Positions 1 to 64,000 of a DNA stretch of 64,000 nucleotides are shown here, one piece after another. Positions within the stretch are counted from its first letter, which is position 1; each line of letters starts with the position of its first letter. The notes beneath the pieces are model-generated. The model was not told the origin of the DNA, did no database searches, and saw nothing but the letters and a program-made list of their open reading frames with translations. The position numbers and the translations under genes are program-made. Source of the DNA: Escherichia coli (lineage in GTDB: Bacteria > Pseudomonadota > Gammaproteobacteria > Enterobacterales > Enterobacteriaceae); the NCBI RefSeq assembly GCF_003018255.1, contig NZ_CP027440.1; one strand, written 5' to 3'.

Positions 1-601
1 CTTCAATATTAACCGCCGGAAAGCGCCGCAACTGTGCTTCTGTTAGCGGCTCTTCAACGTTCGCCAGCGGATGATCCGCCGCCATGACAAAGCGCCATTG
101 CACCGATCCTAAGGGATCAAGACTAAAGGTATTTGCCAGCGCCTCGGTTCCCGTGACGCCGATAGCCAGTGAAAAACCTTCGTATAATAGCGAATCCCAG
201 ACGCCCATATAGATTTGTCGGGAGATGTGAAATTGGGTAAACGGGTAACGTTCATTTAGCCACGCCAGCAGCCTGGCAACGGCCTGAGGGTTATAGAGCA
301 GGTTGTTGATGACGATATTCACCTGGCGTTCCACGCCATCATTCACCTGTTGTAACTCGCTGGGCATACTTTCCAGCCAGCTCAGCCAGTCTCTGGCCTG
401 ACAAAGTAGATGCTCGCCAGCCGCCGTCAACGTCACGCTACGAGTCGTACGGAAAAACAGCGCTACTCCGGTATTCTCTTCCAGAAGTTTAATGCGATAA
501 CTGATCGTCGCCGTGGTTTTACATAATCGTTCTGCCGCTTTTGAAAAACTTCCTGTTTCAGCAACCGCAATGAAAGTCCGCAAGGTTTCTGGATCGAACA
601 T
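1..601 (-). CDS. allS: LysR-type allantoin regulon activator AllS, N-terminal part only (C-terminus lies beyond the window start)
   Basis: Reverse-strand translation from ATG at 601-599 gives [26 protein letters not shown]..., a LysR HTH N-terminus; runs off the window edge so it is absent from the ORF track. Confidence 0.8.
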
Positions 602-830
602 CTTCAGGTATCCCCTTTTAAATCCGCAAGTTGCGTGATTTTCTTATCCTCTGATTTATCAGTATTTTTACATGATAACCCTGTTCAATTTGTGGACTAA
701 ATCTAGTTTTGGAAAAATATTCCAACTTTTGTATTGATGTTGTTCTCTTAAGGTTTTAGATTGCCTGTTATTGAAACCAAGCTGACCGGTCGGCGGTGGT
801 TGAACGGAATTATGTTACAAGGACAAAGAG
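602..830. promoter_or_regulatory. Divergent allS / allA control region
   Basis: AT-rich 229-bp intergenic between divergently oriented allS and allA; exact operator sites not resolved. Confidence 0.4.
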
Positions 831-1313
831 ATGAAACTTCAGGTATTACCGTTAAGTCAGGAAGCCTTTAGTGCTTATGGCGACGTAATCGAAACGCAGC
901 AACGGGATTTTTTCCATATTAACAATGGTCTGGTGGAGCGTTACCACGATTTGGCGCTGGTTGAGATTCTTGAGCAAGACCGTACGCTTATCAGCATTAA
1001 CCGCGCGCAACCGGCGAATCTGCCGCTGACCCTTCACGAACTCGAACGTCATCCGCTGGGTACTCAGGCCTTTATCCCGATGAAAGGTGAAGTGTTTGTG
1101 GTGGTCGTGGCGTTAGGTGACGACAAACCAGACCTGTCAACCCTGCGGGCGTTTATTACCAACGGTGAACAGGGAGTGAATTACCATCGTAACGTCTGGC
1201 ATCACCCACTTTTCGCCTGGCAGCGCGTCACCGATTTTCTGACCATCGATCGCGGCGGCAGTGACAACTGTGATGTTGAAAGTATTCCTGAACAGGAACT
1301 CTGTTTTTCGTGA
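831..1313 (+). CDS. allA: Ureidoglycolate lyase
   Basis: 160-aa ORF; sequence and position match AllA at the head of the allantoin cluster. Confidence 0.9.
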
Positions 1314-1390
1314 CGCCTGCAACCGACTTGCATAAGATAAACGAATTGTTCATTGTTTATGCTCATTTGTAGGTCGGAGTTAACGTAGGT

Positions 1391-2206
1391 ATGACGGAAG
1401 TTAGACGGCGCGGCAGGCCAGGACAGGCGGAGCCTGTGGCACAGAAGGGTGCACAGGCGTTAGAGCGGGGAATTGCGATTCTGCAATATCTGGAAAAAAG
1501 TGGGGGAAGTTCGTCGGTTAGCGATATCTCTCTCAATCTGGATTTGCCGCTCTCCACGACCTTTCGCTTGCTGAAGGTTTTACAGGCAGCGGATTTTGTC
1601 TATCAGGACAGTCAGTTAGGCTGGTGGCATATAGGATTAGGTGTCTTTAACGTCGGTGCAGCGTACATCCATAACCGCGATGTACTCTCCGTCGCCGGGC
1701 CGTTTATGCGCCGCCTGATGTTACTTTCCGGCGAAACGGTCAATGTCGCGATCCGTAACGGCAATGAAGCGGTATTAATTGGTCAGTTAGAGTGTAAATC
1801 GATGGTCAGGATGTGTGCGCCGCTGGGCAGTCGTCTGCCGCTGCATGCTTCCGGTGCGGGCAAGGCGCTGCTTTATCCGCTGGCGGAAGAGGAGTTGATG
1901 AGCATCATTCTGCAAACCGGTTTGCAGCAGTTTACGCCAACTACGCTTGTGGATATGCCCACCTTGCTGAAGGACCTGGAACAAGCGCGTGAACTGGGCT
2001 ATACCGTAGATAAAGAAGAGCATGTTGTAGGCCTGAATTGCATAGCTTCAGCAATTTACGATGATGTAGGTAGTGTTGTTGCCGCTATCTCCATCTCCGG
2101 GCCTTCATCAAGACTGACAGAAGATCGTTTTGTCAGTCAGGGTGAGCTGGTCAGAGACACCGCCCGCGATATCAGCACGGCGTTGGGACTGAAAGCACAT
2201 CCATAG
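1391..2206 (+). CDS. allR: IclR-family allantoin repressor
   Basis: 271-aa ORF with N-terminal HTH and IclR effector domain; conserved synteny. Confidence 0.9.
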
Positions 2207-2295
2207 TGTCTGTCGCATCCCGCTCTGCGGAGCGGGTTTTTTTGACAAAATTTGAAAGTTGGAAAATTTTTCCAATTAATAGAGGTAGGAATAAA

Positions 2296-4077
2296 ATGGC
2301 AAAAATGAGAGCCGTTGACGCGGCAATGTATGTGCTGGAGAAAGAAGGTATCACCACCGCCTTCGGCGTTCCGGGAGCTGCAATCAATCCGTTCTACTCA
2401 GCGATGCGTAAGCACGGCGGTATTCGTCACATTCTGGCGCGTCATGTGGAAGGTGCTTCGCACATGGCGGAAGGTTATACCCGCGCAACGGCAGGGAATA
2501 TCGGCGTATGTCTGGGGACTTCCGGTCCTGCGGGCACGGACATGATCACCGCGCTCTATTCCGCTTCTGCTGATTCCATTCCTATTCTGTGCATTACCGG
2601 CCAGGCACCGCGCGCCCGTCTGCATAAAGAAGATTTTCAGGCCGTAGATATTGAAGCAATTGCTAAACCGGTCAGCAAAATGGCGGTTACAGTTCGTGAA
2701 GCGGCGCTGGTGCCTCGCGTGCTGCAACAGGCGTTTCACCTGATGCGTTCTGGTCGTCCGGGTCCGGTACTGGTGGATTTACCGTTCGACGTTCAGGTTG
2801 CGGAAATCGAGTTTGATCCTGACATGTACGAACCGCTGCCGGTCTACAAACCTGCTGCCAGCCGTATGCAGATCGAAAAAGCGGTAGAAATGTTAATTCA
2901 GGCCGAACGTCCGGTGATTGTTGCCGGGGGCGGGGTAATCAATGCTGACGCTGCTGCACTGTTACAACAGTTTGCTGAACTGACCAGCGTTCCGGTGATC
3001 CCAACGCTGATGGGCTGGGGCTGTATCCCGGATGACCACGAACTGATGGCCGGGATGGTGGGTCTGCAAACCGCGCATCGTTACGGTAACGCAACGTTGC
3101 TGGCGTCCGACATGGTGTTTGGTATCGGTAACCGTTTTGCGAACCGTCATACCGGTTCGGTAGAGAAATACACCGAAGGGCGCAAAATCGTTCATATCGA
3201 TATTGAGCCGACGCAAATTGGCCGCGTGCTGTGTCCGGATCTCGGCATTGTCTCTGATGCTAAAGCGGCGCTGACACTGCTGGTTGAAGTGGCGCAGGAG
3301 ATGCAAAAAGCGGGTCGTCTGCCGTGTCGTAAAGAATGGGTCGCCGACTGCCAGCAGCGCAAACGCACTTTGCTGCGCAAAACCCACTTCGACAATGTGC
3401 CGGTGAAACCGCAGCGCGTGTATGAAGAGATGAACAAAGCCTTTGGTCGCGATGTTTGTTATGTCACCACCATTGGTCTGTCACAAATCGCTGCGGCACA
3501 AATGCTGCATGTCTTTAAAGACCGCCACTGGATCAACTGTGGGCAGGCAGGCCCGTTGGGCTGGACCATTCCGGCGGCGCTGGGCGTGTGTGCCGCTGAT
3601 CCAGAGCGCAATGTGGTGGCGATTTCCGGTGACTTCGACTTCCAGTTCCTGATTGAAGAATTAGCCGTTGGCGCACAGTTCAACATTCCGTACATCCATG
3701 TACTGGTCAATAACGCCTATCTGGGGCTGATTCGCCAGTCGCAGCGCGCGTTTGATATGGATTACTGCGTACAGCTCGCGTTCGAAAATATTAACTCCAG
3801 TGAAGTGAACGGTTACGGCGTCGACCACGTAAAAGTAGCGGAAGGTTTAGGTTGTAAAGCGATTCGCGTTTTCAAACCGGAAGATATTGCACCAGCCTTT
3901 GAACAGGCGAAAGCCTTAATGGCGCAATATCGGGTACCGGTAGTCGTGGAAGTTATTCTCGAGCGTGTGACCAATATTTCGATGGGCAGCGAACTGGATA
4001 ACGTCATGGAATTTGAAGATATCGCCGATAACGCAGTGGACGCACCGACTGAAACCTGCTTCATGCACTATGAATAA
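2296..4077 (+). CDS. gcl: Glyoxylate carboligase (ThDP-dependent)
   Basis: ORF 2206-4077; start trimmed to ATG 2296 ([19 protein letters not shown]) after an AAGGA-like RBS, giving 593 aa. Confidence 0.9.
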
Positions 4078-4089
4078 GGGAGATAAATA

Positions 4090-4866
4090 ATGTTACGTTT
4101 CTCTGCTAATTTATCGATGTTATTTGGTGAATATGATTTTCTCGCCCGTTTTGAGAAAGCTGCGCAGTGTGGTTTTCGCGGCGTTGAATTTATGTTCCCT
4201 TATGACTATGACATTGAAGAATTAAAACAGGTGCTGGCGAGTAATAAACTCGAACATACGTTGCACAATTTACCGGCAGGTGACTGGGCGGCGGGCGAGC
4301 GGGGTATTGCTTGTATTCCTGGTCGTGAAGAAGAGTTTCGGGATGGCGTAGCAGCAGCGATTCGTTATGCTCGTGCGCTGGGTAATAAAAAAATTAACTG
4401 TCTGGTTGGTAAAACGCCGGCTGGTTTCAGCAGTGAACAGATTCACACAACGCTTGTAGAAAACCTGCGTTATGCCGCGAATATGCTGATGAAAGAAGAT
4501 ATTTTATTACTGATTGAACCTATCAACCATTTTGATATTCCTGGTTTCCATCTCACCGGAACTCGCCAGGCACTGAAACTGATTGACGATGTTGGTTGCT
4601 GCAATTTGAAAATTCAGTATGACATTTATCACATGCAGCGGATGGAAGGTGAATTAACTAATACCATGACTCAGTGGGCCGATAAAATTGGTCACCTGCA
4701 AATTGCTGATAATCCGCATCGCGGCGAACCGGGAACCGGAGAAATTAATTATGATTATCTCTTTACGGTAATCGAAAATTCTGACTACAACGGTTGGGTT
4801 GGGTGTGAATATAAACCCCAAACCACCACGGAAGCCGGTTTACGCTGGATGGATCCGTACCGTTAA
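4090..4866 (+). CDS. hyi: Hydroxypyruvate isomerase
   Basis: 258-aa TIM-barrel isomerase ORF directly downstream of gcl. Confidence 0.9.
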   Translation: MLRFSANLSMLFGEYDFLARFEKAAQCGFRGVEFMFPYDYDIEELKQVLASNKLEHTLHNLPAGDWAAGERGIACIPGREEEFRDGVAAAIRYARALGNKKINCLVGKTPAGFSSEQIHTTLVENLRYAANMLMKEDILLLIEPINHFDIPGFHLTGTRQALKLIDDVGCCNLKIQYDIYHMQRMEGELTNTMTQWADKIGHLQIADNPHRGEPGTGEINYDYLFTVIENSDYNGWVGCEYKPQTTTEAGLRWMDPYR

Positions 4867-4965
4867 AACGTAACGCTATTCAGACAATGCTTTTTTAGGC
4901 CGCTAAGTTGGCAGGGGATCGTGTTGTCTGAATTCAGGAAAAGCGAAATTTAAAAGAGGTTAATT

Positions 4966-5844
4966 ATGAAACTGGGATTTATTGGCTTAGGCATTATGGG
5001 TACACCGATGGCCATTAATCTGGCGCGAGCCGGTCATCAACTGCATGTCACAACCATTGGTCCGGTTGCTGATGAATTACTGTCACTGGGTGCCGTCAGT
5101 GTTGAAACTGCGCGCCAGGTAACGGAAGCAGCGGACATCATTTTTATTATGGTGCCGGACACACCACAGGTTGAAGAAGTTCTGTTTGGTGAAAATGGTT
5201 GTACCAAAGCCTCGCTGAAGGGCAAAACCATTGTTGATATGAGCTCCATTTCCCCGATTGAAACTAAGCGTTTCGCTCGTCAGGTGAATGAACTGGGCGG
5301 CGATTATCTCGATGCGCCAGTCTCCGGCGGTGAAATCGGCGCGCGTGAAGGGACGTTGTCGATTATGGTTGGCGGTGACGAAGCGGTATTTGAACGTGTT
5401 AAACCGCTGTTTGAACTGCTCGGTAAAAATATCACCCTCGTGGGCGGTAACGGCGACGGTCAAACCTGCAAAGTGGCAAATCAGATTATCGTGGCGCTCA
5501 ATATTGAAGCGGTTTCTGAAGCCCTGCTGTTTGCTTCAAAAGCCGGTGCAGATCCGGTACGTGTGCGCCAGGCGCTGATGGGCGGCTTTGCTTCCTCACG
5601 TATTCTGGAAGTTCACGGTGAGCGCATGATTAAACGCACCTTTAATCCAGGTTTTAAAATTGCGCTGCACCAGAAAGATCTCAACCTGGCACTGCAAAGT
5701 GCGAAAGCACTGGCGCTGAACCTGCCAAACACCGCGACCTGCCAGGAATTGTTTAATACCTGTGCGGCAAACGGTGGCAGCCAGTTGGATCACTCTGCGT
5801 TAGTGCAGGCGCTGGAATTAATGGCTAACCATAAACTGGCCTGA
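4966..5844 (+). CDS. glxR: Tartronate semialdehyde reductase
   Basis: 292 aa with N-terminal GxGxxG Rossmann motif (GFIGLGIMG); 3-hydroxyisobutyrate dehydrogenase family. Confidence 0.9.
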   Translation: MKLGFIGLGIMGTPMAINLARAGHQLHVTTIGPVADELLSLGAVSVETARQVTEAADIIFIMVPDTPQVEEVLFGENGCTKASLKGKTIVDMSSISPIETKRFARQVNELGGDYLDAPVSGGEIGAREGTLSIMVGGDEAVFERVKPLFELLGKNITLVGGNGDGQTCKVANQIIVALNIEAVSEALLFASKAGADPVRVRQALMGGFASSRILEVHGERMIKRTFNPGFKIALHQKDLNLALQSAKALALNLPNTATCQELFNTCAANGGSQLDHSALVQALELMANHKLA

Positions 5845-6013
5845 TACCCGCAATAAAAATGGCCGATATCAGAAAATGAATCGGCCAGCAATATTAAAAA
5901 AAGAAAGCAGCCAAAGATGTTGCTTCAGTATTAAAAATAATATTTTTATTTTATTTGTTCCTCATAGCTAGATTAAAAAGACGTTATTCGATACGTGAAA
6001 TTAAGAGGGATTT

Positions 6014-7468
6014 ATGGAACATCAGAGAAAACTATTCCAGCAACGCGGCTATAGCGAAGATCTATTGCCAAAAACGCAAAGCCAGCGGACCTGGAAAACA
6101 TTTAACTATTTTACCTTATGGATGGGTTCGGTTCATAACGTTCCCAATTATGTGATGGTCGGCGGCTTTTTTATTCTCGGCTTGTCTACCTTTAGTATTA
6201 TGCTGGCAATTATCCTCAGCGCCTTTTTCATTGCCGCGGTAATGGTATTAAACGGTGCTGCGGGCAGTAAATACGGTGTGCCTTTTGCCATGATCCTGCG
6301 TGCTTCTTACGGCGTACGTGGTGCACTGTTTCCCGGATTATTAAGAGGCGGGATTGCTGCCATTATGTGGTTTGGCCTGCAATGTTACGCTGGATCGCTG
6401 GCCTGCTTGATCCTGATTGGCAAAATCTGGCCGGGATTTTTAACTCTCGGTGGTGATTTCACGCTGTTAGGCCTTTCTCTACCGGGCTTAATTACTTTCT
6501 TACTCTTCTGGCTGGTCAACGTTGGTATTGGTTTTGGCGGTGGCAAAGTTTTAAATAAATTCACTGCCATTCTTAACCCGTGCATCTATATCGTTTTCGG
6601 CGGTATGGCGATTTGGGCGATTTCGCTGGTCGGGCTCGGTCCAATCTTTGACTACATTCCGAGCGGTATTCAGAAAGCAGAAAACAGTGGCTTCCTGTTC
6701 CTGGTGGTGATTAACGCGGTAGTTGCGGTCTGGGCGGCACCGGCGGTGAGCGCATCCGACTTTACGCAAAACGCCCACTCGTTTCGTGAGCAAGCGCTGG
6801 GGCAAACGCTGGGTTTAGTTGTGGCCTATATTCTGTTTGCGGTCGCCGGGGTATGTATTATTGCCGGAGCCAGTATTCACTACGGCGCTGATACCTGGAA
6901 CGTGCTGGATATTGTTCAGCGTTGGGACAGCCTGTTCGCCTCGTTCTTTGCGGTACTGGTTATTCTGATGACAACTATCTCCACTAACGCCACCGGTAAT
7001 ATTATTCCGGCCGGTTATCAGATTGCCGCTATTGCACCGACGAAACTGACCTATAAAAACGGCGTACTGATTGCCAGTATTATCAGCCTGCTGATCTGCC
7101 CGTGGAAATTAATGGAAAATCAGGACAGTATTTATCTGTTCCTCGATATTATCGGCGGGATGCTGGGTCCGGTAATTGGTGTCATGATGGCGCATTATTT
7201 TGTGGTGATGCGTGGGCAAATTAATCTTGATGAACTGTACACCGCACCTGGCGATTATAAATATTACGATAACGGTTTTAACCTCACTGCGTTTTCAGTA
7301 ACTCTGGTGGCCGTTATTTTATCTCTTGGCGGTAAGTTTATTTCCTTTATGGAACCGTTATCTCGTGTTTCATGGTTTGTCGGCGTCATCGTCGCCTTTG
7401 CGGCCTACGCCTTATTAAAGAAACGTACTACAGCAGAAAAAACAGGAGAACAAAAAGTCACAGGTTAA
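6014..7468 (+). CDS. ybbW: Allantoin permease (NCS1 family)
   Basis: 484-aa polytopic membrane ORF between glxR and allB. Confidence 0.85.
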   Translation: MEHQRKLFQQRGYSEDLLPKTQSQRTWKTFNYFTLWMGSVHNVPNYVMVGGFFILGLSTFSIMLAIILSAFFIAAVMVLNGAAGSKYGVPFAMILRASYGVRGALFPGLLRGGIAAIMWFGLQCYAGSLACLILIGKIWPGFLTLGGDFTLLGLSLPGLITFLLFWLVNVGIGFGGGKVLNKFTAILNPCIYIVFGGMAIWAISLVGLGPIFDYIPSGIQKAENSGFLFLVVINAVVAVWAAPAVSASDFTQNAHSFREQALGQTLGLVVAYILFAVAGVCIIAGASIHYGADTWNVLDIVQRWDSLFASFFAVLVILMTTISTNATGNIIPAGYQIAAIAPTKLTYKNGVLIASIISLLICPWKLMENQDSIYLFLDIIGGMLGPVIGVMMAHYFVVMRGQINLDELYTAPGDYKYYDNGFNLTAFSVTLVAVILSLGGKFISFMEPLSRVSWFVGVIVAFAAYALLKKRTTAEKTGEQKVTG

Positions 7469-7528
7469 TTAATCCCGATATTGAACATTGAGTTAAAAAA
7501 CCAATCTGTATTTTACAAGGAGTTTGTT

Positions 7529-8890
7529 ATGTCTTTTGATTTAATCATTAAAAACGGCACTGTTATTTTAGAAAACGAAGCTCGCGTTGTAGATATCGCC
7601 GTTAAAGGCGGAAAAATTGCTGCTATCGGTCAGGATCTGGGCGATGCAAAAGAAGTTATGGATGCGTCTGGTCTGGTGGTTTCGCCAGGCATGGTTGATG
7701 CGCACATCCATATTTCTGAACCGGGTCGTAGCCACTGGGAAGGTTATGAAACTGGTACTCGCGCAGCGGCAAAAGGTGGTATCACCACCATGATCGAAAT
7801 GCCGCTCAACCAGCTGCCTGCAACGGTTGACCGCGCATCGATTGAACTGAAGTTTGATGCCGCCAAAGGCAAGCTGACTATCGATGCGGCGCAACTCGGT
7901 GGCCTGGTGTCTTACAACATCGACCGTCTGCATGAGCTGGATGAAGTGGGCGTTGTCGGCTTCAAATGCTTCGTTGCGACCTGTGGCGATCGCGGTATCG
8001 ACAACGACTTCCGTGACGTCAATGACTGGCAGTTCTTCAAAGGTGCGCAGAAGCTGGGCGAACTGGGTCAGCCGGTGCTGGTGCACTGCGAAAACGCGCT
8101 GATCTGTGACGAACTGGGCGAAGAAGCGAAGCGTGAAGGTCGCGTAACCGCTCATGACTATGTGGCTTCGCGTCCGGTATTTACCGAAGTGGAAGCGATT
8201 CGCCGCGTGCTGTACCTGGCGAAAGTTGCCGGTTGCCGTCTGCACGTTTGCCATATCAGCAGCCCGGAAGGCGTTGAGGAAGTGACTCGTGCACGTCAGG
8301 AAGGTCAGGACGTTACTTGTGAATCCTGCCCGCATTACTTGGTACTGGATACCGATCAGTTCGAAGAAATCGGTACTCTGGCGAAGTGTTCACCGCCGAT
8401 CCGCGATCTGGAAAACCAGAAAGGCATGTGGGAAAAACTGTTTAACGGTGAAATAGACTGCCTGGTTTCCGACCACTCTCCATGCCCGCCGGAAATGAAA
8501 GCCGGTAACATCATGAAAGCGTGGGGCGGTATCGCTGGTCTGCAAAGCTGCATGGACGTGATGTTCGATGAAGCGGTACAGAAACGCGGAATGTCTCTGC
8601 CAATGTTCGGCAAATTAATGGCGACTAACGCAGCAGATATTTTCGGTCTGCAGCAAAAAGGCCGTATCGCCCCAGGAAAAGATGCCGACTTCGTCTTCAT
8701 TCAGCCGAATAGCAGCTATGTTCTTACCAATGACGATCTGGAATATCGCCACAAAGTCAGCCCGTATGTTGGCCGTACTATTGGCGCGCGTATCACGAAA
8801 ACCATCTTACGTGGTGATGTGATTTACGATATCGAACAGGGCTTCCCTGTTGCGCCGAAAGGTCAATTTATCCTTAAACATCAGCAGTAA
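7529..8890 (+). CDS. allB: Allantoinase
   Basis: ORF 7481-8890; start trimmed to ATG 7529 ([10 protein letters not shown]) after AAGGAG; amidohydrolase HxH metal motif ([10 protein letters not shown]). Confidence 0.9.
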
Positions 8891-8939
8891 TCTGGCCCTG
8901 CAATGCCCGTCCTTGTGGCGGGCATTCTCCGGTTAAGGT

Positions 8940-10247
8940 GTGTTTATGTTCAATTTTGCAGTGGGCCGCGAAAGCCTGTTATCAGGATTTCAGTGGTTTT
9001 TCTTTATTTTTTGCAACACGGTTGTGGTTCCTCCTACGCTACTTTCTGCTTTTCAGTTGCCGCAAAGTAGCCTGCTTACGCTCACGCAATATGCTTTTCT
9101 TGCTACCGTACTGGCCTGCTTCGCTCAGGCGTTCTGCGGTCATCGTCGCGCTATTATGGAGGGGCCGGGCGGCCTGTGGTGGGGAACCATCCTGACTATC
9201 ACCCTTGGCGAAGCATCGCGCGGGACACCGATCAACGATATCGCTACCAGTCTGGCGGTGGGGATTGCGCTCTCCGGCGTGCTGACGATGTTGATTGGTT
9301 TTAGCGGATTAGGCCATCGCCTGGCACGGTTATTTACGCCGTCGGTGATGGTCTTGTTTATGTTGATGCTGGGTGCGCAACTGACCACTATCTTTTTCAA
9401 AGGTATGCTCGGGCTGCCGTTTGGCATAGCCGACCCGAATTTTAAAATTCAATTACCGCCGTTCGCGCTCTCGGTGGCGGTGATGTGCCTGGTACTGGCG
9501 ATGATTATTTTCCTGCCACAACGTTTTGCCCGTTACGGCCTGCTGGTCGGTACGATAACCGGCTGGTTGTTGTGGTACTTTTGCTTTCCTTCTTCGCATT
9601 CGCTCTCCGGTGAGTTGCACTGGCAGTGGTTCCCGCTCGGCAGTGGCGGTGCTTTGTCGCCGGGGATTATTCTGACGGCGGTGATTACAGGTCTGGTAAA
9701 TATCAGCAATACCTACGGTGCGATTCGGGGCACGGATGTTTTTTATCCGCAGCAGGGCGCGGGGAATACGCGTTATCGTCGCAGCTTTGTGGCGACCGGA
9801 TTTATGACACTGATAACCGTGCCGCTGGCAGTAATTCCATTTTCACCGTTTGTTTCATCCATTGGTTTATTAACCCAGACAGGCGATTACACGCGGCGTT
9901 CGTTTATTTATGGCAGCGTTATTTGCCTGCTGGTGGCACTGGTTCCGGCACTCACGCGACTGTTTTGCAGTATCCCTTTACCCGTGAGTAGTGCAGTCAT
10001 GCTGGTTTCTTATCTGCCTTTACTCTTTTCCGCGCTGGTGTTTAGCCAGCAAATAACCTTTACCGCTCGCAATATTTATCGACTCGCATTGCCGTTATTT
10101 GTCGGCATATTTTTAATGGCATTACCGCCTGTGTATCTGCAAGACCTTCCATTAACGCTGCGTCCTCTGCTCAGTAACGGCTTACTGGTCGGGATTTTAC
10201 TGGCTGTTCTTATGGATAATCTTATTCCGTGGGAACGCATCGAATAA
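8940..10247 (+). CDS. ybbY: Putative purine/uracil permease (NCS2 family)
   Basis: 435-aa polytopic membrane ORF; synteny. Confidence 0.8.
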   Translation: MFMFNFAVGRESLLSGFQWFFFIFCNTVVVPPTLLSAFQLPQSSLLTLTQYAFLATVLACFAQAFCGHRRAIMEGPGGLWWGTILTITLGEASRGTPINDIATSLAVGIALSGVLTMLIGFSGLGHRLARLFTPSVMVLFMLMLGAQLTTIFFKGMLGLPFGIADPNFKIQLPPFALSVAVMCLVLAMIIFLPQRFARYGLLVGTITGWLLWYFCFPSSHSLSGELHWQWFPLGSGGALSPGIILTAVITGLVNISNTYGAIRGTDVFYPQQGAGNTRYRRSFVATGFMTLITVPLAVIPFSPFVSSIGLLTQTGDYTRRSFIYGSVICLLVALVPALTRLFCSIPLPVSSAVMLVSYLPLLFSALVFSQQITFTARNIYRLALPLFVGIFLMALPPVYLQDLPLTLRPLLSNGLLVGILLAVLMDNLIPWERIE

Positions 10248-10268
10248 TTTGTTGAAAAAGGATTGATA

Positions 10269-11414
10269 ATGAAAATTGTCATTGCGCCAGACTCGTTTAA
10301 AGAGAGTTTAAGTGCAGAAAAATGTTGTCAGGCAATTAAAGCCGGGTTTTCGACCATATTTCCCGATGCGCACTATATCTGTTTGCCGATAGCGGATGGC
10401 GGCGAAGGGACGGTGGATGCGATGGTCGCCGCGACGGGCGGCAACATCGTGACGCTTGAAGTCTGCGGGCCGATGGGCGAAACAGTGAATGCTTTTTATG
10501 GCCTTACCGGCGACGGGAAAACGGCGGTGATTGAGATGGCGGCGGCAAGCGGCCTGATGCTGGTCGCGCCTGAAAAGCGTAATCCGTTGCTGGCGTCAAG
10601 TTTTGGCACCGGAGAGCTGATTCGTCATGCGCTGGATAACGGCATTCGCCATATTATTCTCGGCATTGGCGGCAGTGCGACGGTCGACGGCGGTATGGGC
10701 ATGGCGCAGGCGCTCGGTGTGCGTTTCCTTGATGCTGACGGTCAGGTGCTGGCGGCTAACGGCGGCAATTTAGCGCGCGTGGCAAGCATTGAGATGGATG
10801 AATTCGATCCGCGTCTGGCGAACTGCCATATTGAAGTCGCATGTGATGTTGATAACCCGCTGGTAGGGGCACGCGGCGCGGCGGCGGTGTTTGGTCCGCA
10901 AAAAGGGGCAACGCCGGAAATGGTCGAAGAACTGGAACAGGGGCTGCAAAATTACGCCCGTGTTTTACAACAGCAAACTGAAATCAACGTCTGCCAGATG
11001 GCGGGCGGCGGCGCTGCGGGCGGTATGGGCATTGCGGCGGCGGTATTCCTCAATGCGGATATTAAACCGGGTATTGAGATTGTGTTGAATGCGGTCAATC
11101 TGGCGCAGGCGGTGCAGGGTGCAGCACTGGTGATCACCGGGGAAGGGCGCATCGACTCGCAAACGGCAGGCGGTAAAGCTCCGCTGGGCGTGGCGTCGGT
11201 GGCGAAGCAGTTTAATGTCCCGGTGATTGGGATTGCTGGCGTATTGGGTGATGGCGTGGAAGTGGTGCACCAGTACGGCATTGATGCGGTATTCAGCATT
11301 TTGCCACGTCTGGCACCTTTAGCCGAAGTGCTCGCCAGCGGTGAAACCAATCTCTTCAACAGTGCGCGAAATATTGCCTGCGCCATTAAAATAGGTCAGG
11401 GAATTAAAAACTGA
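10269..11414 (+). CDS. glxK: Glycerate kinase II
   Basis: ORF 10263-11414 trimmed to ATG 10269 ([14 protein letters not shown]); glycerate kinase family. Confidence 0.9.
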
Positions 11415-11429
11415 CTATTACCTTTAAAG

Positions 11430-11500
11430 CGGATGCGATTTATATCGCATCTTTTTTTACCTGAATTGACTACAAAAAAAGCCACGGAATAAACCGTGGC
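11430..11500. terminator. Convergent intrinsic terminators between glxK and allE
   Basis: Hairpin gatgcgat-ttat-atcgcatc followed by T7 (plus strand); second hairpin gccacgg-aataaa-ccgtggc preceded by A7 (terminator for the minus strand). Confidence 0.6.
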
Positions 11501-11542
11501 AAAATCCAACATAGCTAAAAATAATCAGGCGAGTGGTATGAC

Positions 11543-12268
11543 TTAAATCTCTACGTCGCGGTTGCAATCTTTCGAGTAAATATAGCTGAACGCTTCACCA
11601 CGCCCTACGCCATAACCAGCCTGTAAAGAATAAGCGCCCATAAAGATGTAATCGCCTTTTTTCACCGGGATCCAGTTATTGTCGAGGTTATAAACCCCCT
11701 GACCGGAAAGAATATAGGCACCGTGTTCCTGAACGTGGGTTTCGATATAACCGTGGCTGGCACCTGGTGCAAAAGAGAGGATATGCATGTTCATATCAAA
11801 ACCTAACTCTTTGGGCAGAAAATCCAGCAGAATAACATCGTCCATGCCTTCATAATGAATGCGTTCCAGTTCGCTGGCATTGCCAGAAACCAGCCACGGC
11901 GCATGACCTTCTACCGGAATATAGCGACGCTTATATAAAAAGATTTGGCTGTCTTCGGCCTGGGCGTTAACAAACGTCATTAAGGAGCCTGGCGGGCAAT
12001 AAAGATAGCCACCTTCACTTAAGGTAAATGTTTTCCCTTCGGCTTTGGCAGTGATATTTCCAGAGATCACATACAGGAACGTTTCAATGCCTTCGCCACC
12101 GAAGCCCTGTTGGTTGCCGCCGTTTTGATGCAGTGTGACCAGATAATCAACAAAAGAGGCACCCAGCTTTGGCGTGGAGAGGATTGTCGCGTCACAATTT
12201 TCAAAGCCCGGAATAATATTTTTTACCAGACCGTCTGGTGTTAACAGTGCGAAATTACCGTGTTTCAC
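11543..12268 (-). CDS. allE: (S)-ureidoglycine aminohydrolase (cupin)
   Basis: 241-aa ORF from GTG at 12268; the in-frame upstream extension reads KGYLNNVTGYREDLLANRAI preceded by TAA, i.e. no ATG at the position of the longer annotated form I recall. Confidence 0.8.
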   Translation of the reverse strand: MKHGNFALLTPDGLVKNIIPGFENCDATILSTPKLGASFVDYLVTLHQNGGNQQGFGGEGIETFLYVISGNITAKAEGKTFTLSEGGYLYCPPGSLMTFVNAQAEDSQIFLYKRRYIPVEGHAPWLVSGNASELERIHYEGMDDVILLDFLPKELGFDMNMHILSFAPGASHGYIETHVQEHGAYILSGQGVYNLDNNWIPVKKGDYIFMGAYSLQAGYGVGRGEAFSYIYSKDCNRDVEI

Positions 12269-12453
12269 AATCGCACGGTTAGCCAGTAAATCTTCGCGGT
12301 AACCGGTGACGTTATTTAAATATCCCTTTTATCAAATAGTGTTTTTTGCTGTTTCATAATGTTTCAGGTCGTTCATTATGTTTTTGATTATCAACGGATT
12401 TGCCATTTTTCTTGTTTCAGCTTGTTTCACGTTGTAGCGCTTTGTGCAACGAT

Positions 12454-12479
12454 CGGTGTAGTTAATGGTGTAGTCAATT
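12454..12479. repeat. attL core of the satellite
   Basis: cggtgtagttaatggtgtagtcaatt identical to 26414-26439; imperfect similarity extends ~30 bp to the left on both copies. Confidence 0.8.
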
Positions 12480-13730
12480 GTGATGACCGGAATCAAAATT
12501 ATGAGCAGAGCACTTAACAAACTGAGTGACACACAGCTAAGGAAAATCAACGGCACACCCGCCCAAAAAACAGCCTTTCTTAATGACGGTGGAAACCTGA
12601 GCGTCAGGCATTCAACCAGCGGCCTTTTAACCTGGTATTTCACATACAGGGCCGGAACGGGAAGAGGGACACAACCTGAACGCGTTAAGCTGGGAAATTA
12701 TCCCGATCTGAGCCTGAAAGCAGCCAGGGAAAAAGCCGCACAGTGTCGCGCATGGCTGGCTGAGGGGAAAAATCCACGCTATGAACTGAATTACACCATG
12801 CAGGAAGCGTTAAAGCCTGCAACGGTTGGCGATGCGCTCACCTACTGGCTTGAGTCGTACGCAAAGGAAAAGCGCACAGATTACGAATCACTGAAAAGCC
12901 GGATCAATAAAAACATAATCATCAAAATTGGTGCTATGCCGCTGGATAAATGCGAGCTACGGCACTGGCTGGCCTGTTTTGATCAGGTGGCAAAGCGAAC
13001 ACCTGTTACTGCCGGATTCTTGCTACAGACATGCAAACAGGCGCTTAAATTCTGCCGTAGGCGGCGCTATGCAATCAGCAACGTTCTGGACGATCTGAAC
13101 GTGGCGGACGTTGGGAAAAAACCGGATATAAGCGAACGTGTCTTAAGCACCAAAGAACTGGGCGAGTTATTGCAGGCGCTGGATAAAAAAATATTTTCTC
13201 CTTACTACGTCGCGTTAATCCGCCTCCTGATTGTCTTCGGAGCCAGGACGGTAGAACTGAGGTTATCGGAGATCAGCGAGTGGGATTTTACCGAAATGCT
13301 ATGGACCGTTCCGAAGGAGCACAGCAAAACGAAGGTTGCAATATTCCGGCCCATACCGGAAGCGATCCTGCCGTTCGTCACGCGGCTGGTGGAGCAGAAC
13401 AGGCACACGGGCTTATTACTGGGGGAAGTGAAACAGGAGGCTAGCGTATCGCAGTACGGCAGATTAGCGCACAGGAGGCTAAAACACCTTCAATGGTCAT
13501 TGCATGACATCCGGCGCACCTTTACAACGATGCTGAATGATTTGGGCGTGGATCCTCACGTCGTGGAGCAGCTTACAGGTCATCAGATGCCAGGGATGCA
13601 ACGAGTCTATAACCACTCCCGTTATCTCGATGCGAAACGTGATGCGCTGGATATGTGGACGGAGCGGTTAGGGATACTGGCGGGAGCACATGAAAACGTA
13701 ACCACGCTACCAGTAACCAGAATAAAATAA
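12480..13730 (+). CDS. int: Tyrosine recombinase / integrase (P4-like)
   Basis: 416-aa ORF abutting attL; C-terminal catalytic region (HDIRRTF...RYLD) typical of phage integrases. Confidence 0.85.
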   Translation: MMTGIKIMSRALNKLSDTQLRKINGTPAQKTAFLNDGGNLSVRHSTSGLLTWYFTYRAGTGRGTQPERVKLGNYPDLSLKAAREKAAQCRAWLAEGKNPRYELNYTMQEALKPATVGDALTYWLESYAKEKRTDYESLKSRINKNIIIKIGAMPLDKCELRHWLACFDQVAKRTPVTAGFLLQTCKQALKFCRRRRYAISNVLDDLNVADVGKKPDISERVLSTKELGELLQALDKKIFSPYYVALIRLLIVFGARTVELRLSEISEWDFTEMLWTVPKEHSKTKVAIFRPIPEAILPFVTRLVEQNRHTGLLLGEVKQEASVSQYGRLAHRRLKHLQWSLHDIRRTFTTMLNDLGVDPHVVEQLTGHQMPGMQRVYNHSRYLDAKRDALDMWTERLGILAGAHENVTTLPVTRIK

Positions 13731-14094
13731 TTTTTTTCGTGTTTTTTCAGTATGCGCATACTGGATAAGTGCACAGATACAACGTGAAACAATGTGCAAC
13801 AACGTGACACAATCATGAACAAGAGGCCAAAAAGAATACAGATTTATAAGTTACTGATTTTTATTGCTCAACTGGTTTTTTATACATTAGCGAATTACGC
13901 GTTAAAGCGTGCGAAAAAAGGCATAAAACAAGATTTTATGCCTTTGTATTAACATGAATTTAAATGATTTTATCCTGATTATTCCTCTTTCTGTAAACCA
14001 TACGACATCAACATTTGCCATTCACCACACTAGCGGGAACAATACGACACAATAAGACACCTGATGACTCTTTAAGAAACGAAAGGGGGCAATA

Positions 14095-14283
14095 GTGTTA
14101 AGCACTGATCGGTTTATACGTGAAAAAGAATGCGAAAAGCTAACAGGCCTTAGCCGCTCATGCCGCTACCGCCTGGAAAAGGCCGGACAATTCCCATCAC
14201 GTCGTAAACTTGGCGGGCGTTCTGTTGGCTGGTCTTTATCTGAGGTTTTGGCCTGGAAGGATAGCTGCAAGGCAGTTCACTAA
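14095..14283 (+). CDS. alpA: AlpA-family transcriptional regulator / excisionase-like protein
   Basis: 62-aa ORF (GTG start) with AlpA-type HTH signature LTGLSRS..Y.L...G.FP...LG.RSVGW..SEV..W. Confidence 0.7.
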   Translation: MLSTDRFIREKECEKLTGLSRSCRYRLEKAGQFPSRRKLGGRSVGWSLSEVLAWKDSCKAVH

Positions 14284-14423
14284 AAAGACTGGCGGCACAC
14301 AGTCGCCACACATCCACTAATACAGAGATATAACTATGAAGATTGAATATGCGCCCGAACGTGGGCGGGGATTCGTTCGCCCTGGTGAAACTGAAAAACA
14401 ACAAAATTGGGGTTTTTCAGGCA

Positions 14424-14453
14424 TAAAAAAAGCGGCCCCGATATGGAGCCGCC
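14424..14453 (-). terminator. Putative intrinsic terminator for the leftward RHH transcript
   Basis: Minus-strand hairpin GCGGC-11 nt-GCCGC followed by U7. Confidence 0.4.
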
Positions 14454-14781
14454 TTTCTGAACAATTAACCTGCTGCGCCTTATGTGTATGTGATCCCAAA
14501 CATAAGCACGGGGATGATAGCCGCTATCAGGCTGGTGGGCAATTCCTGTTTTGTCCGTATTGCGCCGCCATTTTCGCTCGTTCAGAGCGCGAATATTTTT
14601 TTAGAAACTCATCAAGGACAAAAGCGCATGGTGCGAATCTTTCTGATTCATGCTCGAGCGCCATATTTTCGTGCTCTCTGTTCGTTTTTTGCGATGGTGT
14701 ATCGCTTGATTCTTTGTTGGTCATTGTGTGTACCTGTAAAGCAATGCGCCGTAGTACCTCACACCACGGCGCTGATAGTTT

Positions 14782-14913
14782 TTATCCTTTGGGGTCTATG
14801 CCGCGCCGCTTTAGTTCAGTGCGCCCCAACTCTTTAAGCCAGTTGGCTAGGCTTATGCCGTCGCTCTGTGCTTCTTTGTCGAATTGCTCTTTTAGCTCTG
14901 GAGAAATTCGCAT
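14782..14913 (-). CDS. Small ribbon-helix-helix (CopG/Arc-like) DNA-binding protein, candidate satellite repressor
   Basis: MRISPELKEQFDKEAQSDGISLANWLKELGRTEL... within ORF 14782-15054; transcribed divergently from the early operon; start codon uncertain, weak RBS. Confidence 0.4.
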   Translation of the reverse strand: MRISPELKEQFDKEAQSDGISLANWLKELGRTELKRRGIDPKG

Positions 14914-14966
14914 TCTGAATTGTGGGGATTGCCCGTCCCCTTTAGGGCTTTTATCGCGTTTGATTG

Positions 14967-15017
14967 TTGACAAGTGGCCACCTATTAAATTAGCCTTTCT
15001 ATTGTTAGGTGGCCACC
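14967..15017. promoter_or_regulatory. Candidate operator/promoter region: two GTGGCCAC palindromes flanking a TTGACA
   Basis: TTGACA at 14967-14972; palindromes GTGGCCAC (14974-14981) and GGTGGCCACC (15008-15017), 34 bp apart, between the divergent RHH gene and the rightward early genes. Confidence 0.45.
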
Positions 15018-15030
15018 TTAACACAAGAGC

Positions 15031-15077
15031 ACTTAAAAAAGCAAAGCCCCGCAAGTGCCATTACCACTCGCAGGGCT
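15031..15077 (-). terminator. Minus-strand intrinsic terminator; candidate 3' end of an antisense RNA
   Basis: On the minus-strand RNA a 13-bp stem (agcccugcgagug / cacuugcggggcu, two G-U pairs) with a 7-nt loop is followed by UUGCUUUUUU; on the plus strand the same stem has two C-A mismatches. Confidence 0.45.
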
Positions 15078-15106
15078 TCTAACCAACAACGTAAACGAGG
15101 AGCCGT

Positions 15107-15308
15107 TATGGTTGCCGTAAATCATATACCACACCTTGTACACACACAAACTGCCTTTGTGTGGCGTTTTCTGGCCCTGAGTGCCGGAGAATCTCAAATC
15201 ATCCACGTAACCGCCTGGACGGAACGCGAAGCGCGTAACCGTTGCCCGTCCGGTTGTGTTGCTGTATTTGCCGCCCGTATTCGTCAGGGGGAAACCTATG
15301 CACAATAA
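15107..15308 (+). CDS. Small hypothetical protein, possibly Icd-like
   Basis: MVAVNHIPHLVHTQTAFVWRFLALSAGESQIIHVTAWTEREARNRCPSGCVAVFAARIRQ; the Icd-like assignment is by recalled similarity only. Confidence 0.35.
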
Positions 15309-15528
15309 AACCACACCGGACGCAGCAGAAGAAGCAATGCAAATACTGATACGTGCGCTCGTTGATGTTACCCACATGGTGGAGATTATGGAGAGAAAAT
15401 CACAGTCGGAGCACGACAAAAGAAAACTTAAAACAATAAAAATAATTGCCAAAAACTCGCTGATAAAAGTTACAGACATCCTTAATGAGGACATTAAAAG
15501 AATAAGGGAGAAAATTTGTGATGCATAA
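15298..15528 (+). CDS. Hypothetical small protein (AT-rich cargo gene 1)
   Basis: 76 aa from ATG 15298 (MHNKTTPDAAEEAMQ...); overlaps the next gene by 11 bp; locally AT-rich. Confidence 0.35.
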   Translation: MHNKTTPDAAEEAMQILIRALVDVTHMVEIMERKSQSEHDKRKLKTIKIIAKNSLIKVTDILNEDIKRIREKICDA

Positions 15529-15748
15529 AATCCCTTTTGAAGTATTAATCCACTCTGAAAACGCATTAATTAAAGCACGCGAAATGAATGCGTTGTTAAT
15601 TAAATTAATTGAAGTGCCGGAAGGTGGTGAGGAATCAGGTGTATTAATGTTTGCAGCCATTCAGACATTACTATCGCCTGTTATTGATGAACTGGATAAG
15701 GCAATGGCAATTCACGAAAATAATAACGCGCCCCACACCGGAGAATAA
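15518..15748 (+). CDS. Hypothetical small protein (AT-rich cargo gene 2)
   Basis: 76 aa; start overlaps the previous ORF, suggesting translational coupling. Confidence 0.35.
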   Translation: MMHKIPFEVLIHSENALIKAREMNALLIKLIEVPEGGEESGVLMFAAIQTLLSPVIDELDKAMAIHENNNAPHTGE

Positions 15749-15753
15749 AAATA

Positions 15754-16053
15754 ATGAAACTTAAATATTCTGGCTTAACTGCCAGTGGCAAAACTCGCAC
15801 TAAATTCATGCGCGGTGATATTTACCGCGACCAGTACGGCGGCACGGTAATGATTAAGGGCGTGGAGGAACGGCGCGTAACTTACCGCCGTGAAGGTTAC
15901 GAATATGATTGCGTGATGCCCGTTTATCAGTTCGACCGTGATTTTTCTCTGGTGCAGGCAGCGCAACGCAGCAAGCCCACCAGCAGGGAGAAAGCACGCG
16001 CCAATATTCAGGAAATAAAAAAGATGCTTAACGTATTCAGGGGTAAAAAATGA
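15754..16053 (+). CDS. Hypothetical protein
   Basis: 99-aa ORF whose stop overlaps the primase start (ATGA). Confidence 0.4.
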   Translation: MKLKYSGLTASGKTRTKFMRGDIYRDQYGGTVMIKGVEERRVTYRREGYEYDCVMPVYQFDRDFSLVQAAQRSKPTSREKARANIQEIKKMLNVFRGKK

Positions 16054-17804
16054 AACTGGCACCGAACGTAAAACAGCAGTCACGCGGCATAAAACACAAA
16101 GAAACAGAAGTCATTATTTTTGCGGGTAGTGATGCCTGGTCACACGCAAAACAATGGCAGGAACATGACGCGCGTATGGCCGGAGATAATGAGCCTCCTG
16201 TGTGGCTTGGGGAGCAGCAGTTATCAGAACTGGATAAGCTGCAAATTGTGCCGGAAGGCAGAAAATCCGTGCGCATATTCAGGGCCGGATATCTTGCACC
16301 AGTAATGATAAAGGCGATTGGTCAAAAGCTGGCGGCGGCTGGTGTACAGGATGCAAATTTTTATCCTGAGGGTATGCACGGCAAGGAGGTGCAGAACTGG
16401 CGCGAATACCTGGCCCGTGAACGCCAGAATCTTTCTGATGGTCTGGTCATTGAGCTTCCGGTAAAGCAAAAGGCGCAACTTTCGCAGATGGCGGACAGTG
16501 AGCGCGCGCAGCTGCTTGCCGATCGCTTTGATGGCGTTTGCGTACATCCTGAAAGTGAAATTGTTCACGTATGGCGCGGCGGGGTATGGTGTCCGGTCAG
16601 CACAATGGAACTTAGCCGCGAAATGGTGGCGATCTATTCAGAGCACAGGGCCACTTTCAGCAAGCGCGTAATCAATAACGCCGTGGAAGCGTTAAAAGTT
16701 ATTGCCGAACCAATGGGCGAGCCGTCCGGCGATTTGCTGCCGTTCGCCAATGGTGCGCTTGACCTGAAAACGGGGGAATTTTCCCCGCACACGCCGGAGA
16801 ACTGGATCACCACGCACAACGGCATTGAGTACACGCCACCAGCACCAGGGGAGAATATCCGCGACAACGCGCCAAACTTTCATAAATGGCTTGAGCACGC
16901 AGCCGGAAAAGACCCGCGCAAGATGATGCGTATATGTGCCGCGCTGTACATGATTATGGCGAACCGGTACGACTGGCAGATGTTTATTGAGGCCACCGGA
17001 GACGGCGGGAGCGGTAAAAGTACATTCACACACATAGCCAGCCTTCTGGCAGGGAAACAGAACACGGTAAGCGCTGAAATGACATCGCTTGATGATGCTG
17101 GTGGACGTGCGCAGGTTGTCGGGAGTCGTCTTATCGTCCTGGCTGACCAGCCGAAATATACAGGCGAAGGAACGGGCATCAAGAAAATCACGGGCGGCGA
17201 CCCCGTGGAAATTAACCCGAAATATGAGAAGCGTTTTACGGCGGTAATCAGGGCGGTGGTGCTGGCTACCAACAATAACCCGATGATATTCACCGAACGG
17301 GCCGGAGGTGTGTCACGTCGTCGCGTAATTTTCCGTTTCGACAATATCGTCAGTGAGGCCGAAAAAGACAGGGAGCTACCGGAAAAGATTGCGGCTGAAA
17401 TCCCTGTCATTATCCGCCGATTGCTGGCGAACTTTACCGACCCTGAGAAGGCACGGGCTTTACTACTGGAACAGCGTGACGGTGATGAAGCTCTGGCAAT
17501 AAAGCAACAGACGGATCCGGTTATTGAGTTTTGCCAGTTCCTGAATTTTCTGGAGGAAGCACGCGGCCTGATGATGGGCGGCGGTGGCGATTCAGTGAAG
17601 TACACGACCAGGAACAGCCTTTACCGCGTCTATCTGGCGTTTATGGCATACGCAGGCAGGAGCAAACCGCTAAACGTGGCTGAGTTCAGCAAGGCCATGA
17701 AGCCAGCGGCGAAAGTTTACGGGCATGAATATATTACGCGAAAAGTTAAGGGAGTAACGCAGACCAACGCAATTACAACAGACGATTGCGACGCGTTTTT
17801 ATAA
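16050..17804 (+). CDS. Replication protein: P4-family primase / D5-like SF3 helicase
   Basis: 584 aa with Walker A GDGGSGKST; domain architecture of satellite pri-rep proteins; iterons immediately downstream. Confidence 0.8.
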   Translation: MKLAPNVKQQSRGIKHKETEVIIFAGSDAWSHAKQWQEHDARMAGDNEPPVWLGEQQLSELDKLQIVPEGRKSVRIFRAGYLAPVMIKAIGQKLAAAGVQDANFYPEGMHGKEVQNWREYLARERQNLSDGLVIELPVKQKAQLSQMADSERAQLLADRFDGVCVHPESEIVHVWRGGVWCPVSTMELSREMVAIYSEHRATFSKRVINNAVEALKVIAEPMGEPSGDLLPFANGALDLKTGEFSPHTPENWITTHNGIEYTPPAPGENIRDNAPNFHKWLEHAAGKDPRKMMRICAALYMIMANRYDWQMFIEATGDGGSGKSTFTHIASLLAGKQNTVSAEMTSLDDAGGRAQVVGSRLIVLADQPKYTGEGTGIKKITGGDPVEINPKYEKRFTAVIRAVVLATNNNPMIFTERAGGVSRRRVIFRFDNIVSEAEKDRELPEKIAAEIPVIIRRLLANFTDPEKARALLLEQRDGDEALAIKQQTDPVIEFCQFLNFLEEARGLMMGGGGDSVKYTTRNSLYRVYLAFMAYAGRSKPLNVAEFSKAMKPAAKVYGHEYITRKVKGVTQTNAITTDDCDAFL

Positions 17805-17817
17805 TTTTTTGTAAAAG

Positions 17818-18044
17818 CCCTCTACCCCATCTACCTGAATGAAGTAAACGCATATTATTCAACATGATAAGTGGGTAGAGGGCTAGGTAGAAGGCTAATA
17901 AAAGCTCTCTACCCCTTCTACCTGATTTTATCAGTTTCAGGTAGCAGGGTAGACGGCAGGTAGAGGAGCCCAAAAAGCTATCTACCCGCTGAAAGCCGCG
18001 CCATTACTGACATGATGAGCATTCGGGTAGATGGGTAGAGGGGG
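17818..18044. repeat. Iteron-type replication origin
   Basis: At least 8 copies in both orientations of GGTAGA(G/T)GG / CC(C/T)CTACC with AT-rich spacers, directly after the primase-helicase gene. Confidence 0.6.
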
Positions 18045-18089
18045 GGGAGGCACAACTAAAAACTTTTTAAACGAGGGGGGGGAAAATAA

Positions 18090-18404
18090 ATGCGCATACA
18101 TCAAAATCACTTAACAAATATGCCAGCCGAAAACATGAATCAGGGGCGACAAATGACCAAAATTCGCAGAGACAGAACACAGGCAAAATATAAAGCGTTA
18201 GACATGACAGAGCTTTCCTTAAAGGTGGCAATCAAAGCGATAGACCACCACACACGGGCAGGATACGCGAAGGAACATCCCGACCTGATAAGCGCATTCA
18301 TGACCACGGCGGCGGCAAACTTTGCCACGTTGACAGAACGTGAGATTGCCGAAGCGGAACAGGTAACAACCATCAACGTTAAAACCGGAGAGGTGGAATC
18401 ATGA
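18090..18404 (+). CDS. Hypothetical protein
   Basis: 104-aa ORF; stop overlaps the ssb start (ATGA). Confidence 0.35.
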   Translation: MRIHQNHLTNMPAENMNQGRQMTKIRRDRTQAKYKALDMTELSLKVAIKAIDHHTRAGYAKEHPDLISAFMTTAAANFATLTEREIAEAEQVTTINVKTGEVES

Positions 18405-18811
18405 CAGCACAGATAGCCGCTTACGGGCGGCTGGTGGACGACCCGCAGGTAAAACAGACCAGCAAGGGCACACCGATGACGCTGGTTCGTATGGCGGTAT
18501 CGCTGCCATGCAGCCAGGCACATGACGGACAGGCGACGTTATGGTTATCGGTTATCGCATTTGGCAAACAGGCCGATTTCCTGGCTAAACATCAAAAAGG
18601 CGATGTTGCCAGCGTATCCGGCACGATGCAGGTAAGCCAGTGGACCGGACAGAACGGGGAAACGCGGCGGGGGTATCAGGTTATTGCAGACAGCGTAATC
18701 AGTGCCCGCGCGGCACGTCCAGGCGGGAACAGACGCAAAACCACAGGCACACAGGGTAATCAGCCACCAGCGGGAGGCGATGACCCTTACGGTGACGGTA
18801 TTCCGTTCTGA
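18401..18811 (+). CDS. ssb: Single-stranded DNA-binding protein
   Basis: 136 aa; Gly/Pro-rich linker and acidic C-terminal tail DDPYGDGIPF resembling the SSB D-I-P-F tip. Confidence 0.6.
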   Translation: MTAQIAAYGRLVDDPQVKQTSKGTPMTLVRMAVSLPCSQAHDGQATLWLSVIAFGKQADFLAKHQKGDVASVSGTMQVSQWTGQNGETRRGYQVIADSVISARAARPGGNRRKTTGTQGNQPPAGGDDPYGDGIPF

Positions 18812-18821
18812 GGGGGTGACG

Positions 18822-19070
18822 ATGGTACATGACCGCATAGCGGAGGAACTCGAGGCAAAAGGCTTTTACCGGAGGGCGTCGGCGCGATGGGGTGAAGTCA
18901 TGCAACTGGTGGAGACAGACAAGGAACGGCATCAGGTTACGATGCGACGGCTGGAATGTTCCAGGAAGGCACAGAGGCCACCGGAGCCGCCAACGGAGAA
19001 CTACGCAGACCTGAGAAATGCAGTAAATCGCACTTACGCAGACATGGGGCTGAGCAAATTAGCAGAGTAG
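18822..19070 (+). CDS. PerC-family transcriptional regulator (putative)
   Basis: MVHDRIAEELEAKGFYRRASARWGEVM... matches the PerC-type AEELE.KG.WRRA..RW motif; start chosen at ATG 18822. Confidence 0.45.
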   Translation: MVHDRIAEELEAKGFYRRASARWGEVMQLVETDKERHQVTMRRLECSRKAQRPPEPPTENYADLRNAVNRTYADMGLSKLAE

Positions 19071-19092
19071 GAATATCAGAACCACACCACGC

Positions 19093-19125
19093 AGCCGGAG
19101 CAATCCGGCTTTTTGTTATTTTTTG
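19093..19125 (+). terminator. Intrinsic terminator after the PerC-like gene
   Basis: Hairpin agccgga-gcaa-tccggct followed by TTTTTGTTATTTTTT. Confidence 0.55.
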
Positions 19126-19336
19126 TAAATTATTTGTTCGTGGTTGTTCCACGTTGTTCACTGAGCGGATCGGCATATTTTACCCGAACTGAATCATGAT
19201 TATTCTCGCCCGTGGTGCCAGGACGCTGGGGCCACTTTCCCGCCTGTTAATGTGCTCGCCAATATTCATTACCAGGCGGGAAAACGATCGGTGCGATTGC
19301 TGATTTCCTTATGAAAAACGGTTGAGTGTTTGCCGC

Positions 19337-19374
19337 GTCCTGGAGTTCCTTACTTAACCCCAGGACTTTTTTTT
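19337..19374 (+). promoter_or_regulatory. Hairpin plus T8 tract abutting the capsid start codon
   Basis: 7-bp stem gtcctgg/ccaggac (16-nt loop) followed by eight T that run directly into ATG 19375; no SD sequence. Confidence 0.4.
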
Positions 19375-20532
19375 ATGCCGAGAATAATCGAATTACGCCA
19401 GCAGAAAACCGCCATTAAAAATCAGATGCGCGACATGCTGGAGAACGCTGAAAAAGAAAACCGCAGTCTTAACGATGCTGAGGGCGCAAAATTTGACGAA
19501 TTACGCGCTAAAGCTGAATCCCTCGATAAAGACATTTCCCGCCTTGAAGCCATTGCAGACGAAGAGCGCAGCAAGCCAGGTAAAAGCAGCCAGACCACTG
19601 ACCCCGCAGAACTACGCAGCTACATTCTGACAGGTGAAACCCGCGCATTAAGTACAGGCGTTCCCGCTGATGGTGGTTATACCGTTATCCCCGAACTGAA
19701 CACCGAAATCATGCGAATGCTGGCGGATGAATCCACCATGCGCCGCATCTGTACCGTGAAAAAAATCAGCAGCAACGAGTTTAAGCAGCTTGTTTCCGCT
19801 GGCGGTGCGACCGTTAACCACGGTGAAGAGGGTAAGGCACGCGAACAGACCAGCACCCCGCAGATTAACGAGGTGAGCATTAAGCTGTATCCGGTCTATG
19901 CGTACCCGCGCACCACACAGGAAATCGTGGATTTTTCCGATGTGGACATCCTTTCATGGCTGACGGGTGAGATTGGCGACACCTTCACGGAAACCGAAGA
20001 AAGCGATCTGGTTGTGGGCGACGGTGACAAAAAAGCAAAAGGTTTTTTATCCGTACCCCGTGCAGAGAAGAACGACAAAGAGCGTGATTTTGGTACGTTG
20101 CAGGTAATTAAACCTTCCGAATCTCTGGCGTGGACATCTGCGGACCCGCTGATCGACCTGAAATTTGCATTACGTAAAAAATACCGCAAAAACGCGGTCT
20201 GGGTGGTTAACTCCACGACGGCGGCAAAACTCCAGAAGGTGAAGAACGCGAACGGTGATTACATCTGGCGTGACCGTTTACAGGCGGGTGATCCTGATAC
20301 GTTGCTGGGCCTTCCGGTCGAATATCTGGAGTTTATGCCTGATAACGTTATTGCCCTGGGTGACTTCAAACGCGGTTACTACATTGTTGATCACGAAACA
20401 GGTGTTCGCACCAGACCGGACAACCTCACAGAGCCGGGCTTCATCAAAATTTTCACGCAGAAATATTTAGGCGGTGGCGTGGTGGATTCGAACGCGATCA
20501 AGATTCTGGAACTGCCACAGGACGACGATTAA
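19375..20532 (+). CDS. Major capsid protein (HK97 fold) with N-terminal coiled-coil scaffold-like region
   Basis: ORF 19330-20532 (TTG) trimmed to ATG 19375 (MPRIIELRQQKTAIKNQ...). Confidence 0.8.
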   Translation: MPRIIELRQQKTAIKNQMRDMLENAEKENRSLNDAEGAKFDELRAKAESLDKDISRLEAIADEERSKPGKSSQTTDPAELRSYILTGETRALSTGVPADGGYTVIPELNTEIMRMLADESTMRRICTVKKISSNEFKQLVSAGGATVNHGEEGKAREQTSTPQINEVSIKLYPVYAYPRTTQEIVDFSDVDILSWLTGEIGDTFTETEESDLVVGDGDKKAKGFLSVPRAEKNDKERDFGTLQVIKPSESLAWTSADPLIDLKFALRKKYRKNAVWVVNSTTAAKLQKVKNANGDYIWRDRLQAGDPDTLLGLPVEYLEFMPDNVIALGDFKRGYYIVDHETGVRTRPDNLTEPGFIKIFTQKYLGGGVVDSNAIKILELPQDDD

Positions 20533-20543
20533 CAGCATACAGA

Positions 20544-20571
20544 AGGGGCTTAAAAGCCCCTTTAGTGTTTT
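20544..20571 (+). terminator. Putative terminator between capsid and protease genes
   Basis: Hairpin aggggctt-aa-aagcccct followed by TTAGTGTTTT. Confidence 0.45.
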
Positions 20572-21144
20572 ATGGGTGAAAAAATTATGAAGAGTATGGA
20601 AATCCGGTCATCGGAAATCACCACCAGCGGAGCCGGTACGCTGACGGGCTACGTTGTTCGCTGGGATAAGCTTTCAGAACTGTTATGGGGTGAGTTTTAC
20701 GAAAAATTCCAGCGGGGGGCGTTTACTGAATGGCTTGCGGCGGGTAATGACGTTCGCGGCCTGTATGAGCATGACCACAGCATGTTACTGGGGCGCACCC
20801 GTTCCGGCACGCTGAAACTGGAAGAGGACGAAACAGGGTTACGCTTTGAACTGACCCCACCGGATACCAGTACAGGGCGCGACGTTATCGAACTGGTTAA
20901 GCGTGGGGACATCTCGGGGATGAGCTTTGGCTTTCGCTCCCGTAAGGATGTATGGGATACCACAACAGATCCATGCGTGCGCACCGTGCTGGTGGCGGAA
21001 CTGTACGAAATTACCGTTACATCGGTACCGGCTTACCCCGATTCCGGCGTGGAGCTGGCCCGCCGTTCCCTGTATGAGCAGCACCCCGAAAAAATGCCGC
21101 GTGCGGATAATCGCCGCTGGTGGGTGGATTTAGCGGGGGTGTGA
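20572..21144 (+). CDS. Prohead maturation protease (HK97 family)
   Basis: 190-aa ORF following the capsid gene; length and position fit a prohead protease. Confidence 0.75.
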   Translation: MGEKIMKSMEIRSSEITTSGAGTLTGYVVRWDKLSELLWGEFYEKFQRGAFTEWLAAGNDVRGLYEHDHSMLLGRTRSGTLKLEEDETGLRFELTPPDTSTGRDVIELVKRGDISGMSFGFRSRKDVWDTTTDPCVRTVLVAELYEITVTSVPAYPDSGVELARRSLYEQHPEKMPRADNRRWWVDLAGV

Positions 21145-21145
21145 T

Positions 21146-22357
21146 ATGTGGCCTTTCAGAAGAAAAAAAGAGCAGCGCAGCATGACGCTTGATAAGTTTA
21201 TGGCGCTGGCTGGCACATCGAACACGGGGGCGGGTGAGTACGTATCATCGGGGACAGCGGAATCACTGCCCGCCGTCATGAACGCCGTGACGGTCATCTC
21301 TGAGGCGGTGGCTACCATGCCGTGTTACCTGTACCTGGTACGCAATGAGAAGGGGAAGGAGGCCCGCGAGTGGCTTGATTCTCATCCGGTCGATCACATC
21401 CTCAACGAGCGCCCGAACGCGTGGCAGACTCCCTACCAGTTTAAGCGAATGATGATCCGCCACTGCCTGTTAAACGGTAATGCTTATGCGGTGATTCAGT
21501 GGGGGCGTGATGGTTTTCCGGTGGCTTTACATCCTTACCCGCCGCAGTCGGTGAACGTGGAGCAGACAGGTGATCATAACTGGCGCTACTGCATCACTGA
21601 CGCCTACACCGGAAACACCCGCAACTATTTACCGTGGGAGGTTCTCCACCTTCGTTACTCCACGGATGACGGTTTTATGGGGCGCTCACCTGTAACCATC
21701 TGCCGCGAATCGCTGGGGCTTGGGCTGGCCCAACAACGCCACGGCGCGAGCGTGATGCGTGATGGCATGATGGCGGCAGGGGTTATCACGTCAGGCGAAT
21801 GGCTGGACGGCGTGAAGGGCAAACAGGCATTAGCCGCACTGGAACGCTACAAAGGGGCCAGAAACGCCGGAAAAACGCCCATCCTTGAAGGGGGGATGAG
21901 CTATCAGCAGCTGGGCATGAGTAATCAGGATGCCGAATGGCTGGCCTCCCGTCGCTTCACCATTGAAGACATCGCCCGAATGTTCAACGTCTCGCCGATT
22001 TTTTTGCAGGAATACAGCAACAGCACCTACAGCAACTTCAGCGAGGCAAGCCGCGCATTTCTCACCATGACGATGCGCCCGTGGCTGGCGAACTTTGAGC
22101 AGCAGATAAAAAACGCCCTGCTGGTGGCCTCGCCTGTACCTGGTATCCGGTATCAGGTGGAGTTTGACAGCGCGGACCTGTTACGGGCCACACCTGGCGA
22201 ACGCTTTGCCACCTATGAACGCGGCATCAAATCCGGCGTTATGTGCCCGAACGAAGCCCGCGAACGTGAAGGGCTGTCCCCGCGTGATGGTGGTGATGAG
22301 TTCAGCCAGGCATGGAAACAGGAAGTAAAAATCAGCGAGGGAGAAAAACCGGAATGA
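21146..22357 (+). CDS. Portal protein
   Basis: 403-aa ORF in the head module; portal-like by length and position. Confidence 0.8.
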   Translation: MWPFRRKKEQRSMTLDKFMALAGTSNTGAGEYVSSGTAESLPAVMNAVTVISEAVATMPCYLYLVRNEKGKEAREWLDSHPVDHILNERPNAWQTPYQFKRMMIRHCLLNGNAYAVIQWGRDGFPVALHPYPPQSVNVEQTGDHNWRYCITDAYTGNTRNYLPWEVLHLRYSTDDGFMGRSPVTICRESLGLGLAQQRHGASVMRDGMMAAGVITSGEWLDGVKGKQALAALERYKGARNAGKTPILEGGMSYQQLGMSNQDAEWLASRRFTIEDIARMFNVSPIFLQEYSNSTYSNFSEASRAFLTMTMRPWLANFEQQIKNALLVASPVPGIRYQVEFDSADLLRATPGERFATYERGIKSGVMCPNEAREREGLSPRDGGDEFSQAWKQEVKISEGEKPE

Positions 22358-22692
22358 ACATAGGGCGACTGCGTGACAGGATAACGATTCAGACCCTGAA
22401 ACAGACCAGGGATATAACCGGCGAAATACTCGAAACGTGGGAGGACGGTCACACACTCTGGGCAAGCGTGAACATGGTCAGCAGCAAGGAGGCCATTTCA
22501 TCGGGCGCAGAGCTGGCGATTGGTACCGTAAGGATCTGGATACGGTACCGGAAGGACATCAACGCCACCTGCCGGATAAAGGTCAGTACGGGGCCGCTGG
22601 CGGGGCGTGTACTGAATATCATCGGGCAGCCGCTGCCGGATGCCGCCAGGACACGCCTTGAAATTCTTTGTCGTGAGGGCGCGGAAAAATGA
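22354..22692 (+). CDS. Head-tail adaptor / head closure protein
   Basis: ATG 22354 overlaps the portal stop (ATGA); MNIGRLRDRITIQ... Confidence 0.55.
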   Translation: MNIGRLRDRITIQTLKQTRDITGEILETWEDGHTLWASVNMVSSKEAISSGAELAIGTVRIWIRYRKDINATCRIKVSTGPLAGRVLNIIGQPLPDAARTRLEILCREGAEK

Positions 22693-22985
22693 CAGAAGAA
22701 CTTATCACCCTGGAAGAAGTGAAACTCCATTGCCGCATCGATGGCGACGATGAAGACCAGTTAATCAGCGGATACATTGCCGCATCGCTTGAGGCGTGCC
22801 AGATACACATAGGCAGGCGCTTTGATGACGGGCTGGAGTTCACGCCAGCCATAAAGATTGGCTGCATGATGTTTATCGCTCACCTGTATGAAAATCGCCA
22901 GATTGTCGCGGATAACGCAAAAACACGCGTACCCATGACGATAGGCGCACTCTGGACGGCTTACCGTGATGTGGGGGTGTACTGA
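22689..22985 (+). CDS. Head-tail connector (gp6-like)
   Basis: 98 aa; overlapping stop/start with neighbours on both sides. Confidence 0.55.
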   Translation: MTEELITLEEVKLHCRIDGDDEDQLISGYIAASLEACQIHIGRRFDDGLEFTPAIKIGCMMFIAHLYENRQIVADNAKTRVPMTIGALWTAYRDVGVY

Positions 22986-23425
22986 TGCCGTGGCAACCAT
23001 TAAGACGATGCACAGAACCAGGCTGTAACAGGCGCGTTAAATCCGGCAAGTGTGAGGAGCACAGGCGGGCGGCATGGCGTGCAGAGGATGCCAGACGAGG
23101 ACACCGCCGCGCGCGTGGATATTCCAGACAGTGGGACAAATACCGCGCCATGTATCTGAGTAAAAACCCGTTATGCGTGCGATGCCTTGAGAAGGGGATA
23201 TATACGCCCGCCGTGGTGGTGGATCACATTATCCCGATTAATGGCGGTGATGATGTTCTCTTCTGGCCCGAATGGAACCATCAACCATTGTGCCAGGCGT
23301 GTCATAACCAGAAAACGAAATGGCTTGATCCGGCAACAAAAAGCAAGCGTGCCGCAGGTGGATTTCGTGAAGAGGAAGAACGGGCTGCTAACCGCAATAA
23401 CTGGATGTATGACGCTGATGAATGA
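22985..23425 (+). CDS. HNH endonuclease (packaging-associated)
   Basis: Cys-rich zinc-finger and HNH motifs (CVRCLEKG...VDHIIPINGG...CQACHNQKT); sits upstream of terS/terL as in cos-packaging HK97-like systems. Confidence 0.8.
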   Translation: MPWQPLRRCTEPGCNRRVKSGKCEEHRRAAWRAEDARRGHRRARGYSRQWDKYRAMYLSKNPLCVRCLEKGIYTPAVVVDHIIPINGGDDVLFWPEWNHQPLCQACHNQKTKWLDPATKSKRAAGGFREEEERAANRNNWMYDADE

Positions 23426-23591
23426 GCGGGAACAAAACCGCCTTATCCGTGGACTTATAAGGCAGCGTGACGCATGGAAGACACAGGAAACAGGGCATAA
23501 AGATAAAGCGTCAGGACGCGCAGAACGCATCACAGCGAAGCGATTAACCGACCGTGACCGCGAGGTTATGGAATGTTTCCGCAATCGCTGA
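23420..23591 (+). CDS. Hypothetical small protein
   Basis: 57-aa reading frame MNEREQNRLIRGLIRQRDAWK... between HNH and terS; may not be expressed. Confidence 0.25.
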
Positions 23592-23713
23592 TGAGGCTGT
23601 ATGACGGGGTGGGGGGCGTTTTCAGGACAAACCCGACCCCGCCGGGCACCGAACGCCTCCTCAAATTTTTATGCACGGGAATTTTTTGAAAAATAATCTG
23701 GCGAAAAATAAGC

Positions 23714-24070
23714 ATGGCAAGACCACCGAAAGCCCCCGCCTACCTGGATGATATCGCCGTGAAGCAGTGGCGGGAAAAATCTAGGCAGCTTGCGGAACGG
23801 GGAGACCTGACCCCCGCCGACTGGAGCAATCTGGAACTGTATTGTGTCAACTACTCCATTTACCGGAAAGCCGTTGCAGACCTTGCGGCGCGCGGGTTCA
23901 GCATTGTTAACAGTCAGGGCGGCGAGAGCAGAAACCCCGCATTAAGCGCAAAATCCGACGCTGAAAGAGTGATGATAAAAATGGCCTCTTTGCTCGGTTT
24001 TGACCCGATAAGCCGCCGTAAAAATCCACCGGAAACAGAAGAAGAGGACGAGCTTGACCGCCTGGAATAA
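23714..24070 (+). CDS. terS: Terminase small subunit (P27 family)
   Basis: 118 aa, MARPPKAPAYLDDIAVKQWRE...; overlaps the terL start. Confidence 0.75.
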   Translation: MARPPKAPAYLDDIAVKQWREKSRQLAERGDLTPADWSNLELYCVNYSIYRKAVADLAARGFSIVNSQGGESRNPALSAKSDAERVMIKMASLLGFDPISRRKNPPETEEEDELDRLE

Positions 24071-25715
24071 GTACGCAGAAGACGTAAAAACGGGCAAAAT
24101 TCCGGCCTGTAAACGGCTGAAACAGGCCGTTAAACGGTACTTTTCGGACCTTGAAAGCCCCCTTTACACGTTCGATCGTGAGGTTGTGGAGCGGTTTATT
24201 GCCTTTTCCAGGGTGTGCCCGCACGTAAAAGGGCCGATGCGTGGCAGACCCATTGAGCTGGAGCCGTGGCAGCAGTTCGCCTTTGCGTGCATCCTCGGCT
24301 TTAAGGTTAAGGCCACCGGACGGCGCAAATACACGAGCGCCTTTATCGAAGTGCCGCGCAAAAATGCGAAATCCACGACCGCCGCGATTCTGGCTAACTG
24401 GTTTCTGATTATGGAGAACGGGCAGCAGGATATTTACACCGCAGCGGTGAGCCGTGACCAGGCGCGGATCGTTTTTGATGATGCGCGTCAGATGTGCCTT
24501 TTATCCCGACCGTTACGCAGGCGGGTGAATATTCAGGCCCACAAGGTGATGCACCCGAAAAGCAACAGCCTGTTAAAGCCGCTGGCAGCAAAAGCGGCAA
24601 CCATCGAGGGAACAAACCCCAGCCTTTCCATCGTGGACGAATACCACCTACACCCCGATAACGGCGTTTATTCCGCGCTTGAGCTGGGGATGGGCGCACG
24701 TCCCGAAGGGCTGTTATTTGCCATTACCACATCGGGCAGTAACGTCGTTTCAACCTGTAAACAGCACTATGATTATTGCTGCCAGATCCTGGACGGCGAA
24801 GAGGTCAACGATTCAATTTTTGTGCTGATTTACGAGCTGGACGACGAAAACGAGGTTGATGATCCGGCGATGTGGATAAAGGCTAACCCTAACATCGATG
24901 TTTCCGTGGATCGTGAAAAACTGGCCTCAACCATCCAGAAAGCGCGGGGTATTCCGTCGCAATGGGTGGAGATGATGACAAAGCGATTTAATATCTGGTG
25001 CCAGGGGGCTACCCCGTGGATGGGTAACGGCGCATGGGCTGAGTGTGCCGGAACGTTCACGGAGGAAGATTTACACGGGCAGGAGTGTTACGCGGGGCTG
25101 GACTTATCATCAACCAGCGATATTTCCAGCGTGTGCTATGCCTTTCCGGTCGGTAAAAATATCATGCTGGTTTCCCGTCATTATCTGCCGGAGTTCCAGC
25201 TACAGAACCCCGCCAATAAAAACCGCGCTGTCTATCGCCAGTGGGCTAAAGCGGGCTGGATACGCACAACGCCAGGTGACTGCATTGATTACGACCGGAT
25301 CAGAGATGACATCATGCAGGATGCGGAGAAATTTAATATCAGGCTGGTGGGCTTTGATACGTGGAACGCCACGCATCTCAGGACGCAATTACAGGGGGCT
25401 GGTTTTGAGGTGGAGCCGTTCCCGCAAACCTACCTCAGATTCAGTCCGGCGGCGAAATCGTTCGAAGTTTTTGTTAACCGCAGGGTGATTGTGCATCGTG
25501 GCGATCCGGTGTTGTCCTGGTCGATGAGTAACGTCGTGATGCAGAGTGACGCGAACGCCAATATCAAGCCGAACAAGAAAAAATCACCGAACAAGATAGA
25601 CCCGAGCGTAGCGGCGCTGATGGCGTTTGGTACATTCCAGGCAGAGCATGAGGATTTTGCTTTTGATATAAGCGACAGCCACCGCCAGAAACTGGAAGAA
25701 TTTAGCGGGGTGTAA
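24054..25715 (+). CDS. terL: Terminase large subunit
   Basis: 553 aa with ATPase and nuclease regions; final large gene before attR. Confidence 0.85.
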   Translation: MTAWNKYAEDVKTGKIPACKRLKQAVKRYFSDLESPLYTFDREVVERFIAFSRVCPHVKGPMRGRPIELEPWQQFAFACILGFKVKATGRRKYTSAFIEVPRKNAKSTTAAILANWFLIMENGQQDIYTAAVSRDQARIVFDDARQMCLLSRPLRRRVNIQAHKVMHPKSNSLLKPLAAKAATIEGTNPSLSIVDEYHLHPDNGVYSALELGMGARPEGLLFAITTSGSNVVSTCKQHYDYCCQILDGEEVNDSIFVLIYELDDENEVDDPAMWIKANPNIDVSVDREKLASTIQKARGIPSQWVEMMTKRFNIWCQGATPWMGNGAWAECAGTFTEEDLHGQECYAGLDLSSTSDISSVCYAFPVGKNIMLVSRHYLPEFQLQNPANKNRAVYRQWAKAGWIRTTPGDCIDYDRIRDDIMQDAEKFNIRLVGFDTWNATHLRTQLQGAGFEVEPFPQTYLRFSPAAKSFEVFVNRRVIVHRGDPVLSWSMSNVVMQSDANANIKPNKKKSPNKIDPSVAALMAFGTFQAEHEDFAFDISDSHRQKLEEFSGV

Positions 25716-25728
25716 TGAGGTCAGCAGC

Positions 25729-26010
25729 ATGACAGAAGCCGAAATACTGCGATTAATCCGCCGCGTCTCTGGAATCAGCCAGCAGGCTGACGAACAGACC
25801 ACGCAGCCGGACAGCGTGACAGCCGAAAATTATGCGCGTGTTGTTGCTGAGGTGATGCGCCGTGATGGTATCCAGCTTAATGATGCGGATATGCGCGACA
25901 TACGGATCCGCGTTCTTGAAATGCTGGCCTACAATCGCCGTGTAGAGATGTACAGGGAGAAAGAGAAAATTACGTACAACTGGAAGAAGCCGGAGCGGTT
26001 ACGGCGGTAA
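25729..26010 (+). CDS. Hypothetical protein
   Basis: 93-aa ORF after terL. Confidence 0.4.
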   Translation: MTEAEILRLIRRVSGISQQADEQTTQPDSVTAENYARVVAEVMRRDGIQLNDADMRDIRIRVLEMLAYNRRVEMYREKEKITYNWKKPERLRR

Positions 26011-26012
26011 CG

Positions 26013-26082
26013 TGTTGATTTAAAGGCGGCTCAATTTTGAGCCTCGTAACTGGTTGATATTTCCGGCAACCTCAATTTGAGG
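26013..26082. repeat. Two tandem GTTGAT...CTCAATTTGAG palindrome units; candidate cos/packaging or operator site
   Basis: Unit 1 gtgttgatttaaaggcggctcaattttgagcc and unit 2 ggttgatatttccggcaacctcaatttgagg, ~40-bp period, in the 400-bp non-coding right end of the satellite. Confidence 0.4.
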
Positions 26083-26413
26083 AGAGCGGAAACATCATCC
26101 CTCACATTCTGAATGGTCATAATGACCACGCAGGCCATCGAGGCAACCATAGCGATCATCGTTACGGTTGGAGCTTTCCGCCATTGGTGGAAAAGGTGCA
26201 CATCTGGATCATCATTACGGTGATCAAGGGTATGTAAAACCCACCAGCCTGATTAAAGGTTAACCGGAAAAAAAATCCGGTAGCCCCGTTATGGGGATCC
26301 CCATATCGACATTAACGCCCCTCATGAATTGGTGCGCTTCCCCCTGGAAAGATTACCCGCCTGTATATTTCTTGTGTCTATTTGTTCCACGTTGTTTCAT
26401 ACAGTGCACCGAA

Positions 26414-26439
26414 CGGTGTAGTTAATGGTGTAGTCAATT
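26414..26439. repeat. attR core of the satellite
   Basis: Identical 26-mer to 12454-12479. Confidence 0.8.
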
Positions 26440-26531
26440 TGCGATTTTTGGCACTTTTTGTAGTGCGGGTTATTTAATTAAATCAATGTGTTATTGAAAA
26501 TAAGTTATAGATATATCCCATTTATAACTCC

Positions 26532-27767
26532 TTATTTCTGCCAGGCAAGTTGATAAAGCATGAGTGCCAACGTTTTGACCCCTTCGGCAAGGTCGGTAAT
26601 ATTGGTGCGTTCCGCCGGGTTATGGCTGATCCCGTTGATGCTGGGAATGAAAATCATGCAGGTCGGCACGCGAGGCGCGAAAATTTGCGCGTCGTGCCCG
26701 GCACCACTGTGCATTACCCGGTAGTTCTGTTTTTCACTTTCACACAATTCTGTCAGGGTGGCGACCAGCTCCTTATTCATCGGCACGGGTTCTTCGTCCA
26801 TCCATAAATCGATATCAATACCAATGTCCATTTCATCGCAAATCGCCCGCATGTCGTTTTCTAACTGCTGGGTGAAATCGCGCAGCACGGCAGCGTCGGT
26901 ATGACGACAATCAATGGTGAACGTGGTTTTACCCGGTACCACATTCACCGTATTCGGACGCGGCTCCACCTTGCCAAAGGTAAGCACCAGCGGGTCGCCC
27001 ATCTTTTTCGCTTTTTCGATCGACTGATGGCAAATGCGACTGAAAGCGTAAACCGTATCACGACGATAACCCATCGGCGTGGTGCCTGCATGGTTTGATT
27101 CGCCGTTCAGCGTCACCGTATAACGACGCTGCCCGACAATTGCATTCACCACGCCAATTGACTGCCCATTACTTTCCAGCACACAGCCCTGTTCGATATG
27201 CAGTTCGACAAAGGCTTTAATATCCTGACGCGGAGTTAGTGGGGCGTTCGGCAGAGTAAATCCGCAAGCCTTCATCGCATCGACAAAACTATTTCCTTTG
27301 GCATCACAGATATTCCGCACGTCGTCAGGATTCGCCAGCCCAAAGATATTTTTACTGCCCCAGAAGACATACGGGAAGCGGCTGCCTTCTTCTTCTGCCA
27401 TCGCCACCACTTCGACCGTACGTAACGGCGCGCCGTATTGCGTTTTCAGCCAGTCAATTGCCAGCCACGCCGCCAGCGCACCGAATTGCCCGTCGAGGTT
27501 ACCGCCGTTAACCACGGTATCGATATGCGAACCGCTCAGAACCACTTCCTGTGGATATTCGGTGCCACTCAGGCGACCGTATAAATTCCCCACTTCATCG
27601 AAACGTGTTTCCAGCCCGCTTGCTGCCATTCTTTTTTTAAACTGCTGCTGAGTTTCCAGCCATTCCGGCGAATAAAGTAAACGGGTCATCCCACCCGCTG
27701 GGTCAGCGCCAAAAGAGGAAAGCCAGGGCAGCGTTTCTTCTATGGCTTGACGGAAATGTGTAATCAT
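26532..27767 (-). CDS. allC: Allantoate amidohydrolase
   Basis: ORF 26532-27785 trimmed to the second ATG (MITHFRQAIEETLPWL); M20 peptidase family. Confidence 0.9.
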   Translation of the reverse strand: MITHFRQAIEETLPWLSSFGADPAGGMTRLLYSPEWLETQQQFKKRMAASGLETRFDEVGNLYGRLSGTEYPQEVVLSGSHIDTVVNGGNLDGQFGALAAWLAIDWLKTQYGAPLRTVEVVAMAEEEGSRFPYVFWGSKNIFGLANPDDVRNICDAKGNSFVDAMKACGFTLPNAPLTPRQDIKAFVELHIEQGCVLESNGQSIGVVNAIVGQRRYTVTLNGESNHAGTTPMGYRRDTVYAFSRICHQSIEKAKKMGDPLVLTFGKVEPRPNTVNVVPGKTTFTIDCRHTDAAVLRDFTQQLENDMRAICDEMDIGIDIDLWMDEEPVPMNKELVATLTELCESEKQNYRVMHSGAGHDAQIFAPRVPTCMIFIPSINGISHNPAERTNITDLAEGVKTLALMLYQLAWQK

Positions 27768-27788
27768 AAGAAAGTCCTGTCTCAATAA

Positions 27789-28838
27789 TTATTGCGCAAA
27801 GGGATTTTTCGTTTCGTATGACGTGTTATAAAGCGCGTCGGAAATTAAATACTGGTAAATATCATCAACAATTTCGATGCCTTCGACGGCGGCTTTGCGT
27901 TGTTTAATATCCTGATCCTGTCCGGGATAATAAACCTGATTAAAACCGGGCGCGGGGGTAATGGCATTTAATTCGCGCATGGTCTGGCTAAGATGTTGAC
28001 GGAATAATTCGCTGGAGGAGAAAAAGTTCGGATTAATAACGATATGTAATTGCCCCAAATTACGCCCGGCGTGTAAATCGTCATACATCGAACTAACCTG
28101 TCGCCCGAACGGTAAGCCGAGTAAGACGCCTGAGAGGACGTCAATCATCATCATCAGGCCATACCCTTTCGGTCCGGCGGCAGGGAGCAGGGCGTTAACT
28201 GCAAATGGATCGGTTGTTGGTGCTCCGTTTTTATCGACCGCCCAGGTATCCGGGATAGACATATTACGCGAGCGGGCGTCGAGCACTTTTCCCCATGCCT
28301 GTACGGTAGTCGCCATATCAAAGGTAAGGATCTCGTCGCCTTCTCCCGGCGCGGCAAAGGTCAGTGGGTTAGTACCGTAGTAAATTTCCGCGCCGCCAAA
28401 CGGCACCACCATTGGATCGGACTGGCACATCGAAATGCCAATTAACCCGGCGCGAGCTGCCTGCTGCACAAAATAAGAGATTGCGCCGCTGTGACCCATC
28501 CGGCTGATACCGACCACCGCAACGCCATTTTGCTGGGCGGTTTTGATGGCATGTTCCATACCCATTTTCGCCGCGACCTGTCCGGCGGCATTGTCGGCAT
28601 GTAAAATTGCCGAGCACGGCCCGGTTTCCTCAAGACGAAACTCCGGTTCGCGGTTGGTGCCGCCTTTTGAAATGCGTTCCGCGTAGTATTCCACGCGCAC
28701 CGCGCCATGAGAGTGGATCCCTCTGGCATCGGCGTAAACCAATACTTCAGCCACGGTTGCAGCGTGCTCACGTTTTAACCCAGCCTGGCAGAGTTTATTC
28801 TCAATTAGCTGGTGGAGTGTTTCCCGACTGATTTTCAT
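27789..28838 (-). CDS. allD: Ureidoglycolate dehydrogenase
   Basis: 349-aa Ldh2-family ORF; synteny. Confidence 0.9.
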   Translation of the reverse strand: MKISRETLHQLIENKLCQAGLKREHAATVAEVLVYADARGIHSHGAVRVEYYAERISKGGTNREPEFRLEETGPCSAILHADNAAGQVAAKMGMEHAIKTAQQNGVAVVGISRMGHSGAISYFVQQAARAGLIGISMCQSDPMVVPFGGAEIYYGTNPLTFAAPGEGDEILTFDMATTVQAWGKVLDARSRNMSIPDTWAVDKNGAPTTDPFAVNALLPAAGPKGYGLMMMIDVLSGVLLGLPFGRQVSSMYDDLHAGRNLGQLHIVINPNFFSSSELFRQHLSQTMRELNAITPAPGFNQVYYPGQDQDIKQRKAAVEGIEIVDDIYQYLISDALYNTSYETKNPFAQ

Positions 28839-29154
28839 CTGTCTTCCTTTTTAACGACGGTGTGAAGCATGACTGCAATTAACATACAGGGAAAATATCT
28901 GGATTATGTGATCCAGACAGGCAAAAAAATATAGTTAGAATTTATTTGATAATCCGCTCGCTTTTAACCTAGTTTTTAAAACAACCACGCTTATTAAAAA
29001 ATAACACGTAATAGCATGGCGGTTATTTGAATTCTTTTGTTAATAATCCCTGTGTGATATTCATCACCTTATTTACTCGTTGTCATCGATACCGTAATCG
29101 CCACATTAACACTGCTCGTGCAATTGCCATGGGTGCAATTTTTAAGGAGTTGTT

Positions 29155-30822
29155 ATGATCCACGCCTTTATTAAAAAAGGGTGTTTTCAGGATTCGGTCA
29201 GTTTAATGATTATTTCACGAAAACTCAGCGAATCAGAAAATGTTGATGATGTTTCCGTAATGATGGGTACGCCCGCCAATAAAGCGTTATTAGATACCAC
29301 AGGTTTCTGGCATGACGATTTTAATAACGCCACGCCGAACGATATTTGCGTGGCAATTCGTAGCGAAGCGGCGGATGCGGGGATCGCGCAGGCGATTATG
29401 CAGCAGCTTGAAGAGGCGCTAAAACAACTGGCGCAGGGGTCAGCCAGCAGCCAGGCGTTGACGCAGGTGCGCCGCTGGGACAGTGCCTGTCAGAAATTAC
29501 CCGATGCCAATCTGGCGCTGATTTCAGTGGCTGGTGAGTATGCGGCGGAGCTGGCGAACCAGGCGCTGGATCGCAACCTCAACGTGATGATGTTCTCCGA
29601 TAACGTCACGCTGGAAGATGAAATCCAACTTAAAACCCGCGCGCGGGAAAAAGGCTTGCTGGTGATGGGGCCGGACTGCGGTACGTCGATGATTGCCGGC
29701 ACGCCGCTGGCTTTTGCTAACGTGATACCGGAAGGCAACATTGGCGTCATTGGCGCTTCCGGTACCGGGATTCAGGAGCTGTGCTCACAGATTGCGCTGG
29801 CAGGGGAGGGAATTACTCACGCGATTGGCCTTGGCGGGCGCGACCTCAGCCGTGAAGTGGGCGGCATCAGTGCGCTGACGGCGCTGGAAATGCTCAGTGC
29901 AGACGAGAAAAGCGAAGTGCTGGCATTTGTTTCAAAACCACCTGCCGAAGCGGTGCGTCTGAAAATTGTTAATGCCATGAAAGCAACTGGCAAACCGACG
30001 GTGGCGCTGTTTTTAGGTTATACCCCGGCGGTGGCCCGCGACGAGAATGTCTGGTTTGCCTCCTCGCTGGATGAGGCCGCTCGTCTGGCTTGTCTGCTTT
30101 CACGCGTCACTGCGCGACGTAACGCGATAGCGCCTGTCAGCAGCGGATTTATTTGCGGTTTGTATACCGGCGGTACGCTGGCTGCTGAAGCTGCGGGATT
30201 ACTTGCCGGACACCTTGGCGTGGAAGCCGACGATACCCATCAACATGGCATGATGCTGGACGCCGACGGACATCAGATCCTCGACCTGGGCGATGATTTT
30301 TACACCGTCGGGCGTCCCCATCCGATGATCGACCCGACCTTACGCAACCTGTTAATTGCCGATCTCGGCGCTAAACCGCAAGTGCGCGTGTTGCTGCTTG
30401 ATGTCGTGATTGGCTTCGGTGCGACCGCCGATCCTGCCGCCTCGCTGGTGAGCGCCTGGCAAAAAGCCTGTGCCGCGCGTTCAGACAATCAACCACTGTA
30501 TGCCATTGCCACGGTGACAGGCACTGAACGTGACCCGCAATGCCGCGCGCAGCAAATCGCCACGCTGGAAGATGCGGGGATCGCGGTAGTGAGTTCGCTA
30601 CCGGAAGCCACCTTGCTGGCTGCGGCGTTAATTCATCCGCTCTCGTCAGCCACACAGCAACACACACCGTCATTACTGGAAAACGTCGCCGTGATTAACA
30701 TCGGATTATGCAGCTTTGCGCTGGAGCTACAAAGCGCCAGCAAACCGGTTGTGCATTACCAATGGTCGCCAGTCGCCGGCGGCAATAAAAAACTGGCTCG
30801 TTTATTAGAACGTTTGCAATAA
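29155..30822 (+). CDS. fdrA: FdrA (acyl-CoA synthetase-like)
   Basis: 555-aa ORF; CoA-binding / succinyl-CoA synthetase-like domains. Confidence 0.85.
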   Translation: MIHAFIKKGCFQDSVSLMIISRKLSESENVDDVSVMMGTPANKALLDTTGFWHDDFNNATPNDICVAIRSEAADAGIAQAIMQQLEEALKQLAQGSASSQALTQVRRWDSACQKLPDANLALISVAGEYAAELANQALDRNLNVMMFSDNVTLEDEIQLKTRAREKGLLVMGPDCGTSMIAGTPLAFANVIPEGNIGVIGASGTGIQELCSQIALAGEGITHAIGLGGRDLSREVGGISALTALEMLSADEKSEVLAFVSKPPAEAVRLKIVNAMKATGKPTVALFLGYTPAVARDENVWFASSLDEAARLACLLSRVTARRNAIAPVSSGFICGLYTGGTLAAEAAGLLAGHLGVEADDTHQHGMMLDADGHQILDLGDDFYTVGRPHPMIDPTLRNLLIADLGAKPQVRVLLLDVVIGFGATADPAASLVSAWQKACAARSDNQPLYAIATVTGTERDPQCRAQQIATLEDAGIAVVSSLPEATLLAAALIHPLSSATQQHTPSLLENVAVINIGLCSFALELQSASKPVVHYQWSPVAGGNKKLARLLERLQ

Positions 30823-30831
30823 GGGGTTCCC

Positions 30832-32091
30832 ATGTTTACATCAGTGGCGCAAGCCAATGCTGCGGTTATCGAACAAATTCGTCGCGCTCGTCCACACTGG
30901 CTGGATGTGCAACCGGCTTCTTCACTTATCAGCGAACTAAACGAGGGCAAAACACTGCTTCACGCCGGGCCGCCAATGCGCTGGCAGGAGATGACCGGAC
31001 CCATGAAAGGGGCATGTGTGGGCGCATGTCTGTTTGAAGGCTGGGCGAAAGATGAAGCGCAGGCGCTGGCAATGCTGGATCAGGGGGAAGTGAACTTCAT
31101 TCCTTGTCACCATGTGAATGCCGTCGGGCCAATGGGCGGCATTACTTCTGCCAGTATGCCGATGCTGGTGGTCGAGAACGTGACCGACGGCAACCGGGCG
31201 TACTGCAACCTCAACGAAGGTATCGGCAAAGTGATGCGTTTTGGCGCTTACGGCGAAGATGTTCTGACTCGCCATCGCTGGATGCGCGATGTGTTAATGC
31301 CAGTATTAAGCGCGGCGCTGGGGCGCATGGAGCGCGGTATCGATCTCACCGCGATGATGGCGCAGGGCATTACCATGGGCGATGAGTTCCATCAACGCAA
31401 TATTGCTTCCTCAGCACTGTTAATGCGTGCGCTGGCCCCACACATTGCTCGCCTCGATCATGATAAACAGCACATCGCGGAAGTGATGGATTTCCTCAGC
31501 GTGACCGATCAGTTCTTCCTTAACCTCGCGATGGCTTACTGCAAGGCGGCGATGGATGCTGGTGCGATGATCCGCGCAGGCAGCATCGTCACGGCTATGA
31601 CCCGCAACGGCAATATGTTCGGGATTCGGGTAAGCGGGCTGGGCGAACGCTGGTTTACTGCGCCTGTAAACACTCCCCAAGGGCTGTTTTTCACCGGCTT
31701 CTCGCAGGAGCAGGCGAACCCGGATATGGGCGATAGCGCAATTACCGAAACCTTTGGTATTGGCGGTGCGGCGATGATCGCAGCGCCTGGCGTAACGCGC
31801 TTTGTCGGTGCGGGTGGCATGGAAGCGGCCAGAGCGGTATCTGAAGAGATGGCGGAAATCTTCCTTGAACGCAATATGCAGTTGCAGATCCCCGGCTGGG
31901 ATTTCCAGGGCGCGTGCCTGGGGCTGGATATTCGTCGCGTGGTAGAAACCGGCATTACGCCGCTCATCAATACCGGAATCGCCCATAAAGAGGCGGGGAT
32001 CGGGCAGATTGGCGCAGGCACCGTGCGGGCACCGCTGGCGTGCTTTGAGCAGGCGCTGGAAGCACTGGCTGAAAGCATGGGGATTGGTTGA
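30832..32091 (+). CDS. ylbE: DUF1116-family protein YlbE
   Basis: 419-aa ORF; synteny. Confidence 0.8.
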
Positions 32092-32101
32092 GGAACGCAC
32101 A

Positions 32102-32917
32102 ATGACGATCATCCATCCTCTGCTTGCCAGTAGTAGCGCACCGAATTATCGCCAGTCCTGGCGGTTAGCGGGAGTGTGGCGGCGGGCGATTAACCTGATG
32201 ACGGAAAGCGGCGAACTGTTAACGCTGCATCGTCAGGGTAGTGGTTTCGGCCCCGGAGGATGGGTGCTTCGCCGCGCGCAATTCGATGCGTTATGCGGTG
32301 GATTATGCGGCAATGAACGACCACAGGTTATGGCTCAAGGGATTCGCCTCGGACGTTTCACGGTTAAACAGCCACAGCGTTATTGTTTGCTGCGTATTAC
32401 GCCGCCTGCGCATCCTCAACCGCTTGCAGCTGCATGGATGCAACGCGCGGAGGAAACCGGGCTTTTCGGGCCACTGGCGTTGGCGGCAGGCGATCCGCTT
32501 CCTGCTGAATTACGCCAGTTTCGTCACTGTTTTCAGGCCGCGCTCAATGGCGTTAAGACCGACTGGCGGCACTGGCTGGGTAAAGGCCCAGGATTAACGC
32601 CAAGTCATGATGACACGCTGAGCGGAATGCTGCTGGCGGCCTGGTATTATGGCGCTTTAGATGCGCGCTCCGGTCGCCCGTTTTTTGCCTGTTCCGACAA
32701 TCTTCAACTCGTTACCACAGCGGTGAGCGTCAGTTATTTACGTTATGCCGCGCAAGGATACTTCGCCTCGCCACTCCTGCACTTTATTCATGCTCTGAGT
32801 TGCCCGAAACGTACCGCTGTTGCGATTGATTCGCTGCTGGCGCTGGGGCATACGTCAGGGGCAGATACGCTGCTGGGGTTCTGGCTTGGCCAACAATTAT
32901 TACAAGGAAAATCATGA
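32102..32917 (+). CDS. ylbF: DUF2877-family protein YlbF
   Basis: ORF 32009-32917 trimmed to ATG 32102 ([11 protein letters not shown]), 271 aa. Confidence 0.7.
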
Positions 32918-33807
32918 AAACACTGGTTGTGGCTCTTGGGGGCAACGCCTTACTCCAGCGCGGTGAGGCGCTGACGGCAGAAAATCAATATCGCAACATT
33001 GCCAGTGCTGTACCCGCACTGGCGCGCCTGGCCCGTTCTTATCGGCTGGCGATTGTTCACGGCAACGGGCCGCAGGTGGGGCTGCTGGCGTTACAGAATC
33101 TGGCGTGGAAAGAGGTAGAACCGTATCCGCTGGATGTGCTGGTGGCGGAAAGCCAGGGGATGATTGGCTATATGCTGGCGCAGAGCTTGAGCGCACAGCC
33201 GCAGATGCCGCCTGTCACGACAGTGCTGACGCGCATTGAAGTTTCGCCTGATGATCCGGCGTTTTTGCAGCCAGAGAAGTTTATCGGTCCGGTTTATCAG
33301 CCAGAAGAACAAGAGGCACTGGAAGCGGCTTATGGCTGGCAGATGAAACGTGATGGTAAATATTTACGCCGGGTGGTGGCGTCTCCGCAACCGCGTAAAA
33401 TTCTCGACAGCGAAGCCATCGAGTTGTTGCTCAAAGAGGGGCATGTGGTGATTTGCAGTGGCGGCGGCGGTGTGCCTGTGACGAAAGACGGGGCAGGGAG
33501 TGAAGCGGTAATTGATAAAGATCTCGCCGCTGCGTTGCTCGCCGAGCAGATTAATGCCGATGGACTGGTGATCCTCACCGATGCTGATGCGGTATATGAA
33601 AACTGGGGAACGCCGCAGCAACGTGCCATTCGCCATGCCACACCGGATGAGTTAGCGCCATTTGCCAAAGCCGATGGTTCGATGGGGCCGAAGGTGACTG
33701 CGGTGAGTGGCTATGTCAGAAGCCGTGGCAAACCCGCGTGGATTGGGGCGTTATCGCGGATTGAAGAGACGCTGGCGGGCGAAGCGGGGACTTGTATTTC
33801 GCTGTAG
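32914..33807 (+). CDS. ybcF: Carbamate kinase-like protein
   Basis: 297 aa, amino-acid kinase fold ([14 protein letters not shown]...). Confidence 0.85.
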
Positions 33808-33836
33808 TGATGGGCACCAGGCAATTGGCACATCCA

Positions 33837-34325
<489 letters not shown>

Positions 34326-34339
34326 AAAATGAGCATCAA

Positions 34340-35407
34340 TTAACTGAACTTGCTCTGCGCCCACATCACGCCGCTGGCATACTCTGGCGGCAGCAGCGGG
34401 ATTAAGGCTTCCAGCGTCGCGGTCAGACGCGATGTGTCGCTGTCGGTCAAATTCAGATGCCCCACTTTACGCCCCGGACGGACTTCTTTGTCGTACCAGT
34501 GCAGATGCACCAGCGGCAGTTTCAGCCAGTCATAATTCACATCGCTACCAATCAGGTTGATCATCACCGACGGACTATTCACTACCGGTTGCGGTAACGG
34601 CAGATCGGTAATCGCCCGCAGATGCAGCTCAAACTGGCTGATGCTGGCACCGTTTTGTGTCCAGTGACCGCTGTTATGCACACGCGGAGCCAGTTCGTTG
34701 ATCAGCAGACCTTGCGGGGTGACAAAACACTCCATTGCCATCACGCCTACATAGCCCAGCTCCTGCATAATCGCCGACAGCATCTCTTCGGCTTGCGCTT
34801 GCTGCTGCGCATTGGCCTGCGGGAAAGCGACGCTGGTGCGCAAAATACCGTCCTGATGCAGGTTATGCGTCAGCGGATAAAACACGGTGCTGCCATCAAA
34901 ACCGCGCGCGCCAACCAGCGACACTTCACCAGAGAAGTTAATGCCCTGCTCGACAATACATTCGCCGTAACACTCTGCCGGTAACTGTTCGGTTTCATTT
35001 GCGCGTAAACGCCATTGACCGCGACCGTCATAGCCACCAGTGCGACGCTTAACAATCGCCAGTTCACCTAAACGATCAAACACCGCAGGCCACTCGCTGC
35101 GATCGGCAAGTAACTGCCACGGCGCGGTCGGCAGGTGGAGCTTATCGAAAAGCTGCTTCTGAGTCAGACGGTCGGCAATAATCGGGAACACATCGCGGTT
35201 CACAAAGGCCGGATGGCGCGCCAGCTCGCGGGTTAATGCGGTTTCCGGCCAGCGTTCGATCTCAGCGGTAATCACACTTTGTTGAACAGGCACCGCCGCC
35301 GGTTCAGCGTCCAGCCCGACCGGCCAGACAGCAATGCCTAACGGTTCGCCTGCCTGACGCAGCATACGGCCTAACTGCCCGTTACCGAGGACGCAAACCT
35401 GTTTCAT
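34340..35407 (-). CDS. purK: N5-carboxyaminoimidazole ribonucleotide synthase
   Basis: 355-aa ATP-grasp ORF overlapping the purE stop. Confidence 0.9.
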
Positions 35408-35913
35408 GCCGCACCTCGCGGGTCCGGGTTTTCCAGCACTTCGTCGGTCTGGGCTTTGCGCCAGTCATTCAGACGCTGGTGCAGTTCTTTATCATGAGTC
35501 GCAAGAATTTGTGCTGCCAGTAACGCCGCGTTTGCCGCGCCAGCTTTACCAATCGCCAGCGTACCCACCGGAATGCCGCGCGGCATTTGTACGATGGAGT
35601 AGAGGCTATCGACACCGCTCAGTGCGGCGCTCTGTACTGGCACGCCCAGCACTGGCACCAGCGTTTTGGCGGCAATCATGCCTGGCAGGTGCGCTGCGCC
35701 GCCTGCGCCCGCAATAATCACCTGATAACCGTTCTCTTCGGCACTTTCGGCGAAGCTGAACAGTTTATCGGGGGTGCGGTGAGCAGAAACCACTTCAACG
35801 TGGTGTGGGACATTCAGGATTTCGAAGATTTCGGCGGCGAACTGCATGGTAGCCCAGTCGCTTTTGGACCCCATCACGATGGCGACACGCGCCGGATTAT
35901 TGCGGGAAGACAT
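35404..35913 (-). CDS. purE: N5-CAIR mutase
   Basis: ORF 35404-35940 trimmed to [19 protein letters not shown] (169 aa). Confidence 0.9.
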
Positions 35914-36030
35914 GCGTCTTAAAACTCCTGTGGTGCACAACTCTCGGCTTTAGAGGGCACAGAGAATAGCACGGAAAGAGAGCAAGGAAAACGGTTGCGC
36001 GGTTATGAAATCAGCAAAGTTGCGCGTTTT

Positions 36031-36753
36031 TTAAAATGGAAAATGGATCAACTCAACGTCATCCGCCGTGACTTTCACCATCGAACCTTCAGTATGCCAG
36101 GCACCCAGCACGACGCGGAAAGCAGGTTGCTGATTGGCGATAAGTTCATGTACTGCCGGGCGATGGGTATGCCCGTGAATCAGCCATTGCACCTGATGTT
36201 TTTCCATCGCACTGACCACCGCGTTTTGGTTAACGTCCATGATCGCCAGCGATTTACTGCTGTTGGCTTCTTTGCTGTTCGCGCGCATTCGCGCGGCAAT
36301 GCGTTTGCGCACAAACAACGGCAGGGCGAGGAATAGCGTTTGCAGCCAGGGTTTGTGGACTTTGGCGCGAAAAGCCTGATAACCGGCGTCATCGGTGCAC
36401 AGCGTGTCGCCATGCATAATCAACACCCGGCGACCATAAAGTTCGAGCACCTTTTCTTCCGGCAATAACGTCATGCCGCTTTCACGGGCAAAGCGTTTGC
36501 CGAGCAGAAAATCACGGTTGCCATGAATGAAATAACAGGGAACGCCGGAATCGGACACCGCTTTGATCGCTGCCGCCATCTGGCGATGGAGTGGGTTGGG
36601 ATCGTCGTCGCCAATCCATGCTTCAAACAGATCGCCAAGAATATACAGCGCGTCGGCCTTGCGGGCTTCCCCCGCTAAAAAACGCAGAAAACCGGCGGTG
36701 ATCGCCGGTTCTTCCGCGCAGAGATGAAGATCTGCAATAAAGAGTGTCGCCAC
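36031..36753 (-). CDS. lpxH: UDP-2,3-diacylglucosamine pyrophosphatase
   Basis: 240 aa, calcineurin-like phosphoesterase motifs ([11 protein letters not shown]...GNRD). Confidence 0.9.
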
Positions 36754-36755
36754 GA

Positions 36756-37250
36756 TTACTCGCTAACGGTCACGCTTTCAATGATAACGTCTTCTTTTGG
36801 CACGTCCTGGTGCATACCGCTACGACCGGTTGCAACACCTTTGATTTTGTCTACCACGTCCATGCCTTCAACCACTTCAGCAAACACGCAGTAACCCCAA
36901 CCTTGCAGGCTTTCGCCAGAGAAGTTCAGGAAGTCGTTATCAACCACGTTGATGAAGAACTGTGCAGTTGCAGAGTGCGGTGCCTGAGTACGGGCCATTG
37001 CCAGTGTACCACGGGTATTTTTCAGACCGTTGTTAGCTTCGTTTTTGATCGGGTCTTTGGTGGTTTTTTGCTTCATGCCCGGCTCAAAACCGCCGCCCTG
37101 AATCATAAAGCCGTTGATTACACGGTGGAAAATGGTGTTGTTGTAAAAACCTTCGCGGCAGTAGTCCAGGAAGTTTTTAACTGTTTCAGGTGCTTTATCG
37201 TCAAAAGTTTTGATGACAATATCGCCGTGATTGGTGTGGAAAGTAACCAT
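36756..37250 (-). CDS. ppiB: Peptidyl-prolyl cis-trans isomerase B (cyclophilin)
   Basis: 164-aa cyclophilin ORF. Confidence 0.9.
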
Positions 37251-37423
37251 TTTTGCATCCTGTTCCGTTTGATTGGTGCTTCAACCCGGTTCGGGTCATA
37301 TATAGGGTGGTGTTATAGCATAACCGCACGATCGGATCATCACGCAATGTATGCTGATTCGCGCGGGAAATATGGGTATTATACGCAACTCAATTACCCA
37401 CACATGTCTAAACGGAATCTTCG

Positions 37424-38809
37424 ATGCTAAAAATCTTCAATACTCTGACACGCCAAAAAGAGGAATTTAAGCCTATTCACGCCGGGGAAGTCGGCATGTA
37501 CGTGTGTGGAATCACCGTTTACGATCTCTGTCATATCGGTCACGGGCGTACCTTTGTTGCTTTTGACGTGGTTGCGCGCTATCTGCGTTTCCTCGGCTAT
37601 AAGCTGAAGTATGTGCGCAACATTACCGATATCGACGACAAAATCATCAAACGCGCCAATGAAAATGGCGAAAGCTTTGTAGCGCTGGTGGATCGCATGA
37701 TCGCCGAAATGCACAAAGATTTTGATGCTTTGAATATTCTGCGCCCGGATATGGAGCCGCGCGCGACGCACCATATCGCAGAAATTATTGAACTCACTGA
37801 ACAACTGATCGCCAAAGGTCACGCGTATGTGGCGGACAACGGCGACGTGATGTTCGACGTACCGACCGATCCGACTTATGGCGTGCTGTCGCGTCAGGAT
37901 CTCGACCAGTTGCAGGCAGGCGCGCGCGTTGACGTAGTCGATGACAAACGCAACCCAATGGATTTCGTTCTGTGGAAGATGTCGAAAGAGGGCGAACCGA
38001 GCTGGCCGTCGCCGTGGGGCGCGGGCCGTCCAGGCTGGCACATTGAATGTTCGGCAATGAACTGCAAGCAGCTGGGTAACCACTTTGATATCCACGGCGG
38101 CGGTTCAGACCTGATGTTCCCGCACCACGAGAACGAAATCGCGCAGTCCACCTGTGCCCATGATGGTCAGTATGTGAACTACTGGATGCACTCGGGGATG
38201 GTGATGGTTGACCGCGAGAAGATGTCCAAATCGCTGGGTAACTTCTTTACCGTGCGCGATGTGCTGAAATACTACGACGCGGAAACCGTGCGTTACTTCC
38301 TGATGTCAGGCCACTATCGCAGCCAGCTGAACTACAGCGAAGAGAACCTGAAGCAGGCACGCGCGGCGCTGGAGCGTCTCTACACTGCGCTGCGTGGCAC
38401 AGATAAAACCGTTGCGCCTGCCGGTGGCGAAGCGTTTGAAGCGCGCTTTATTGAAGCGATGGACGACGATTTCAACACCCCGGAAGCCTATTCCGTGCTG
38501 TTTGATATGGCGCGTGAAGTGAACCGTCTGAAAGCAGAAGATATGGCAGCGGCGAATGCAATGGCATCTCACCTGCGTAAACTTTCCGCTGTATTGGGCC
38601 TGCTGGAGCAAGAACCGGAAGCGTTCCTGCAAAGCGGTGCGCAGGCAGACGACAGCGAAGTGGCTGAGATTGAAGCGTTAATTCAACAGCGTCTGGATGC
38701 CCGTAAAGCGAAAGACTGGGCGGCGGCAGATGCGGCGCGTGACCGTCTTAACGAGATGGGGATCGTGCTGGAAGATGGCCCGCAAGGGACCACCTGGCGT
38801 CGTAAGTAA
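37424..38809 (+). CDS. cysS: Cysteinyl-tRNA synthetase
   Basis: 461 aa with class I HIGH (CHIGHGRT) and KMSKS motifs. Confidence 0.95.
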
Positions 38810-38844
38810 TTGCGCTATTGCCGGATGCGAGTTTTCGCATCCGG

Positions 38845-39366
38845 TTATCGTCTGCGCCACCACAACATTCCCATCAGTAGCATCCCCGGCAACCACACCC
38901 ACATCAATTCAGAAATAATCACCTGATGCCCGTACGGCGTGGTGTAACGAGACAATGCAAACGGCGCGACTTTAATCACCTGCCAGGGAGCGAAAAAGCG
39001 TTCATCTGACCACGGCCACAGCCAGCCAACGCCTTTACCGCCAGTGGTTACCGAATCCAGCAAGCTGTGCGATAGCAACGAGACGGTTAAAAACAGCCAG
39101 CAGCGAATCAGCCCAGCCCTGAACCATCGACGTCCAATCAGCACACATAACAGCGGGACAACAAACGCAAACACCAGCGAATGGGTAAACCCGCGATGAC
39201 CAAAAACATTGCCGTAAGCAAAGCCAAATTTAAACGACAATACGTCGGCATCAGGCAGCATCGCCAGGACGATTCCGGCAAATAACAGGCGCGGAGGGAT
39301 GACTTTCGAACCCAACCCTAAACCAATGCAAAGGGGAACGGCGGCGTGCGTAATAACGGTTGGCAT
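38845..39366 (-). CDS. ybcI: Inner-membrane metal-dependent hydrolase-like protein
   Basis: 173-aa hydrophobic ORF; synteny. Confidence 0.8.
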   Translation of the reverse strand: MPTVITHAAVPLCIGLGLGSKVIPPRLLFAGIVLAMLPDADVLSFKFGFAYGNVFGHRGFTHSLVFAFVVPLLCVLIGRRWFRAGLIRCWLFLTVSLLSHSLLDSVTTGGKGVGWLWPWSDERFFAPWQVIKVAPFALSRYTTPYGHQVIISELMWVWLPGMLLMGMLWWRRR

Positions 39367-39473
39367 GATGGTCGCTTCGGCAAAATGTCGATGCTATCAG
39401 CATGGATGAACGGGGCGTAGAGGGCAACAGTCTGAAAAGAGAACCGGCCTGTTGTTACAGGCCGGGAAAGGGA

Positions 39474-39686
39474 TCAGGCAACAACCTGTACGCTGTGACC
39501 TGCAAAACTCACTGTCTGCCCGGCGACGATTTTGCAGCGTTTGCGCGTTTCAACCGCACCGTCGACTTTCACCTGGCCTTCGGCAATCGCGATTTTCGCC
39601 TGCGCGCCGCTTTCGCTCCAGCCTTCCAGTTTCAGCAAGTCGCACAGCTCAACGTGCGGATGTTTACCTAAAGAAAATGTCGCCAT
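39474..39686 (-). CDS. ybcJ: S4-domain RNA-binding protein
   Basis: ORF 39474-39740 trimmed to MATFSLGKHPHVELCDLLK (70 aa). Confidence 0.8.
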   Translation of the reverse strand: MATFSLGKHPHVELCDLLKLEGWSESGAQAKIAIAEGQVKVDGAVETRKRCKIVAGQTVSFAGHSVQVVA

Positions 39687-39687
39687 G

Positions 39688-40554
39688 TTACTCACCCTGT
39701 GGATCATGATATTCAACGCACGCCTGTAGCGTGTTTTCAATCAGCGTGGCAACCGTCATCGGGCCAACGCCGCCCGGAACAGGCGTAATGTATGAGGCGC
39801 GTTTAGCCGCGTCTTCAAACACGACGTCGCCCACAACTTTGCCATTTTCCAGACGGTTGATGCCGACATCAATCACAATTGCGCCTTCTTTGATCCAGTC
39901 ACCAGGAATAAAGCCCGGCTTGCCGACGGCAACGATCAGTAGATCGGCATTTTCTACGTGGTGACGCAGATTTTTAGTGAAACGGTGAGTCACGGTGGTG
40001 GTGCAACCTGCCAGTAGCAGTTCCATGCTCATCGGGCGGCCAACGATATTCGATGCGCCAATCACCACGGCGTTGAGGCCGAAGGTATCAATGTTGTAAC
40101 GCTCAAGCAGCGTGACAATACCGCGCGGGGTGCAGGGACGCAGACGCGGCGCGCGCTGGCACAGGCGACCGACGTTATAAGGATGGAAACCGTCCACGTC
40201 TTTGTCCGGGTGTATACGTTCCAGCACTTTGACGTTATCAATACCCGCCGGTAACGGCAGTTGAACCAGAATGCCATCGATGGTGTTGTCGGCATTCAGC
40301 GCATCGATAAGCTCCAGCAGCTCCGCTTCGCTGGTGGTTTCCGGGAGGTCATAAGAGCGGGAGACGAACCCGACTTCTTCACAAGCCTTGCGTTTGCTTG
40401 CGACATAAATTTGCGATGCAGGGTTACTACCCACCAGCACAACGGCCAGTCCTGGTGCCCGCAGTCCGGCTGCAATACGCGCCTGAACTTTTTGAGCAAC
40501 TTCAGAGCGCACCTGCTGCGCAATCGTTTTACCGTCAATAATCTTTGCTGCCAT
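39688..40554 (-). CDS. folD: Bifunctional methylene-THF dehydrogenase / cyclohydrolase
   Basis: 288-aa ORF; FolD family. Confidence 0.9.
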
Positions 40555-40824
40555 CAGAGAGAGGATTCCATCTGTTACGTAGGTCGAAGGGGATGCGTCT
40601 ATTTTGTCAGAAGCGTGGCGCGCTGTCAGTTTTCGTTTTCTGAAAAGTAAAACCTTCTGTACCTGGCTGATTCACACCTATCATGATAACCGTCGTTGGT
40701 TTGCCGCCATAGTGAGCTACATCTGATGCGGTCGTACACTTGTTCAGCAACTGGTTCAAAAGCCATTGACTCAGCAAGGGTTGACCGTATAATTCACGCG
40801 ATTACAGCACACCGTGGTATCAAT

Positions 40825-40901
40825 GCGCCCTTAGCTCAGTTGGATAGAGCAACGACCTTCTAAGTCGTGGGCCGCAGGTTCGAATCCTGCAGGGCGCGCC
40901 A
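40825..40901 (+). tRNA. argU: tRNA-Arg (anticodon UCU)
   Basis: GCGCCCTTAGCTCAGTTGGATAGAGCAACGACCTTCTAAGTCGTGGGCCGCAGGTTCGAATCCTGCAGGGCGCGCCA; cloverleaf, UCU anticodon, encoded CCA. Confidence 0.9.
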
Positions 40902-40908
40902 TTAAAAT

Positions 40909-41536
40909 TCAATCAGTTACGCCTTCTTTATTTCTTCTATAATTCCAGAGTGGGACATTATCACCAAAAATGTCGTCTATTTTCCTCGCGTGCTCAGTCA
41001 AATGATTAGGCGCAAGGTGAGCATATCTACGAACCATTTCTCTGGACTCCCATCCGCCCATTTCCTGAAGCACTGATAATGGGACGCCTGACGGAATCAA
41101 CCAGCTTGCCCAGGTATGCCAGAGGTCATGGAAACGGAAATTTTCAATTCCTGCACGACGACAAGCTGATAGCCATGCTGTCTTGCTGTCAATGCGCATC
41201 TTCCTGAGCGCAGGCATTGATGTTCCATCTGCTCGCTTAGCCGCCCTGGTATGTACACCCACATTTGTGATGCTTGCCTGTTTGATCACGCAACACTTTA
41301 GAGGCGGTATCGTTCAGCGCCACACCAATGGCGCAGTTTGATTTGCTATCTTCTGGATTCACCCTGGCAACTTGTCGCTGCATGTCAATCTGTTGCCACT
41401 CCAGATTTATGATGTTCGACTTTCTCAGAACAGTTACCAGCGCAAATTTGACGACAGATTTCAGTGGTTCGGGGCTCTCATCAATCAGGCGTTTGGCCTG
41501 ATTCTTTTGTAAGTCTCTTGTGCCATTCCACCTCAT
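40909..41536 (-). pseudogene. Phage integrase, frameshifted and N-terminally truncated
   Basis: Two reading frames (40909-41289 with the catalytic HDLWHTWAS...RYAHL region; 41237-41536 with the middle region) read as one disrupted integrase oriented with its 3' end next to the tRNA. Confidence 0.7.
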
Positions 41537-41589
41537 ACAGGTTTGCCTGCAAACAGTACTGATATTGCCCAGATATTCCGGCTGGCTTC

Positions 41590-41865
41590 GTGGTTGTTTT
41601 CAACAGTGATGAGGCATCGTGGCATCTCGTTGAAGACCATCGGGGTAAAACGGTTTATGACGTGGCATCAGGGGACGCATTATTTATTTCTGAACTCGGT
41701 CCGTTACCGGAAAATGTCACCAGGTATCCCCGGCAGGGGAGTTTCAGAAGTGGAACGGCATATCATGGATAAAGGATACGGAGGAAGAAACCTCGTTGCT
41801 GGAAGCCTGGAAGATGTATCGGGTGTTGCTGAACCGAGTTGATACATCAACTGCCCCTGATATTT
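41590..41865 (+). pseudogene. Tail fibre assembly (Tfa) gene fragment, frameshifted
   Basis: [19 protein letters not shown]...GPLPENVT in one frame and ...[29 protein letters not shown] in another; typical Tfa N- and C-terminal segments. Confidence 0.5.
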
Positions 41866-41948
41866 AGTGGCCTGTGAACCCTGTCAGAGAGTAATCATTG
41901 GGATTATGCCGCAGAACGTCGTGCGCAAGAACGTGCTGCGGCTGGATG

Positions 41949-42617
41949 CTATTTTTTCCCTGAAGCGGAAAACATTACTACAGTACCTTTAACCTTGGTT
42001 TTAACATTCTCGAAATGCTCTGAGAGTATATGTGTTAAGCCTTCTTCGGAATCTTTTGTGTTTGAAAAGATGCCTTTCTGATTGTAAATGCGCATCAGTT
42101 TTTGACCGAAGCTATTGTGCACAACGCCGTCACCAAGAATTGTGGCTCCGTATAGAGTTCCATCGTCAGTTAAGGCCTGCGCCGCATTGCGTATTACACA
42201 GCTTTTTGTAGATATATTTCCAGGCAGGCAGTGAAGAAGGTAAAACATGGAAATGGAATCAAATTGACCATGTAACGCCGCGGGATAAGGATCAAAAACA
42301 TCATGGCTAATTTTATGTTTAATTTTTGATTCCCCAGCCCTTGTCGATGCCGCGTTCAGGCTAGCTTCGTTCAAATCCATTAAAGATATCAGACTACTCT
42401 CAGGTACGTGAGTAAGGTAAAACCCAGTTCCAACGCCAATATCCAGATGGTTGTTACCTAAATGTTCCAGAAAGTGTGGAAGAAGGTGTTCCTTTGTAGG
42501 ACATCCCCATGCAAGCCGATTTGATACACCCAAAACCCACCAGTCATAAAGCTTTAGGGTAAGTGGTGTGTAAATTTTAGCCCCATCATCTGTGTTTTTT
42601 TTCATTAGTTTCACCAT
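41949..42617 (-). CDS. Class I SAM-dependent methyltransferase
   Basis: 222 aa with SAM-binding motif LDIGVGTGFYL; intact reading frame. Confidence 0.7.
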   Translation of the reverse strand: MVKLMKKNTDDGAKIYTPLTLKLYDWWVLGVSNRLAWGCPTKEHLLPHFLEHLGNNHLDIGVGTGFYLTHVPESSLISLMDLNEASLNAASTRAGESKIKHKISHDVFDPYPAALHGQFDSISMFYLLHCLPGNISTKSCVIRNAAQALTDDGTLYGATILGDGVVHNSFGQKLMRIYNQKGIFSNTKDSEEGLTHILSEHFENVKTKVKGTVVMFSASGKK

Positions 42618-42848
42618 GTTATAGTTTTATTTGTGAATTAAATCAATTATAGCGATGAATTACAAGGGGTTAAATGATGCCACGGCATAACGAATTTGAA
42701 TATATTGAGTCTTGTGTTGCGGTAAGAGGTTACACGCCAGGACGCAGGTTAAATGCTTACAAGATTAGGGGATATTGTTTGCTTTTAACGGTAAACAAAT
42801 TCCCCGGGGCTATACAATACCACCGGGGAGAAAATCTATTTAACGTTG

Positions 42849-43802
42849 TTAAAAGGTGTACTTAAGACCAGCAGTAGTGATGAAGTTATAGTTTTCTATG
42901 CCTGCACCATTTTTGCTGTAGTCAGAAGTGTTATCATTGTGATCATAAAGTGAAGTATCACCTTTTTTATTCGTAACCCGATTCCATGCGCCTTCAATAT
43001 AAACTTTTGCATTAGGCGTTACGTAATAACCTGCATTGACTGCAACAGAATAGTAATTTTGGTCTTTGACTTTACTGCGATAAGTGATTCTTTTTCCTGG
43101 GTCATAGTGTTCATCGTTATCAGATGCTTCCACCCAGCCGCTGTATTTAAATGTGCCACCTAGCTCAAAATCTTCATAACGATAACTTCCAGTCAAGCCA
43201 ATGTAGGGCATTTTAAAACGTTGTTTGTAGCCGATTGCTCTTTCTCCATTCGGGAAGGAGCCGATATCATCTCTGAATCCCTCCTCAGAACTGTAGATAT
43301 AGGAACCACCTCTGGCTGTAAAGCTATAACGGCTTTCCTGATATCCGGCCATGAGTCCCAGGCGGTAATTGGGTTCGTTGAGGAACCAGCCTTTGATATT
43401 CAGATCAAATTCGTTGGCATAATTGAGTTGTGTATCAGGGTGTCTACTTTCATCCGTCCAGGTTCCGGGGTTACTGGAATCCATCCAGTCCTGATCGACC
43501 ATATTGCCACCTCGGCTGCCGAGTGTTGTCCAGCCAGCAGCCCCGATAGATATCTGGGGCATCAAATCCCAATTAATTGCACCTTTAATAATTGCAGCGT
43601 TATTGAATTTCCAGTCAAGTTGACTGACTTTTCGGCCTCCTTCTTCGGCTAGATAAACACGCTCTTTTGTTTTTCCGCTCAGAGTTCCAAGACTAATGTC
43701 CGCATTTATGTTGTCAGGAGTAAACGATAAAGTCTCGGTAGAAGCAAAAGAGCTGATCGCAATAGGGGTTGTCAGGACTATTCCCAGAAGTTTCGCCCGC
43801 AT
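42849..43802 (-). CDS. ompT: Outer-membrane protease (omptin)
   Basis: 317 aa with signal peptide and omptin beta-barrel sequence ending ...TAGLKYTF. Confidence 0.9.
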   Translation of the reverse strand: MRAKLLGIVLTTPIAISSFASTETLSFTPDNINADISLGTLSGKTKERVYLAEEGGRKVSQLDWKFNNAAIIKGAINWDLMPQISIGAAGWTTLGSRGGNMVDQDWMDSSNPGTWTDESRHPDTQLNYANEFDLNIKGWFLNEPNYRLGLMAGYQESRYSFTARGGSYIYSSEEGFRDDIGSFPNGERAIGYKQRFKMPYIGLTGSYRYEDFELGGTFKYSGWVEASDNDEHYDPGKRITYRSKVKDQNYYSVAVNAGYYVTPNAKVYIEGAWNRVTNKKGDTSLYDHNDNTSDYSKNGAGIENYNFITTAGLKYTF

Positions 43803-44226
43803 AAAAGGTCTCCATTCAATCGTTTTAATGATTGAGTATGTATTTTTTATATCTAACTTAATGAGTCAATTGTATATTGCCCCACTGTTTATATTTTGTT
43901 TAACATTGAATTTTTGTCACAATGCACTGTCAGTTTTTTAGTTTAATTGTCTGTTTGTGTTTTGCATTGTGGTTTTATGGGCTAATTATTTTTTTCTTTG
44001 TGGAGTTTTTATCTATTCAAGTACCATGCCTTTAGATGCATATTAGCGATAATAGCATGAGGTTTATCCTCAATTGCTGTGTTTTTTAGTATAAAAAAGA
44101 GGAACAAAACTGAGACACATAAGGCCTCGCAATGGCTTGCAAGGTTTTACATATTTTGAGGTGGTGGAACGTGTGAACGCAGAGATGGCGCGGTAATTTG
44201 TTGATTTAAAATGTCGTTCCTGGAGT

Positions 44227-44270
44227 TTCTAAGTCGTGGGCTACAGGTTCGAATCCTGCAGGGCGAGCCA
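44227..44270 (+). repeat. Partial duplicate of the tRNA-Arg 3' end (attR of the remnant)
   Basis: ttctaagtcgtgggctacaggttcgaatcctgcagggcgagcca matches the 3' 44 nt of the tRNA with 3 mismatches. Confidence 0.75.
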
Positions 44271-44460
44271 TTTCCTCGCCATTTATTTGTTCCCTTTTAC
44301 AAATTACACCATCACTTTGTTGTCGCGGTTTTGCTAAATAATTGGAACACGTCAGACGAATAAAATGAAAACAGAAATTCTGCTAAACAATTCATCTTGC
44401 CAGGATTTTGATTAGGAAAGTGAAAAGGAAAGGAGCAAGCTAAGTTGCTCCCTTTAATCA

Positions 44461-45351
44461 TTAATACTCAAGGATACTCTGCGCGACGGGCAAATAGCGC
44501 AGAGAGAAATAGAGCGTGTCTTTACCGCAAGAGGAACGTTTCGCTAACAGCGAGGCGATCTCTGCATCCGGTTTCGGTTTCGCTGTAAACGTTTTACCTT
44601 TACCAGCGACAAACAGTTCATAAACAATGCCGCTTGCTGGGGCGGAACTTTGGCAATCGGCGCTGGCCTGTAGATAACGTTCACGCTGTTCAGCGGTCAG
44701 TTTATCCACGCCGCTGCCATCCTGTACCCAGACATTAACACCGGTTGCTTTAACTTGTTCCAGCAGTTGGCGATAGCCATCTGGCGACATGTTTCCGGCG
44801 AAAAAACTACTGATATAAACCGGTTTTGCTGAAACATCGCTAATCAACCGCTGCGCGTTGTTTAACCATGTTAGCAAAGGTTGACGGGCGGCTTCGCTGC
44901 GCCAGTTCAGGTCGTCAATTTCCGCGCTGATGTACCAGCCATCCGGCGTTACGCCAGGCACGGCGCTCCATAATCTGGCTTGCTGGAGATCGGCAGCCAG
45001 CAGGCGATTAAGATAGCTTTCCAGCGCTGCGGAGGACTGTTTCTGGTGTATAAAAAATTCCGGATCGGCGTTCAGCCCGACAATCAGCTTCAGGCCAGCC
45101 TGTTGCGCAGCTGCGGCACGCTTAAACAATAACGCGCGCTGTTCTGGCTGGGTGAATGCATCGCCGTAACGGGTCCATTGCAAAACCAGGGTATCGAAGC
45201 CTTGCAAACGTAACTGACTCATCAGCCCCTGCCACTGGGTATCGGTAACCTGACTATCACGGTTTTGTGGTTGCCAGATAATACCTTTCATCGCAAAGGA
45301 AAAAGGGCTGACCAAAAGCAGTGTCAACAATACGAAAATGAACTTACGCAT
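44461..45351 (-). CDS. ybcH: Periplasmic glycoside-hydrolase-like protein
   Basis: 296 aa with signal peptide; immediately downstream of nfrA in the same orientation. Confidence 0.8.
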   Translation of the reverse strand: MRKFIFVLLTLLLVSPFSFAMKGIIWQPQNRDSQVTDTQWQGLMSQLRLQGFDTLVLQWTRYGDAFTQPEQRALLFKRAAAAQQAGLKLIVGLNADPEFFIHQKQSSAALESYLNRLLAADLQQARLWSAVPGVTPDGWYISAEIDDLNWRSEAARQPLLTWLNNAQRLISDVSAKPVYISSFFAGNMSPDGYRQLLEQVKATGVNVWVQDGSGVDKLTAEQRERYLQASADCQSSAPASGIVYELFVAGKGKTFTAKPKPDAEIASLLAKRSSCGKDTLYFSLRYLPVAQSILEY

Positions 45352-48324
45352 TTACCAGTGCACTCCAATGGTGAGAAACGCGTTGTTGCGCTCTCCGTTA
45401 CGTTGATTAATCGCCTTAAAGGTATGTTGATATTCGATGCCGAGACTGACTTTGTGCGGCCAGGCGTCGTAGTGCGTCTCGCCGGTCCAGATATTCCAGC
45501 GGACCCCGACACCGCCAAGCTGCGCGCCCTGAGTGCCTTTATCACGATAACCGTTGTCCTGAACGTGAGCATAAGGCTCAATAGTCTGCCCGTTTGCCAC
45601 CTTCTGATGCCAGCTGACTCGATAATCTGCCGTCCACGCCTGAATATCCTGGCGGATATATTGCGCCGCATCGAGGTACAGGTTTTGGGCAAACCAGCCT
45701 GAACCGTTCGGGTGCCATTCGTCGCTGTATTTGCCGCCATTAAAGAATGAGGCGCTGGCGCGCAGCATGGTATCGGATGCGCCATTTTGTCCGTTCAGCG
45801 GCAACTGCTGTTCGACGGCGAGGAAAAAGATCTGATCGCGCAGCGGCTTCCAGCGCAGACCGGTGCCGGACATCGGATTTTTCACCGGCATCATCACCCC
45901 GTTTTCACCGGTATCGGCAAAGACGCGGCTATAAACTGAGAGCAGGTCGCCTTCCAGCAGCATATTGCGTCCGATGCGGTACTCGGCTTCCAGTTGCCCG
46001 TAGCTACGATAGCTTTTCCTTGGCGCTGCGCCGCCGACATTATTGTTAGCGGTACTCATTGCGCCGGAACGCAAGCCAATAGAAGAATCGAAACTGAACG
46101 TCCAGTGGCGACCGACCTCCTCATGCAGACGGCGGAAATTGAAGCGTTGCTGATTTTGCTCTGGGGTCAGTGGGGTTATCAGCGCCTGATTATCAATGTC
46201 ATCAATCACCAGTCGGGCGTAGTGCTGCGTCGCAGGCATGTCATCCAGACGCTGGTTCACGTAGGCCAGTTGTCGGATAAGTGCCGGATCGTCCGGTAGC
46301 CCTTTATGCGCCTGTTCGAGCATTTCCCGCGACTGTGCGATATCACCGCTATCCCACAAGGCGTAACCGAGCGCTGCCTGGGTGTTGCTATTATTCGGTT
46401 CCAGTTCCAGAGCGGCGCGCAAATCACTCACCGCCGCCGGGACATTATGACGTTGGCGATAAATTGTCGCCCGCGCAACGTAAGCGTTGGCAGAAGGCGC
46501 AATATTGATTGAGCGCGTGAGATCGCTCAGTGCGAGTTCCGGCTGACCAGGAATGTAACGTTGCGCATGCAGCCACCAGTAGAGGGCATTGTTTCCCAGC
46601 CCACGTTGTTCTGCCTGCTGAAGCCAGCGATCGCGAGCCGCACCATTTCCTGCCGCCTGGGCGGTATTGGCAGCAGCAAGCAGATCCTCATTGCTCATGC
46701 CGTGAAGACTGATTTTCTGCCAGGCCGCCAGTGCGGTGGCGTAGTCCTCAACCTGATACGCCTGATAGGCTACCGCACGATGTTGCCAGGCGTTCGGTTG
46801 TCGTTGTTCGGCCTGAAGCCATGCATACAACGCCACACCGGGTAGCGTGTCCCGATAACACTTTGCCAGACGGTTCCAGGCGGCAGCATCGTAGGAAGGC
46901 GACATATCGCCCAGCAAGCGAACTATTGCCGGGCAATTATCTGCAATACCCGGCAACTGACTTTGCCACTGACGTTGCTCCGCCAGCGGTAAGGGTTTCG
47001 ATAAAATCGCCACCTTCGCCGGAGTTGCCAGGTAAGGATGACTTTCCAGCAGAGACGCCAGTCGCGCCATTAAAGTCTGGCTGACACGCGCATCGCCCTG
47101 GAAAGGATAGCGTTGCAGCAATAAATCGGCAGCTTCACGTGACTGCTCGTTCTGCATCAGTTGCCAGGTCAGTTGATCCAGGCGGGTAAGATTTGCCGGT
47201 TCTTGCTGATACAGCAATCGTGCCAGACGCAGAGCTTCAGCCTTGTTACGGGTCGCCACGCTAACGGTATAACGCTCCTCAAGCATTTCATTGGCGGGGA
47301 GGGTGGCGAGCAGTTTTTGCGCTGCGTCGTACTGACCTTCTTTTAACAGCACCGGTAGCGTCGCGCCAACAACATACTGGCGGTTGTCGGCAAACTGTAC
47401 CGTATAATTCGCCAACGCCTGAACGGGGTTGCCGCTGTATTTAGATAACAGATAGAGCCAACTTTTCTCTTGTGCGTCCGTGGTAAATAGCGGCGTATTT
47501 TCAATGAGATAATGCTGGAGGCGTGCTTTTTCGCCACGATAAGCCAGCGCGGTCGCGTAAGTAATATATGACTGAGGATCGGTGAAGATCCCCTGTGATT
47601 GCAGCGCCAGGATCCGATCGTCCAGCTGCCCGGCAAGAAGCACATCAAACCACTGACGGCGTTCTGCCGCGCTTAATGTGTTCTGCTGGCGTGCTTCATT
47701 GTATAGCGTATCTGCCTGGGACCATTGTTTCAGGTAGATTGCCCGTTGCAGCAGATCGGTTCGCAGCGTTTTTCCTTCCGGCGATGCAGCAAACGTCGCA
47801 TCGTTCAGTTGCGCTCTGGCGACAGGTAATTGTGCCAGCCGCAGGGCATTCTGCCCGACTTCACTGCGACAACGCAGGGTCGGCGCAGCATCGCACGCTT
47901 TTTGCTGGGCAAGCAGTTCTTCAACAGTCGTAACGCTTTTCACTTCAACTGGAATAGCCGCCAGACTGCGCTCAAGTCGGGCATCTCCTGGGTGACGTTT
48001 CAGTTGATCCTCAAGCAACAGCCGCGCCCGGTCATCATGACCAAAATGGCGATAGGCTTCCGCAAGGTATAAAGTCAGCGGAATATTATCCGGCACCTGT
48101 TGGTGTATATATTCAAATTCGCGGATGGCGGTTGCTTCGTCGTTATTTTTCTGTGCCTTCAGCGCCTTATCGAGACGGGGATAAATAACAAAATGGCGAT
48201 AATCGCTCAGCCCCAGCTCTTCTGCGCTGGTGCCGATATTGTCTGCGAGTGCGCTGGTGCTCAATAAAGACGTCAGCAGTAAACCAGACCATCCGATGAC
48301 GCGATTAAGGTTATTCTCCTTCAT
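45352..48324 (-). CDS. nfrA: Outer-membrane TPR/beta-barrel protein NfrA (phage N4 adsorption / exopolysaccharide export)
   Basis: ORF 45352-48345; ~990 aa with multiple TPR repeats and a C-terminal beta-barrel; start taken at MKENNLNRV. Confidence 0.85.
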   Translation of the reverse strand: MKENNLNRVIGWSGLLLTSLLSTSALADNIGTSAEELGLSDYRHFVIYPRLDKALKAQKNNDEATAIREFEYIHQQVPDNIPLTLYLAEAYRHFGHDDRARLLLEDQLKRHPGDARLERSLAAIPVEVKSVTTVEELLAQQKACDAAPTLRCRSEVGQNALRLAQLPVARAQLNDATFAASPEGKTLRTDLLQRAIYLKQWSQADTLYNEARQQNTLSAAERRQWFDVLLAGQLDDRILALQSQGIFTDPQSYITYATALAYRGEKARLQHYLIENTPLFTTDAQEKSWLYLLSKYSGNPVQALANYTVQFADNRQYVVGATLPVLLKEGQYDAAQKLLATLPANEMLEERYTVSVATRNKAEALRLARLLYQQEPANLTRLDQLTWQLMQNEQSREAADLLLQRYPFQGDARVSQTLMARLASLLESHPYLATPAKVAILSKPLPLAEQRQWQSQLPGIADNCPAIVRLLGDMSPSYDAAAWNRLAKCYRDTLPGVALYAWLQAEQRQPNAWQHRAVAYQAYQVEDYATALAAWQKISLHGMSNEDLLAAANTAQAAGNGAARDRWLQQAEQRGLGNNALYWWLHAQRYIPGQPELALSDLTRSINIAPSANAYVARATIYRQRHNVPAAVSDLRAALELEPNNSNTQAALGYALWDSGDIAQSREMLEQAHKGLPDDPALIRQLAYVNQRLDDMPATQHYARLVIDDIDNQALITPLTPEQNQQRFNFRRLHEEVGRHWTFSFDSSIGLRSGAMSTANNNVGGAAPRKSYRSYGQLEAEYRIGRNMLLEGDLLSVYSRVFADTGENGVMMPVKNPMSGTGLRWKPLRDQIFFLAVEQQLPLNGQNGASDTMLRASASFFNGGKYSDEWHPNGSGWFAQNLYLDAAQYIRQDIQAWTADYRVSWHQKVANGQTIEPYAHVQDNGYRDKGTQGAQLGGVGVRWNIWTGETHYDAWPHKVSLGIEYQHTFKAINQRNGERNNAFLTIGVHW

Positions 48325-50548
48325 TTTCGGACTCCAGTTGCGCAACCTGTTCTGGGTTTAAACCTGCTTTGAGTAATAGTGATTGCATCGAAACTTGTAA
48401 TTCGCGTTGAATTGTCAGGACGCGATCCAACGTTTCCTGGCTGATAACGCCTTCGGTGACCAAAAACTTGCCGAGCGGCAGAGAACTGCGTTCATGGCGC
48501 AATAACAACACGTTAATTGCTGAACGATTAATATGACCGAGCGTGGTCAGTATTTCGGCGAACAGGAACTGATGCGGCACATATTGCCGCCAGATTTCAC
48601 CGGCCTGCTGTTCCGTGAGCCACTGATGCTGAACCGCATTGTACAACATTGCCCGCGGGTCGTGACCGCGTCGGCGTGCATACCAGTGACGTAACCCCGT
48701 GACAATTTGTCCGCGCAGAACAATGACGTAACGCACTTTGCGTCCGACTTTACGCGTCAGGGCTGCCAGCGAAACCGGGTCAATACCATCTTCACTGCCG
48801 ACAATTAACTCATCATTTTCCAGACGCAGCGGCAGCACTGCATAATGCAGCGCCACGGAAGCCGGCATTTCGGCAATCAGTGATGAAGGGATCTGCCAGG
48901 CGTCGATCGACTCCCACGCCACGCCGTTTTGCTCTGCCAGCGCCTGTGCCAGCTGTTCGGCGCTAATCAGCCCCTGCATCAGCATTGAACCGCCCAGGCG
49001 TAGACCTTCGACGCGATTACGCAGTGCTGTATCGAGTTGTTCTTCAGTGATGACCTGATTTTCCAGCAGGATTTGGCCTAACGGGCGCAACGAGCGGGTA
49101 TCGCCAGTCACGCTGGGGAAGTCATGCGTTGTTTTATCCCACGCGACGCGACGTGGATCGCCGTGTTGAAGTACCTGTTTTAACGCGCGCCAGTTGGCCA
49201 TGAAGTTAATCAGGTTGCCCCAGAAAAGACGCAGGACAGATAGCAGCCCCTGCGTCAGACCGTAGTAGCCAGTGACAAAAATCACCCGCTGCACGATGCG
49301 GTTAACCATCAAACCAAAGTTTAGCCACAGCAGGGTCATTAACCATGCGCTGCCGCTGAAAATAGAAAGGAAATGCCAGGCATCGGGCCACAAACTTTCA
49401 TACGCCAGTAACAGCAAAAGCTGGATCATCACCAGCATCGCGAGGAAGCTGACAAAGTTACTGATTGCCCCTTTGCGGTCGCGCCAGAGAAAGTAGTTCA
49501 GCGTCAGGCTGGAGGTCCATTTGTGGGTTTTAAAGCCCTGGAAAACAATGCCGATGATCCAGCGAGATTTTTGTCGAACCGCAGTCGAAAAGGTATCGGG
49601 GAAATATTCGCGCACGCAGATCATGTTTGACGTCCGCGCGTGCTGTAAAAATTTACGCTGCTCGCGTTCTTTGGCTTCGTCCACCACCGGAAAACGGACA
49701 AAAATTTCCGTCATACCTTTTTCTTTCAGGCGGAAACCAATGTCGTAATCTTCAGTCAGACTCTGCACGTCGAAAGCAATACCGTCACCGTCAGCTAACA
49801 GTGCGGTCACGGCGCGGCGGCTGAAACAGGTGCCGACGCCTGCGCTGGGCACCTGTCCGGCGAGGGCTTCACGCACCGGAACATCTTTGCCATGCAGTTC
49901 TGAAAACTCATCAATGTAGGTCATGCTGGTGAAGTGCGTCCATTCGCGTTCGAACGGATACACTGGGATCTGAATCAGATCTTTACGCTCGACCAGATAG
50001 TTGAACAGACGCAATTCCATCGGTGAAATCACATCTTCGGCGTCATGCAGAATAAAACCAGCAAAAGCGAAATTGGCGCTACGTTCAAATTGGGTGATGG
50101 CGTCCAGCACGTTGTTCAGACAGTCGGCTTTGCTGGTGGGGCCAGGACGCGCGCAGACTACCTTATGCACGTTCGGGAAGCGAGCGCACACTTCGTCAAC
50201 ATCACGCTGAGTATCGGGGTCGTTGGGGTAGGTGCCAACAAAGATATGATAGTTTTCGTAGTCGAGCGTGGTCGCCGCCAGCTCGGCCATATTGCCGATG
50301 ACGCCCGTTTCATTCCACGCCGGAACCATAATCGCTAACGGTTTTTCATCTGGTTTATACAGTTCGCGGTAACTCATTCGCGGGTAGCGGCGATAAACAC
50401 TCAACTTGCGTTTAATGCGGCGTACCCAGTAGACGACATCAATAAAAAAATCGTCCAGCCCGCTGATGAACATGATGACCGCTAACGTTATCGCGATTAC
50501 TTTTAAGCCGTAGAGCCAGGTAGCAAAAACATCAAGAAGCCAGTCCAC
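48311..50548 (-). CDS. nfrB: Inner-membrane family-2 glycosyltransferase NfrB
   Basis: 745 aa, N-terminal TM segments plus GT-2 domain and C-terminal regulatory domain; overlaps the nfrA start. Confidence 0.85.
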   Translation of the reverse strand: MDWLLDVFATWLYGLKVIAITLAVIMFISGLDDFFIDVVYWVRRIKRKLSVYRRYPRMSYRELYKPDEKPLAIMVPAWNETGVIGNMAELAATTLDYENYHIFVGTYPNDPDTQRDVDEVCARFPNVHKVVCARPGPTSKADCLNNVLDAITQFERSANFAFAGFILHDAEDVISPMELRLFNYLVERKDLIQIPVYPFEREWTHFTSMTYIDEFSELHGKDVPVREALAGQVPSAGVGTCFSRRAVTALLADGDGIAFDVQSLTEDYDIGFRLKEKGMTEIFVRFPVVDEAKEREQRKFLQHARTSNMICVREYFPDTFSTAVRQKSRWIIGIVFQGFKTHKWTSSLTLNYFLWRDRKGAISNFVSFLAMLVMIQLLLLLAYESLWPDAWHFLSIFSGSAWLMTLLWLNFGLMVNRIVQRVIFVTGYYGLTQGLLSVLRLFWGNLINFMANWRALKQVLQHGDPRRVAWDKTTHDFPSVTGDTRSLRPLGQILLENQVITEEQLDTALRNRVEGLRLGGSMLMQGLISAEQLAQALAEQNGVAWESIDAWQIPSSLIAEMPASVALHYAVLPLRLENDELIVGSEDGIDPVSLAALTRKVGRKVRYVIVLRGQIVTGLRHWYARRRGHDPRAMLYNAVQHQWLTEQQAGEIWRQYVPHQFLFAEILTTLGHINRSAINVLLLRHERSSLPLGKFLVTEGVISQETLDRVLTIQRELQVSMQSLLLKAGLNPEQVAQLESENEGE

Positions 50549-50745
50549 ACAAAAACCTTACATTAACGCTGGTTATGTTTAGGGTGGCGTATATTAAGGT
50601 TTTTTATGAATTGTGACAGCTTTTTACCATTAATAGGTATGACTATTGCGGCACGTTATTTTTACACTGGTTATAAAAGTTGCCGTTTGCGTAGAATGTA
50701 GACAAAAGCGTGGTGTCAAGGAGGGGAGGTTAACGCAGGGAAAGA

Positions 50746-51882
50746 TTACGAAAGCCCGCTCCCAGCAAGGACTGACGCGAGATAGTTTCTGTCCATGGCT
50801 GCTTTTCGCAACTTACGTCTTAACCCTGCCTTGAATACCTTATCATTCGTCAAAATATTAATAGCGATGTGCCGTAGCCCTGAAAATAATTCTGCTGCAT
50901 TTCCTCTTCTTATTTTGCAGTCGTCTTCATTCATTACCACGTCCAGACGCCAGTGCAGCTTATTCTCCACGTGCCAGTGGTTTCGGATTGCTGTGGCGAA
51001 CTTCTCTGCGGTTAAATCAGCAGAACTGATATAATATCTGACCGTCATTTCTGGCTCTTTCTTTTGTTCTGCTATTATTGACCGAAAGGAGACTGCCACG
51101 CATAATTTCTTCAGTCCTTTCCATTCAAACGTGAAATCAATAAGTTCATCAGGGACATCGCAAACAATGTGAAGCCGGATTTCTTCTCTGCCGTGACTCT
51201 TTTCACTAATTGCGTAACTGTCATGCTCTGGATTATTTAATTCTTTCAGTGGGAATTTTTCCTCAAAGGCTTTATTAAGCCGCCCCTGATTTCCTTTTAC
51301 AGCGAATAAATAATCACCGCCCTGTTTTTGTATCTTCTCTGCAATATCTTTCTGGCAACCCATCGCATCAGTTGTGATGATTTTTCCTTTAATATCCAGC
51401 ATGTTAAGAAGTTCTGGGATAGCTGTAATCTCATTAGATTTCTCATCCGTCCTGATCTGTCCGATGACCAGACTGTGCATTGTTGAGAACGCACTAATGA
51501 CATGAATCGCTCCCCTGCGGCGACTCCTGTCATAAGAATGCCGGAGTGTTTTTCCATCGATTGCAATAACGTCTTTATCATCTGAAGTATGGCAATCTCG
51601 CATCCAGTTAATAAAGCACTCGTGAAATTTTGAAGGACTGATACAGGATACAACTCTGGCGATGGTATCGTGAACAGGAATACCATTTTCAAAATCACCA
51701 TATTGTTTTAAAAAATCGAGATGTGTTTCCCCAAAATCCTCTATATCTTCCCAGCCTTCTGCACCAGAAATAACGGCACAAATAGTCAACAGTAGAATAT
51801 CCGACAATTTATGTTCCACTTTCCAGGCTTGTCTGTAATCGGGGATAATAGAAATATGTTCCATCAATTTTTTAAGTTCCAT
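50746..51882 (-). mobile_element. ISAs1-family transposase (H-repeat-associated protein)
   Basis: 378 aa, [51 protein letters not shown]...; classic H-rpt ORF at the distal end of an Rhs element. Confidence 0.85.
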
Positions 51883-51908
51883 TTTGTTCTCCTTAATTAT
51901 GTAAGGAG

Positions 51909-52147
51909 TATTTGATCATGTATACGCAATAAAAAACAGCTTCAGGTAATGAGGAATATCTCGATTTTTAAACATAAAATGCGAATTACTTAGTACAAAA
52001 AATGTACTTCTGATGATCTTTCCCTGGTATTTGATCATGTATAAGCAATAAAAAACAGCTTCAGGTAATGAGGAATATCTCAATTTTTAAACATAAAATG
52101 CGAATTGTTTAGTACAAAAAAGCAGCGTTACGTGATCTTTCCCTGGT
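51909..52147. repeat. Two tandem ~119-bp direct repeats
   Basis: tatttgatcatgtata(c/a)gcaataaaaaacagcttcaggtaatgaggaatatct...ctttccctgg at 51909-52026 and 52028-52147, ~93% identical. Confidence 0.8.
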
Positions 52148-52272
52148 GCAGGAACTGAGGAAGGAACTTTATCAGGTTAAACAGGTGGTGAAGGGAATGA
52201 AGAACGGGATATCCGGCGTATTACGCGAGGTATAAAAATAAAAGCCGGGAGATTGTCACTCCCGGCAACATA

Positions 52273-52554
52273 TTATTTTTTTATTTCATTATATCTGATA
52301 AAAAAAGTATTTAGCGCATCATGTTCATCTTGTGAGAACAATAAAATAATTTTATCCCATGAATGTCCTGTTACTCCATAATAGTCTTCAATATAAGATT
52401 GAAGCCTTATTAATATCTCAATATTGACGATTTCTTTTGGCTCTCTCATTTGCCATCCATCCAGGAAAGCTTTTAACGCCGATATGGTATGCCTGCTTAA
52501 ATATAAAGCTGGTCTTTTTTCTATCATATCAATCAGTTTAACAATATCATTCAT
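52273..52554 (-). CDS. Putative immunity protein for the orphan Rhs toxin tip
   Basis: 93-aa AT-rich ORF starting 3 bp after the orphan toxin stop. Confidence 0.5.
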   Translation of the reverse strand: MNDIVKLIDMIEKRPALYLSRHTISALKAFLDGWQMREPKEIVNIEILIRLQSYIEDYYGVTGHSWDKIILLFSQDEHDALNTFFIRYNEIKK

Positions 52555-52556
52555 AA

Positions 52557-53180
52557 TTAAAACCTTGATGGAGTAATGGTGTATTCGCCAGGAGAGTATA
52601 TATCATTCAGCCAATCTTCATACTTTATACCAGAAGGATTCATATTATCAAAAACTGTATCACCTACTTTTATTGCTTCATGATGACCATTAGTTGCTAT
52701 ATTTTTACCTATTCTATCACTCCATATATTGCCAAAGGCACCTTGTTTATTTTTAGTTTCGAGTATGAGATGCTCACCATTTACCCCAGCTTGTTGCATT
52801 TTACTTTTTAACGCTGCGGCAAATTTATCGCATTGAAAAAGCTGTTTAAACTTATCACTTATTGTTGTTGCAAGATCCCTTGTTTTTGCGATATCGCAAA
52901 TGGTTAATCCTAATGGATCAATATAACCAAGGGGATTATGAACATATGCATAATTGTTTATCCCGCCTCTCAGCCCTATCGGGTCACTCACCAGGTACAT
53001 CCCTGTTTCCGGCTCGTAATACCGGAACCGGTTATAGCACAGCCCGGATTCCGTATCCTGCCACTGTCCTGCATACAGCAGGCCGGGGTCGGGGTCGGCT
53101 TCCGGGTCCAGCTCCCCGCGCGGGTCCGGGTAGCCGGTGTCTGCGGGCAGACTGAGTGCCAGCCCCCACAGGCTGGTTTG
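52557..53180 (-). CDS. Orphan Rhs C-terminal module (core end with DPxGL motifs plus ~115-aa toxin domain)
   Basis: In frame with the upstream orphan core but separated by TGA; reads ...YRYYEPETGMYLVSDPIGLRGG...YIDPLGLTICDIAKTRD... Confidence 0.55.
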   Translation of the reverse strand, partial: QTSLWGLALSLPADTGYPDPRGELDPEADPDPGLLYAGQWQDTESGLCYNRFRYYEPETGMYLVSDPIGLRGGINNYAYVHNPLGYIDPLGLTICDIAKTRDLATTISDKFKQLFQCDKFAAALKSKMQQAGVNGEHLILETKNKQGAFGNIWSDRIGKNIATNGHHEAIKVGDTVFDNMNPSGIKYEDWLNDIYSPGEYTITPSRF

Positions 53181-54476
53181 TCACGGTCGCCACACGGTTT
53201 TACCTTCACTGTTAAAGAGCATCAGCGGACGGCCCGTCAGGTCGCTCACCGCATGATTCGTCCGCGTCACCCACTGCGGGGCCACCGACGGATGCGGCTG
53301 CCGTACCCGGCTGCACTGCTGGCTTATCAGCTCAAAGCCGTTAAACACCAGGTGCCGTACGCTGTACAGTTTATCATCGCGGTATTCCCGGATTTCCGCA
53401 ATATTGTCGCCGTCCCACAGGTACGTAAAACGGATTTTCTTCCGGTCGCAGCGTTTTTCCGTCCGCCTGCCGCTGGCGTCGTAGCGGTATTCCCACTGCT
53501 CACCCTGTGCGCTGCAATACCCGGTCAGCTGGTCACGGCTGTCCCACCGGAACCGCTCTGTTTCCGGGCGGTAGCCGTCACGGTGTCTGGTGCGGCTGAC
53601 CATCCGGCCTGCGGCGTCATAGTCATACTGCGTGTTTCCGGCCTGTTTCAGCCGGTGGCCTCCGGCATACTGGTCAGTCTCTTCACTTATCCGGTGCCTG
53701 CCCGCAGACTGCGCCTTCAGGTAGCCACAACTGTCATAGCCATAGGACTCATCGCCTTCGCCATAGCCCAGCCCGGTGCCTGAGGCTGTCACCGCCGTGA
53801 CCTGACCGTTCCGGTCCAGCCGGTATTCCCGCCGTGTTTCCCGTCCGTAATCTTCCCGGCTGGTGACAGCCGACACATTGCCCGCGCTGTCGTAACGGTA
53901 CTCCCGTACCAGTGAGGGGAGCAGCCCGCCCCATGTGGTTTCCTCCGGGAAAAATCCGGCGCGCTGGGTGACAAGCTGGCTGGCTGCATTCCAGCCCTGC
54001 TCACAGGCAAAACCCCGGTTACTGTGCCGGAGCACTTCACGTCCTGCCTCATCACGGCTGAACGTCAGCGTCTCATCCCCCGGCAGGATAACCTCCGTCA
54101 GTTCTCCGGCGGCGTTGTAGCGGTAGGTGGTTTTCAGCAGGGATTCACCGGGATGTCTGTCGCGTTCATCTTCCGGTGGCAGGATACAGCGGATGACGGT
54201 GTGTTCATCGGGGTAGTGGTATTCAATGGCCCGTCGGCCCTGAGTGGTGACATTCACCCGCCCGCGTTCGTCATAGCCGGTGCGCTGTGATGTGCCGTCC
54301 GGGCTGAAGATACCCGTCAGCCTGCCGGATTTGTCATACGCATACTGCGTTTTGCCTTCCGGCGTGATGACTTCTGCCAGGCGGCCTGCGGCGTCCCGGC
54401 TGTAGAGGATGGTTTCCTCCAGACCGTTAACCCTGGCGGTACACAGGCCATCGGCGTCATAGCGGTAACGCCAGGC
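53181..54476 (-). pseudogene. Orphan rhs core fragment (duplicate of the 3' core of the main rhs)
   Basis: ~1.3 kb ~98% identical to 55589-56885; 5'-truncated; ends in the same in-frame TGA. Confidence 0.75.
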
Positions 54477-54503
54477 TACTCCGTTGTACCCAGCTCATAG
54501 AAT

Positions 54504-54926
54504 TTATCTAGCAATTTGTATTAAGGGGGTTTCACCCACATGTTTTAATAAACTCATTAACCAGATGGCCTCTTCTCTCGTTCCGGAGTATATTACCTTC
54601 GATTCATTTCTAATAATTCGAAGTGCTTCTTTTGTATCAATCGAAAAAGCCTTACGAATGACTTTTATAGTTTCCATCTGTGATTTTATATTTTCAAGTC
54701 TAACATTCCATAAACCCTCAAAATCAATCAATTGTAGACGAATTTTTTCTGGGGGAAAGCCTATATCATCTGATTCACTACGTAATCCGCAATTATGGCA
54801 TATAATTGATTCATACCATGCGAGTATACCATTGTGACTCGTCTGCCCTATAGCTATAGAACATATTTTTCCACAGCAAGGACACTCAATAGTCGTTTTA
54901 AATTCATCACCAAACACTATAACCAC
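54504..54926 (-). CDS. Putative immunity protein for the main Rhs toxin (Cys-rich zinc-ribbon-like)
   Basis: 140 aa, CPCCGK...CHNCG motifs; start overlaps the toxin stop by 10 bp. Confidence 0.55.
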   Translation of the reverse strand: MVIVFGDEFKTTIECPCCGKICSIAIGQTSHNGILAWYESIICHNCGLRSESDDIGFPPEKIRLQLIDFEGLWNVRLENIKSQMETIKVIRKAFSIDTKEALRIIRNESKVIYSGTREEAIWLMSLLKHVGETPLIQIAR

Positions 54927-55588
54927 CCTCTCATCCGCTTATATCTTCGAATCGTCTCGTAAAATTTCTGTTCCATCTCAGTACCTTTGGGATGATGATC
55001 ATTCAATCCTCGCTTCCACCACCTATGATGTAATTCTTCATGAATAATAACATCTCTTAATGCTGCACGAGACGAAAAACTATTTTTACCAAACTGAGTT
55101 CCTTCCCAAAGTTTAGCAATCCCTGTTCGCATAAACGGATTGTATTGAGGGATATATGTTAGTTTAAGATATGCAAAATCTTCTTTAAGTATGGCTGTAA
55201 TTGCCTTATTTCTGGCTCTGGCCGTAGAACCTGTAACATGACCGAGATCAGAAACATAAGTCTGTGGCCCTCTAGAAAACTCGACTGTTTTATTAATTAT
55301 ACTAGTTATAGCTAATCCCAGCGGATCAACATACCCACACGGATTAGGCACATACCGGTAAGTCTGCTCACCCCCCAGCAACCCCAGCGGATCACTCACC
55401 AGGTACATCCCTGTTTCCGGCTCGTAATACCGGAACCGGTTATAGCACAACCCGGATTCCGCATCCCGCCACTGTCCTGCATACAGCAGGCCGGGGTCGG
55501 GGTCGGCTTCCGGGTCCAGCTCCCCGCGCGGGTCCGGGTAGCCGGTGTCTGCGGGCAGACTGAGTGCCAGCCCCCACAGGCTGGTTTG
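54917..55588 (-). CDS. Rhs C-terminal module: core end (DPLGL...DPLGL) plus toxin domain with HExxH motif
   Basis: Same frame as the rhs core after TGA; QTSLWGL...LYAGQWRDAESGLCYNRFRYYEPETGMYLVSDPLGL...IIHEELHHRWW... Confidence 0.6.
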   Translation of the reverse strand, partial: QTSLWGLALSLPADTGYPDPRGELDPEADPDPGLLYAGQWRDAESGLCYNRFRYYEPETGMYLVSDPLGLLGGEQTYRYVPNPCGYVDPLGLAITSIINKTVEFSRGPQTYVSDLGHVTGSTARARNKAITAILKEDFAYLKLTYIPQYNPFMRTGIAKLWEGTQFGKNSFSSRAALRDVIIHEELHHRWWKRGLNDHHPKGTEMEQKFYETIRRYKRMRGWL

Positions 55589-58500
55589 TCACGGTCGCCA
55601 CACGGTTTTACCTTCACTGTTAAAGAGCATCAGCGGACGGCCCGTCAGGTCGCTCACCGCATGATTCGTCCGCGTCACCCACTGCGGGGCCACCGACGGA
55701 TGCGGCTGCCGTACCCGGCTGCACTGCTGGCTTATCAGCTCAAAGCCGTTAAACACCAGGTGCCGTACGCTGTACAGTTTATCATCGCGGTATTCCCGGA
55801 TTTCCGCAATATTGTCGCCGTCCCACAGGTACGTAAAACGGATTTTCTTCCGGTCGCAGCGTTTTTCCGTCCGCCTGCCGCTGGCGTCGTAGCGGTATTC
55901 CCACTGCTCACCCTGTGCGCTGCAATACCCGGTCAGCTGGTCACGGCTGTCCCACCGGAACCGCTCTGTTTCCGGGCGGTAGCCGTCACGGTGTCTGGTG
56001 CGGCTGACCATCCGGCCTGCGGCGTCATAGTCATACTGCGTGTTTCCGGCCTGTTTCAGCCGGTGGCCTCCGGCATACCGCTCAGTCTCTTCACTTATCC
56101 GGTGCCTGCCCGCAGACTGCGCCTTCAGGTAGCCGCAGCTGTCATAGCCATAAGTCTCATCGCCTTCGCCATAGCCCAGCCCGGTGCCTGAGGCTGTCAC
56201 CGCCGTGACCTGGCCGTTCCGGTCCAGCCGGTACTCCCGGCGTGTTTCCCGTCCGTAATCTTCCCGGCTGGTGACACCTGACACGTTACCCGCGCTGTCG
56301 TAACGGTACTCCCGTACCAGTGACGGAACCAGCCCGCCCCATGTGGCTTCTTCCGGAAAAAATCCGGCGCGCTGGCTGACAGGCTGGCCGGCTGCATTCC
56401 AGCCCTGCTCACAGGCAAAACCCCGGTTACTGTGCCGGAGCACTTCACGTCCTGCCTCATCACGGCTGAACGTCAGCGTCTCATCCCCCGGCAGGATAAC
56501 CTCCGTCAGTTCTCCGGCGGCGTTGTAGCGGTAGGTGGTTTTCAGCAGGGATTCATCGGGGTGTCTGTCGCGTTCATCTTCCGGTGGCAGGATACAGCGG
56601 ATGACGGTGTGTTCATCGGGGTAATGGTACTCAATGGCCCGTCGGCCCTGAGTGGTGACATTCACCCGCCCGCGTTCGTCATAGCCGGTGCGCTGTGATG
56701 TGCCGTCCGGGCTGAAGATACCCGTCAGCCTGCCGGATTTGTCATACGCATACTGCGTTTTGCCTTCCGGCGTGATGATTTCTGCCAGGCGGCCTGCGGC
56801 GTCCCGGCTGTAGAGGATGGTTTCCTCCAGGCCGTTAACCCTGGCGGTACACAGGCCATCGGCGTCATAGCGGTAACGCCAGGTCACGCCGCCCCAGTCA
56901 TGCTCTTCCGTCACCCGCCCACAGTTGTCGAGAAGATAACGGTATGACTCACCCTGCGGGTTGATGACTTCTGTCAGTTGCAGCGTGTCTTTATCATAGC
57001 GGTACTGCCAGCGGTGGCCTTCACCGTCCGTTCGCGCCACCGGCAAATCAAACGGGCCGTATTCCATTGTCCAGACAACGCCGTTACCGTCCGTGTACGC
57101 CAGCAGGTTGCCGTGGCGGTCATAGCGGAATCCTTCTGCGCCGGTTCCTGCCCGCTCAAGGCCGCTCAGTTTATGGTGCTGCTGCCACTGCAACCGCACT
57201 GACTGACCGCCGGGGCCGCGCATCTTCACCGGCAGGTCGTGACCACTGTATTCGGTGTGGTGTTCACGGCCCATCACGTCGGTGAGTGTTTCCGGCCGGT
57301 TGTGGTGGTCGTACTCTATGCCCAGACGCCGTTCATCCTGGCGGAATATCCCCGACAGCAGCCCCTGAGCGGTGTACGCCAGCCGGGTCTCTTCGCCCTG
57401 TGGCGATACCAGACTCACCGGCAGGCCGCGTTCATCGCACTGCTGTGTCCACGTCTGCCCGGCAGGGTCGGTGATGTTGCTGAGCAGGCCGCGCTCATCA
57501 TAGCGGTACAACCACACCGCGCCGTCTGCCGCCGTATAACGGCTTAACTGACCGTGTACGGCGTTGTATTCAAATTTCTCCACCCGTCCGGCAGGGGAGT
57601 GGCGGGCCAGCAGGTGATGGAATTCATCCCATTCATACGTGGTGGTGCTGCCGTCCGGCGCTTCTTCCCGCAGAATATTGCCGTCAGGATCATAGTAATA
57701 ACGGTGAATGCCCTTGCCGTCCGTCACGGTGGTGCAGCCGTCACTATAGTCCAGCGTGGCGTTGTAATAGCCGTCCGCCCCGGTGACATTCACGCACCGG
57801 CCCTGTTCATCGTAGGTGAAACGGCTCCACGTCTGGTCGTTATCGGACCAGCGGATGATCCGGTCCGCAGCGTCGTACTCATAAAACAGGTGGTAGTCCA
57901 GCCGCGCATCCGCTTCGGTCAGCCGCCCCCGCGCATCCTGTTCGTAGGTCGCCAGCGTCTGTATGCCGTTATCCGTGCGGTGAATGGCTTTCAGGTAGCC
58001 GCTGGCGTGGTACGTCAGTTTAAGCCGGATCCCGTCGGTGTGACTGACACCCGTGATGCGGTACTGGCTGTCGCGCTCAAACGTGATGCGGTTGCTGGCG
58101 GTGTCGCTCATCCCGCCCAGCATGTACATCCGGTCACCGGGGCTGTGTGCCAGGCGGTCATCATTGGTATCGTCAGTCACCGGGTGGCGCAGGCGCATTC
58201 CCGGAAAGGCGTCATAAAAGAAGCGGCTGCTCAGGGCATCACGGTCGAACAGCTCCAGGTAATCGTCGCGGCGGCGCAGGATATACTGGGCGTGATACGG
58301 GTTAACCGCCGTATCACTGTCTCCGTCGAAGGCAAAGTACAGCGTGGCTCCCTGGCTGATGATATCCACCCGGTTTCCCTGTTCACGCACCCAGGCGTAT
58401 TCGCTCCAGGAGTCGCTCCAGCCCACGCCCGTCAGGCCATGCAGTGGCAGTACAGAACTGTGGAAACGGGTGAAGGAGAGGGGGAGTGTCTGGCCCAGCG

Positions 58501-59728
58501 TAAAGTCGGTACGTTCGTCGCAGTATGCGCCGGTTACCGGATCGACAGGATCTGTTACCCATCTGATGACTTTATTGGCAATACTTTTTAACGACTTACC
58601 TGTTTTCCCCAGCAACGCGCCGAGCTTTGCCCCCAGCAGCTTCCCGCTTTTCCCCAGCAGGTTTCCCAGTTTGCCGAGTTTCGCCAGATTCCCCAGTTTT
58701 CCCAGCAGTCCCGCGGGCGGCAGAAGATAGCTGGCTATCGTTATTCCCCCCAGGATCATTCTCTGCCACGGCGGGAACTCCGGCTGGATATCCAGATAGG
58801 TCACCTGTTCACCGCCAATAAAGACGTCCGGCGAACCTTCCACGATTGCCGCGCTGCACTCCAGTTTGTCGCCCTTGCGCGCGGCAGGCTGATTGTTGAT
58901 AAAGACGTTGCTGCTGCCCTGGGCTATCCTCGGTGGTTTGTTCTCCTTGTCGCAGAGCGCCGTGTCCTCACCGGCTTCCGGGAAATCCACGTCTTTTTTG
59001 ATTTCGCCACGCCCGCCCACCATGGTGGCAAACTCCATTAATACCGGACCGGCGGGAAACAGAAGCGATGCGCCGGCGCTGACGCGATCCATAATACCGG
59101 CATTGCTGTCCGTCAGGGTGATAACAGCGTTCCCCCAGGCCTTCGCCAGTGGCACTGCTTTTTCCGCTGCCGATTCAAGCAGGTCAGTGGCAATATCCCC
59201 CCATGAAGGTTCCCCCTGTGGTGGAGAGGGTATTGCTTCAGTCAGGGGAGGAGGGGGAAGGGTGACGGCGGCCCTGGCTGCTGGCTTACCGTTAATTTTT
59301 ACGTTTTCAGAACCGGTATTGATGGCGCCGTCCGTGTCACAAAAACTGTTTATCCATGACTCAAGCTGGTTCTGTTTCTCCTCCACATAATCACTCGCCT
59401 TATAGCTGGCATACATCAGCGCAGGCACCAGAACCAGCGCATAAGGGCCGGTGGCGCAGGCGGCCATAATCAGGCAACCTTCTGCGATAGTTACTATCGC
59501 CCCCAGCACGGCCCCTGCCAGTGCCCCCAGAAAACTTTTATGCTGAATTTCATCGCCCAGCCTGGCGGCAGGTGGGCCGGACTTCTTTGCTGCCAGCATC
59601 TGTGCAATGGCTTTGTCGTTGGCTGCCCGTTTCATCTGGCTGGCGACCATCGCCTGCTGTGACAGCATTCGCATTGCCAGCGTACCGCCTGCGGTCGCTC
59701 CCTGTGGGCCGCCTGGTCCTTCACTCAT
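55589..59728 (-). CDS. rhs: T6SS Rhs effector: prePAAR motif, transmembrane region, PAAR domain and YD-repeat core
   Basis: 1379 aa; N-terminal AARLGDEIQH (prePAAR AARxxDxxxH), hydrophobic helices, PAAR-like segment, then YD repeats; terminates at TGA just before the DPxGL region. Confidence 0.85.
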   Translation of the reverse strand: MSEGPGGPQGATAGGTLAMRMLSQQAMVASQMKRAANDKAIAQMLAAKKSGPPAARLGDEIQHKSFLGALAGAVLGAIVTIAEGCLIMAACATGPYALVLVPALMYASYKASDYVEEKQNQLESWINSFCDTDGAINTGSENVKINGKPAARAAVTLPPPPLTEAIPSPPQGEPSWGDIATDLLESAAEKAVPLAKAWGNAVITLTDSNAGIMDRVSAGASLLFPAGPVLMEFATMVGGRGEIKKDVDFPEAGEDTALCDKENKPPRIAQGSSNVFINNQPAARKGDKLECSAAIVEGSPDVFIGGEQVTYLDIQPEFPPWQRMILGGITIASYLLPPAGLLGKLGNLAKLGKLGNLLGKSGKLLGAKLGALLGKTGKSLKSIANKVIRWVTDPVDPVTGAYCDERTDFTLGQTLPLSFTRFHSSVLPLHGLTGVGWSDSWSEYAWVREQGNRVDIISQGATLYFAFDGDSDTAVNPYHAQYILRRRDDYLELFDRDALSSRFFYDAFPGMRLRHPVTDDTNDDRLAHSPGDRMYMLGGMSDTASNRITFERDSQYRITGVSHTDGIRLKLTYHASGYLKAIHRTDNGIQTLATYEQDARGRLTEADARLDYHLFYEYDAADRIIRWSDNDQTWSRFTYDEQGRCVNVTGADGYYNATLDYSDGCTTVTDGKGIHRYYYDPDGNILREEAPDGSTTTYEWDEFHHLLARHSPAGRVEKFEYNAVHGQLSRYTAADGAVWLYRYDERGLLSNITDPAGQTWTQQCDERGLPVSLVSPQGEETRLAYTAQGLLSGIFRQDERRLGIEYDHHNRPETLTDVMGREHHTEYSGHDLPVKMRGPGGQSVRLQWQQHHKLSGLERAGTGAEGFRYDRHGNLLAYTDGNGVVWTMEYGPFDLPVARTDGEGHRWQYRYDKDTLQLTEVINPQGESYRYLLDNCGRVTEEHDWGGVTWRYRYDADGLCTARVNGLEETILYSRDAAGRLAEIITPEGKTQYAYDKSGRLTGIFSPDGTSQRTGYDERGRVNVTTQGRRAIEYHYPDEHTVIRCILPPEDERDRHPDESLLKTTYRYNAAGELTEVILPGDETLTFSRDEAGREVLRHSNRGFACEQGWNAAGQPVSQRAGFFPEEATWGGLVPSLVREYRYDSAGNVSGVTSREDYGRETRREYRLDRNGQVTAVTASGTGLGYGEGDETYGYDSCGYLKAQSAGRHRISEETERYAGGHRLKQAGNTQYDYDAAGRMVSRTRHRDGYRPETERFRWDSRDQLTGYCSAQGEQWEYRYDASGRRTEKRCDRKKIRFTYLWDGDNIAEIREYRDDKLYSVRHLVFNGFELISQQCSRVRQPHPSVAPQWVTRTNHAVSDLTGRPLMLFNSEGKTVWRP

Positions 59729-59747
59729 GTGTTATCCCTCGTTTATG

Positions 59748-60209
59748 TCAGCGCGGCTGGTCCTTTTGGATGTCATTCTCCGGTGGCAACGGGGTGAAGC
59801 TCTTTATCACCTCCAGCAGCATCGTCTTTTGACTGTTCTTCAGGGATAAGGAGGTGCTGAAAGTGAAGGTCAGCAGCGTATCTCCACGCCGCTGGAATAC
59901 GGCTATCTGGTCAATCCGTCCCTGGTTCCCCTCATCTTCCGGACCGTTCCAGGAATAATCCAGCAGCCAGGCCGGGGCCTCTGCCAGAGTGATTTCCCGG
60001 CAGGCATGTTCGGTGTACCCATCAAGTTTGCCCTGGTACAGCGCCAGCGTTTCCTGGTACAGCTCTGGTGTCAGGGTTCCCTGTGGAACGGCTTCGCGGG
60101 TAATGACCAGGTTGATGCCACTGTTATCTGTGGACACCAGGACCTGCATTGACTGATCCTGCCATTGCGATGGCAGCTGAATATGACCTTCATTAAAAGT
60201 GAACTGCAT
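59748..60209 (-). CDS. Eag-type (DUF1795) chaperone for the prePAAR effector
   Basis: 153-aa ORF between vgrG and rhs; family assigned by context and size. Confidence 0.65.
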   Translation of the reverse strand: MQFTFNEGHIQLPSQWQDQSMQVLVSTDNSGINLVITREAVPQGTLTPELYQETLALYQGKLDGYTEHACREITLAEAPAWLLDYSWNGPEDEGNQGRIDQIAVFQRRGDTLLTFTFSTSLSLKNSQKTMLLEVIKSFTPLPPENDIQKDQPR

Positions 60210-60236
60210 AAAATACTCCCTGATAATCTGAATGAA

Positions 60237-62138
60237 TCAGTTGATGAAAACAGAACCGCCCACGATGGTGATGCCATCCTTCGACAGCCTGATTACCGTC
60301 GATTCCCCGACCTGTAGCTGAATGCCATCCGGCGTCAGCGCAATTTTGCTTTCCTCCACGGCCAGCATAATTTGCTTAATTGCCGTATAAGCCTGTATAC
60401 CGTCGCCTTCGCCACCATTGTTTACAGCGTCAACATGCACTGAACCGGCAATCGTGCCTCTGTCCTGAAAAACATCCTCAGATAAAGACCCTTTTAGTAC
60501 GCCTGTGATTTTGTGGCCTTTTTCCACCGTAAGAAGGCGGTTACCTTCCTGGATCATGACCGTCTGGTCATTTTTTACGGTTTCGCGGTGATCGTGTTTT
60601 ACGGTGGTGGTACGGTCGTTGAGTACCTCGGTATCCATGTTCTTCTGGGCGTGGATGTAGACCTGTTCTTTCCCTGTCGCATCGTCAAACTTCAGCTCGT
60701 TAAACCCGCTGCCCATATATGTTTTGGAGCGGATGGTCATCTGCGTCTTCGTTCCCGGCAGGCTGCCCGGCGAGCGGTTATCTTCGTGGTAGGTGCGCCC
60801 CATAATGATCGGCTGGTCCGGATCGCCGTTGAGGAAGTCCACAATCACCTCCTGACCCACGCGCGGTATCGCCAGGTTGCCAAATCCCGGCCCCGCCCAC
60901 GCCTGCGCCACCCGTATCCAGCACGAACTGTCCTGATTGGCCGGGTTATAGCGGTCCCAGTTGAATTTCACCCGCACCCGGCCATGCTCGTCGCAGAAGA
61001 TTTCCTCTCCCGCAGGCCCCGTCACGACGGCGCTCTGCGGACCGTCCACTGACGGCTTTGGCTTCGGCTGAGGTCGCCACGTCCGGTCTGCCGGTATTAC
61101 CGCAAAGTGGTTATTCAGCGTGGTACCTGACCCCCTGCGTCCCGGCACCGCCTGCGGCTGTTCGCCGTGCAGTTCGCTCGCCACCACCTGCCATTCCCGG
61201 TTCAGGTTCGCCTGCGGATGCTCCGTCAGCACAATTCGCCGTCCAGGCCATATCTCCGGCGAGCGGCTCATTCCCCGCGCGGTTTCGGCGTTGTTTCGCC
61301 AGCCGTCCATCTGCCAGCGGGCAAAGTTCTGCCCGTGGGCGCTCTTGAAACGCCCGGGCCAGTCATACACTTCATACTGTGTGCGCTGGTAATCCTGATG
61401 CTGGCCTTCCTGGTCAAAACGTCCGGCCCAGCCGGGGCGTTTAAAGGTGTAGTCTTTGGTCACCACAGAGGAAGGACGGATTTGTGCGCTGTAGCGGAAC
61501 TGGCTGATGCAGAGGGTGCTCACCTCGGTACGGGTGTTCGGGTTCCAGGGGATTTCAAAGGATTCCGGCAGATAGCGGACCGTGTCGCACAGCACCAGAC
61601 TCTGGTCGGTACTTTTCTGCGCGTGCTCCTCATAGAAGAAGATGCCTTCCTCCGCTGCTATCCGGCAGAGAAAGTCGTAATCGGTTTCACCGTACTGGAC
61701 ACAAAACTCACGGGAAGGATGCGGCTCACTGAACAGCGGGCTCCACTCCGTGACGTCATTTTCCTGCAGTATGGTGCCGAGGATGCTTCTGATGTCCTCG
61801 TTCTGGAATATACGGAAGTTCTGACGCAGTCCTGCCCGCCACAGCGGCGGGCGCACCTTCATGCTGTACAGCATCTGGTTTTTGTCGTTCTCCCCGAGTT
61901 CAAACCAGGTCACCACGCCTTTCACCCGGCGCTGTACGTCATCGCCCTGCCATACCGTCAGGTAGGCCATTTTGTCCAGCACCTGCGCAAATTCAAGGGA
62001 GAGAAACTGCTGACTGACCAGAGAAAGGTCAAGGGAAAAAAGTGAAGAGAGTGACTGGGTGAGATGAAAGGAGACCACCGCAAAAGCGTCCGGTGGCAGG
62101 CCGTCCACTTCCAGTGTGAAACGTAATCCGGTTGACAT
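60237..62138 (-). CDS. vgrG: T6SS spike protein VgrG
   Basis: 633 aa, MSTGLRFTLEVDGLPPDAFAVVSFHLTQSLSSLFSLDLSLVS...; gp27/gp5-like VgrG N-terminus. Confidence 0.85.
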   Translation of the reverse strand: MSTGLRFTLEVDGLPPDAFAVVSFHLTQSLSSLFSLDLSLVSQQFLSLEFAQVLDKMAYLTVWQGDDVQRRVKGVVTWFELGENDKNQMLYSMKVRPPLWRAGLRQNFRIFQNEDIRSILGTILQENDVTEWSPLFSEPHPSREFCVQYGETDYDFLCRIAAEEGIFFYEEHAQKSTDQSLVLCDTVRYLPESFEIPWNPNTRTEVSTLCISQFRYSAQIRPSSVVTKDYTFKRPGWAGRFDQEGQHQDYQRTQYEVYDWPGRFKSAHGQNFARWQMDGWRNNAETARGMSRSPEIWPGRRIVLTEHPQANLNREWQVVASELHGEQPQAVPGRRGSGTTLNNHFAVIPADRTWRPQPKPKPSVDGPQSAVVTGPAGEEIFCDEHGRVRVKFNWDRYNPANQDSSCWIRVAQAWAGPGFGNLAIPRVGQEVIVDFLNGDPDQPIIMGRTYHEDNRSPGSLPGTKTQMTIRSKTYMGSGFNELKFDDATGKEQVYIHAQKNMDTEVLNDRTTTVKHDHRETVKNDQTVMIQEGNRLLTVEKGHKITGVLKGSLSEDVFQDRGTIAGSVHVDAVNNGGEGDGIQAYTAIKQIMLAVEESKIALTPDGIQLQVGESTVIRLSKDGITIVGGSVFIN

Positions 62139-62881
62139 AGCAACCTCCGTGAAAATGAATAATAATCCGCATATATTGCATGTACAACATGTCGGGTAAT
62201 GAGATAAGCGGGCCGGCTTCAGGCGTTACCGGGGAATATCAGAAAAGTGTCATGGTTATGTGATGATTTTGTCCGGGATTTTACTTCAGAGAAACGGGGG
62301 GCTGTTGACTCAACAAAATAATCACAAACTCAACTGACGGGTTCACGATGTTATTAAGGACAGGCTCGTATATTACATCGAGTAACAAAAAAACACCTGA
62401 TATGCAAAGTCAAACCAATATTTGTAATGTCTTTTTATTCACAATAATAAATAACTCAATAAACATTATTGAAATGAATGATGGTTTGTATAAGGAATAT
62501 ACGCTACCGCCCCACCCTGATAACATGATCTGCACATTGCTATCTTAACGTCGTTAGACGCTGGCTTAATAGTGAATATTTTAAATTAGGAATTTATCAA
62601 GTTCACTTGATAAATAGACCGCGTGAATAATATAGAGATTAATGATGCCTGACTGCGCTTTATATTATAGCCGATTCTTTTATAGTGATGAAAATTTAGT
62701 AATAGCATTGTGCTCTACAATTGGTAGAAACACGAATTTAATTAAATTGCATATCTAAATATCTCGTAAATATCCGAAAATGAATAACCTTCGATTTCAG
62801 ACGACCAATAAGGTCTTCCCTGTTTTATTGATAAATAATAACAGAAGGCGATACATCACTCTTTGAGTTTGAACTAACTAA

Positions 62882-64000
62882 TTAACCTTTCTCCGGTAGT
62901 TTGATCATAAACCTTGTCCCCCGAGCATCTGACGTTACTGCAACCGTGCCTTTATGCGCGACAACAATCGATTTCACTATCGCCAGGCCAATACCGCTAC
63001 CTTCGCCTTTTCGCTGACGGGAGGGGTCAACGCGATAGAAACGGTCAAACAATCGCGGTAAGTGCTCGGGCGCAATGGGCGTACCGGGGTTTTCGACGGT
63101 AACTTGCACCAGGTGATCGACCGTCTGGCAGCGCACGACAATTGTCTCTCCGGTTGGCGTATAACGCAGGGCATTAGAAAGCAGGTTGCTTAACGCCCGA
63201 CGCAGCATCAGCGGATCGCCCGCAACCTGACACTCGTCGCCAACAAACCGCAGCTCCACGCCGCGATCTTCTGCTAACGCCTCGAAAAAATCGAACACTT
63301 TGCCGACTTCATCCGCCAGGTTGAGCATTTTCTTTTCGGGGATTAGCTGGTTGTTATCGGCCTGAGCGAGAAACAGCATATCGCTGACCATTTTCGCCAT
63401 TCGCGTCAGCTCTTCGAGATTAGAGTAGTGCACATCTTCCAGCTCCTTCTGGCTGCGCGACTGGCTGAGGGCGATTTCCGTTTGCGTAATGAGATTAGTA
63501 ATAGGTGTGCGAATTTCGTGGGCGATATCCGCTGAGAAATTGGACTGGCGGGTAAAGACATCCTCAATACGCTCGATCATATGGTTGAACGACAGTACCA
63601 GCTGTTCCAGCTCAATGGGCACGGTCTGCGGGTCAAGGCGAACGTCGAGATCTTTCGAGGTAATGTTCTGGATTTGACGGCTGACGCTGCGGATCGGCGC
63701 GTGACCTTTATGTACCGCCAACAGCACGATAAAGACGATCAGGATGCTGATTACCGATGCGGTCATAATAAGTTTATTCATCAAATCATTTATGTAATGA
63801 AGATGAAAATCGATCGAAAGCGCAATGTAGAGCGTATAAATCGGTTTGCCGTCCACCAGTGGGCCAACCGGCAAGCTAATCATCCGCCAGTTGCTGTGTT
63901 CCATATGCCCGTGACCGTGGCCCGGCATCATCATCGTCGGGCCGGAAAGGAGATACACCTCGCCGCCCTGCGCGTCTTTATCGGGTATGGCGTCACGCGT
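62882..64000 (-). CDS. cusS: Copper/silver sensor histidine kinase CusS, C-terminal part (N-terminus beyond window end)
   Basis: H-box HEIRTPITNL and ATPase G-boxes (GSGIGLAIVKSIV); the ORF runs off the right edge. Confidence 0.8.
   Translation of the reverse strand, partial: TRDAIPDKDAQGGEVYLLSGPTMMMPGHGHGHMEHSNWRMISLPVGPLVDGKPIYTLYIALSIDFHLHYINDLMNKLIMTASVISILIVFIVLLAVHKGHAPIRSVSRQIQNITSKDLDVRLDPQTVPIELEQLVLSFNHMIERIEDVFTRQSNFSADIAHEIRTPITNLITQTEIALSQSRSQKELEDVHYSNLEELTRMAKMVSDMLFLAQADNNQLIPEKKMLNLADEVGKVFDFFEALAEDRGVELRFVGDECQVAGDPLMLRRALSNLLSNALRYTPTGETIVVRCQTVDHLVQVTVENPGTPIAPEHLPRLFDRFYRVDPSRQRKGEGSGIGLAIVKSIVVAHKGTVAVTSDARGTRFMIKLPEKG

Follow-up and report, generated by a model that had tools for sequence, protein, structure and literature searches.

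Analysis of a 64,000-nucleotide stretch of Escherichia coli DNA (the window; contig NZ_CP027440.1) revealed a satellite of the capsid-forming PICI type (cf-PICI), with its own tyrosine integrase, at the start codon of allE. Judged from sequence, this insertion probably leaves allE silent or nearly so, and excision would be expected to restore the gene. On the minus strand, the gene order is allD, allC, a 14,193-bp satellite (12327-26519) and allE, and NCBIfam profiles, PHROGs and RefSeq homologues bear out this order, which had been proposed in an initial annotation. Both allD (ureidoglycolate dehydrogenase, 27789-28838, minus strand; NCBIfam NF011599, 713 bits) and allC (allantoate deiminase, 26532-27767, minus strand; NCBIfam NF006768, 832 bits) are intact. 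The allC open reading frame spans 26532-27785 on the minus strand, and since the family profile matches it from residue 7, we took the ATG at 27767 as its start. The body of allE, which encodes (S)-ureidoglycine aminohydrolase, lies at 11543-12328 on the minus strand (NCBIfam TIGR03214, 342 bits) and has AAG as codon 1; apart from that codon, protein comparison showed that its amino acids are identical to those of the satellite-free strain Combat2C1, with the frame intact. In K-12, 10 nt separate the end of the allC stop (544057) from the allE start codon (544046), which agrees with the proposal that a contiguous allDCE set has been split by the satellite. The only Rfam match in the 10-30 kb region of the window was the sRNA STnc480, downstream of allE.

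We found that the element is flanked by a 7-bp direct repeat, ATATCCC, with one copy at attL (12320-12326) and one at attR (26513-26519), as determined by comparing the junctions with K-12, Combat2C1 and 12 other occupied loci. The repeat occurs at both junctions here and once in the empty site of K-12 and of Combat2C1, as it does in >5,300 empty-site genomes. On the allE strand (GGGATAT), it comprises the G of the allE ATG and codons 2 and 3 (GGA TAT). The satellite is inserted in allE codons 1-3, that is, in the start codon itself, rather than in the intergenic gap; the earlier placement between allC and allE holds as gene order and not as the position of the break. Virtual excision, in which the sequence ending at 12326 was joined to that beginning at 26520, gave a gapless alignment over 3,308 bp with Combat2C1, a comparison with a satellite-free junction that the initial annotation had proposed as a check, and K-12 shows the same empty allC-allE junction.

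Direct reading of the allE side on the minus strand gave TGA (12334-12332), TAA (12331-12329) and AAG (12328-12326), followed by GGA and TAT, which agrees with the earlier observation that the allE start is replaced by an AAG preceded by TAA. The two in-frame stops come from the island end, TTTTATCAA. The orphaned translation start of allE (26483-26533, minus strand) has remained beside allC, with AAGGAG at 26533-26528 and the ATG at 26521-26519, and by direct reading this ATG opens a 12-codon ORF that runs into the island (MGYIYNLFSITH, then a stop). The most conspicuous repeat, 75 nt at 80% identity (12405-12479 and 26365-26439), was first taken as the att site; it was rejected as the crossover because both arms of every related island contain it, irrespective of where in the chromosome the island sits, and it thus represents arm-type motifs.

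The junctions recur elsewhere. Of 5,426 complete E. coli genomes, 12 have both an identical attL and an identical attR, and allE-site occupancy was also seen in one metagenome contig, L013. The occupied loci lie in several host backgrounds and carry differing cargo in islands of 10.4-14.9 kb; because cargo and size vary among islands with the same attL and attR, the allE site appears to have been used repeatedly. By these comparisons, members of a PICI integrase family use the allE site recurrently as their attB, and the insertion here is not a one-off. The site also has the hallmarks of lambda-type attachment, namely a shared junction segment, recurrent junctions, an integrase at one end and arm motifs on both sides. 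Two further readings, an artefact of assembly and a gene order that is ancestral and involves no insertion, are refuted by the identical junctions of 12 independent complete genomes and a metagenome contig, by the single repeat in the empty sites and by the typical integrase, arm and att architecture; we found no point in favor of either and give them a negligible chance.

Gene content identifies the element as a cf-PICI-type satellite. The 14,193 bp between its flanking repeats fall within the ~10-18 kb given for cf-PICIs (quoted in 10.1101/2025.02.11.637232), and its genes follow the cf-PICI module order of int, AlpA, an Arc-like repressor ORF, primase, SSB and a PerC-like activator. The left arm (P', 12327-12500) begins with the invariant island end and carries the doubled motif GGTGTAGTTAATGGTGTAGTCAATT at 12455-12479 and TGTTTCA repeats (repeat family D2), and islands at three different places in the chromosome conserve these left-arm features. 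Beginning 174 bp from the left end is an intact 409-aa tyrosine integrase (12501-13730, plus strand; phrog_1, E 7e-73), followed by an AlpA-type excisionase/regulator (14095-14283, plus strand; phrog_2790, E 2e-17). The replication/regulation module (15754-19070, plus strand), assigned from PHROGs and the RefSeq annotation of homologous islands, contains a homologue of a DUF4222 protein of RefSeq islands, a primase (16050-17804), SSB (18401-18811) and the PerC-like activator (18822-19070), all on the plus strand. The capsid/packaging module (19375-26010, plus strand) encodes major capsid, HK97 protease, portal, head closure, adaptor, HNH, TerS and TerL proteins, and these eight match their PHROG families with E values from 8e-35 (head closure, the weakest) to 6e-179 (TerL); it also holds a 93-aa protein of unknown function and is 97-100% identical in nucleotides to islands at tqsA and roxA/phoQ. 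No tail or lysis PHROG matches were found among the scanned ORFs of at least 55 aa in 12327-26519, which take in the annotated genes of homologous islands. The right arm (P, 26011-26512) has the doubled motif at 26415-26439 and a site-specific segment, GTTATTGAAAATAAGTTATAGAT (26490-26512), that is a partial mimic of allE to the left of the crossover; both arms contain the doubled GGTGTAGTnAAT motif and the TGTTTCA repeats.

The closest known system is EcCIEDL933, the prototype cf-PICI of E. coli O157:H7 (Alqurainy et al., bioRxiv 10.1101/2022.09.08.507074). Both have int, alpA, a replication module, capsid, protease, portal, connectors, HNH, TerS and TerL but no tail genes, with the same invariant left end and arm motifs, 92% identical integrases (compared at the locus of O157 strain TT12A) and packaging modules of 92-100% nucleotide identity. 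The EcCIEDL933-type attB, however, lies just past the phoQ stop, 74 bp upstream of roxA, with the overlap GGACATA, whereas the window satellite has the overlap ATATCCC and occupies the start codon of allE; the two also differ in the right-end core segment, and the replication gene encodes a DUF927 protein in EcCIEDL933 and a primase here. The same study reports six E. coli attB sites (10.1101/2022.09.08.507074). In a literature search that did not extend to the att-site table of that study, no publication was found in which allE (ylbA) is named as the site of a PICI or prophage. The window satellite also resembles helper-embedded PICIs (HE-PICIs; Tommasini, Mageeney, Williams 2023, PMC10111431) in its Gram-negative PICI tyrosine integrase, its intragenic target that stays interrupted until excision, its 7-bp crossover segment logic and its doubled arm motif, of which two co-oriented copies flank the attP center; their distances from the core are ~89 and 144 bp in the window satellite and 81 and 132 bp in HE-PICIs. 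The motif sequences differ (GGTGTAGTnAAT and TGTATTGC, respectively), and the HE-PICI target is a late gene of the helper prophage whereas the target here is a host metabolic gene. An integrase, a primase-type replication protein and an inferred dependence on a helper phage are shared with P4-like satellites; however, P4 lacks its own capsid, portal, protease and terminase, all of which the window element encodes, and on gene content it is not P4-like.

We next consider what the insertion would do to allE expression. The allDCE genes have been described as a single AllS-dependent operon in which allD is the first gene and allDp lies upstream of it (PMC12535856, PMC10163214), and SELEX peaks of RNA polymerase have been reported inside allC (PMC5493296). 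In the window, 14 kb of satellite genes in the opposite orientation lie between allE and both allDp and the allC interior, consistent with the suggestion in the initial annotation that allE has been parted from an allD-proximal promoter. Any native promoter upstream of the allE ATG, the SELEX peaks included, is therefore now 14 kb off, beyond the satellite. A simple consensus scan of the minus strand in 12327-13000, which a weak or non-sigma-70 outward promoter could escape, found no sigma-70-like site. The native ATG, which now lies at attR, has an anti-SD pairing energy of -8.8 kcal/mol, compared with +0.6 for AAG, -2.4 for CTG15 and -1.5 kcal/mol for GTG21 on the allE side. The first in-frame ATG, GTG or TTG is the GTG at 12268 (codon 21), so the earlier description of the next canonical start as a GTG without an SD stands. 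The proviso that the insertion could be neutral if this GTG were the reference start fails, as K-12 annotates allE from an ATG as a 261-aa protein beginning MGYLNN.

These signals bear directly on whether the insertion could be nearly neutral, with allE transcribed from a cryptic left-arm promoter or by read-through and translated from CTG15 or GTG21 into a shortened, active enzyme. PGAP lists a 247-aa allE with a CTG start and no pseudogene flag in 11 of the 12 occupied RefSeq genomes (the CDS of the same length in AST85 is flagged as frameshifted), and the window and 12 of the 13 other occupied loci keep an unbroken allE frame, which fits either recent insertion or retained function. The TIGR03214 profile covers AllE from residue 14 onward, and an AllE begun at CTG15 could, against silence, be active if made. 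However, the PGAP start is homology-driven and is no proof of translation, CTG starts are rare in E. coli, and neither CTG15 nor GTG21 is preceded by an SD. Furthermore, the left arm has no promoter-like site on the minus strand, two in-frame stops stand directly upstream of the allE body, and among the occupied genomes allE is frameshifted in one and the allantoin cluster carries lesions elsewhere in four more. We thus consider near-neutrality unlikely.

Those lesions were compared with empty-site genomes. A further inactivating lesion in the allantoin cluster was found in 5 of 12 occupied genomes (5 of 13 including the window) versus 1 of 10 sampled empty-site genomes, and comprised two different allW stops, an allF-allG deletion, an allC stop and the allE frameshift. 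The excess is not significant (Fisher p = 0.18 by genome; a borderline 0.057 by host background), and the secondary lesions are consistent with, and weakly support, loss of allE function.

In the reading that we favor, the integrase would exchange strands at the chromosomal attB across the 7-bp segment ATATCCC, leaving the allE SD and ATG with allC and joining the remainder of allE to the left arm at TGA TAA AAG. Deprived of its start codon, ribosome-binding site and any promoter-like site upstream, allE would be silent or nearly so during integration, and the enzymatic step from ureidoglycine to ureidoglycolate in allantoin use would be lost. Since both junctions carry the same 7-bp overlap and neither the integrase gene nor the AlpA gene is disrupted, excision would be expected to re-create the exact wild-type allC-allE junction. 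On this view, a mobile element of a known kind has probably knocked out allE by insertion, an ordinary event that is likely reversible. Such inactivation of genes by temperate elements is familiar from phi13 of Staphylococcus aureus in hlb and phi10403S of Listeria in comK, and SPbeta of Bacillus subtilis likewise inserts in spsM (PMC13228054 for SPbeta). As in these cases, integration here is site-specific and within a coding sequence, no replacement copy is supplied, and the gene would stay off during integration until precise excision restored it. Unlike them, the window element is a satellite and not a phage, and the break falls at the first codons of allE, so the promoter and ribosome-binding site are lost too.

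A selected reversible switch (active lysogeny) would go further, with allE off until excision, upon helper induction or in some physiological state, re-enabled allantoin nitrogen use. Excision at these junctions would regenerate an intact allE, neither int nor alpA is broken, integration at the site has recurred, and related HE-PICIs interrupt genes until excision (PMC10111431). Nothing ties excision to allantoin or nitrogen signals, however, and the predicted attP junction of the excised form had no match in IMG/VR or JGI metagenomes, which also counts against the knock-out reading favored above; a broader left-arm scan of metagenomes gave 53 matches, of which 17 were genuine arms, all integrated (16 at roxA/phoQ and 1 at allE). 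Moreover, PICI induction normally coincides with helper-phage lytic growth, which kills the cell, and the degraded islands or secondary allantoin-cluster lesions in several occupied genomes weakly suggest decay over a maintained switch. Such a switch is, in our estimate, very improbable.

How the satellite selects allE was approached by comparing integrases. Related integrases use other sites (tqsA and roxA/phoQ), each with its own 7-bp overlap. The window integrase shares 95% identity with that of other allE-site islands, allE-site integrases are mutually only 90-95% identical, and that of L013 is 97.3% identical to a roxA/phoQ-site integrase. The same right-end segment is present in 13 of 14 allE-site islands, which are all those with a right junction, the L013 contig ending before its own. 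Integrase residues 124-142 (KEKRTDYESLKSRINKNII) were rejected as the site determinant, as AR_0085 and L013 are at allE with the other patch type; in the small set of integrases compared, only A314 and A396 track the allE site. One speculative reading, to which the shared right-end segment and these integrase identities point but which we rate as a long shot, is that the integrase family is largely permissive, that the target is set by a swappable ~45-bp attP core cassette, and that the allE knock-out is released by helper-phage induction. The cassette would consist of the 7-bp overlap and a partial mimic of the adjoining host sequence, and swapping it would redirect near-identical satellites among gene 5' regions (allE, tqsA, roxA). 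If this were true, the allE insertion would be a reversible knock-out of anaerobic allantoin nitrogen use, released when the helper phage is induced. The three sites of the integrase family may offer a system in which to distinguish target choice by the attP core from choice by the integrase.

The allE insertion adds a new site to a known mechanism and offers a clean case of a start codon overlapped by a PICI attB, with no replacement sequence supplied, so that integration would carry a metabolic cost for the host. It is also a warning for annotation, as the CTG start assigned by PGAP masks the loss of the true allE start, ribosome-binding site and promoter. Together, these data suggest that a small fraction of E. 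coli (12 of 5,426 complete genomes) would be impaired in enzymatic allantoin degradation, a normal-looking allE annotation in 11 of the 12 notwithstanding.

The allantoin genes that flank the satellite were identified with NCBIfam equivalog models, which place allD at 27789-28838 (713 bits), allC at 26532-27767 (832 bits) and allE at 11543-12328 (342 bits), all on the minus strand. The open reading frames (ORFs) of the 14.2-kb stretch separating allC from allE matched PHROG families for a tyrosine integrase (12501-13730), an AlpA-type excisionase (14095-14283), a primase, SSB, a PerC-like activator, major capsid protein, HK97-type protease, portal, head closure protein, head-tail adaptor, HNH endonuclease, and both terminase subunits (small and large). 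The PHROG search of the satellite ORFs turned up no tail or lysis gene. This gene set is that published for capsid-forming PICIs (10.1101/2022.09.08.507074; 10.1101/2025.02.11.637232), and homologous islands carry the same gene annotation in RefSeq.

In K-12 MG1655, the allC stop and the allE start are 10 nt apart, and allE is annotated as a 261-aa protein beginning ATG GGA TAT TTA AAT (MGYLN). The satellite-free strain Combat2C1 is near-identical to the window in the allantoin region and has allC and allE contiguous as in K-12. Joining the window sequence up to 12326 directly to that from 26520 onwards yielded a gapless alignment with Combat2C1 across 3,308 bp, and the AllE proteins of the two differ solely at codon 1. 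On the plus strand, the empty site reads ...GTTATTTAA ATATCCC ATTTATAACTCC..., the left (allE-side) junction ...GACGTTATTTAA ATATCCC TTTTATCAAATAGTG... and the right (allC-side) junction ...AAGTTATAGAT ATATCCC ATTTATAACTCCTTATTTCTGCC.... Because ATATCCC is present at all three (copies at 12320-12326 and 26513-26519 of the window), crossover occurred within this 7-bp repeat; attB is GTTATTTAAATATCCCATTTATAAC, and the attP predicted for the excised form is TTATAGATATATCCCTTTTATCAAATAG. The largest repeat of the region (75 nt, 80% identity; 12405-12479 and 26365-26439) was rejected as the attachment site, because it falls within the island arms and is also conserved in related islands integrated elsewhere in the chromosome. 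It contains TGTTTCA repeats that adjoin a doubled motif (GGTGTAGTnAAT twice; 12455-12479 and 26415-26439), which is co-oriented in both arms, at ~144 and ~89 bp from the core. Helper-embedded PICIs are described as having a doubled motif on each side of the attP centre, at 81 bp on the upstream side and 132 bp on the downstream side (Tommasini et al., PMC10111431); the satellite shares this layout, but its motif sequence differs.

Read on the allE strand, ATATCCC is G-GGA-TAT, which comprises the final base of the ATG together with codons 2 and 3. Immediately after the repeat, the host has an A, so that the codon reads ATG, and the island end TTTTATCAA has a T, which yields AAG. Replacement of the host A by the island T thus leaves an in-frame TGA TAA AAG ahead of allE, and direct reading of the left junction confirmed the AAG preceded by TAA that the initial annotation had described here. 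The native AAGGAG and ATG stay immediately downstream of the allC stop at the right junction, where the orphaned ATG now opens a 12-codon ORF (MGYIYNLFSITH followed by a stop) that extends into the island. The energy predicted for pairing with the 16S rRNA 3' end was -8.8 kcal/mol upstream of this orphaned ATG, +0.6 kcal/mol upstream of the AAG, and -2.4 and -1.5 kcal/mol upstream of the internal codons CTG (codon 15) and GTG (codon 21), respectively. A consensus scan of the minus strand across 12327-13000 revealed no sigma-70-like site.

An antisense ORF (12332-12643, minus strand) opposes the 5' end of int, exits through the left arm and stops at the TGA just ahead of TAA-AAG, in frame with allE; at its position in tqsA-site islands, RefSeq annotates a 60-aa hypothetical protein (locus L001, 3002-3184). 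This ORF is probably spurious; if real, it would mark outward transcription. Past the other end of allE, between its stop and glxK, Rfam matched the enterobacterial sRNA STnc480 (11470-11536, plus strand; 84 bits, gathering threshold 72), with terminator-like hairpins around it on both strands.

The genes allD, allC and allE are described as one operon under the AllS-dependent allD promoter (PMC12535856, PMC10163214), and genomic SELEX is reported to have detected RNA-polymerase peaks of three minor sigma factors in the 3' part of K-12 allC, upstream of ylbA (allE) and pointing towards it (PMC5493296). Both lie upstream of the allE ATG and are therefore now beyond 14 kb of satellite, whose intervening genes are oriented opposite to allE; if the SELEX peaks are real promoters, the insertion severs them from allE as well. 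One could argue that allE is still expressed despite the insertion: its ORF is intact, the conserved AllE family profile begins only at residue 14, and PGAP calls a 247-aa allE from CTG15 in genomes with the satellite at this site (e.g., locus L004, 16364-17107), with no pseudogene flag in 11 of 12 (AST85 is flagged as frameshifted). This CTG-start call masks the loss of the true start, the Shine-Dalgarno sequence and the promoter. Because the left junction offers no promoter-like site, Shine-Dalgarno sequence or start codon, we consider it most likely that allE is unexpressed while the satellite is integrated.

We found that a 301-bp query spanning the left junction was fully covered in 12 of 5,426 complete E. 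coli genomes, and a right-junction query had full coverage in the same 12. All 12 were fetched and compared, and every one carries AAG at the allE start position as well as the right-end segment GTTATTGAAAATAAGTTATAGAT followed by ATATCCC. The initial annotation held that the satellite splits allDCE and separates allE from any allD-proximal promoter, and this was borne out by the empty sites of K-12 and Combat2C1, the virtual junction and these recurrent junctions. Host backgrounds vary among the occupied genomes, island size ranges from 10.4 to 14.9 kb (islands with both ends located), and two of the remaining islands, those of LH50-c and AR_0085, have a different, non-capsid-forming PICI late module; the allE site has thus been used repeatedly. 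Since these two islands pair the allE int/att module with another late module, the attB is common to classical and capsid-forming PICIs. The late module of LH50-c (locus L008, 16647-28300) and AR_0085 (locus L064) encodes major capsid, head decoration protein and connector; portal and terminase are absent. A JGI metagenome contig (SKEX01000731.1) has the same left junction as the window. Six attB sites are reported for E. coli capsid-forming PICIs, four of them also used by classical PICIs (10.1101/2022.09.08.507074). Among the papers searched, none was found to describe the allE site.

Islands 94-96% nucleotide-identical to that of the window were found at two further sites. One is inside tqsA, ~48 codons in (repeat ATAACAGCA), where tqsA is annotated as a pseudogene; the other is just past the phoQ stop, 74 bp upstream of roxA (repeat GGACATA), the position of O157 EcCIEDL933-type islands. 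Members of the integrase family (87-99% amino-acid identity) are present at no fewer than three E. coli sites, namely at the allE start, within tqsA, and between phoQ and roxA. Comparison of window 12327-12335 and 26475-26519 with loci L001, L002, L004, L006 and L007 revealed that the 7-10-bp flanking repeat is particular to each site and adjoins the invariant end TTTTATCAA, with which all the islands start, and that the 25-30 bp ahead of the right-end repeat are site-specific and partly mimic the host sequence on the left side of the crossover. This pattern is consistent with a layout of core site, 7-bp overlap and core site.

Judged by alignment of 12327-26519 with loci L001, L002, L004 and L006-L009, the window island is mosaic. 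At the att/int end it is nearest to allE-site islands (96-97%), while its capsid/packaging module is 97-100% identical to those of tqsA-site and roxA/phoQ-site islands and only ~70-90% identical to those of most allE-site islands. The integrase of the metagenome contig (6319-7800 region), which sits at allE, shares 97.3% identity with a roxA/phoQ-site integrase and only 91% with that of the window, and the AR_0085 integrase behaves in the same way. In these comparisons, which also covered locus L007 (E110019), integrase similarity does not cleanly track chromosomal site, and the integrases themselves look mosaic. Column-by-column alignment of four allE-site integrases (window, E200086, the metagenome contig and AR_0085) revealed only A314 and A396 as residues common to all four.

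We used tblastn to check every allantoin-cluster gene of the occupied genomes, with 10 empty-site genomes, picked at even steps down a search ranking, as controls. A further inactivating lesion was present in 5 of 12 occupied genomes (clusters at loci L008, L009, L064, L065 and L066) vs 1 of 10 controls. The occupied genomes carry an allW stop at codon 336 (LH50-c), another, distinct allW stop at codon 139 (AST19), an allF-allG deletion (AR_0085), an allC stop (E300010) and an allE frameshift (AST85); control C7 has an allS stop and a glxK frameshift. With the window counted in, the excess gave p = 0.18 (Fisher two-sided), and p = 0.057 when collapsed to nine host backgrounds; it is statistically insecure and only suggestive of relaxed selection on the cluster in occupied genomes. 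In the window, the remainder of the allantoin cluster is intact.

Elsewhere in the window (39688-63958), a tRNA-Arg(tct) at 40825 directly follows folD and is succeeded by ompT, a ybcH-like gene, nfrA and nfrB, beyond which lie an ISAs1 transposase, a Rhs/PAAR protein, VgrG and then cusS. Relative to K-12, sfm/fimZ and the greater part of a DLP12-type prophage are apparently missing, and the segment holds a small type VI effector island.

The mechanism at allE is a known one: a PICI-type satellite integrates site-specifically at an attB that overlaps the start of a gene, with no replacement sequence. The insertion is not a new kind of system; it adds an example of a site and a predicted metabolic phenotype.

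Follow-up and report, generated by a model that had tools for sequence, protein, structure and literature searches.

Phased 10-bp direct repeats in an Escherichia coli cf-PICI as candidate operators of its AlpA protein

Head-to-tail repeats with an exact 10-bp phase occur at five loci of a 14.2-kb cf-PICI satellite, which is inserted at the start codon of allE in the window, the 64,000-nt stretch of Escherichia coli DNA analysed here. The loci are both att arms, the int–alpA spacer, the alpA promoter-like element and the region 5′ of the capsid operon; all the arrays are within the satellite. We propose that they are operators of the satellite's own AlpA, a winged-helix RDF/regulator of the P4 Vis and TorI kind, a reading to which we assign a probability of roughly 0.6.

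Results

The satellite and its att cores

Elements of this class measure about 10–15 kb, have a dedicated att site and carry no tail or lysis genes. The satellite spans 14.2 kb between its att cores, and Pfam matches identified int, alpA and pri-rep together with capsid, protease, portal, connectors, TerS and TerL. Its gene order agrees with that of annotated relatives, in whose annotations no tail or lysis gene is present. Comparison with the empty K-12 site at the allE/allC junction defined the att core as GTTAT..A.ATATCCC.TTTAT; the attL core overlaps the start codon of allE, which is lost here (CAT to CTT on the + strand). A 27-nt exact repeat was considered as the core and rejected, since, judged by the empty K-12 site, the core is situated some 90 bp farther outward, and the true core is also distinct from the 75-nt direct duplication listed in Table 1. 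A comparison with Rfam returned no family within 11.5–27.5 kb, and a promoter scan detected no sigma70-like Pint between array A and the int ATG. The hairpin that probably terminates int shows A-U, G.U and G-C variation across relatives.

Repeats with an exact 10-bp phase

A sequence-only reading of this DNA had reported five copies of a short repeat with a CACGTTG core. All five were found, 2–3 nt from the positions given there, and they do occupy the P′ and P arms and flank int on both sides. The 12-mer (GTTYCACGTTGT, at most one mismatch) is above chance, with 5 matches against 0.57 expected and none of 100 shuffles reaching 5. The CACGTTG 7-mer itself is at chance level (13 matches, 11.0 expected; 34 of 100 shuffles reached 13), and it was rejected as the core because it is not enriched and does not correspond to the conserved part of the unit: across 273 units, information is found only in TTGT-T-y-C. 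The 75-nt duplication includes the copies at both 12424 and 26384, so these do not count as independent. Within arrays of 3–5 head-to-tail units spaced by 10 bp, with the consensus TTGTTyCwsr, the reported motif is the best-matching unit.

The motif-independent pattern TTGT-N6-TTGT-N6-TTGT was matched seven times, against 0.01 expected, and all seven matches fall at four loci, every one inside the island. Direct repeats in exact 10-bp phase and in runs of at least three, as looked for in an RDF operator, are present at the five loci named above (Table 1). A block of weaker units next to the core is kept in all arms of AlpA group I, and GTGTTCG units stand in its place in islands L009 and L011.

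Table 1. Features of the satellite, in window coordinates.
Feature	Sequence or units	Position	Strand	Basis or remark
attL core	GTTATTTAAATATCCCTTTTAT	12311..12332	+	alignment to empty K-12 allE/allC junction
Core-proximal block, P′ arm	about 4 weaker phased units (tGTTTTT, tGTTTCA, tGTTTCA, cGTTCA)	12340..12379	+	10-bp period
75-nt direct duplication		12405-12479 / 26365-26439		80% identical
Array A, P′ arm	4 phased units TTGTTTCAGC TTGTTTCACG TTGTAGCGCT TTGTGCAACG	12412..12451	+	includes the 12-mer; putative AlpA/RDF sites
12-mer copy	GTTTCACGTTGT	12424-12435	+	motif search
P′ arm pair	GGTGTAGTTAAT GGTGTAGTCAAT	12455..12478	+	ends 22 bp before int ATG; putative Int arm-type sites
int	P4-type tyrosine integrase (Arm-DNA-bind_3 + Phage_integrase)	12501..13730	+	
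Array B, int–alpA spacer	5 phased inverted units	13773..13822	-	includes the two reverse-complement copies
Reverse-complement 12-mer copies		13779-13790 (exact) and 13799-13810 (1 mismatch)	-	motif search
Probable int terminator	hairpin GGCATAAAA-N5-TTTTATGCC, then TTTG	13920..13942	+	between array B and alpA promoter-like element
alpA promoter-like element	TTGCCA-17-AACAAT	14015-14043	+	overlapped by array E (region 14015..14062)
Array E	inverted ACAAy units at 10 bp	14033-14062		overlaps alpA promoter-like element
alpA	62-aa PF05930 protein, putative array binder	14095..14283	+	Pfam E 5e-18
Array C	TTGTTCGTGG TTGTTCCACG TTGTTCACTG	19134..19163	+	directly 3′ of terminator-like hairpin 19093-19110
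Variant 12-mer copies	GTTCCACGTTGT	19146-19157 and 26384-26395	+	motif search
Promoter-like site, capsid/packaging operon	-35 TTTACC, 16-nt spacer, -10 TATTCT	19179..19206	+	putative, from sequence and alignment; missed by stricter scan
Array D, P arm	TTGTGTCTAT TTGTTCCACG TTGTTTCATA	26372..26401	+	
P arm pair	GGTGTAGTTAAT GGTGTAGTCAAT	26415..26438	+	65 bp from core
attR core	GTTATAGATATATCCCATTTAT	26504..26525	+	empty K-12 site comparison

Conservation and apparent co-variation with AlpA

Three to six units in exact 10-bp phase are present in 56 of 58 non-redundant group I int–alpA spacers, and the bases between their TTGTT(y)C cores vary freely. Arrays A and D are conserved in relatives; the EcCICFT073 island carries both, as well as array B (6 units) and both arm pairs. 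The phased ACAAy/CCAAT units of array E are kept in L002, L003, L006–L008 and CFT073.

The repeat unit exists in two flavours. The 18 P′ arms that combine AlpA group I with arm-pair class a contain 71 GTTyCA units and 1 GTTCG, whereas arms with AlpA group II contain 0 and 9 under the same class and 1 and 17 under class c. The arm totals are thus 71:1 for GTTyCA in group I and 26:1 for GTTCG in group II, a co-variation that comes from only about 3–5 independent lineages. Since the flavour splits by AlpA group under one arm-pair class, the arm unit appears to track the AlpA allele, and the arm pair tracks the N-terminal domain of Int. This allele specificity is clean only in the arms, the group I arrays upstream of alpA being mixed (GTTCG 86, GTTyCA 97). 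A DUF4222 protein was rejected as another possible binder: none of the five L014 ORFs scanned matched Pfam DUF4222, and this island keeps the arrays.

It is very unlikely, in our opinion, that the arrays are iterons of the satellite's replication initiator, in an ori- or crr-like arrangement comparable to that of the P4 alpha protein and its type 1 repeats. Such iterons are TGTTCACC/A in P4, whose crr adjoins attP; TGTTCACC repeats are found directly 3′ of the primase in L014, and array C is situated 3′ of the replication module. However, rather than following one initiator, the motif is unchanged, and at the same positions, in islands with three unrelated replication proteins (a D5-type primase, DUF927 or a RepA helicase). 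Moreover, it is other repeats that directly follow the primase of the window (CTCTACCCCwTCTACCTGA, 17820-17838 and 17907-17925), and those of P4 and L014 occur in both orientations, without a regular 10-bp head-to-tail phase.

A separate candidate for the integrase arm-type sites

In each arm the array is adjoined by a tandem pair of 12-bp repeats, GGTGTAGTyAAT x2 (GGTGTAGTnAAT pairs), which is confined to the arms. Its geometry is that of the annotated 'attP arm sequence repeats' of P4, and the P′ arm reads from core to arrays (12340-12451), pair and int ATG, the placement expected of RDF sites. The pair changes with the N-terminal domain of Int, appearing as GGTGTAGT, GTGTAGTCAGTG, TGTGTGGTCAGT and TGTATAAACA at 78–100, 65, 61 and 46% identity, respectively, and the caiT and tqsA islands carry it as GGTGTAGTCACT; an apparent 'ACAGGCG' class was spurious, the contigs concerned beginning with the int ATG. 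From these sequence features, the tandem pairs are best read as putative Int arm-type sites.

The opposite assignment, in which the TTGTTyCA units would be bound by the Int N-terminal domain and the GGTGTAGT pairs by something else, seems quite unlikely to us. Arrays A and D do place the units in both att arms, in direct orientation and beside int, although the GGTGTAGT pairs equally occupy both arms; P4-type integrases possess an arm-binding domain, and P4 Int represses its own promoter (PMC7286903). Nevertheless, arrays B, E and C, at 13.8, 14.0 and 19.1 kb, are found at alpA and the capsid operon, at distances of 1.3–7 kb from att. A TTGTTC/GTTC unit core is retained at 46–61% Int N-domain identity while the adjacent 12-bp pair changes completely, and where the arm pair is the same and the Int N-domains are 79% identical, the unit flavour still differs with the AlpA allele. 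The annotated arm repeats of P4 are likewise 12-bp tandem pairs placed as the GGTGTAGT pairs, unlike the 10-bp arrays.

The sequence-only reading had left the choice between integrase and excisionase (AlpA) sites. The excisionase half fits: the units are head-to-tail and one helical turn apart, they occupy the position of the TorI sites of KplE1, copies exist in promoter regions far from att, and the arm flavour appears to track AlpA. The integrase half does not, for it is the distinct 12-bp pair that is confined to the arms, P4-like in geometry and variable with Int.

AlpA as the putative binder

The AF2 model of AlpA (pLDDT 85.5) has a winged-helix excisionase fold, and its best structural match is the GIsul2 excisionase 8c3t (TM 0.84/0.91), followed by RdfS, Pukovnik Xis, TorI and BldC. 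The satellite encodes a small winged-helix RDF, as operators of this type call for. Apl, Cox, Xis and Vis share a binding mode in which direct repeats placed in tandem at intervals of one DNA turn are occupied cooperatively, both at att and at promoters (PMC7498355), and the match of the arrays to this mode supports their reading as AlpA operators. When expressed from a plasmid, the AlpA of EcCICFT073 (WP_000953274.1), 95% identical to the protein studied here, activates an alpA promoter fragment; it is also sufficient, alone and without a helper, to trigger excision (PMC6092414). Fillol-Salom et al. observed no effect of AlpA on a Pint reporter (PMC6092414). We found no mapped AlpA operator in the searchable literature.

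The AlpA/ABE antitermination system of P. aeruginosa was rejected as a model, as it concerns a Q-like protein with which the name alone is shared. That AlpA is an eight-helix protein of at least about 140 residues (contacts to H142) with an N-terminal ring-forming segment, and it has a single 6-bp ABE between −35 and −10 (PMC9371919), whereas the protein here is a winged-helix polypeptide of 62 aa accompanied by multi-unit arrays.

Helper phages turn on alpA transcription through some factor (PMC6092414), which lends some weight to the idea that the arrays are bound by a protein from outside the satellite. This could be a helper inducer or RDF, comparable to P2 Cox on P4, or a host winged-helix regulator of 10-bp direct repeats. 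The arm pair and the lambda Xis site X1 agree in 7 of 8 positions. In P4, vis is also preceded by three tandem repeats of 10 bp (CTTAAAGnCA), which resemble P2 Cox boxes. For Cox sites in P4, PMC7498355 refers to Saha et al. 1989. We regard an outside factor as unlikely, however: the flavour of the arm units appears to track the island's own AlpA allele, the arrays are placed as cognate RDF sites are beside Int arm sites, and the plasmid and helper-free experiments with AlpA cited above point the same way.

The array upstream of the capsid operon

Array C lies 15 bp upstream of the promoter-like site of the capsid/packaging operon, at about −45 to −75, the capsid ATG being at 19375. It is included in a block that is invariant in six cf-PICIs, and its unit flavour tracks the motif found in the arms of each island. 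Array C is preceded, at a distance of 64 bp, by the end of a PerC-family gene (18702/18822-19070), and several relatives also carry PerC there; the array could accordingly be the operator of this activator, its likeness to the att-arm arrays being incidental. This is improbable, since array C is present in L002 and L010, which have no annotated PerC gene, and its flavour goes with the arms. Antitermination at the hairpin and U8 that precede the capsid ATG was discarded because the hairpin is not conserved in L002, L010 and L014.

Discussion

The layout of the arrays is ordinary for elements of this kind, and their reading as AlpA operators suggests the following sequence of events. Once the satellite is induced, AlpA monomers would occupy one face of the DNA in a cooperative manner and cause it to bend. 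At the att arms (through arrays A and D and the core-proximal block), this bent filament, beside the GGTGTAGTyAAT x2 pairs, would help Int to form the excisive complex between attL and attR; the autoregulation of alpA would depend on arrays B and E, and array C, if AlpA activates there, would couple transcription of the capsid/packaging operon to the same switch.

Several observations speak against AlpA operators. Array A abuts int, yet AlpA did not affect the Pint reporter. Array E overlaps the −10/+1 region of the best promoter-like element, so that repression is predicted, whereas activation was published as the net outcome. Array B is located upstream of the probable int terminator, and RDF sites are present here in both arms, as opposed to attL only in KplE1.

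Gram-negative PICIs and cf-PICIs have AlpA as their master inducer, and a candidate operator for this protein can now be given, with sequence, phase and five positions, set apart from the Int arm-type sites; the predicted regulon takes in the capsid operon. This should help to annotate att sites and regulatory regions of P4-type integrase modules. A wider proposal, which we advance tentatively and consider doubtful as a whole, is that one 62-aa AlpA reads a single phased code, TTGTTC every 10 bp, at every control point of the capsid-forming satellite (the two att arms, the alpA promoter and the capsid/packaging operon), so that excision, autoamplification and virion-head production would be governed by one switch. 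The GTTyCA and GTTCG flavours would then be specificity groups that prevent cross-induction of co-resident PICIs, and arrays B and E the natural entry point of the helper-phage signal.

Comparison with known systems

Among known regulators, 186 Apl, P2 Cox, lambda Xis, RdfS and BldC offer the general likeness: monomers bind cooperatively and head-to-tail to repeats about one helical turn apart, bend the DNA, and the same protein serves att and promoters. Their sequences are unrelated or distantly related, and Apl and Cox repress switch promoters, in contrast to the net activation published for alpA. The PICI and cf-PICI prototypes, EcCICFT073 and EcCIEDL933, have an AlpA 95% identical and the same arrays A, B and D and arm pairs. 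There, AlpA is needed for induction and autoactivates, and its overexpression leads to excision and replication; we found no published operator for it. EcCICFT073 differs in having neither array C nor the HK97-type packaging module, and in its roxA/phoQ site instead of allE.

P4 resembles the island in its order of int, a vis/alpA-family gene and an alpha-type primase, and in the tandem 12-bp arm pairs on both sides of the core, the P′ pair being about 15–22 bp from the int ATG. Four 10-bp-phased units (xTCCG) are core-proximal to this pair and, judging from their sequence, would belong to Vis, the AlpA homologue, which is reported to act at attP, Pint and a late promoter. P4 differs in its repeat sequences (TTGGGGGCATAA; GTCCG), in a Vis only 42–44% identical and in encoding no capsid. 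CP4-57 shares with P4 the 12-bp tandem arm pairs just 5′ of int, preceded by phased xTCCG motifs.

In KplE1 (CPS-53), the TorI RDF sites and the IntS arm-type sites that overlap PintS have been experimentally mapped in attL (Panis et al., PMC2951348). As in the island, the core is followed by two blocks of RDF sites, Int arm sites and the int ATG, IntS is a P4-type Int with an Arm-DNA-bind_3 domain, and the RDF is a small winged-helix protein. The TorI units (GTTCG/GATCG) have a 10-bp period and lie beside the −35, and their GTTCG-type core matches the AlpA group II unit exactly. In contrast, TorI is only 26% identical to the AlpA described here and has no PF05930 match, no RDF sites are reported at a structural-gene operon of KplE1, and TorI represses PintS, an effect that the AlpA of EcCICFT073 does not have on Pint. 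The order of core, phased RDF sites, 12-bp Int arm pair and int recurs in P4, CP4-57, KplE1 and the islands analysed here.

Repeats of the att arms and their organization

The sequence-only reading had described CACGTTG-containing repeats at both ends of the satellite and around int as consistent with arm-type integrase or excisionase sites. The five 12-mer copies proved to be real, each 2-3 nt from where it had been placed, and were enriched over a shuffled background (5 matches vs. 0.57 expected; 0 of 100 shuffles reached 5). In contrast, CACGTTG as their common core showed no enrichment (13 matches vs. 11.0 expected), and the CACG part was weakly conserved in a logo of 273 units. The two end copies are not independent, because both lie inside a single 75-nt direct duplication (80% identical). 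From the position of the att core, this duplication is internal to the element; upon circularization, the core is flanked by one copy in the P arm and one in the P' arm, and the terminal repeats thus lie in the att arms, as had been claimed.

By writing the sequence in a 10-nt register, two repeat classes were told apart: T2, a unit recurring every 10 bp (arrays A-E), and T1, a tandem 12-bp pair present only at two positions, adjoining array A and array D on the side that faces int. The motif-independent pattern TTGT-N6-TTGT-N6-TTGT gave 7 matches vs. 0.01 expected, all within the island. Array E overlaps the −10 of the alpA promoter-like element, and array B is upstream of the probable int terminator. 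In the hairpin of this terminator, one stem pair is A-U, G.U or G-C among relatives, which supports a real terminator-like RNA structure.

Features of the island and its surroundings in the window
Feature	Position	Details
att core	12311-12332; 26504-26525	aligned to the empty K-12 allE/allC junction
Weaker core-proximal T2 block	12340-12379	
75-nt duplication	12405-12479; 26365-26439	
Array A	12412-12451	TTGTTTCAGC TTGTTTCACG TTGTAGCGCT TTGTGCAACG
12-mer, + strand	12424-12435; 19146-19157; 26384-26395	
12-mer, reverse complement	13779-13790; 13799-13810	exact; 1 mismatch
T1 pair	12455-12478; 26415-26438	GGTGTAGTTAAT GGTGTAGTCAAT
int	12501-13730	P4-type, with Arm-DNA-bind_3
Array B	13773-13822	inverted, 5 units
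Hairpin, int-alpA spacer (probable int terminator)	13920-13942	GGCATAAAA/TTTTATGCC, flanked by A-run and T-run
Array E	14033-14062	inverted units, over alpA promoter-like element
alpA	14095-14283	PF05930
Post-primase repeats	17820-17838; 17907-17925	CTCTACCCCwTCTACCTGA x2, 87 bp apart
PerC-family activator gene	18702-19070	Pfam E 3e-35
Terminator-like hairpin	19093-19110	
Array C	19134-19163	3 units
Capsid leader (array C to capsid ATG)	19160-19390	ATG at 19375
Promoter-like site	19179-19206	TTTACC-16-TATTCT
Hairpin plus U8	19338-19366	right before capsid ATG
Array D	26372-26401	3 units
tRNA-Arg(TCT)	40825-40901	
Low-GC stretches (0.35-0.41)	41000-44000; 51000-53000	

The window is E. coli chromosomal DNA, and alignment to the K-12 empty site gives attB as GTTATTTAAATATCCCATTTAT, spanning the allE start codon; with the insertion, allE has lost its ATG and the allD-allC-allE cluster is interrupted. 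Besides int and alpA, the element encodes DUF4222, a D5-type primase, SSB and a PerC-family protein, together with HK97-type capsid, protease, portal, HNH, TerS and TerL, a set that corresponds to the gene content of capsid-forming PICIs (cf-PICIs; bioRxiv 10.1101/2022.09.08.507074). The low-GC stretches that follow tRNA-Arg(TCT) are possibly another integrated element.

Islands at the allE start codon, caiT, tqsA, roxA/phoQ and abgR/smrA (the window and relatives L003, L004, L006 and L007) carry integrases ~84-95% identical. The rebuilt attP cores of the allE, caiT and tqsA islands, AAGTTATAnATA-[TATCCC/AAAACA/ACAGCA]-TTTTATCAA, vary only in the central 6-9 bp, which match each island's own target; this suggests retargeting through a changed overlap sequence.

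Conservation and co-variation with Int and AlpA

In relatives inserted at these five sites, A, B, D and T1 occupied unchanged positions, and array C was also kept in those of HK97 type. The PICI prototype EcCICFT073 has A, B with six units, D and both T1 pairs, but no array C. In more diverged int-alpA spacers, array B still shows 5-6 units in strict phase with altered inter-core bases, and at least three in-phase units were found in 56 of 58 non-redundant spacers (genomes and IMG/VR). The 273-unit logo reads TTGT, which was fixed by the search itself, T (0.81 bit), y, C/G (1.03 bit), w, s, r. In the Klebsiella-type cf-PICI vB_KppS-Ant (L014), alpA is preceded by ~16 units in 10-bp phase (7129-7330; CATTCAACAG x4, ACACGTAACG x3-6, TGTTCATCA x6, in both orientations), far more than in the E. 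coli islands.

T1 was GGTGTAGTyAnT where the Int N-terminus was 78-100% identical to that of the window, GTGTAGTCAGTG at 65% (L092), TGTGTGGTCAGT at 61% (the L010 group) and TGTATAAACA at 46% (L014); the T2 core TTGTTC/GTTC was retained across all four levels. In P' arms, the T2 flavour tracked the AlpA allele, as seen in few independent lineages. With AlpA group I (recognition helix RSCRYR) and T1 class a, 18 non-redundant arms held 71 GTTyCA and 1 GTTCG; with group II (RTTRYE), the counts were 0 and 9 in two arms of T1 class a, and 1 and 17 in six arms of class c. Thus, arms that share an Int-type pair differ in T2 depending on alpA, which lies 1.6 kb away. The alpA-upstream arrays of group I were mixed (86 GTTCG, 97 GTTyCA).

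That T2 arrays are replication iterons was a serious possibility: the type 1 iterons of phage P4 are TGTTCACC, and the same repeats follow the primase of L014. However, T2 is unchanged whether the island uses a D5 primase, DUF927 or a RepA helicase, and the post-primase repeats of the window differ from it. These latter copies, right after the primase gene, are probably the iterons of the satellite's origin, with no relationship to the TTGTT arrays.

The P4 entry (L013) annotates 'ori type 2 repeats', CCACTTAAAG TCATTTAAAG CCACTTAAAG, upstream of vis (9176-9205), which look like P2 Cox boxes. Binding of T2 by a helper-phage or host factor, to which such Cox-box-like repeats in P4 would point, is disfavoured, since T2 co-varies with the island's own alpA, and plasmid-supplied AlpA activates the alpA promoter fragment and needs no helper to cause excision (PMC6092414).

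Array C and the capsid leader

Array C directly follows a terminator-like hairpin, within a block that does not vary among six cf-PICIs (TTTTGTAAATTATTTG), and a promoter-like site comes 15 bp downstream of it; the array units, at about −45 to −75, would plausibly occupy an activator position. For this array only, PerC, encoded just upstream of the hairpin and at the equivalent place in several related islands, is a rival ligand; nevertheless, array C is present in L002 and L010 without an annotated PerC gene. Its unit flavour tracks each island's T2 (TTGTTCG in L010, TTCAT in L014). The leader folds at −87.9 kcal/mol (z = −6.6), far better than shuffles, and ends in a hairpin without a Shine-Dalgarno; L002, L010 and L014 have a second leader type, without this hairpin.

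AlpA as the candidate ligand of T2

The AF2 model of AlpA (pLDDT 85.5; beta-H-H-beta-beta-H) matched best the GIsul2 excisionase (8c3t; TM 0.84/0.91, rmsd 0.9 A, 38% identity), followed by RdfS, Pukovnik Xis, TorI and BldC. The P. aeruginosa 'AlpA' was ruled out as the same protein; it is an unrelated Q-like antiterminator. The TorR box, CTGTTCATAT, is likewise similar to the phased T2 unit; TorR is bound by TorI. Overexpression of GIsul2 AlpA promotes circular intermediates (PMC9376610), and in PICMI AlpA is enough for excision (PMC10803314). Published data show no AlpA effect on Pint (PMC6092414).

Taken together, our analysis partly supports the first interpretation of the noted repeats: of the two roles proposed, that of putative excisionase/AlpA sites stands, with T2 fitting the binding rule of recombination directionality factors (RDFs), and the Int arm-type role would fall to T1 instead. 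T2-bound AlpA filaments would bend the P and P' arms beside Int-bound T1 pairs, leading to excision, and the T2 code at B/E and C would couple alpA autoregulation with capsid-operon transcription. This provides a specific, testable candidate AlpA operator and regulon for cf-PICIs.

Comparison with known integrase/RDF modules

RDFs bind head-to-tail and cooperatively to tandem repeats one turn apart, bend DNA and frequently serve at promoters as well (PMC7498355), as further exemplified by RdfS and BldC (PMC11963761); T2 fits this rule. T1 GTGTAGTC is identical at 7/8 positions to the Xis X1 site ATGTAGTC of lambda attP (L098), lambda being a helper of the related EcCICFT073; this likeness may be a coincidence.

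In KplE1 attL, the sites of the RDF TorI have GTTCG/GATCG/GTCCG cores; one block, of three sites spaced at a 10-bp period, borders the −35 of PintS, and beyond it come IntS arm-type sites and then the int ATG (PMC2951348). The arm-binding domain of IntS is shared by the window Int. In CP4-57, a 12-bp pair (TAGGCCCAttGA x2) lies ahead of intA, with GTCCG/ATCCG motifs before it. In P4, annotated 12-bp 'attP arm sequence repeats' form tandem pairs flanking the core on both sides, the P' pair ending 15 bp before the int ATG, a geometry that T1 fits. Just core-proximal to this pair, the P4 P' arm (3966-4010) has four TCC units in exact 10-bp phase, candidate Vis sites. Overall, the window island is built like known P4-type int/RDF modules.

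Follow-up and report, generated by a model that had tools for sequence, protein, structure and literature searches.

A predicted repressor and antisense RNA switch ahead of the replication operon of an Escherichia coli PICI

Is the stretch of small genes between alpA and the primase gene of this E. coli element a store of accessory genes, or does it control the replication operon? A sequence-only reading of this DNA had described it as "early-region cargo", a divergent unit in which a leftward ribbon-helix-helix (RHH) gene faces two palindromes and four small rightward genes. That a divergent unit lies between alpA and the primase gene was confirmed (Table 1). The cargo label did not suit the unit as a whole, since the RHH gene, the operators, the promoter, a hairpin and icd appear to form a conserved switch heading the replication operon. 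We conclude, with a probability of about 0.6, that the whole region is the switch and promoter-proximal early (replication) operon of a capsid-forming PICI, with a repressor layer and an antisense layer. The window referred to below is the whole 64-kb stretch of DNA analysed.

The element and its leftward operon

The element encodes an integrase, AlpA, a primase, a major head protein (5.5e-88) and a head maturation protease (1.9e-67); portal- and terminase-sized ORFs, matched by size alone, come after the head genes. Judged from the integrase, AlpA, primase, head and protease matches, the element is a capsid-forming PICI. AlpA is the helper-dependent activator of Gram-negative PICIs, the induction of which was found to be AlpA-dependent without a repressor having to be invoked (PMC6092414). 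DNA matching some part of the region occurs in 1291 of 5426 complete E. coli genomes, about a quarter. The RHH/operator/icd module is 97.4% identical to that of E. coli O157 Sp7/OI-51 (EcCIEDL933). With its hairpin, the module was found in both EcCICFT073 and EcCIEDL933, and the layout of the switch is common to these two model PICIs. DUF4222 and primase genes were present throughout the intervals compared. The interval between alpA and the RHH gene, nearly empty in the window, holds large variable genes in relatives, coding for Bro-N, DUF2971, 178-aa and 449-aa proteins. PADLOC-DB 2.0 returned no defence component and only chance-level matches (Cas8g, 0.003, for the 65-aa protein; mad3, 0.0026, for the primase).

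The leftward gene had been recognized as an RHH gene with limits at 14782-14913. The RHH identity stood, but these limits, which give a 43-aa product, cut off the DNA-reading β strand PQFRMRI. In relatives the protein starts as MST(V)IKRDK, from the codon that corresponds to TTG 14973, and we therefore assign 63 residues to the protein. Residues 11-58 align with residues 2-49 of P22 Arc, pairing PQFRMRI with PQFNLRW and DGISLANW with NGMSVNSY, with PQF(N/R)xR shared. The protein matched an Arc-like PHROG (E = 1.9e-6) and Pfam HicB (E = 6.9e-4), and the top PDB match of its profile was P22 Mnt, the PDB E-values being marginal (0.2 and 0.44). The succession of β strand, helix A, G-x-(S/T/N) turn and helix B over about 45 residues that characterizes ribbon-helix-helix domains was found in it. 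The gene is left unannotated in O157.

The last gene of the leftward operon codes for a 65-aa protein and is kept in most relatives; homologues of the protein were found in E. coli only, none of them with a Pfam domain. The hairpin between the two genes is possibly an attenuator. The intrinsic terminator of the operon was missed by the scan because its loop is 11 nt long, and the hairpin abutting the alpA stop codon would keep leftward transcripts from running antisense into alpA. The 65-aa gene, the three minus-strand terminators, a 248-aa plus-strand ORF and the identity of RgdR (see below) had gone unmentioned earlier. For a leftward promoter of the RHH class found in the window there was no convincing placement, only -10 candidates of the nnTAAT type.

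Table 1. Features of the region, with strand and the basis of each assignment
Feature	Position	Strand	Basis or remarks
alpA	14095..14283	+	phrog_2790, "excisionase and transcriptional regulator", E = 1.7e-17
Terminator-like hairpin and T-run	14287..14309	-	Hairpin scan; abuts alpA stop codon
248-codon open frame, antisense to leftward operon	14336..15082	+	ECs_1576/WP_001304194 (Sakai, EDL933 annotation)
Intrinsic terminator of RHH operon	14425..14460	-	GGCGGC..GCCGC then T7; read from sequence
65-aa protein, last gene of leftward operon	14527..14724	-	phrog_21027, E = 2.3e-12; conserved motif EHESERFAPCAF
12-bp hairpin between RHH and 65-aa genes	14746..14772	-	Hairpin scan
RHH (Arc/Mnt-like) repressor, 63 aa	14782..14973	-	Profile matches and relatives' starts; TTG start 14973
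P_R, predicted promoter	14967..14996	+	-35 TTGACA (14967-14972), 18-nt spacer, -10 TAGCCT (14991-14996); fixed position among relatives
Candidate operator O1, AAGTGGCCACCT	14972..14983		In P_R spacer, over RHH ribosome-binding site and start codon
Candidate operator O2, AGGTGGCCACCT	15007..15018		Perfect 12-bp palindrome; about +3 to +15 of P_R
Predicted cis-antisense RNA, about 80 nt	15033..15119	-	Fold, covariation, terminator, strand asymmetry
Icd-like protein, annotated host cell-division inhibitor, 66 aa	15108..15308	+	NF033153; phrog_29966, phrog_1743
Putative antisense RNA promoter	15121..15149	-	TTGTGT-N17-TATGAT, within icd codons 5-14; motif position among relatives
76-aa helical-hairpin protein, family F2	15298..15528	+	Variable member of small-gene array
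75-aa helical-hairpin protein, family F0	15521..15748	+	76 aa from GTG 15518; just upstream of rgdR
RgdR family protein (DUF4222), 99 aa	15754..16053	+	PF13973, E = 6.8e-24; phrog_285; RGD at residues 20-22
P4-family primase/replicase	16050..17804	+	phrog_864, E = 7e-175; TIGR01613

The switch and the operon that it would control

Just two copies of GTGGCCAC are present in the 64-kb window (14974-14981 and 15009-15016), a count that alone is not above chance (at least two sites in 32 of 100 shuffles). Their starts are separated by 35 bp, they lie within a 17-nt direct repeat (TTGACAAGTGGCCACCT / TTGTTAGGTGGCCACCT), and they also make an 11-nt perfect inverted repeat. The palindromes had been noted before as lying around a TTGACA; they are present, but the TTGACA adjoins the first of them on its left and is not between the two. 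It serves as the -35 of the predicted rightward promoter P_R, and O1 and O2 bracket the -10. The P_R motif, TTGA(C/A)N, 16-18 nt and TAnnnT, recurred in 45 of 50 distinct contexts at a constant distance (-122 to -152) from the icd ATG, and the intervening sequence is unrelated among variants. In each variant one repeat adjoins the -35 and the other comes after the -10, and the repeat changes with the RHH variant; for example, PQFRMRI is paired with AGGTGGCCACCT, PPFHMRI with AGGTGTACACCT, PTFQIRI with TACGTACGTA and PPYQMRL with ATGGTAATTACCAT. EcCICFT073 has the same operator layout, with GTGGGCCACACC present twice. Such covariation is expected for swappable repressor-operator modules, and the operators are presumptive. 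In the window the -10 of P_R is weak, and the promoter was not called by a consensus scan. We propose that RHH dimers at O1 and O2 would repress P_R and autoregulate the RHH gene. This repression would keep the icd-like gene, the genes for the small helical proteins, rgdR and the primase gene silent in the integrated state, and helper-dependent expression of alpA would lead to induction of the operon.

Over the start of the icd-like gene we predict an antisense RNA of about 80 nt, which is new. Stem-loop 1 (15113-15081) carries the anti-Shine-Dalgarno sequence CUCCU in its loop. Stem-loop 2 (15079-15043), with 15 pairs, forms the terminator together with a U-run (15042-15033), and the T-run is on the minus strand only. 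Homology among 80 loci stops at about 15036-15037, the end of the terminator. The fold has a z-score of -4.2. Across 23 variants, which show double changes at six pairs, 97.9% of the cells pair on the minus strand versus 82% on the plus strand, the difference lying in 83 G-U cells; the mean folding energies are -33.9 and -24.8 kcal/mol, respectively. The observed covariation score was reached by none of 500 shuffles, controls that correct only partly for relatedness, many variants being recombinants of few hairpin types. A Klebsiella copy has the same fold, with its own anti-Shine-Dalgarno sequence in the loop. The putative promoter motif was equally placed in all 45 contexts with a correctly placed icd start, and TAGACT stands at this spacing in the Klebsiella copy; the -35 in the window (TTGTGT) is weak, and the putative promoter was not called by a consensus scan. 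An Rfam cmscan of 13700-16400 at E <= 1 gave only chance matches (BSnc120, rnk_pseudo and CrcZ) and no match to the C4 antisense RNA (RF01695). We rejected rnk_pseudo as the identity of the RNA, its 23.8 bits against a gathering score of 55 being driven by the terminator. The minus-strand RNA would start in the first icd codons and end at the strong intrinsic terminator, covering the icd-like Shine-Dalgarno sequence and start codon with the anti-Shine-Dalgarno sequence displayed in a loop. Leaky transcripts would thereby be kept from being translated into the potentially toxic Icd-like protein, and, because the downstream genes overlap one another, translation of these would be lowered too.

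All four small rightward genes were confirmed. The first, formerly called possibly Icd-like, scored 64.8 bits with NF033153 against a cutoff of 25, and its start is at 15108, not at 15107. The next two had been described as 76-aa genes overlapping by 11 bp; the pair stood, but the second encodes 75 residues and overlaps by 8 nt from ATG 15521, which is PGAP's start in relatives (GTG 15518 gives 76 aa and the 11-nt overlap). The AT-rich stretch around them was borne out, with a GC content of 34-39% at 15280-15760 versus about 50% in the flanks. The earlier statement that no function could be assigned holds for this pair, in structure as in Pfam, NCBIfam and PADLOC, none of which gave a match, but not for the 99-aa protein, which is RgdR. 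Both proteins of the pair were modelled by structure prediction as helical hairpins. Foldseek found nothing in the PDB below E = 0.2 for either model; the matches were only generic coiled hairpins, designed proteins and encapsulated-ferritin-like helices, and Rip1 of phage HK446 was a weak match (probability 0.23). A word-indexed homologue search with the 76-, 75- and 65-aa proteins gave only close relatives in Escherichia, Shigella and E. albertii, all of them listed as "hypothetical" and lacking a Pfam domain. BLASTP of one protein of the pair against the other gave nothing, and hhalign among families F0-F4 showed no relationship (all probabilities below 1%). The intervals between icd and rgdR contain one to five genes of at least five unrelated families, with F0 among them in 51 of 61 distinct intervals. 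On this distribution, F0 is a near-core family and F2 one of several interchangeable small genes.

The 99-aa gene had been described as coupled to the primase gene, and indeed overlaps its start by ATGA. RgdR/DUF4222 is a regulator of LEE type III secretion and motility that is found in all analysed E. coli PICIs (PMC3378721, PMC6092414). As a core protein of PICIs, RgdR is known from published work to affect host gene expression.

Other readings of the region

Might the leftward pair be a type II toxin-antitoxin system, with an RHH antitoxin and a 65-aa toxin, acting in island stabilisation or abortive infection? The gene order, RHH first and a small gene second, the palindromic operators at the promoter and the weak Pfam HicB match of the RHH domain would agree with this, but the 65-aa protein has no toxin-family match in NCBIfam, PADLOC or Pfam, a 57-nt gap with the 12-bp hairpin separates the two genes, relatives have two further genes between them, and in every variant the operators are on the core of the rightward promoter. 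Lacking both a toxin family and tight coupling, the pair was rejected as a member of this class, and we regard the idea as very improbable. The long plus-strand ORF raises a different challenge, namely that it is the real gene, fused to Icd in some variants, and the RHH frame a by-product. Its frame is open far beyond chance (the probability of staying open is about 1e-4) and is open in most mosaic variants, it is fused in frame to icd in loci L033, L072 and L073 and in the Klebsiella copy, and the Icd family phrog_29966, of 188 aa, has an N-terminal extension. The dN/dS ratios do not separate the two frames because third codon positions coincide; at 0.26 for the RHH frame and 0.23 for the ORF they were uninformative and were rejected as arbiter. 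The part of the ORF 5' to the overlap has 9, 5 and 11 variable columns by codon position, too few differences to identify it as coding. The frames were instead compared by a sense-versus-shadow codon model and by AT skew. In the overlaps, the log-likelihood ratios were +9.1 (RHH gene) and +10.5 (65-aa gene) for the minus strand against -13.9 and -4.3 for the plus frame, the codon usage of which is like that of a shadow frame there, and AT skew was negative in this stretch only. The minus-strand product is similar to Arc/Mnt over its full length, and its variants change together with the operators. The plus-strand product, in which Cys, Ser and Phe abound, matches no PHROG; the phase of the ORF relative to icd is not conserved, and PGAP calls the minus-strand genes in CFT073 and strain 2013C-4282. 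That the ORF is the real gene thus seems improbable, although both frames could be used and the two explanations could both hold. The openness of the plus frame across the whole RHH operon is unaccounted for by the switch model. We also entertain, as a rather speculative view, that induction may bypass the repressor without inactivating it, with alpA readthrough translated along an antisense-embedded "spacer ORF" that would be the induction conduit of Gram-negative PICIs. Strong terminators across the RHH operon are on the minus strand only, and among relatives the plus frame, which occurs in all three phases, either stops no more than 28 nt from the icd start or continues into it. Helper-activated alpA transcripts would then run rightward through the RHH operon, convergent with it, and a frame of about 250 codons would be translated, its sequence being unimportant and its openness selected. 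Coupled ribosomes would protect the readthrough RNA from Rho, silence RHH synthesis via collision or antisense pairing, and strip antisense RNA or mRNA structure off the icd ribosome-binding site, turning the replication operon on. If true, this would account for the failure to find any repressor-antirepressor interaction in Gram-negative PICIs.

The antisense layer of the switch has its own competitor, which we consider unlikely: the hairpin may be a mere insulating terminator, stopping spurious leftward transcription from the AT-rich genes ahead of the switch, or a 5' stabiliser of the icd mRNA, with no dedicated antisense RNA. The poor -35 of the proposed promoter, and another minus-strand promoter-like site far upstream (15791-15764), would fit this, as would the overlap of the promoter with a conserved protein motif, because of which its conservation could be due to coding. 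However, stem-loop 1, outside the terminator, also covaries and needs G-U pairs available on the minus strand only, and its loop carries an anti-Shine-Dalgarno sequence in both E. coli and Klebsiella despite their differing sequences. In Klebsiella, where the codon context differs, the T, the A and the final T of the -10 are likewise kept at unchanged spacing, and any minus-strand transcript ending there, whatever its start, would be antisense to the icd ribosome-binding site. On the rightward side, the small genes, chiefly the AT-rich pair, could be accessory cargo aimed at the helper phage, competing phages or host defences and not at regulation or replication. The variable content of the icd-rgdR intervals speaks for this, as do the low GC content, which suggests exchange with other elements, the confinement of the families to Escherichia and Shigella, and the finding that transposon insertions in the 61-aa, 63-aa and icd-like genes of ECOR61 suppress cell death triggered by a phage gene. 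Yet those ECOR61 small genes belong to families (F4 and F3) other than the window's, PADLOC gave no matches, structure prediction yields only generic helical hairpins, and the genes are translationally linked inside the replication operon. Moreover, F0 is near-universal and always next to rgdR, which fits a core role. Of the small rightward genes, only F2 has the pattern of a variable accessory gene, and the cargo reading, while it deserves some weight, is not the one we favour.

Should the RHH protein repress the replication operon, and should the antisense RNA guard the icd-like gene, existing strains can be used to test the silence of the satellite and its override by AlpA. Swappable repressor-operator pairs would define incompatibility types of co-resident satellites, analogous to the immunity groups of phages. 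The switch also ties the phage-triggered cell death of ECOR61 to a defined regulatory architecture and places RgdR, a virulence regulator of EHEC, in a satellite operon predicted to be controlled by a repressor and an RNA, which bears on the timing of RgdR expression.

Relation to known systems

RgdR as a regulator, the phenotype of the ECOR61 operon and the requirement for AlpA are already known. A literature search on the locus tags ECs1576-78 and Z1837-39, OI-51 sRNAs and YlcI/YnfO found nothing on the features described here, and one on ribbon-helix-helix proteins in EcCICFT073 found nothing. Like RgdR (ECs1581) of O157:H7 OI-51/CP-933C (Flockhart et al., 2012; PMC3378721), the window's protein is a DUF4222 protein of 99 aa with RGD at residues 20-22, Q27 and K35, and its gene sits like Sakai ECs_1581, directly upstream of, and overlapping, the PICI primase gene. 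Of the six positions at which the active O157 protein and the inactive ED1a variant differ, three have the ED1a residue in the window's protein (A10, R45 and D61), which may or may not be an active regulator.

The ECOR61 operon was described as a "prophage-encoded superinfection exclusion system" (Silas et al., bioRxiv 10.1101/2023.04.06.535777), with phage orf24 as the trigger and the Icd-like protein as the likely effector of phage-triggered cell death. It encodes an Icd-like protein, 61-, 63- and 73-aa proteins, DUF4222 and a primase. Each of these genes has its counterpart in our locus L093, with which the sizes of 366, 186 and 192 nt listed in the supplement of that paper agree exactly. 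The window's operon is of the same type, with an Icd-like protein, small proteins, DUF4222 and primase, but has F2 and F0 where ECOR61 has F4, F3 and F0; the RHH gene, the operators and the antisense RNA are absent from the description in that paper. The earlier expectation of defence cargo is therefore upheld insofar as a defence-like phenotype is published for a sister operon, but the unit is not mainly cargo.

As in type I toxin-antitoxin systems, the start of a potentially toxic small protein lies under a short, structured, terminator-ended predicted antisense RNA; the Icd-like protein, however, is not a hydrophobic membrane peptide, and its gene heads a long operon under a predicted protein repressor. 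In the immI region of P1/P7, C4 is followed by icd and then ant. There, too, the operon opens with an Icd-family gene, an RNA regulator apparently acts at the translation start of this gene, and the downstream genes are translationally linked to it. C4, in contrast, is processed from the strand of its own target, whereas the window's RNA is predicted to be a true cis-antisense RNA, and the window has neither an ant gene nor an Rfam C4 match.

The immI region of P22 combines the RHH repressors Mnt and Arc, the overlapping promoters Pant and Pmnt, and sar, an antisense RNA over the ribosome-binding site of ant. The window differs in having one RHH gene instead of two, no Ant, KilAC or Bro match among its four rightward proteins (a Bro-N gene is found elsewhere in the element in some relatives), a satellite replication operon as the regulated operon, and operator sequences unrelated to those of P22. 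It resembles immI in that an Arc/Mnt-like RHH gene, for which Arc and Mnt are the best PDB matches, is divergent from the operon it faces, in that candidate operators lie on the promoter core, and in that the ribosome-binding site of the first regulated gene would pair with a predicted short antisense RNA that ends at a terminator of its own.

The ribbon-helix-helix gene and the rightward promoter

The sequence-only reading had placed a leftward gene for a ribbon-helix-helix (RHH) protein at 14782-14913. The gene exists but its limits, which gave 43 aa, were wrong: the product has 63 aa and aligns to residues 2-49 of P22 Arc (PQFRMRI versus PQFNLRW), and the 43-aa version would begin MRISPEL, i.e., downstream of the beta strand. 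In relatives, the codon corresponding to TTG 14973 is where six sequence variants of the protein begin, with MST or MSI. A 90-aa ORF from TTG 15054 was rejected: it is broken in close relatives, and its start lies inside a terminator hairpin. The leftward operon contains one further gene and ends in a terminator (see the table); just before this terminator, at 14391-14420, a 14-nt inverted repeat (CTGAAAAACAACAA/TTGGGGTTTTTCAG) was seen in a conserved stretch after alpA.

Two palindromes had also been proposed as operators. The two GTGGCCAC sites are present, but their count alone is not above chance. They are the only two in the 64 kb (at 14974 and 15009, 35 bp apart), lie inside a 17-nt direct repeat and together form an 11-nt perfect inverted repeat. 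We compared 80 loci collected from IMG/VR via the Icd-like protein, and further loci from E. coli genomes. In the relatives examined, a leftward RHH gene is always found upstream of icd, the Icd-like gene that heads the rightward operon, and these RHH genes fall into two classes, that of the window, with six variants or more, and one that PGAP calls YlcI/YnfO family. In 45 of 50 distinct contexts, a TTGA(C/A)N, 16-18 nt, TAnnnT arrangement keeps a constant spacing to the icd ATG, and the sequence around and between the hexamers is unrelated among variants. In each variant, one repeat copy abuts the -35 hexamer inside the spacer and the second follows the -10 hexamer, and the sequence of the repeat changes from variant to variant together with residues of the RHH beta strand. 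This layout recurs in the model element EcCICFT073, where the repeat is GTGGGCCACACC, present twice.

This layout is, at the sequence level, the pattern expected of exchangeable repressor-operator pairs on a rightward promoter core. It suggests, with a probability of roughly three in four, that the RHH protein represses the putative rightward promoter by binding there. Autoregulation is plausible as well, since the putative operator O1 covers the ribosome-binding site and start codon of the RHH gene; the position of the leftward promoter is putative.

Features of the element and of its switch region
Feature	Coordinates	Strand	Remarks
Integrase	12480-13730		416 aa
alpA	14095-14283		
Terminator ending the leftward operon	14425-14460	-	strong
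Second leftward gene	14527-14724	-	65 aa; phrog_21027
Rightward promoter (putative)	-35 14967-14972; -10 14991-14996	+	
Operator O1 (putative)	14972-14983		
Operator O2 (putative)	15007-15018		
P4-family primase	16050-17804		SSB next in order
PerC-like gene, HK97-type major head protein, head maturation protease			downstream of primase/SSB

A predicted antisense RNA over the icd start

The loci cease to be homologous to one another at about 15036-15037; to the right of this breakpoint, a hairpin, the leader and icd move as a single cassette. The hairpin is a terminator of 15 pairs (15079-15043) with a T-run on the minus strand only, and on that strand no gene lies upstream of it. The minus strand from 15130 to 15030 folds with -38.3 kcal/mol (z = -4.2), and the consensus from 23 distinct variants consists of two stem-loops in which 97.9% of cells pair. 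Six of its pairs still pair after changes on both sides, the observed covariation score was reached by none of 500 shuffles, and control structures shifted by 1-3 columns gave only 36-49% pairing. On the plus strand, where 83 cells turn from G-U pairs into C-A mismatches, only 82% of cells pair, and the minus strand folds better in every variant (mean of -33.9 versus -24.8 kcal/mol). Stem-loop 1 displays CUCCU in its loop, which is complementary to the Shine-Dalgarno sequence of icd. A putative promoter, TTGTGT-N17-TATG(A/C)T, lies within icd codons 5-14, at the same place in all 45 contexts with a correctly placed icd start.

A copy from the record "Klebsiella phage P12620-1", in which the adjacent module is only 67% identical, has the same two stem-loops. 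It ends in a U7 tail, and its loop holds an anti-Shine-Dalgarno sequence of its own, CCUCA. A -10-like TAGACT keeps the spacing although the codons around it differ, and the folding z-scores are -3.9 for the minus strand and -1.5 for the plus strand. Rfam holds no family that matches the RNA. With some reservation, we favor the view that the minus-strand structure is a cis-antisense RNA of roughly 80 nt, predicted to lie over the icd translation start.

At 15143-15163 (+), inside icd, a CACACAAA..TTTGTGTG hairpin followed by GCGTTTTCTG is nearly invariant in relatives. The putative antisense -35 and the codons for the protein motif HTQTAFVWRF overlap this hairpin, which may act as a plus-strand attenuator or simply reflect coding constraint. 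The Klebsiella locus (L096; PQ569648.1, 93861-100093) belongs to a 106-kb record deposited as a phage and has an alpA-like gene, a minus-strand RHH ORF unannotated in the record, an Icd-like domain and the satellite-switch layout. Part of this record may be of satellite or host origin.

An open frame antisense to the RHH operon

In Sakai and EDL933 neither leftward gene is annotated, and the only gene annotated here is a 247-aa plus-strand ORF, which corresponds to 14336-15082 (+; 248 codons) in the window. Where it overlaps the leftward genes, this ORF has the codon usage of a shadow frame, and the minus strand that of the sense strand; AT skew agrees, and no PHROG family matches the ORF. One plus frame in the window is nonetheless stop-free over 253 codons. 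When the synonymous codons of the two minus-strand genes were resampled and the non-coding parts shuffled, 0.01% of the trials were stop-free, and 0.1% were when the non-coding parts alone were shuffled. Most mosaic variants have one plus frame with 0-2 stops, the other two having 10-40; this openness spans intervals of 484-1426 nt with unrelated RHH modules, and the frame is likewise open in the Klebsiella copy. Its end varies with the variant (at -28, -11 or -8, or in frame into icd). The strong terminators of the alpA-icd interval are all on the minus strand, and published fusions showed the ORF after alpA to be expressed in an AlpA-dependent manner. Speculatively, read-through transcripts driven by AlpA could be translated all the way through the repressor operon to the start of icd, an explanation we consider unlikely. 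The antisense open frame is statistically robust yet unexplained.

The rightward genes, the element and related switches

The four small rightward genes are all present, with starts at 15108, 15298, 15521 (or GTG 15518) and 15754, the last gene overlapping the primase start by ATGA. The AT-rich stretch was also borne out (GC down to 34-39% at 15280-15760), and the Icd-like protein passes the NCBIfam cutoff. That no function could be assigned to any of the four does not hold for the 99-aa protein, which belongs to the characterized RgdR family: it matches DUF4222 (PF13973, E = 6.8e-24), has RGD at residues 20-22, Q27 and K35, and is encoded in the same position as Sakai ECs_1581. ECs1581 is RgdR, which activates LEE1 and type III secretion, represses motility, and binds DNA weakly and non-specifically (PMC3378721). 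At three of the six positions separating the active O157 from the inactive ED1a variant, the window's RgdR has the ED1a residue (A10, R45, D61), so that it may be active or inactive. Neither the RgdR nor the Icd-like gene is unusual within its family. Regulatory and core functions make up most of the unit, rather than cargo, and one of the four proteins taken as unknown is already characterized.

Between icd and rgdR, the loci compared have 226-1347 nt with 1-5 small genes. These belong to at least five families, among which no relationship was detected. Family F0, which includes the window's 75-aa protein, occurs in 51 of 61 distinct intervals and always adjoins rgdR; the 76-aa protein belongs to F2, one of the families that alternate in the array. 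Both proteins are found in Escherichia and Shigella only, lack Pfam domains and are predicted as two-helix hairpins (pLDDT 88 and 80), models for which no informative structural neighbor was found. At four loci (L047, L056, L066 and L073), ORFs of 148-184 aa in this interval have an N-terminus of F2 type (MHNKTTPDAA..) followed by a protein of F1 type (MRDDRFNSLKQEF..); thus, array genes are sometimes fused. The alpA-RHH interval of relatives contains large variable genes: at loci L085-L094 (about 1400-2900 in locus coordinates), these encode Bro-N (192 aa), DUF2971 (273 aa) and, on the minus strand, 178-aa and 449-aa proteins. In this family, the interval seems to be where accessory genes are really accommodated; in the window it is almost empty, with only the 65-aa gene.

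A defense role had been suggested for the small genes. According to Silas et al., a locus of strain ECOR61 kills the cell upon expression of the phage gene orf24; transposon suppressors fell in an Icd-like gene (366 nt) and in neighbors of 186 and 192 nt, and six linked genes including the primase are required, the Icd-like protein being the likely effector. The genes of locus L093 match these sizes exactly: an Icd-like gene, with a product called at 121 aa, is followed by genes for 61, 63, 73, 99 (DUF4222) and 583 aa. The ECOR61 system is therefore a sister variant of the window's operon. At the level of the whole operon this partly supports the suggestion, but the support does not extend specifically to the window's two proteins.

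The gene set of integrase, alpA, primase and head genes is that of a capsid-forming PICI, a type of phage satellite; portal- and terminase-sized ORFs, identified by size alone, follow the head maturation protease. An 84-aa protein at 18816-19070 (+), at the position of the PerC-family gene in EcCICFT073, matches "transcriptional activator" PHROGs (phrog_994, 1.7e-38; phrog_10396, 1.3e-15). A weak Rfam hit to the Brucella sRNA BSnc120 in the AT-rich int-alpA gap (13881-13962, +; 23.8 bits, gathering score 114) most likely reflects a hairpin that matches by chance. Over 14900-15320, the window shares 97.4% identity with Sp7, a prophage of O157:H7 Sakai, and with the corresponding locus in EDL933, O-island 51/CP-933C, which is the published prototype of a capsid-forming PICI, EcCIEDL933. 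The whole 1770-bp region was found in one piece in no complete E. coli genome, the best matches among these being mosaics of 2-4 pieces. The integrase, which adjoins 383-aa and 241-aa ORFs (flanks 10263-12268), and the insertion site are unlike the roxA-adjacent site of EcCIEDL933 and EcCICFT073; hence, the same switch module travels with different integration modules.

The locus provides candidates for a repressor and for a small RNA in the two model Gram-negative PICIs, the former bearing on the question of whether such elements have a repressor at all; the antisense open frame, so far without explanation, adds to its value. In P22 immI, Arc/Mnt-type RHH repressors act on overlapping promoters and the sar antisense RNA lies over a ribosome-binding site; P1 immI has an RNA regulator, then icd. 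The locus resembles the former in its predicted RHH repressor at a promoter and predicted antisense RNA over a ribosome-binding site, and the latter in having a predicted RNA regulator ahead of icd. Both comparisons fail in a defining feature, because the locus has no antirepressor gene; the C4 RNA model finds no match there. We treat it as a variant of the immI-type switch, operating in a satellite.

Follow-up and report, generated by a model that had tools for sequence, protein, structure and literature searches.

An iteron cluster directly downstream of a P4-alpha-like helicase gene as the probable replication origin of a capsid-forming PICI in Escherichia coli

Within a 64-kb stretch of E. 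coli DNA, which we will call the window, we found a 14-kb island of the capsid-forming PICI type (Table 1). All of the island genes listed lie on the plus strand in a rightward order, and the gene set, from int to the terminase, is that of capsid-forming PICIs (bioRxiv 10.1101/2022.09.08.507074). The island is bracketed by a 26-bp direct repeat (CGGTGTAGTTAATGGTGTAGTCAATT, at 12454-12479 and 26414-26439), whose two copies probably represent the cores of attL and attR. Regarding the integration site, we discarded a tRNA gene, as none was found near either end of the island. With int, alpA, the rightward gene order, a length of 14 kb and the flanking repeats all present, the element studied here sits in a PICI. 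In complete E. coli genomes, the best match to the whole island covered 82% of a 17-kb query that included approximately 1.3 and 1.5 kb of flanking sequence, with 96% identity.

Table 1. Features of the island and of the putative origin region, in positions of the 64-kb window
Feature	Position	Strand	Basis or remark
Host island, capsid-forming PICI-type satellite	12454-26439 (14 kb)	+	Gene content, 26-bp repeats
int	12480-13730	+	
alpA	14095-14283	+	
DUF4222 gene	15754-16053	+	End overlaps the initiator start by 4 bp
Initiator (Pri-Rep)	16050-17804	+	Pfam, NCBIfam and PDB matches, BLASTP to P4 alpha
Initiator, N-domain	residues ~1-140		
Initiator, SF3 helicase (D5_N + DUF5906)	residues ~150-440		
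Initiator, C-terminal winged-helix origin-binding domain	residues 488-576		
Putative whole origin region, intergenic, from the initiator gene to the next ORF	17805-18089 (285 bp)	.	No annotated feature, 1-nt indels, EcCICFT073 orthology
Dyad unit 1	17821-17891		Minus iterons 17821, 17830; spacer 17836-17873; plus iterons 17874, 17886
Dyad unit 2	17908-17964		Minus iterons 17908, 17917; plus iterons 17940 (GGTAGC), 17948, 17959
Dyad unit 3	17981-18039		Minus iteron 17981; plus iterons 18026, 18034
Conserved non-iteron block CTGAAAGCCGCGCCATTACTG	17989-18009	+	Within the unit 3 spacer
Small hypothetical gene (ORF 18090)	between origin and SSB	+	
SSB, single-strand DNA-binding protein	18401-18811	+	Pfam SSB, E 5.5e-17
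Major capsid	19330	+	
Prohead protease	20572	+	
Portal	21146	+	
Head completion and connector proteins		+	
HNH	22985	+	
TerS	23714	+	
TerL	24054	+	

The gene preceding the intergenic region encodes a protein of 584 aa, which matched D5_N, DUF5906 and Pox_D5 in Pfam and the 'P4 family primase C-terminal' domain in NCBIfam. Among known structures, residues 188-432 matched the PriRep5 helicase of SaPI5 (PDB 7OLA, E 4e-15) and residues 488-576 the winged-helix origin-binding domain of P4 alpha (PDB 1KA8, E 8e-6), while BLASTP aligned residues 141-573 with residues 324-756 of P4 alpha over 434 positions, with 40.6% identity (E 3e-112). By homology, this initiator is established as an SF3 helicase that resembles P4 alpha and carries an origin-binding domain of the winged-helix type. 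The description as a 'P4-type primase', given in an earlier note on this DNA, is hence right for the helicase and origin-binding parts, but 'primase' is unproven as a label for the 584-aa protein, because it gave no match to a zinc ribbon or a Toprim domain; P4 alpha scored for both in the same search (zinc ribbon 30-66, Toprim 210-299), and this primase part, of around 320 aa, is missing from the window protein. The first 140 residues or so had no family match in Pfam or NCBIfam, Foldseek against the PDB gave nothing below an E-value of 0.001, and hhalign against the Toprim region of P4 alpha returned a probability of 0.1%, so we rejected primase activity for this N-domain. A search for its homologues returned fragments from Escherichia and Shigella and no wider family. 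Its fold is predicted to be Toprim-like, with the usual acidic signature lacking.

The intergenic region that follows is densely populated by a short repeat. On both strands of the window there are 23 copies of GGTAGA, 11 of them within positions 17821-18039, and the other 12 are spread across the remaining 63.8 kb. At the rate seen outside the cluster, 0.04 copies would be expected in these 219 bp (Poisson P of at least 11 copies, ~1e-23). A twelfth, degenerate copy (GGTAGC) lies at 17940. The earlier note had counted at least eight copies of GGTAGA(G/T)GG, a figure that is reached only when position 7 is left free (GGTAGANGG, with 8 copies in the region and 1 elsewhere, for 1.0 expected); the exact 9-mer occurs 5 times, all of them inside the region (whole-window expectation 0.48). 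From a profile of 122 copies at 11 loci, in which GTAGA is fixed by construction as the search anchor, we obtained the motif RGGTAGANRR, where the G directly 5' of GTAGA is nearly invariant (117/122 copies). This spelling, with a 6-bp core, is better than the 9-mer. As had been proposed, the cluster directly follows the gene, its first iteron lying 14 bp past the stop codon of the 584-aa ORF, and the copies occur in both orientations (5 on the minus and 7 on the plus strand, including GGTAGC).

The twelve iterons are arranged in three dyad units. In every unit the minus copies are to the left of a spacer and the plus copies to its right, so that the iterons point apart. The spacers had been described as AT-rich, and this is so for the 38-nt spacer of unit 1 (71% AT), for the 17-nt spacer of unit 2 (17923-17939, 76% AT) and for the stretch at 17892-17907 (62% AT), but not for the 39-nt spacer of unit 3 (17987-18025), with 46% AT. 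Unit 1 is spanned by a perfect 12-nt inverted repeat (AGCCCTCTACCC/GGGTAGAGGGCT). Besides, the origin region contains direct repeats of 27-30 nt spaced 73-87 bp apart, which show that the dyad units arose by duplication; units 1 and 2 in particular are duplicates, because a 27-nt direct repeat (17812-17838 and 17899-17925) is 93% identical between them.

We also screened the region for signals of other kinds. A DnaA-dependent origin was rejected, since no DnaA box with up to one mismatch was found in 17805-18089. No promoter or terminator was predicted in 17600-18300, and no Rfam family scored above threshold in 12000-27000, which led us to reject a structured RNA. The minus-strand ORFs at 17773-17973 and 17982-18110 are mechanical ORFs only. 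There are two runs of eight G (18040-18047 and 18074-18081), the second being the ribosome-binding stretch of ORF 18090; in close relatives their length varies or the run is broken (G7, GGGGGTG), and they could be slippage-prone or reflect sequencing error.

Regarding its distribution, the replication module was present in 1360 of the 5426 complete E. coli genomes, and sequence resembling the origin in 543 of them. The earlier note had named conservation of the repeats as coding sequence as evidence that would speak against an origin. We found no annotated feature under any of 40 origin matches sampled from those 543 genomes, and an alignment of 11 diverged origins contained several one-base indels, which are incompatible with coding; the reading as an origin withstood this check and the coding alternative was rejected. 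In the same alignment, 58% of the core positions were invariant, compared to 24% of the non-core positions (Fisher p 3e-7), and the mean pairwise identity was 85% for the cores vs 63% for the spacers. Judged by this comparison, the cores are shown to be under purifying selection, while the spacers are not. The layouts of 13 origins of the GGTAGA type are of two kinds, set apart by a single iteron: the window has a plus copy at offset 83 (layout A), and CFT073 has a minus copy at offset 94 instead (layout B). In E. coli VL40, ISSso6 (IS110-like) has inserted into the initiator gene and divides it in two (L010, 1503-4051); the origin downstream of it is retained, with several cores decayed to AGTAGA or GTAGAC.

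The most informative relative is EcCICFT073. Its Pri-Rep is 98.3% identical to the 584-aa initiator, and the gap 3' of the gene, which we read from the CFT073 genome sequence after locating the island there, also contains 11 GGTAGA cores. Both islands share the position of the site 3' of the gene, the flanking DUF4222, hypothetical and SSB genes, the conserved non-iteron block and the ribosome-binding stretch; they differ in the position and orientation of the one iteron mentioned above and in the spacers, which have diverged. A temperature-sensitive plasmid persists at the restrictive temperature when it carries the pri-ori segment of EcCICFT073, and maintenance is reduced or abolished for the pri-delta-ori and delta-pri-ori versions (Fillol-Salom 2018, ISME J, PMC6092414). 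The same study reported for E. coli PICIs the origin organisation known from SaPIs (PMC6092414). Because the window segment is orthologous to this functional origin (L007, 8997-9284), we conclude that it is very probably the vegetative replication origin of the PICI. The claim that the repeats form a satellite origin served by its own initiator gains support from this ortholog, from the conservation of the cores and, as described below, from repeats that are linked to the initiator allele.

We also considered a role in packaging, in which the repeats would be a pac or cosB-like site for the TerS of the island. Small terminase subunits often bind repeated sites, and the island has its own TerS and TerL. 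Against this, the nearest replication module, that of E. coli 2013C-4282 (L001), is 99% identical to that of the window, in the origin as in the rest, and encodes an identical initiator protein, yet its island, located between roxA and phoQ, carries another packaging module, limited to a capsid unlike that of the window island, a decoration protein and TerS, with no TerL. CFT073, for its part, has the same iterons with only capsid and decoration homologues, has no TerS, and is packaged by the cos mechanism of its helper, unlike the window island with its complete cf-PICI capsid and terminase module. Because these two islands differ in packaging, it is the initiator that the repeats follow, independently of the packaging genes, and we regard a packaging site as scarcely credible.

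In order to see what the repeat sequence depends on, we compared loci with other initiators. Where the helicase is of the RepA / AAA_25 type (L004 and L020) the repeat is AAGTGAGG, a diverged RepA allele (L019) is accompanied by AAGTGGGG, and a DUF927 helicase (L005) by 11 copies of TAACCCGC. A second P4-alpha-like allele, in E. coli E200139 (L008, origin 2932-3218), is followed by 11 copies of GGTGAA/TGTTCACC (also GGTGAA/CTGTTCACC), and origins of this kind were found in 674 of the 5426 E. coli genomes. The L008 initiator and P4 alpha share 49% identity, and the L008 iteron TGTTCACC is the P4 type 1 iteron, as read from the repeats in the P4 record. With respect to the window protein, residues 1-75 are 100% identical, vs 33-58% for the helicase and C-terminal parts. 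The positions and orientations of the iterons are almost the same in both origins (offsets 17-, 27-, 68+, 91-, 110-, 142+, 152+, 163+, 186-, 228+ and 236+ in L008; 17-, 26-, 71+, 83+, 104-, 113-, 137+, 145+, 156+, 177-, 223+ and 231+ in the window). While the initiator and the repeat change, the neighbouring genes remain the same, namely DUF4222 upstream and the hypothetical and SSB genes downstream.

According to this comparison of alleles, changes in the repeat sequence are shown to accompany changes in the helicase and C-terminal portion of the initiator, and not in the N-domain or the flanking genes, and the iteron is in this sense specific to its cognate initiator. Since the scaffold is conserved and the iteron is swapped together with residues ~150 to the end, the N-domain and the flanking genes are excluded as readers of the repeat. 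The swap breakpoint lies near residue 150, and the swap does not separate the helicase from the winged-helix domain. The C-terminal winged helix fits as the reader of the iterons, a role for which homology and co-variation speak together.

The same comparison bears on a regulatory reading, according to which the repeats would be operators for a regulator of the downstream SSB and packaging operon. ORF 18090 and a conserved AAAACTTTTTAAAC...GAGGGG ribosome-binding stretch do lie downstream of the region, and short inverted repeats are the targets of many regulators. However, the repeat follows the initiator allele while the DUF4222, hypothetical and SSB genes remain unchanged, no sigma-70-like promoter was predicted in 17600-18300, and 12 sites over 220 bp would be atypical for an operator. 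Hence, we consider this reading very improbable.

P4 itself calls for more caution, because the layout does not transfer as assumed. The earlier note had taken the arrangement after a P4-type gene as that expected of an origin, an analogy that fails for P4: there, crr is the cluster that directly follows alpha, and ori is annotated at a distance of about 4.5 kb. One could argue that the window cluster is likewise an auxiliary cis element and that replication starts elsewhere in the island, with the repeats binding the initiator and stimulating or controlling this replication, through looping or handcuffing for instance. The initiator is a homologue of P4 alpha, and crr shares the position directly 3' of the gene and the design in dyad iteron units, with three minus repeats, an AT-rich stretch and two plus repeats. 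The window island, unlike P4 with its two-part ori and crr, has a single cluster: no second group of GGTAGA exists in the island, the sole other copy being a lone one at 13250. Moreover, the pri gene of EcCICFT073 and the region downstream of it sufficed for plasmid maintenance. Because of the single cluster and of this experiment, we interpret the cluster as the sole origin in spite of its crr-like position, and judge an auxiliary role to be improbable. The iteron sequence also sets the two systems apart (GGTAGA in the window, TGTTCACC for P4 type 1).

In SaPI origins, rep is directly followed by 6-12 iterons of 5-6 nt, which are opposed around an AT-rich centre and read by a C-terminal winged helix; their SF3 helicase loads itself, with binding and melting independent of ATP, and its specificity differs between alleles (Qiao et al. 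2022, PMC9371898). The window region resembles these origins (Ubeda et al.; PMC9371898) in the number and size of the iterons, in its position 3' of the gene and in opposed iterons at an AT-rich spacer. By homology, it also shares with SaPI Rep/PriRep the combination of an SF3 helicase and a C-terminal winged helix. It differs in its Gram-negative host, in iteron sequences that are unrelated, in having three dyad units where SaPIs have one central AT-rich region, and in lacking a fused or adjacent primase domain of the prim-pol type. We also compared the region with iteron plasmids. In the theta replicons of RepA, pi and TrfA, direct repeats of 17-22 bp share one orientation and are accompanied by DnaA boxes, and the Rep protein has two winged helices and no helicase; the window region, in contrast, has a 6-bp core (around 10 bp with its flanks) in both orientations and no DnaA box, and its initiator is a helicase.

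Taking these systems together with the alleles, we propose the following sequence of events for the origin. By homology with P4 alpha and the SaPI Reps, a helper phage would turn on alpA and the island would excise, after which the 584-aa protein would bind the RGGTAGANRR iterons through its C-terminal winged helix. SF3 hexamers would then assemble on both sides of an AT-rich spacer and melt it with no separate loader, and unwinding would proceed in both directions. The spacer at 17836-17873 is the most likely to melt; the third spacer is not AT-rich. The later steps are more tentative: since a catalytic signature of a primase could not be detected in the initiator, priming would probably depend on the host primase or on another partner, and the SSB of the island may coat the unwound strands. 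An intact SSB gene lies downstream of the origin in 11 of the 18 loci examined.

Two further features of the module drew our attention. One is the block CTGAAAGCCGCGCCATTACTG in the spacer of unit 3, which is nearly invariant (16/21 columns) in 11 diverged origins of the GGTAGA type, although the bases next to it in the spacer vary. No second copy occurs in the 64-kb window, and the block was not found in the TGTTCACC-type origin of L008. The block could be a distinct functional site, either a priming or start site or a site for a host factor specific to the GGTAGA-type initiator. The other feature is the N-domain of around 140 aa, which occurs in at least three PICI helicases that are not related to one another. 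It could serve as an adaptor devoid of catalytic activity, bringing one shared partner to interchangeable cassettes of helicase and origin; candidates for this partner are the host primase, the DUF4222 protein and a factor from the helper phage. All initiator types seen (primase-family, RepA and DUF927) are preceded by a DUF4222 gene, and this suggests that the DUF4222 protein and the shared N-domain are conserved partners. We put the adaptor and the functional site forward jointly as a tentative proposal, one that we hold to be rather unlikely.

Elements of this kind are already known from published work, in layout as in function, and the allele family has been tested experimentally; as the nearly identical CFT073 module was already described and tested, the origin appears real but ordinary. 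Its value for annotation is that it marks the probable origin of a widespread family of E. coli satellites. Modest by-products of the analysis are the exchange of iterons on a scaffold that is itself conserved, the N-domain found across unrelated helicases and the block at 17989-18009. The natural chimeras provide a ready design for specificity swaps, with the N-domain, the flanks and the scaffold kept the same while the helicase, the C-terminal domain and the iteron differ. Finally, because the nearly identical module of L001 is joined to a different packaging module, the replication cassette, composed of the helicase, the origin-binding domain and the cognate iterons, is shown to travel as a unit between classical and capsid-forming PICIs.
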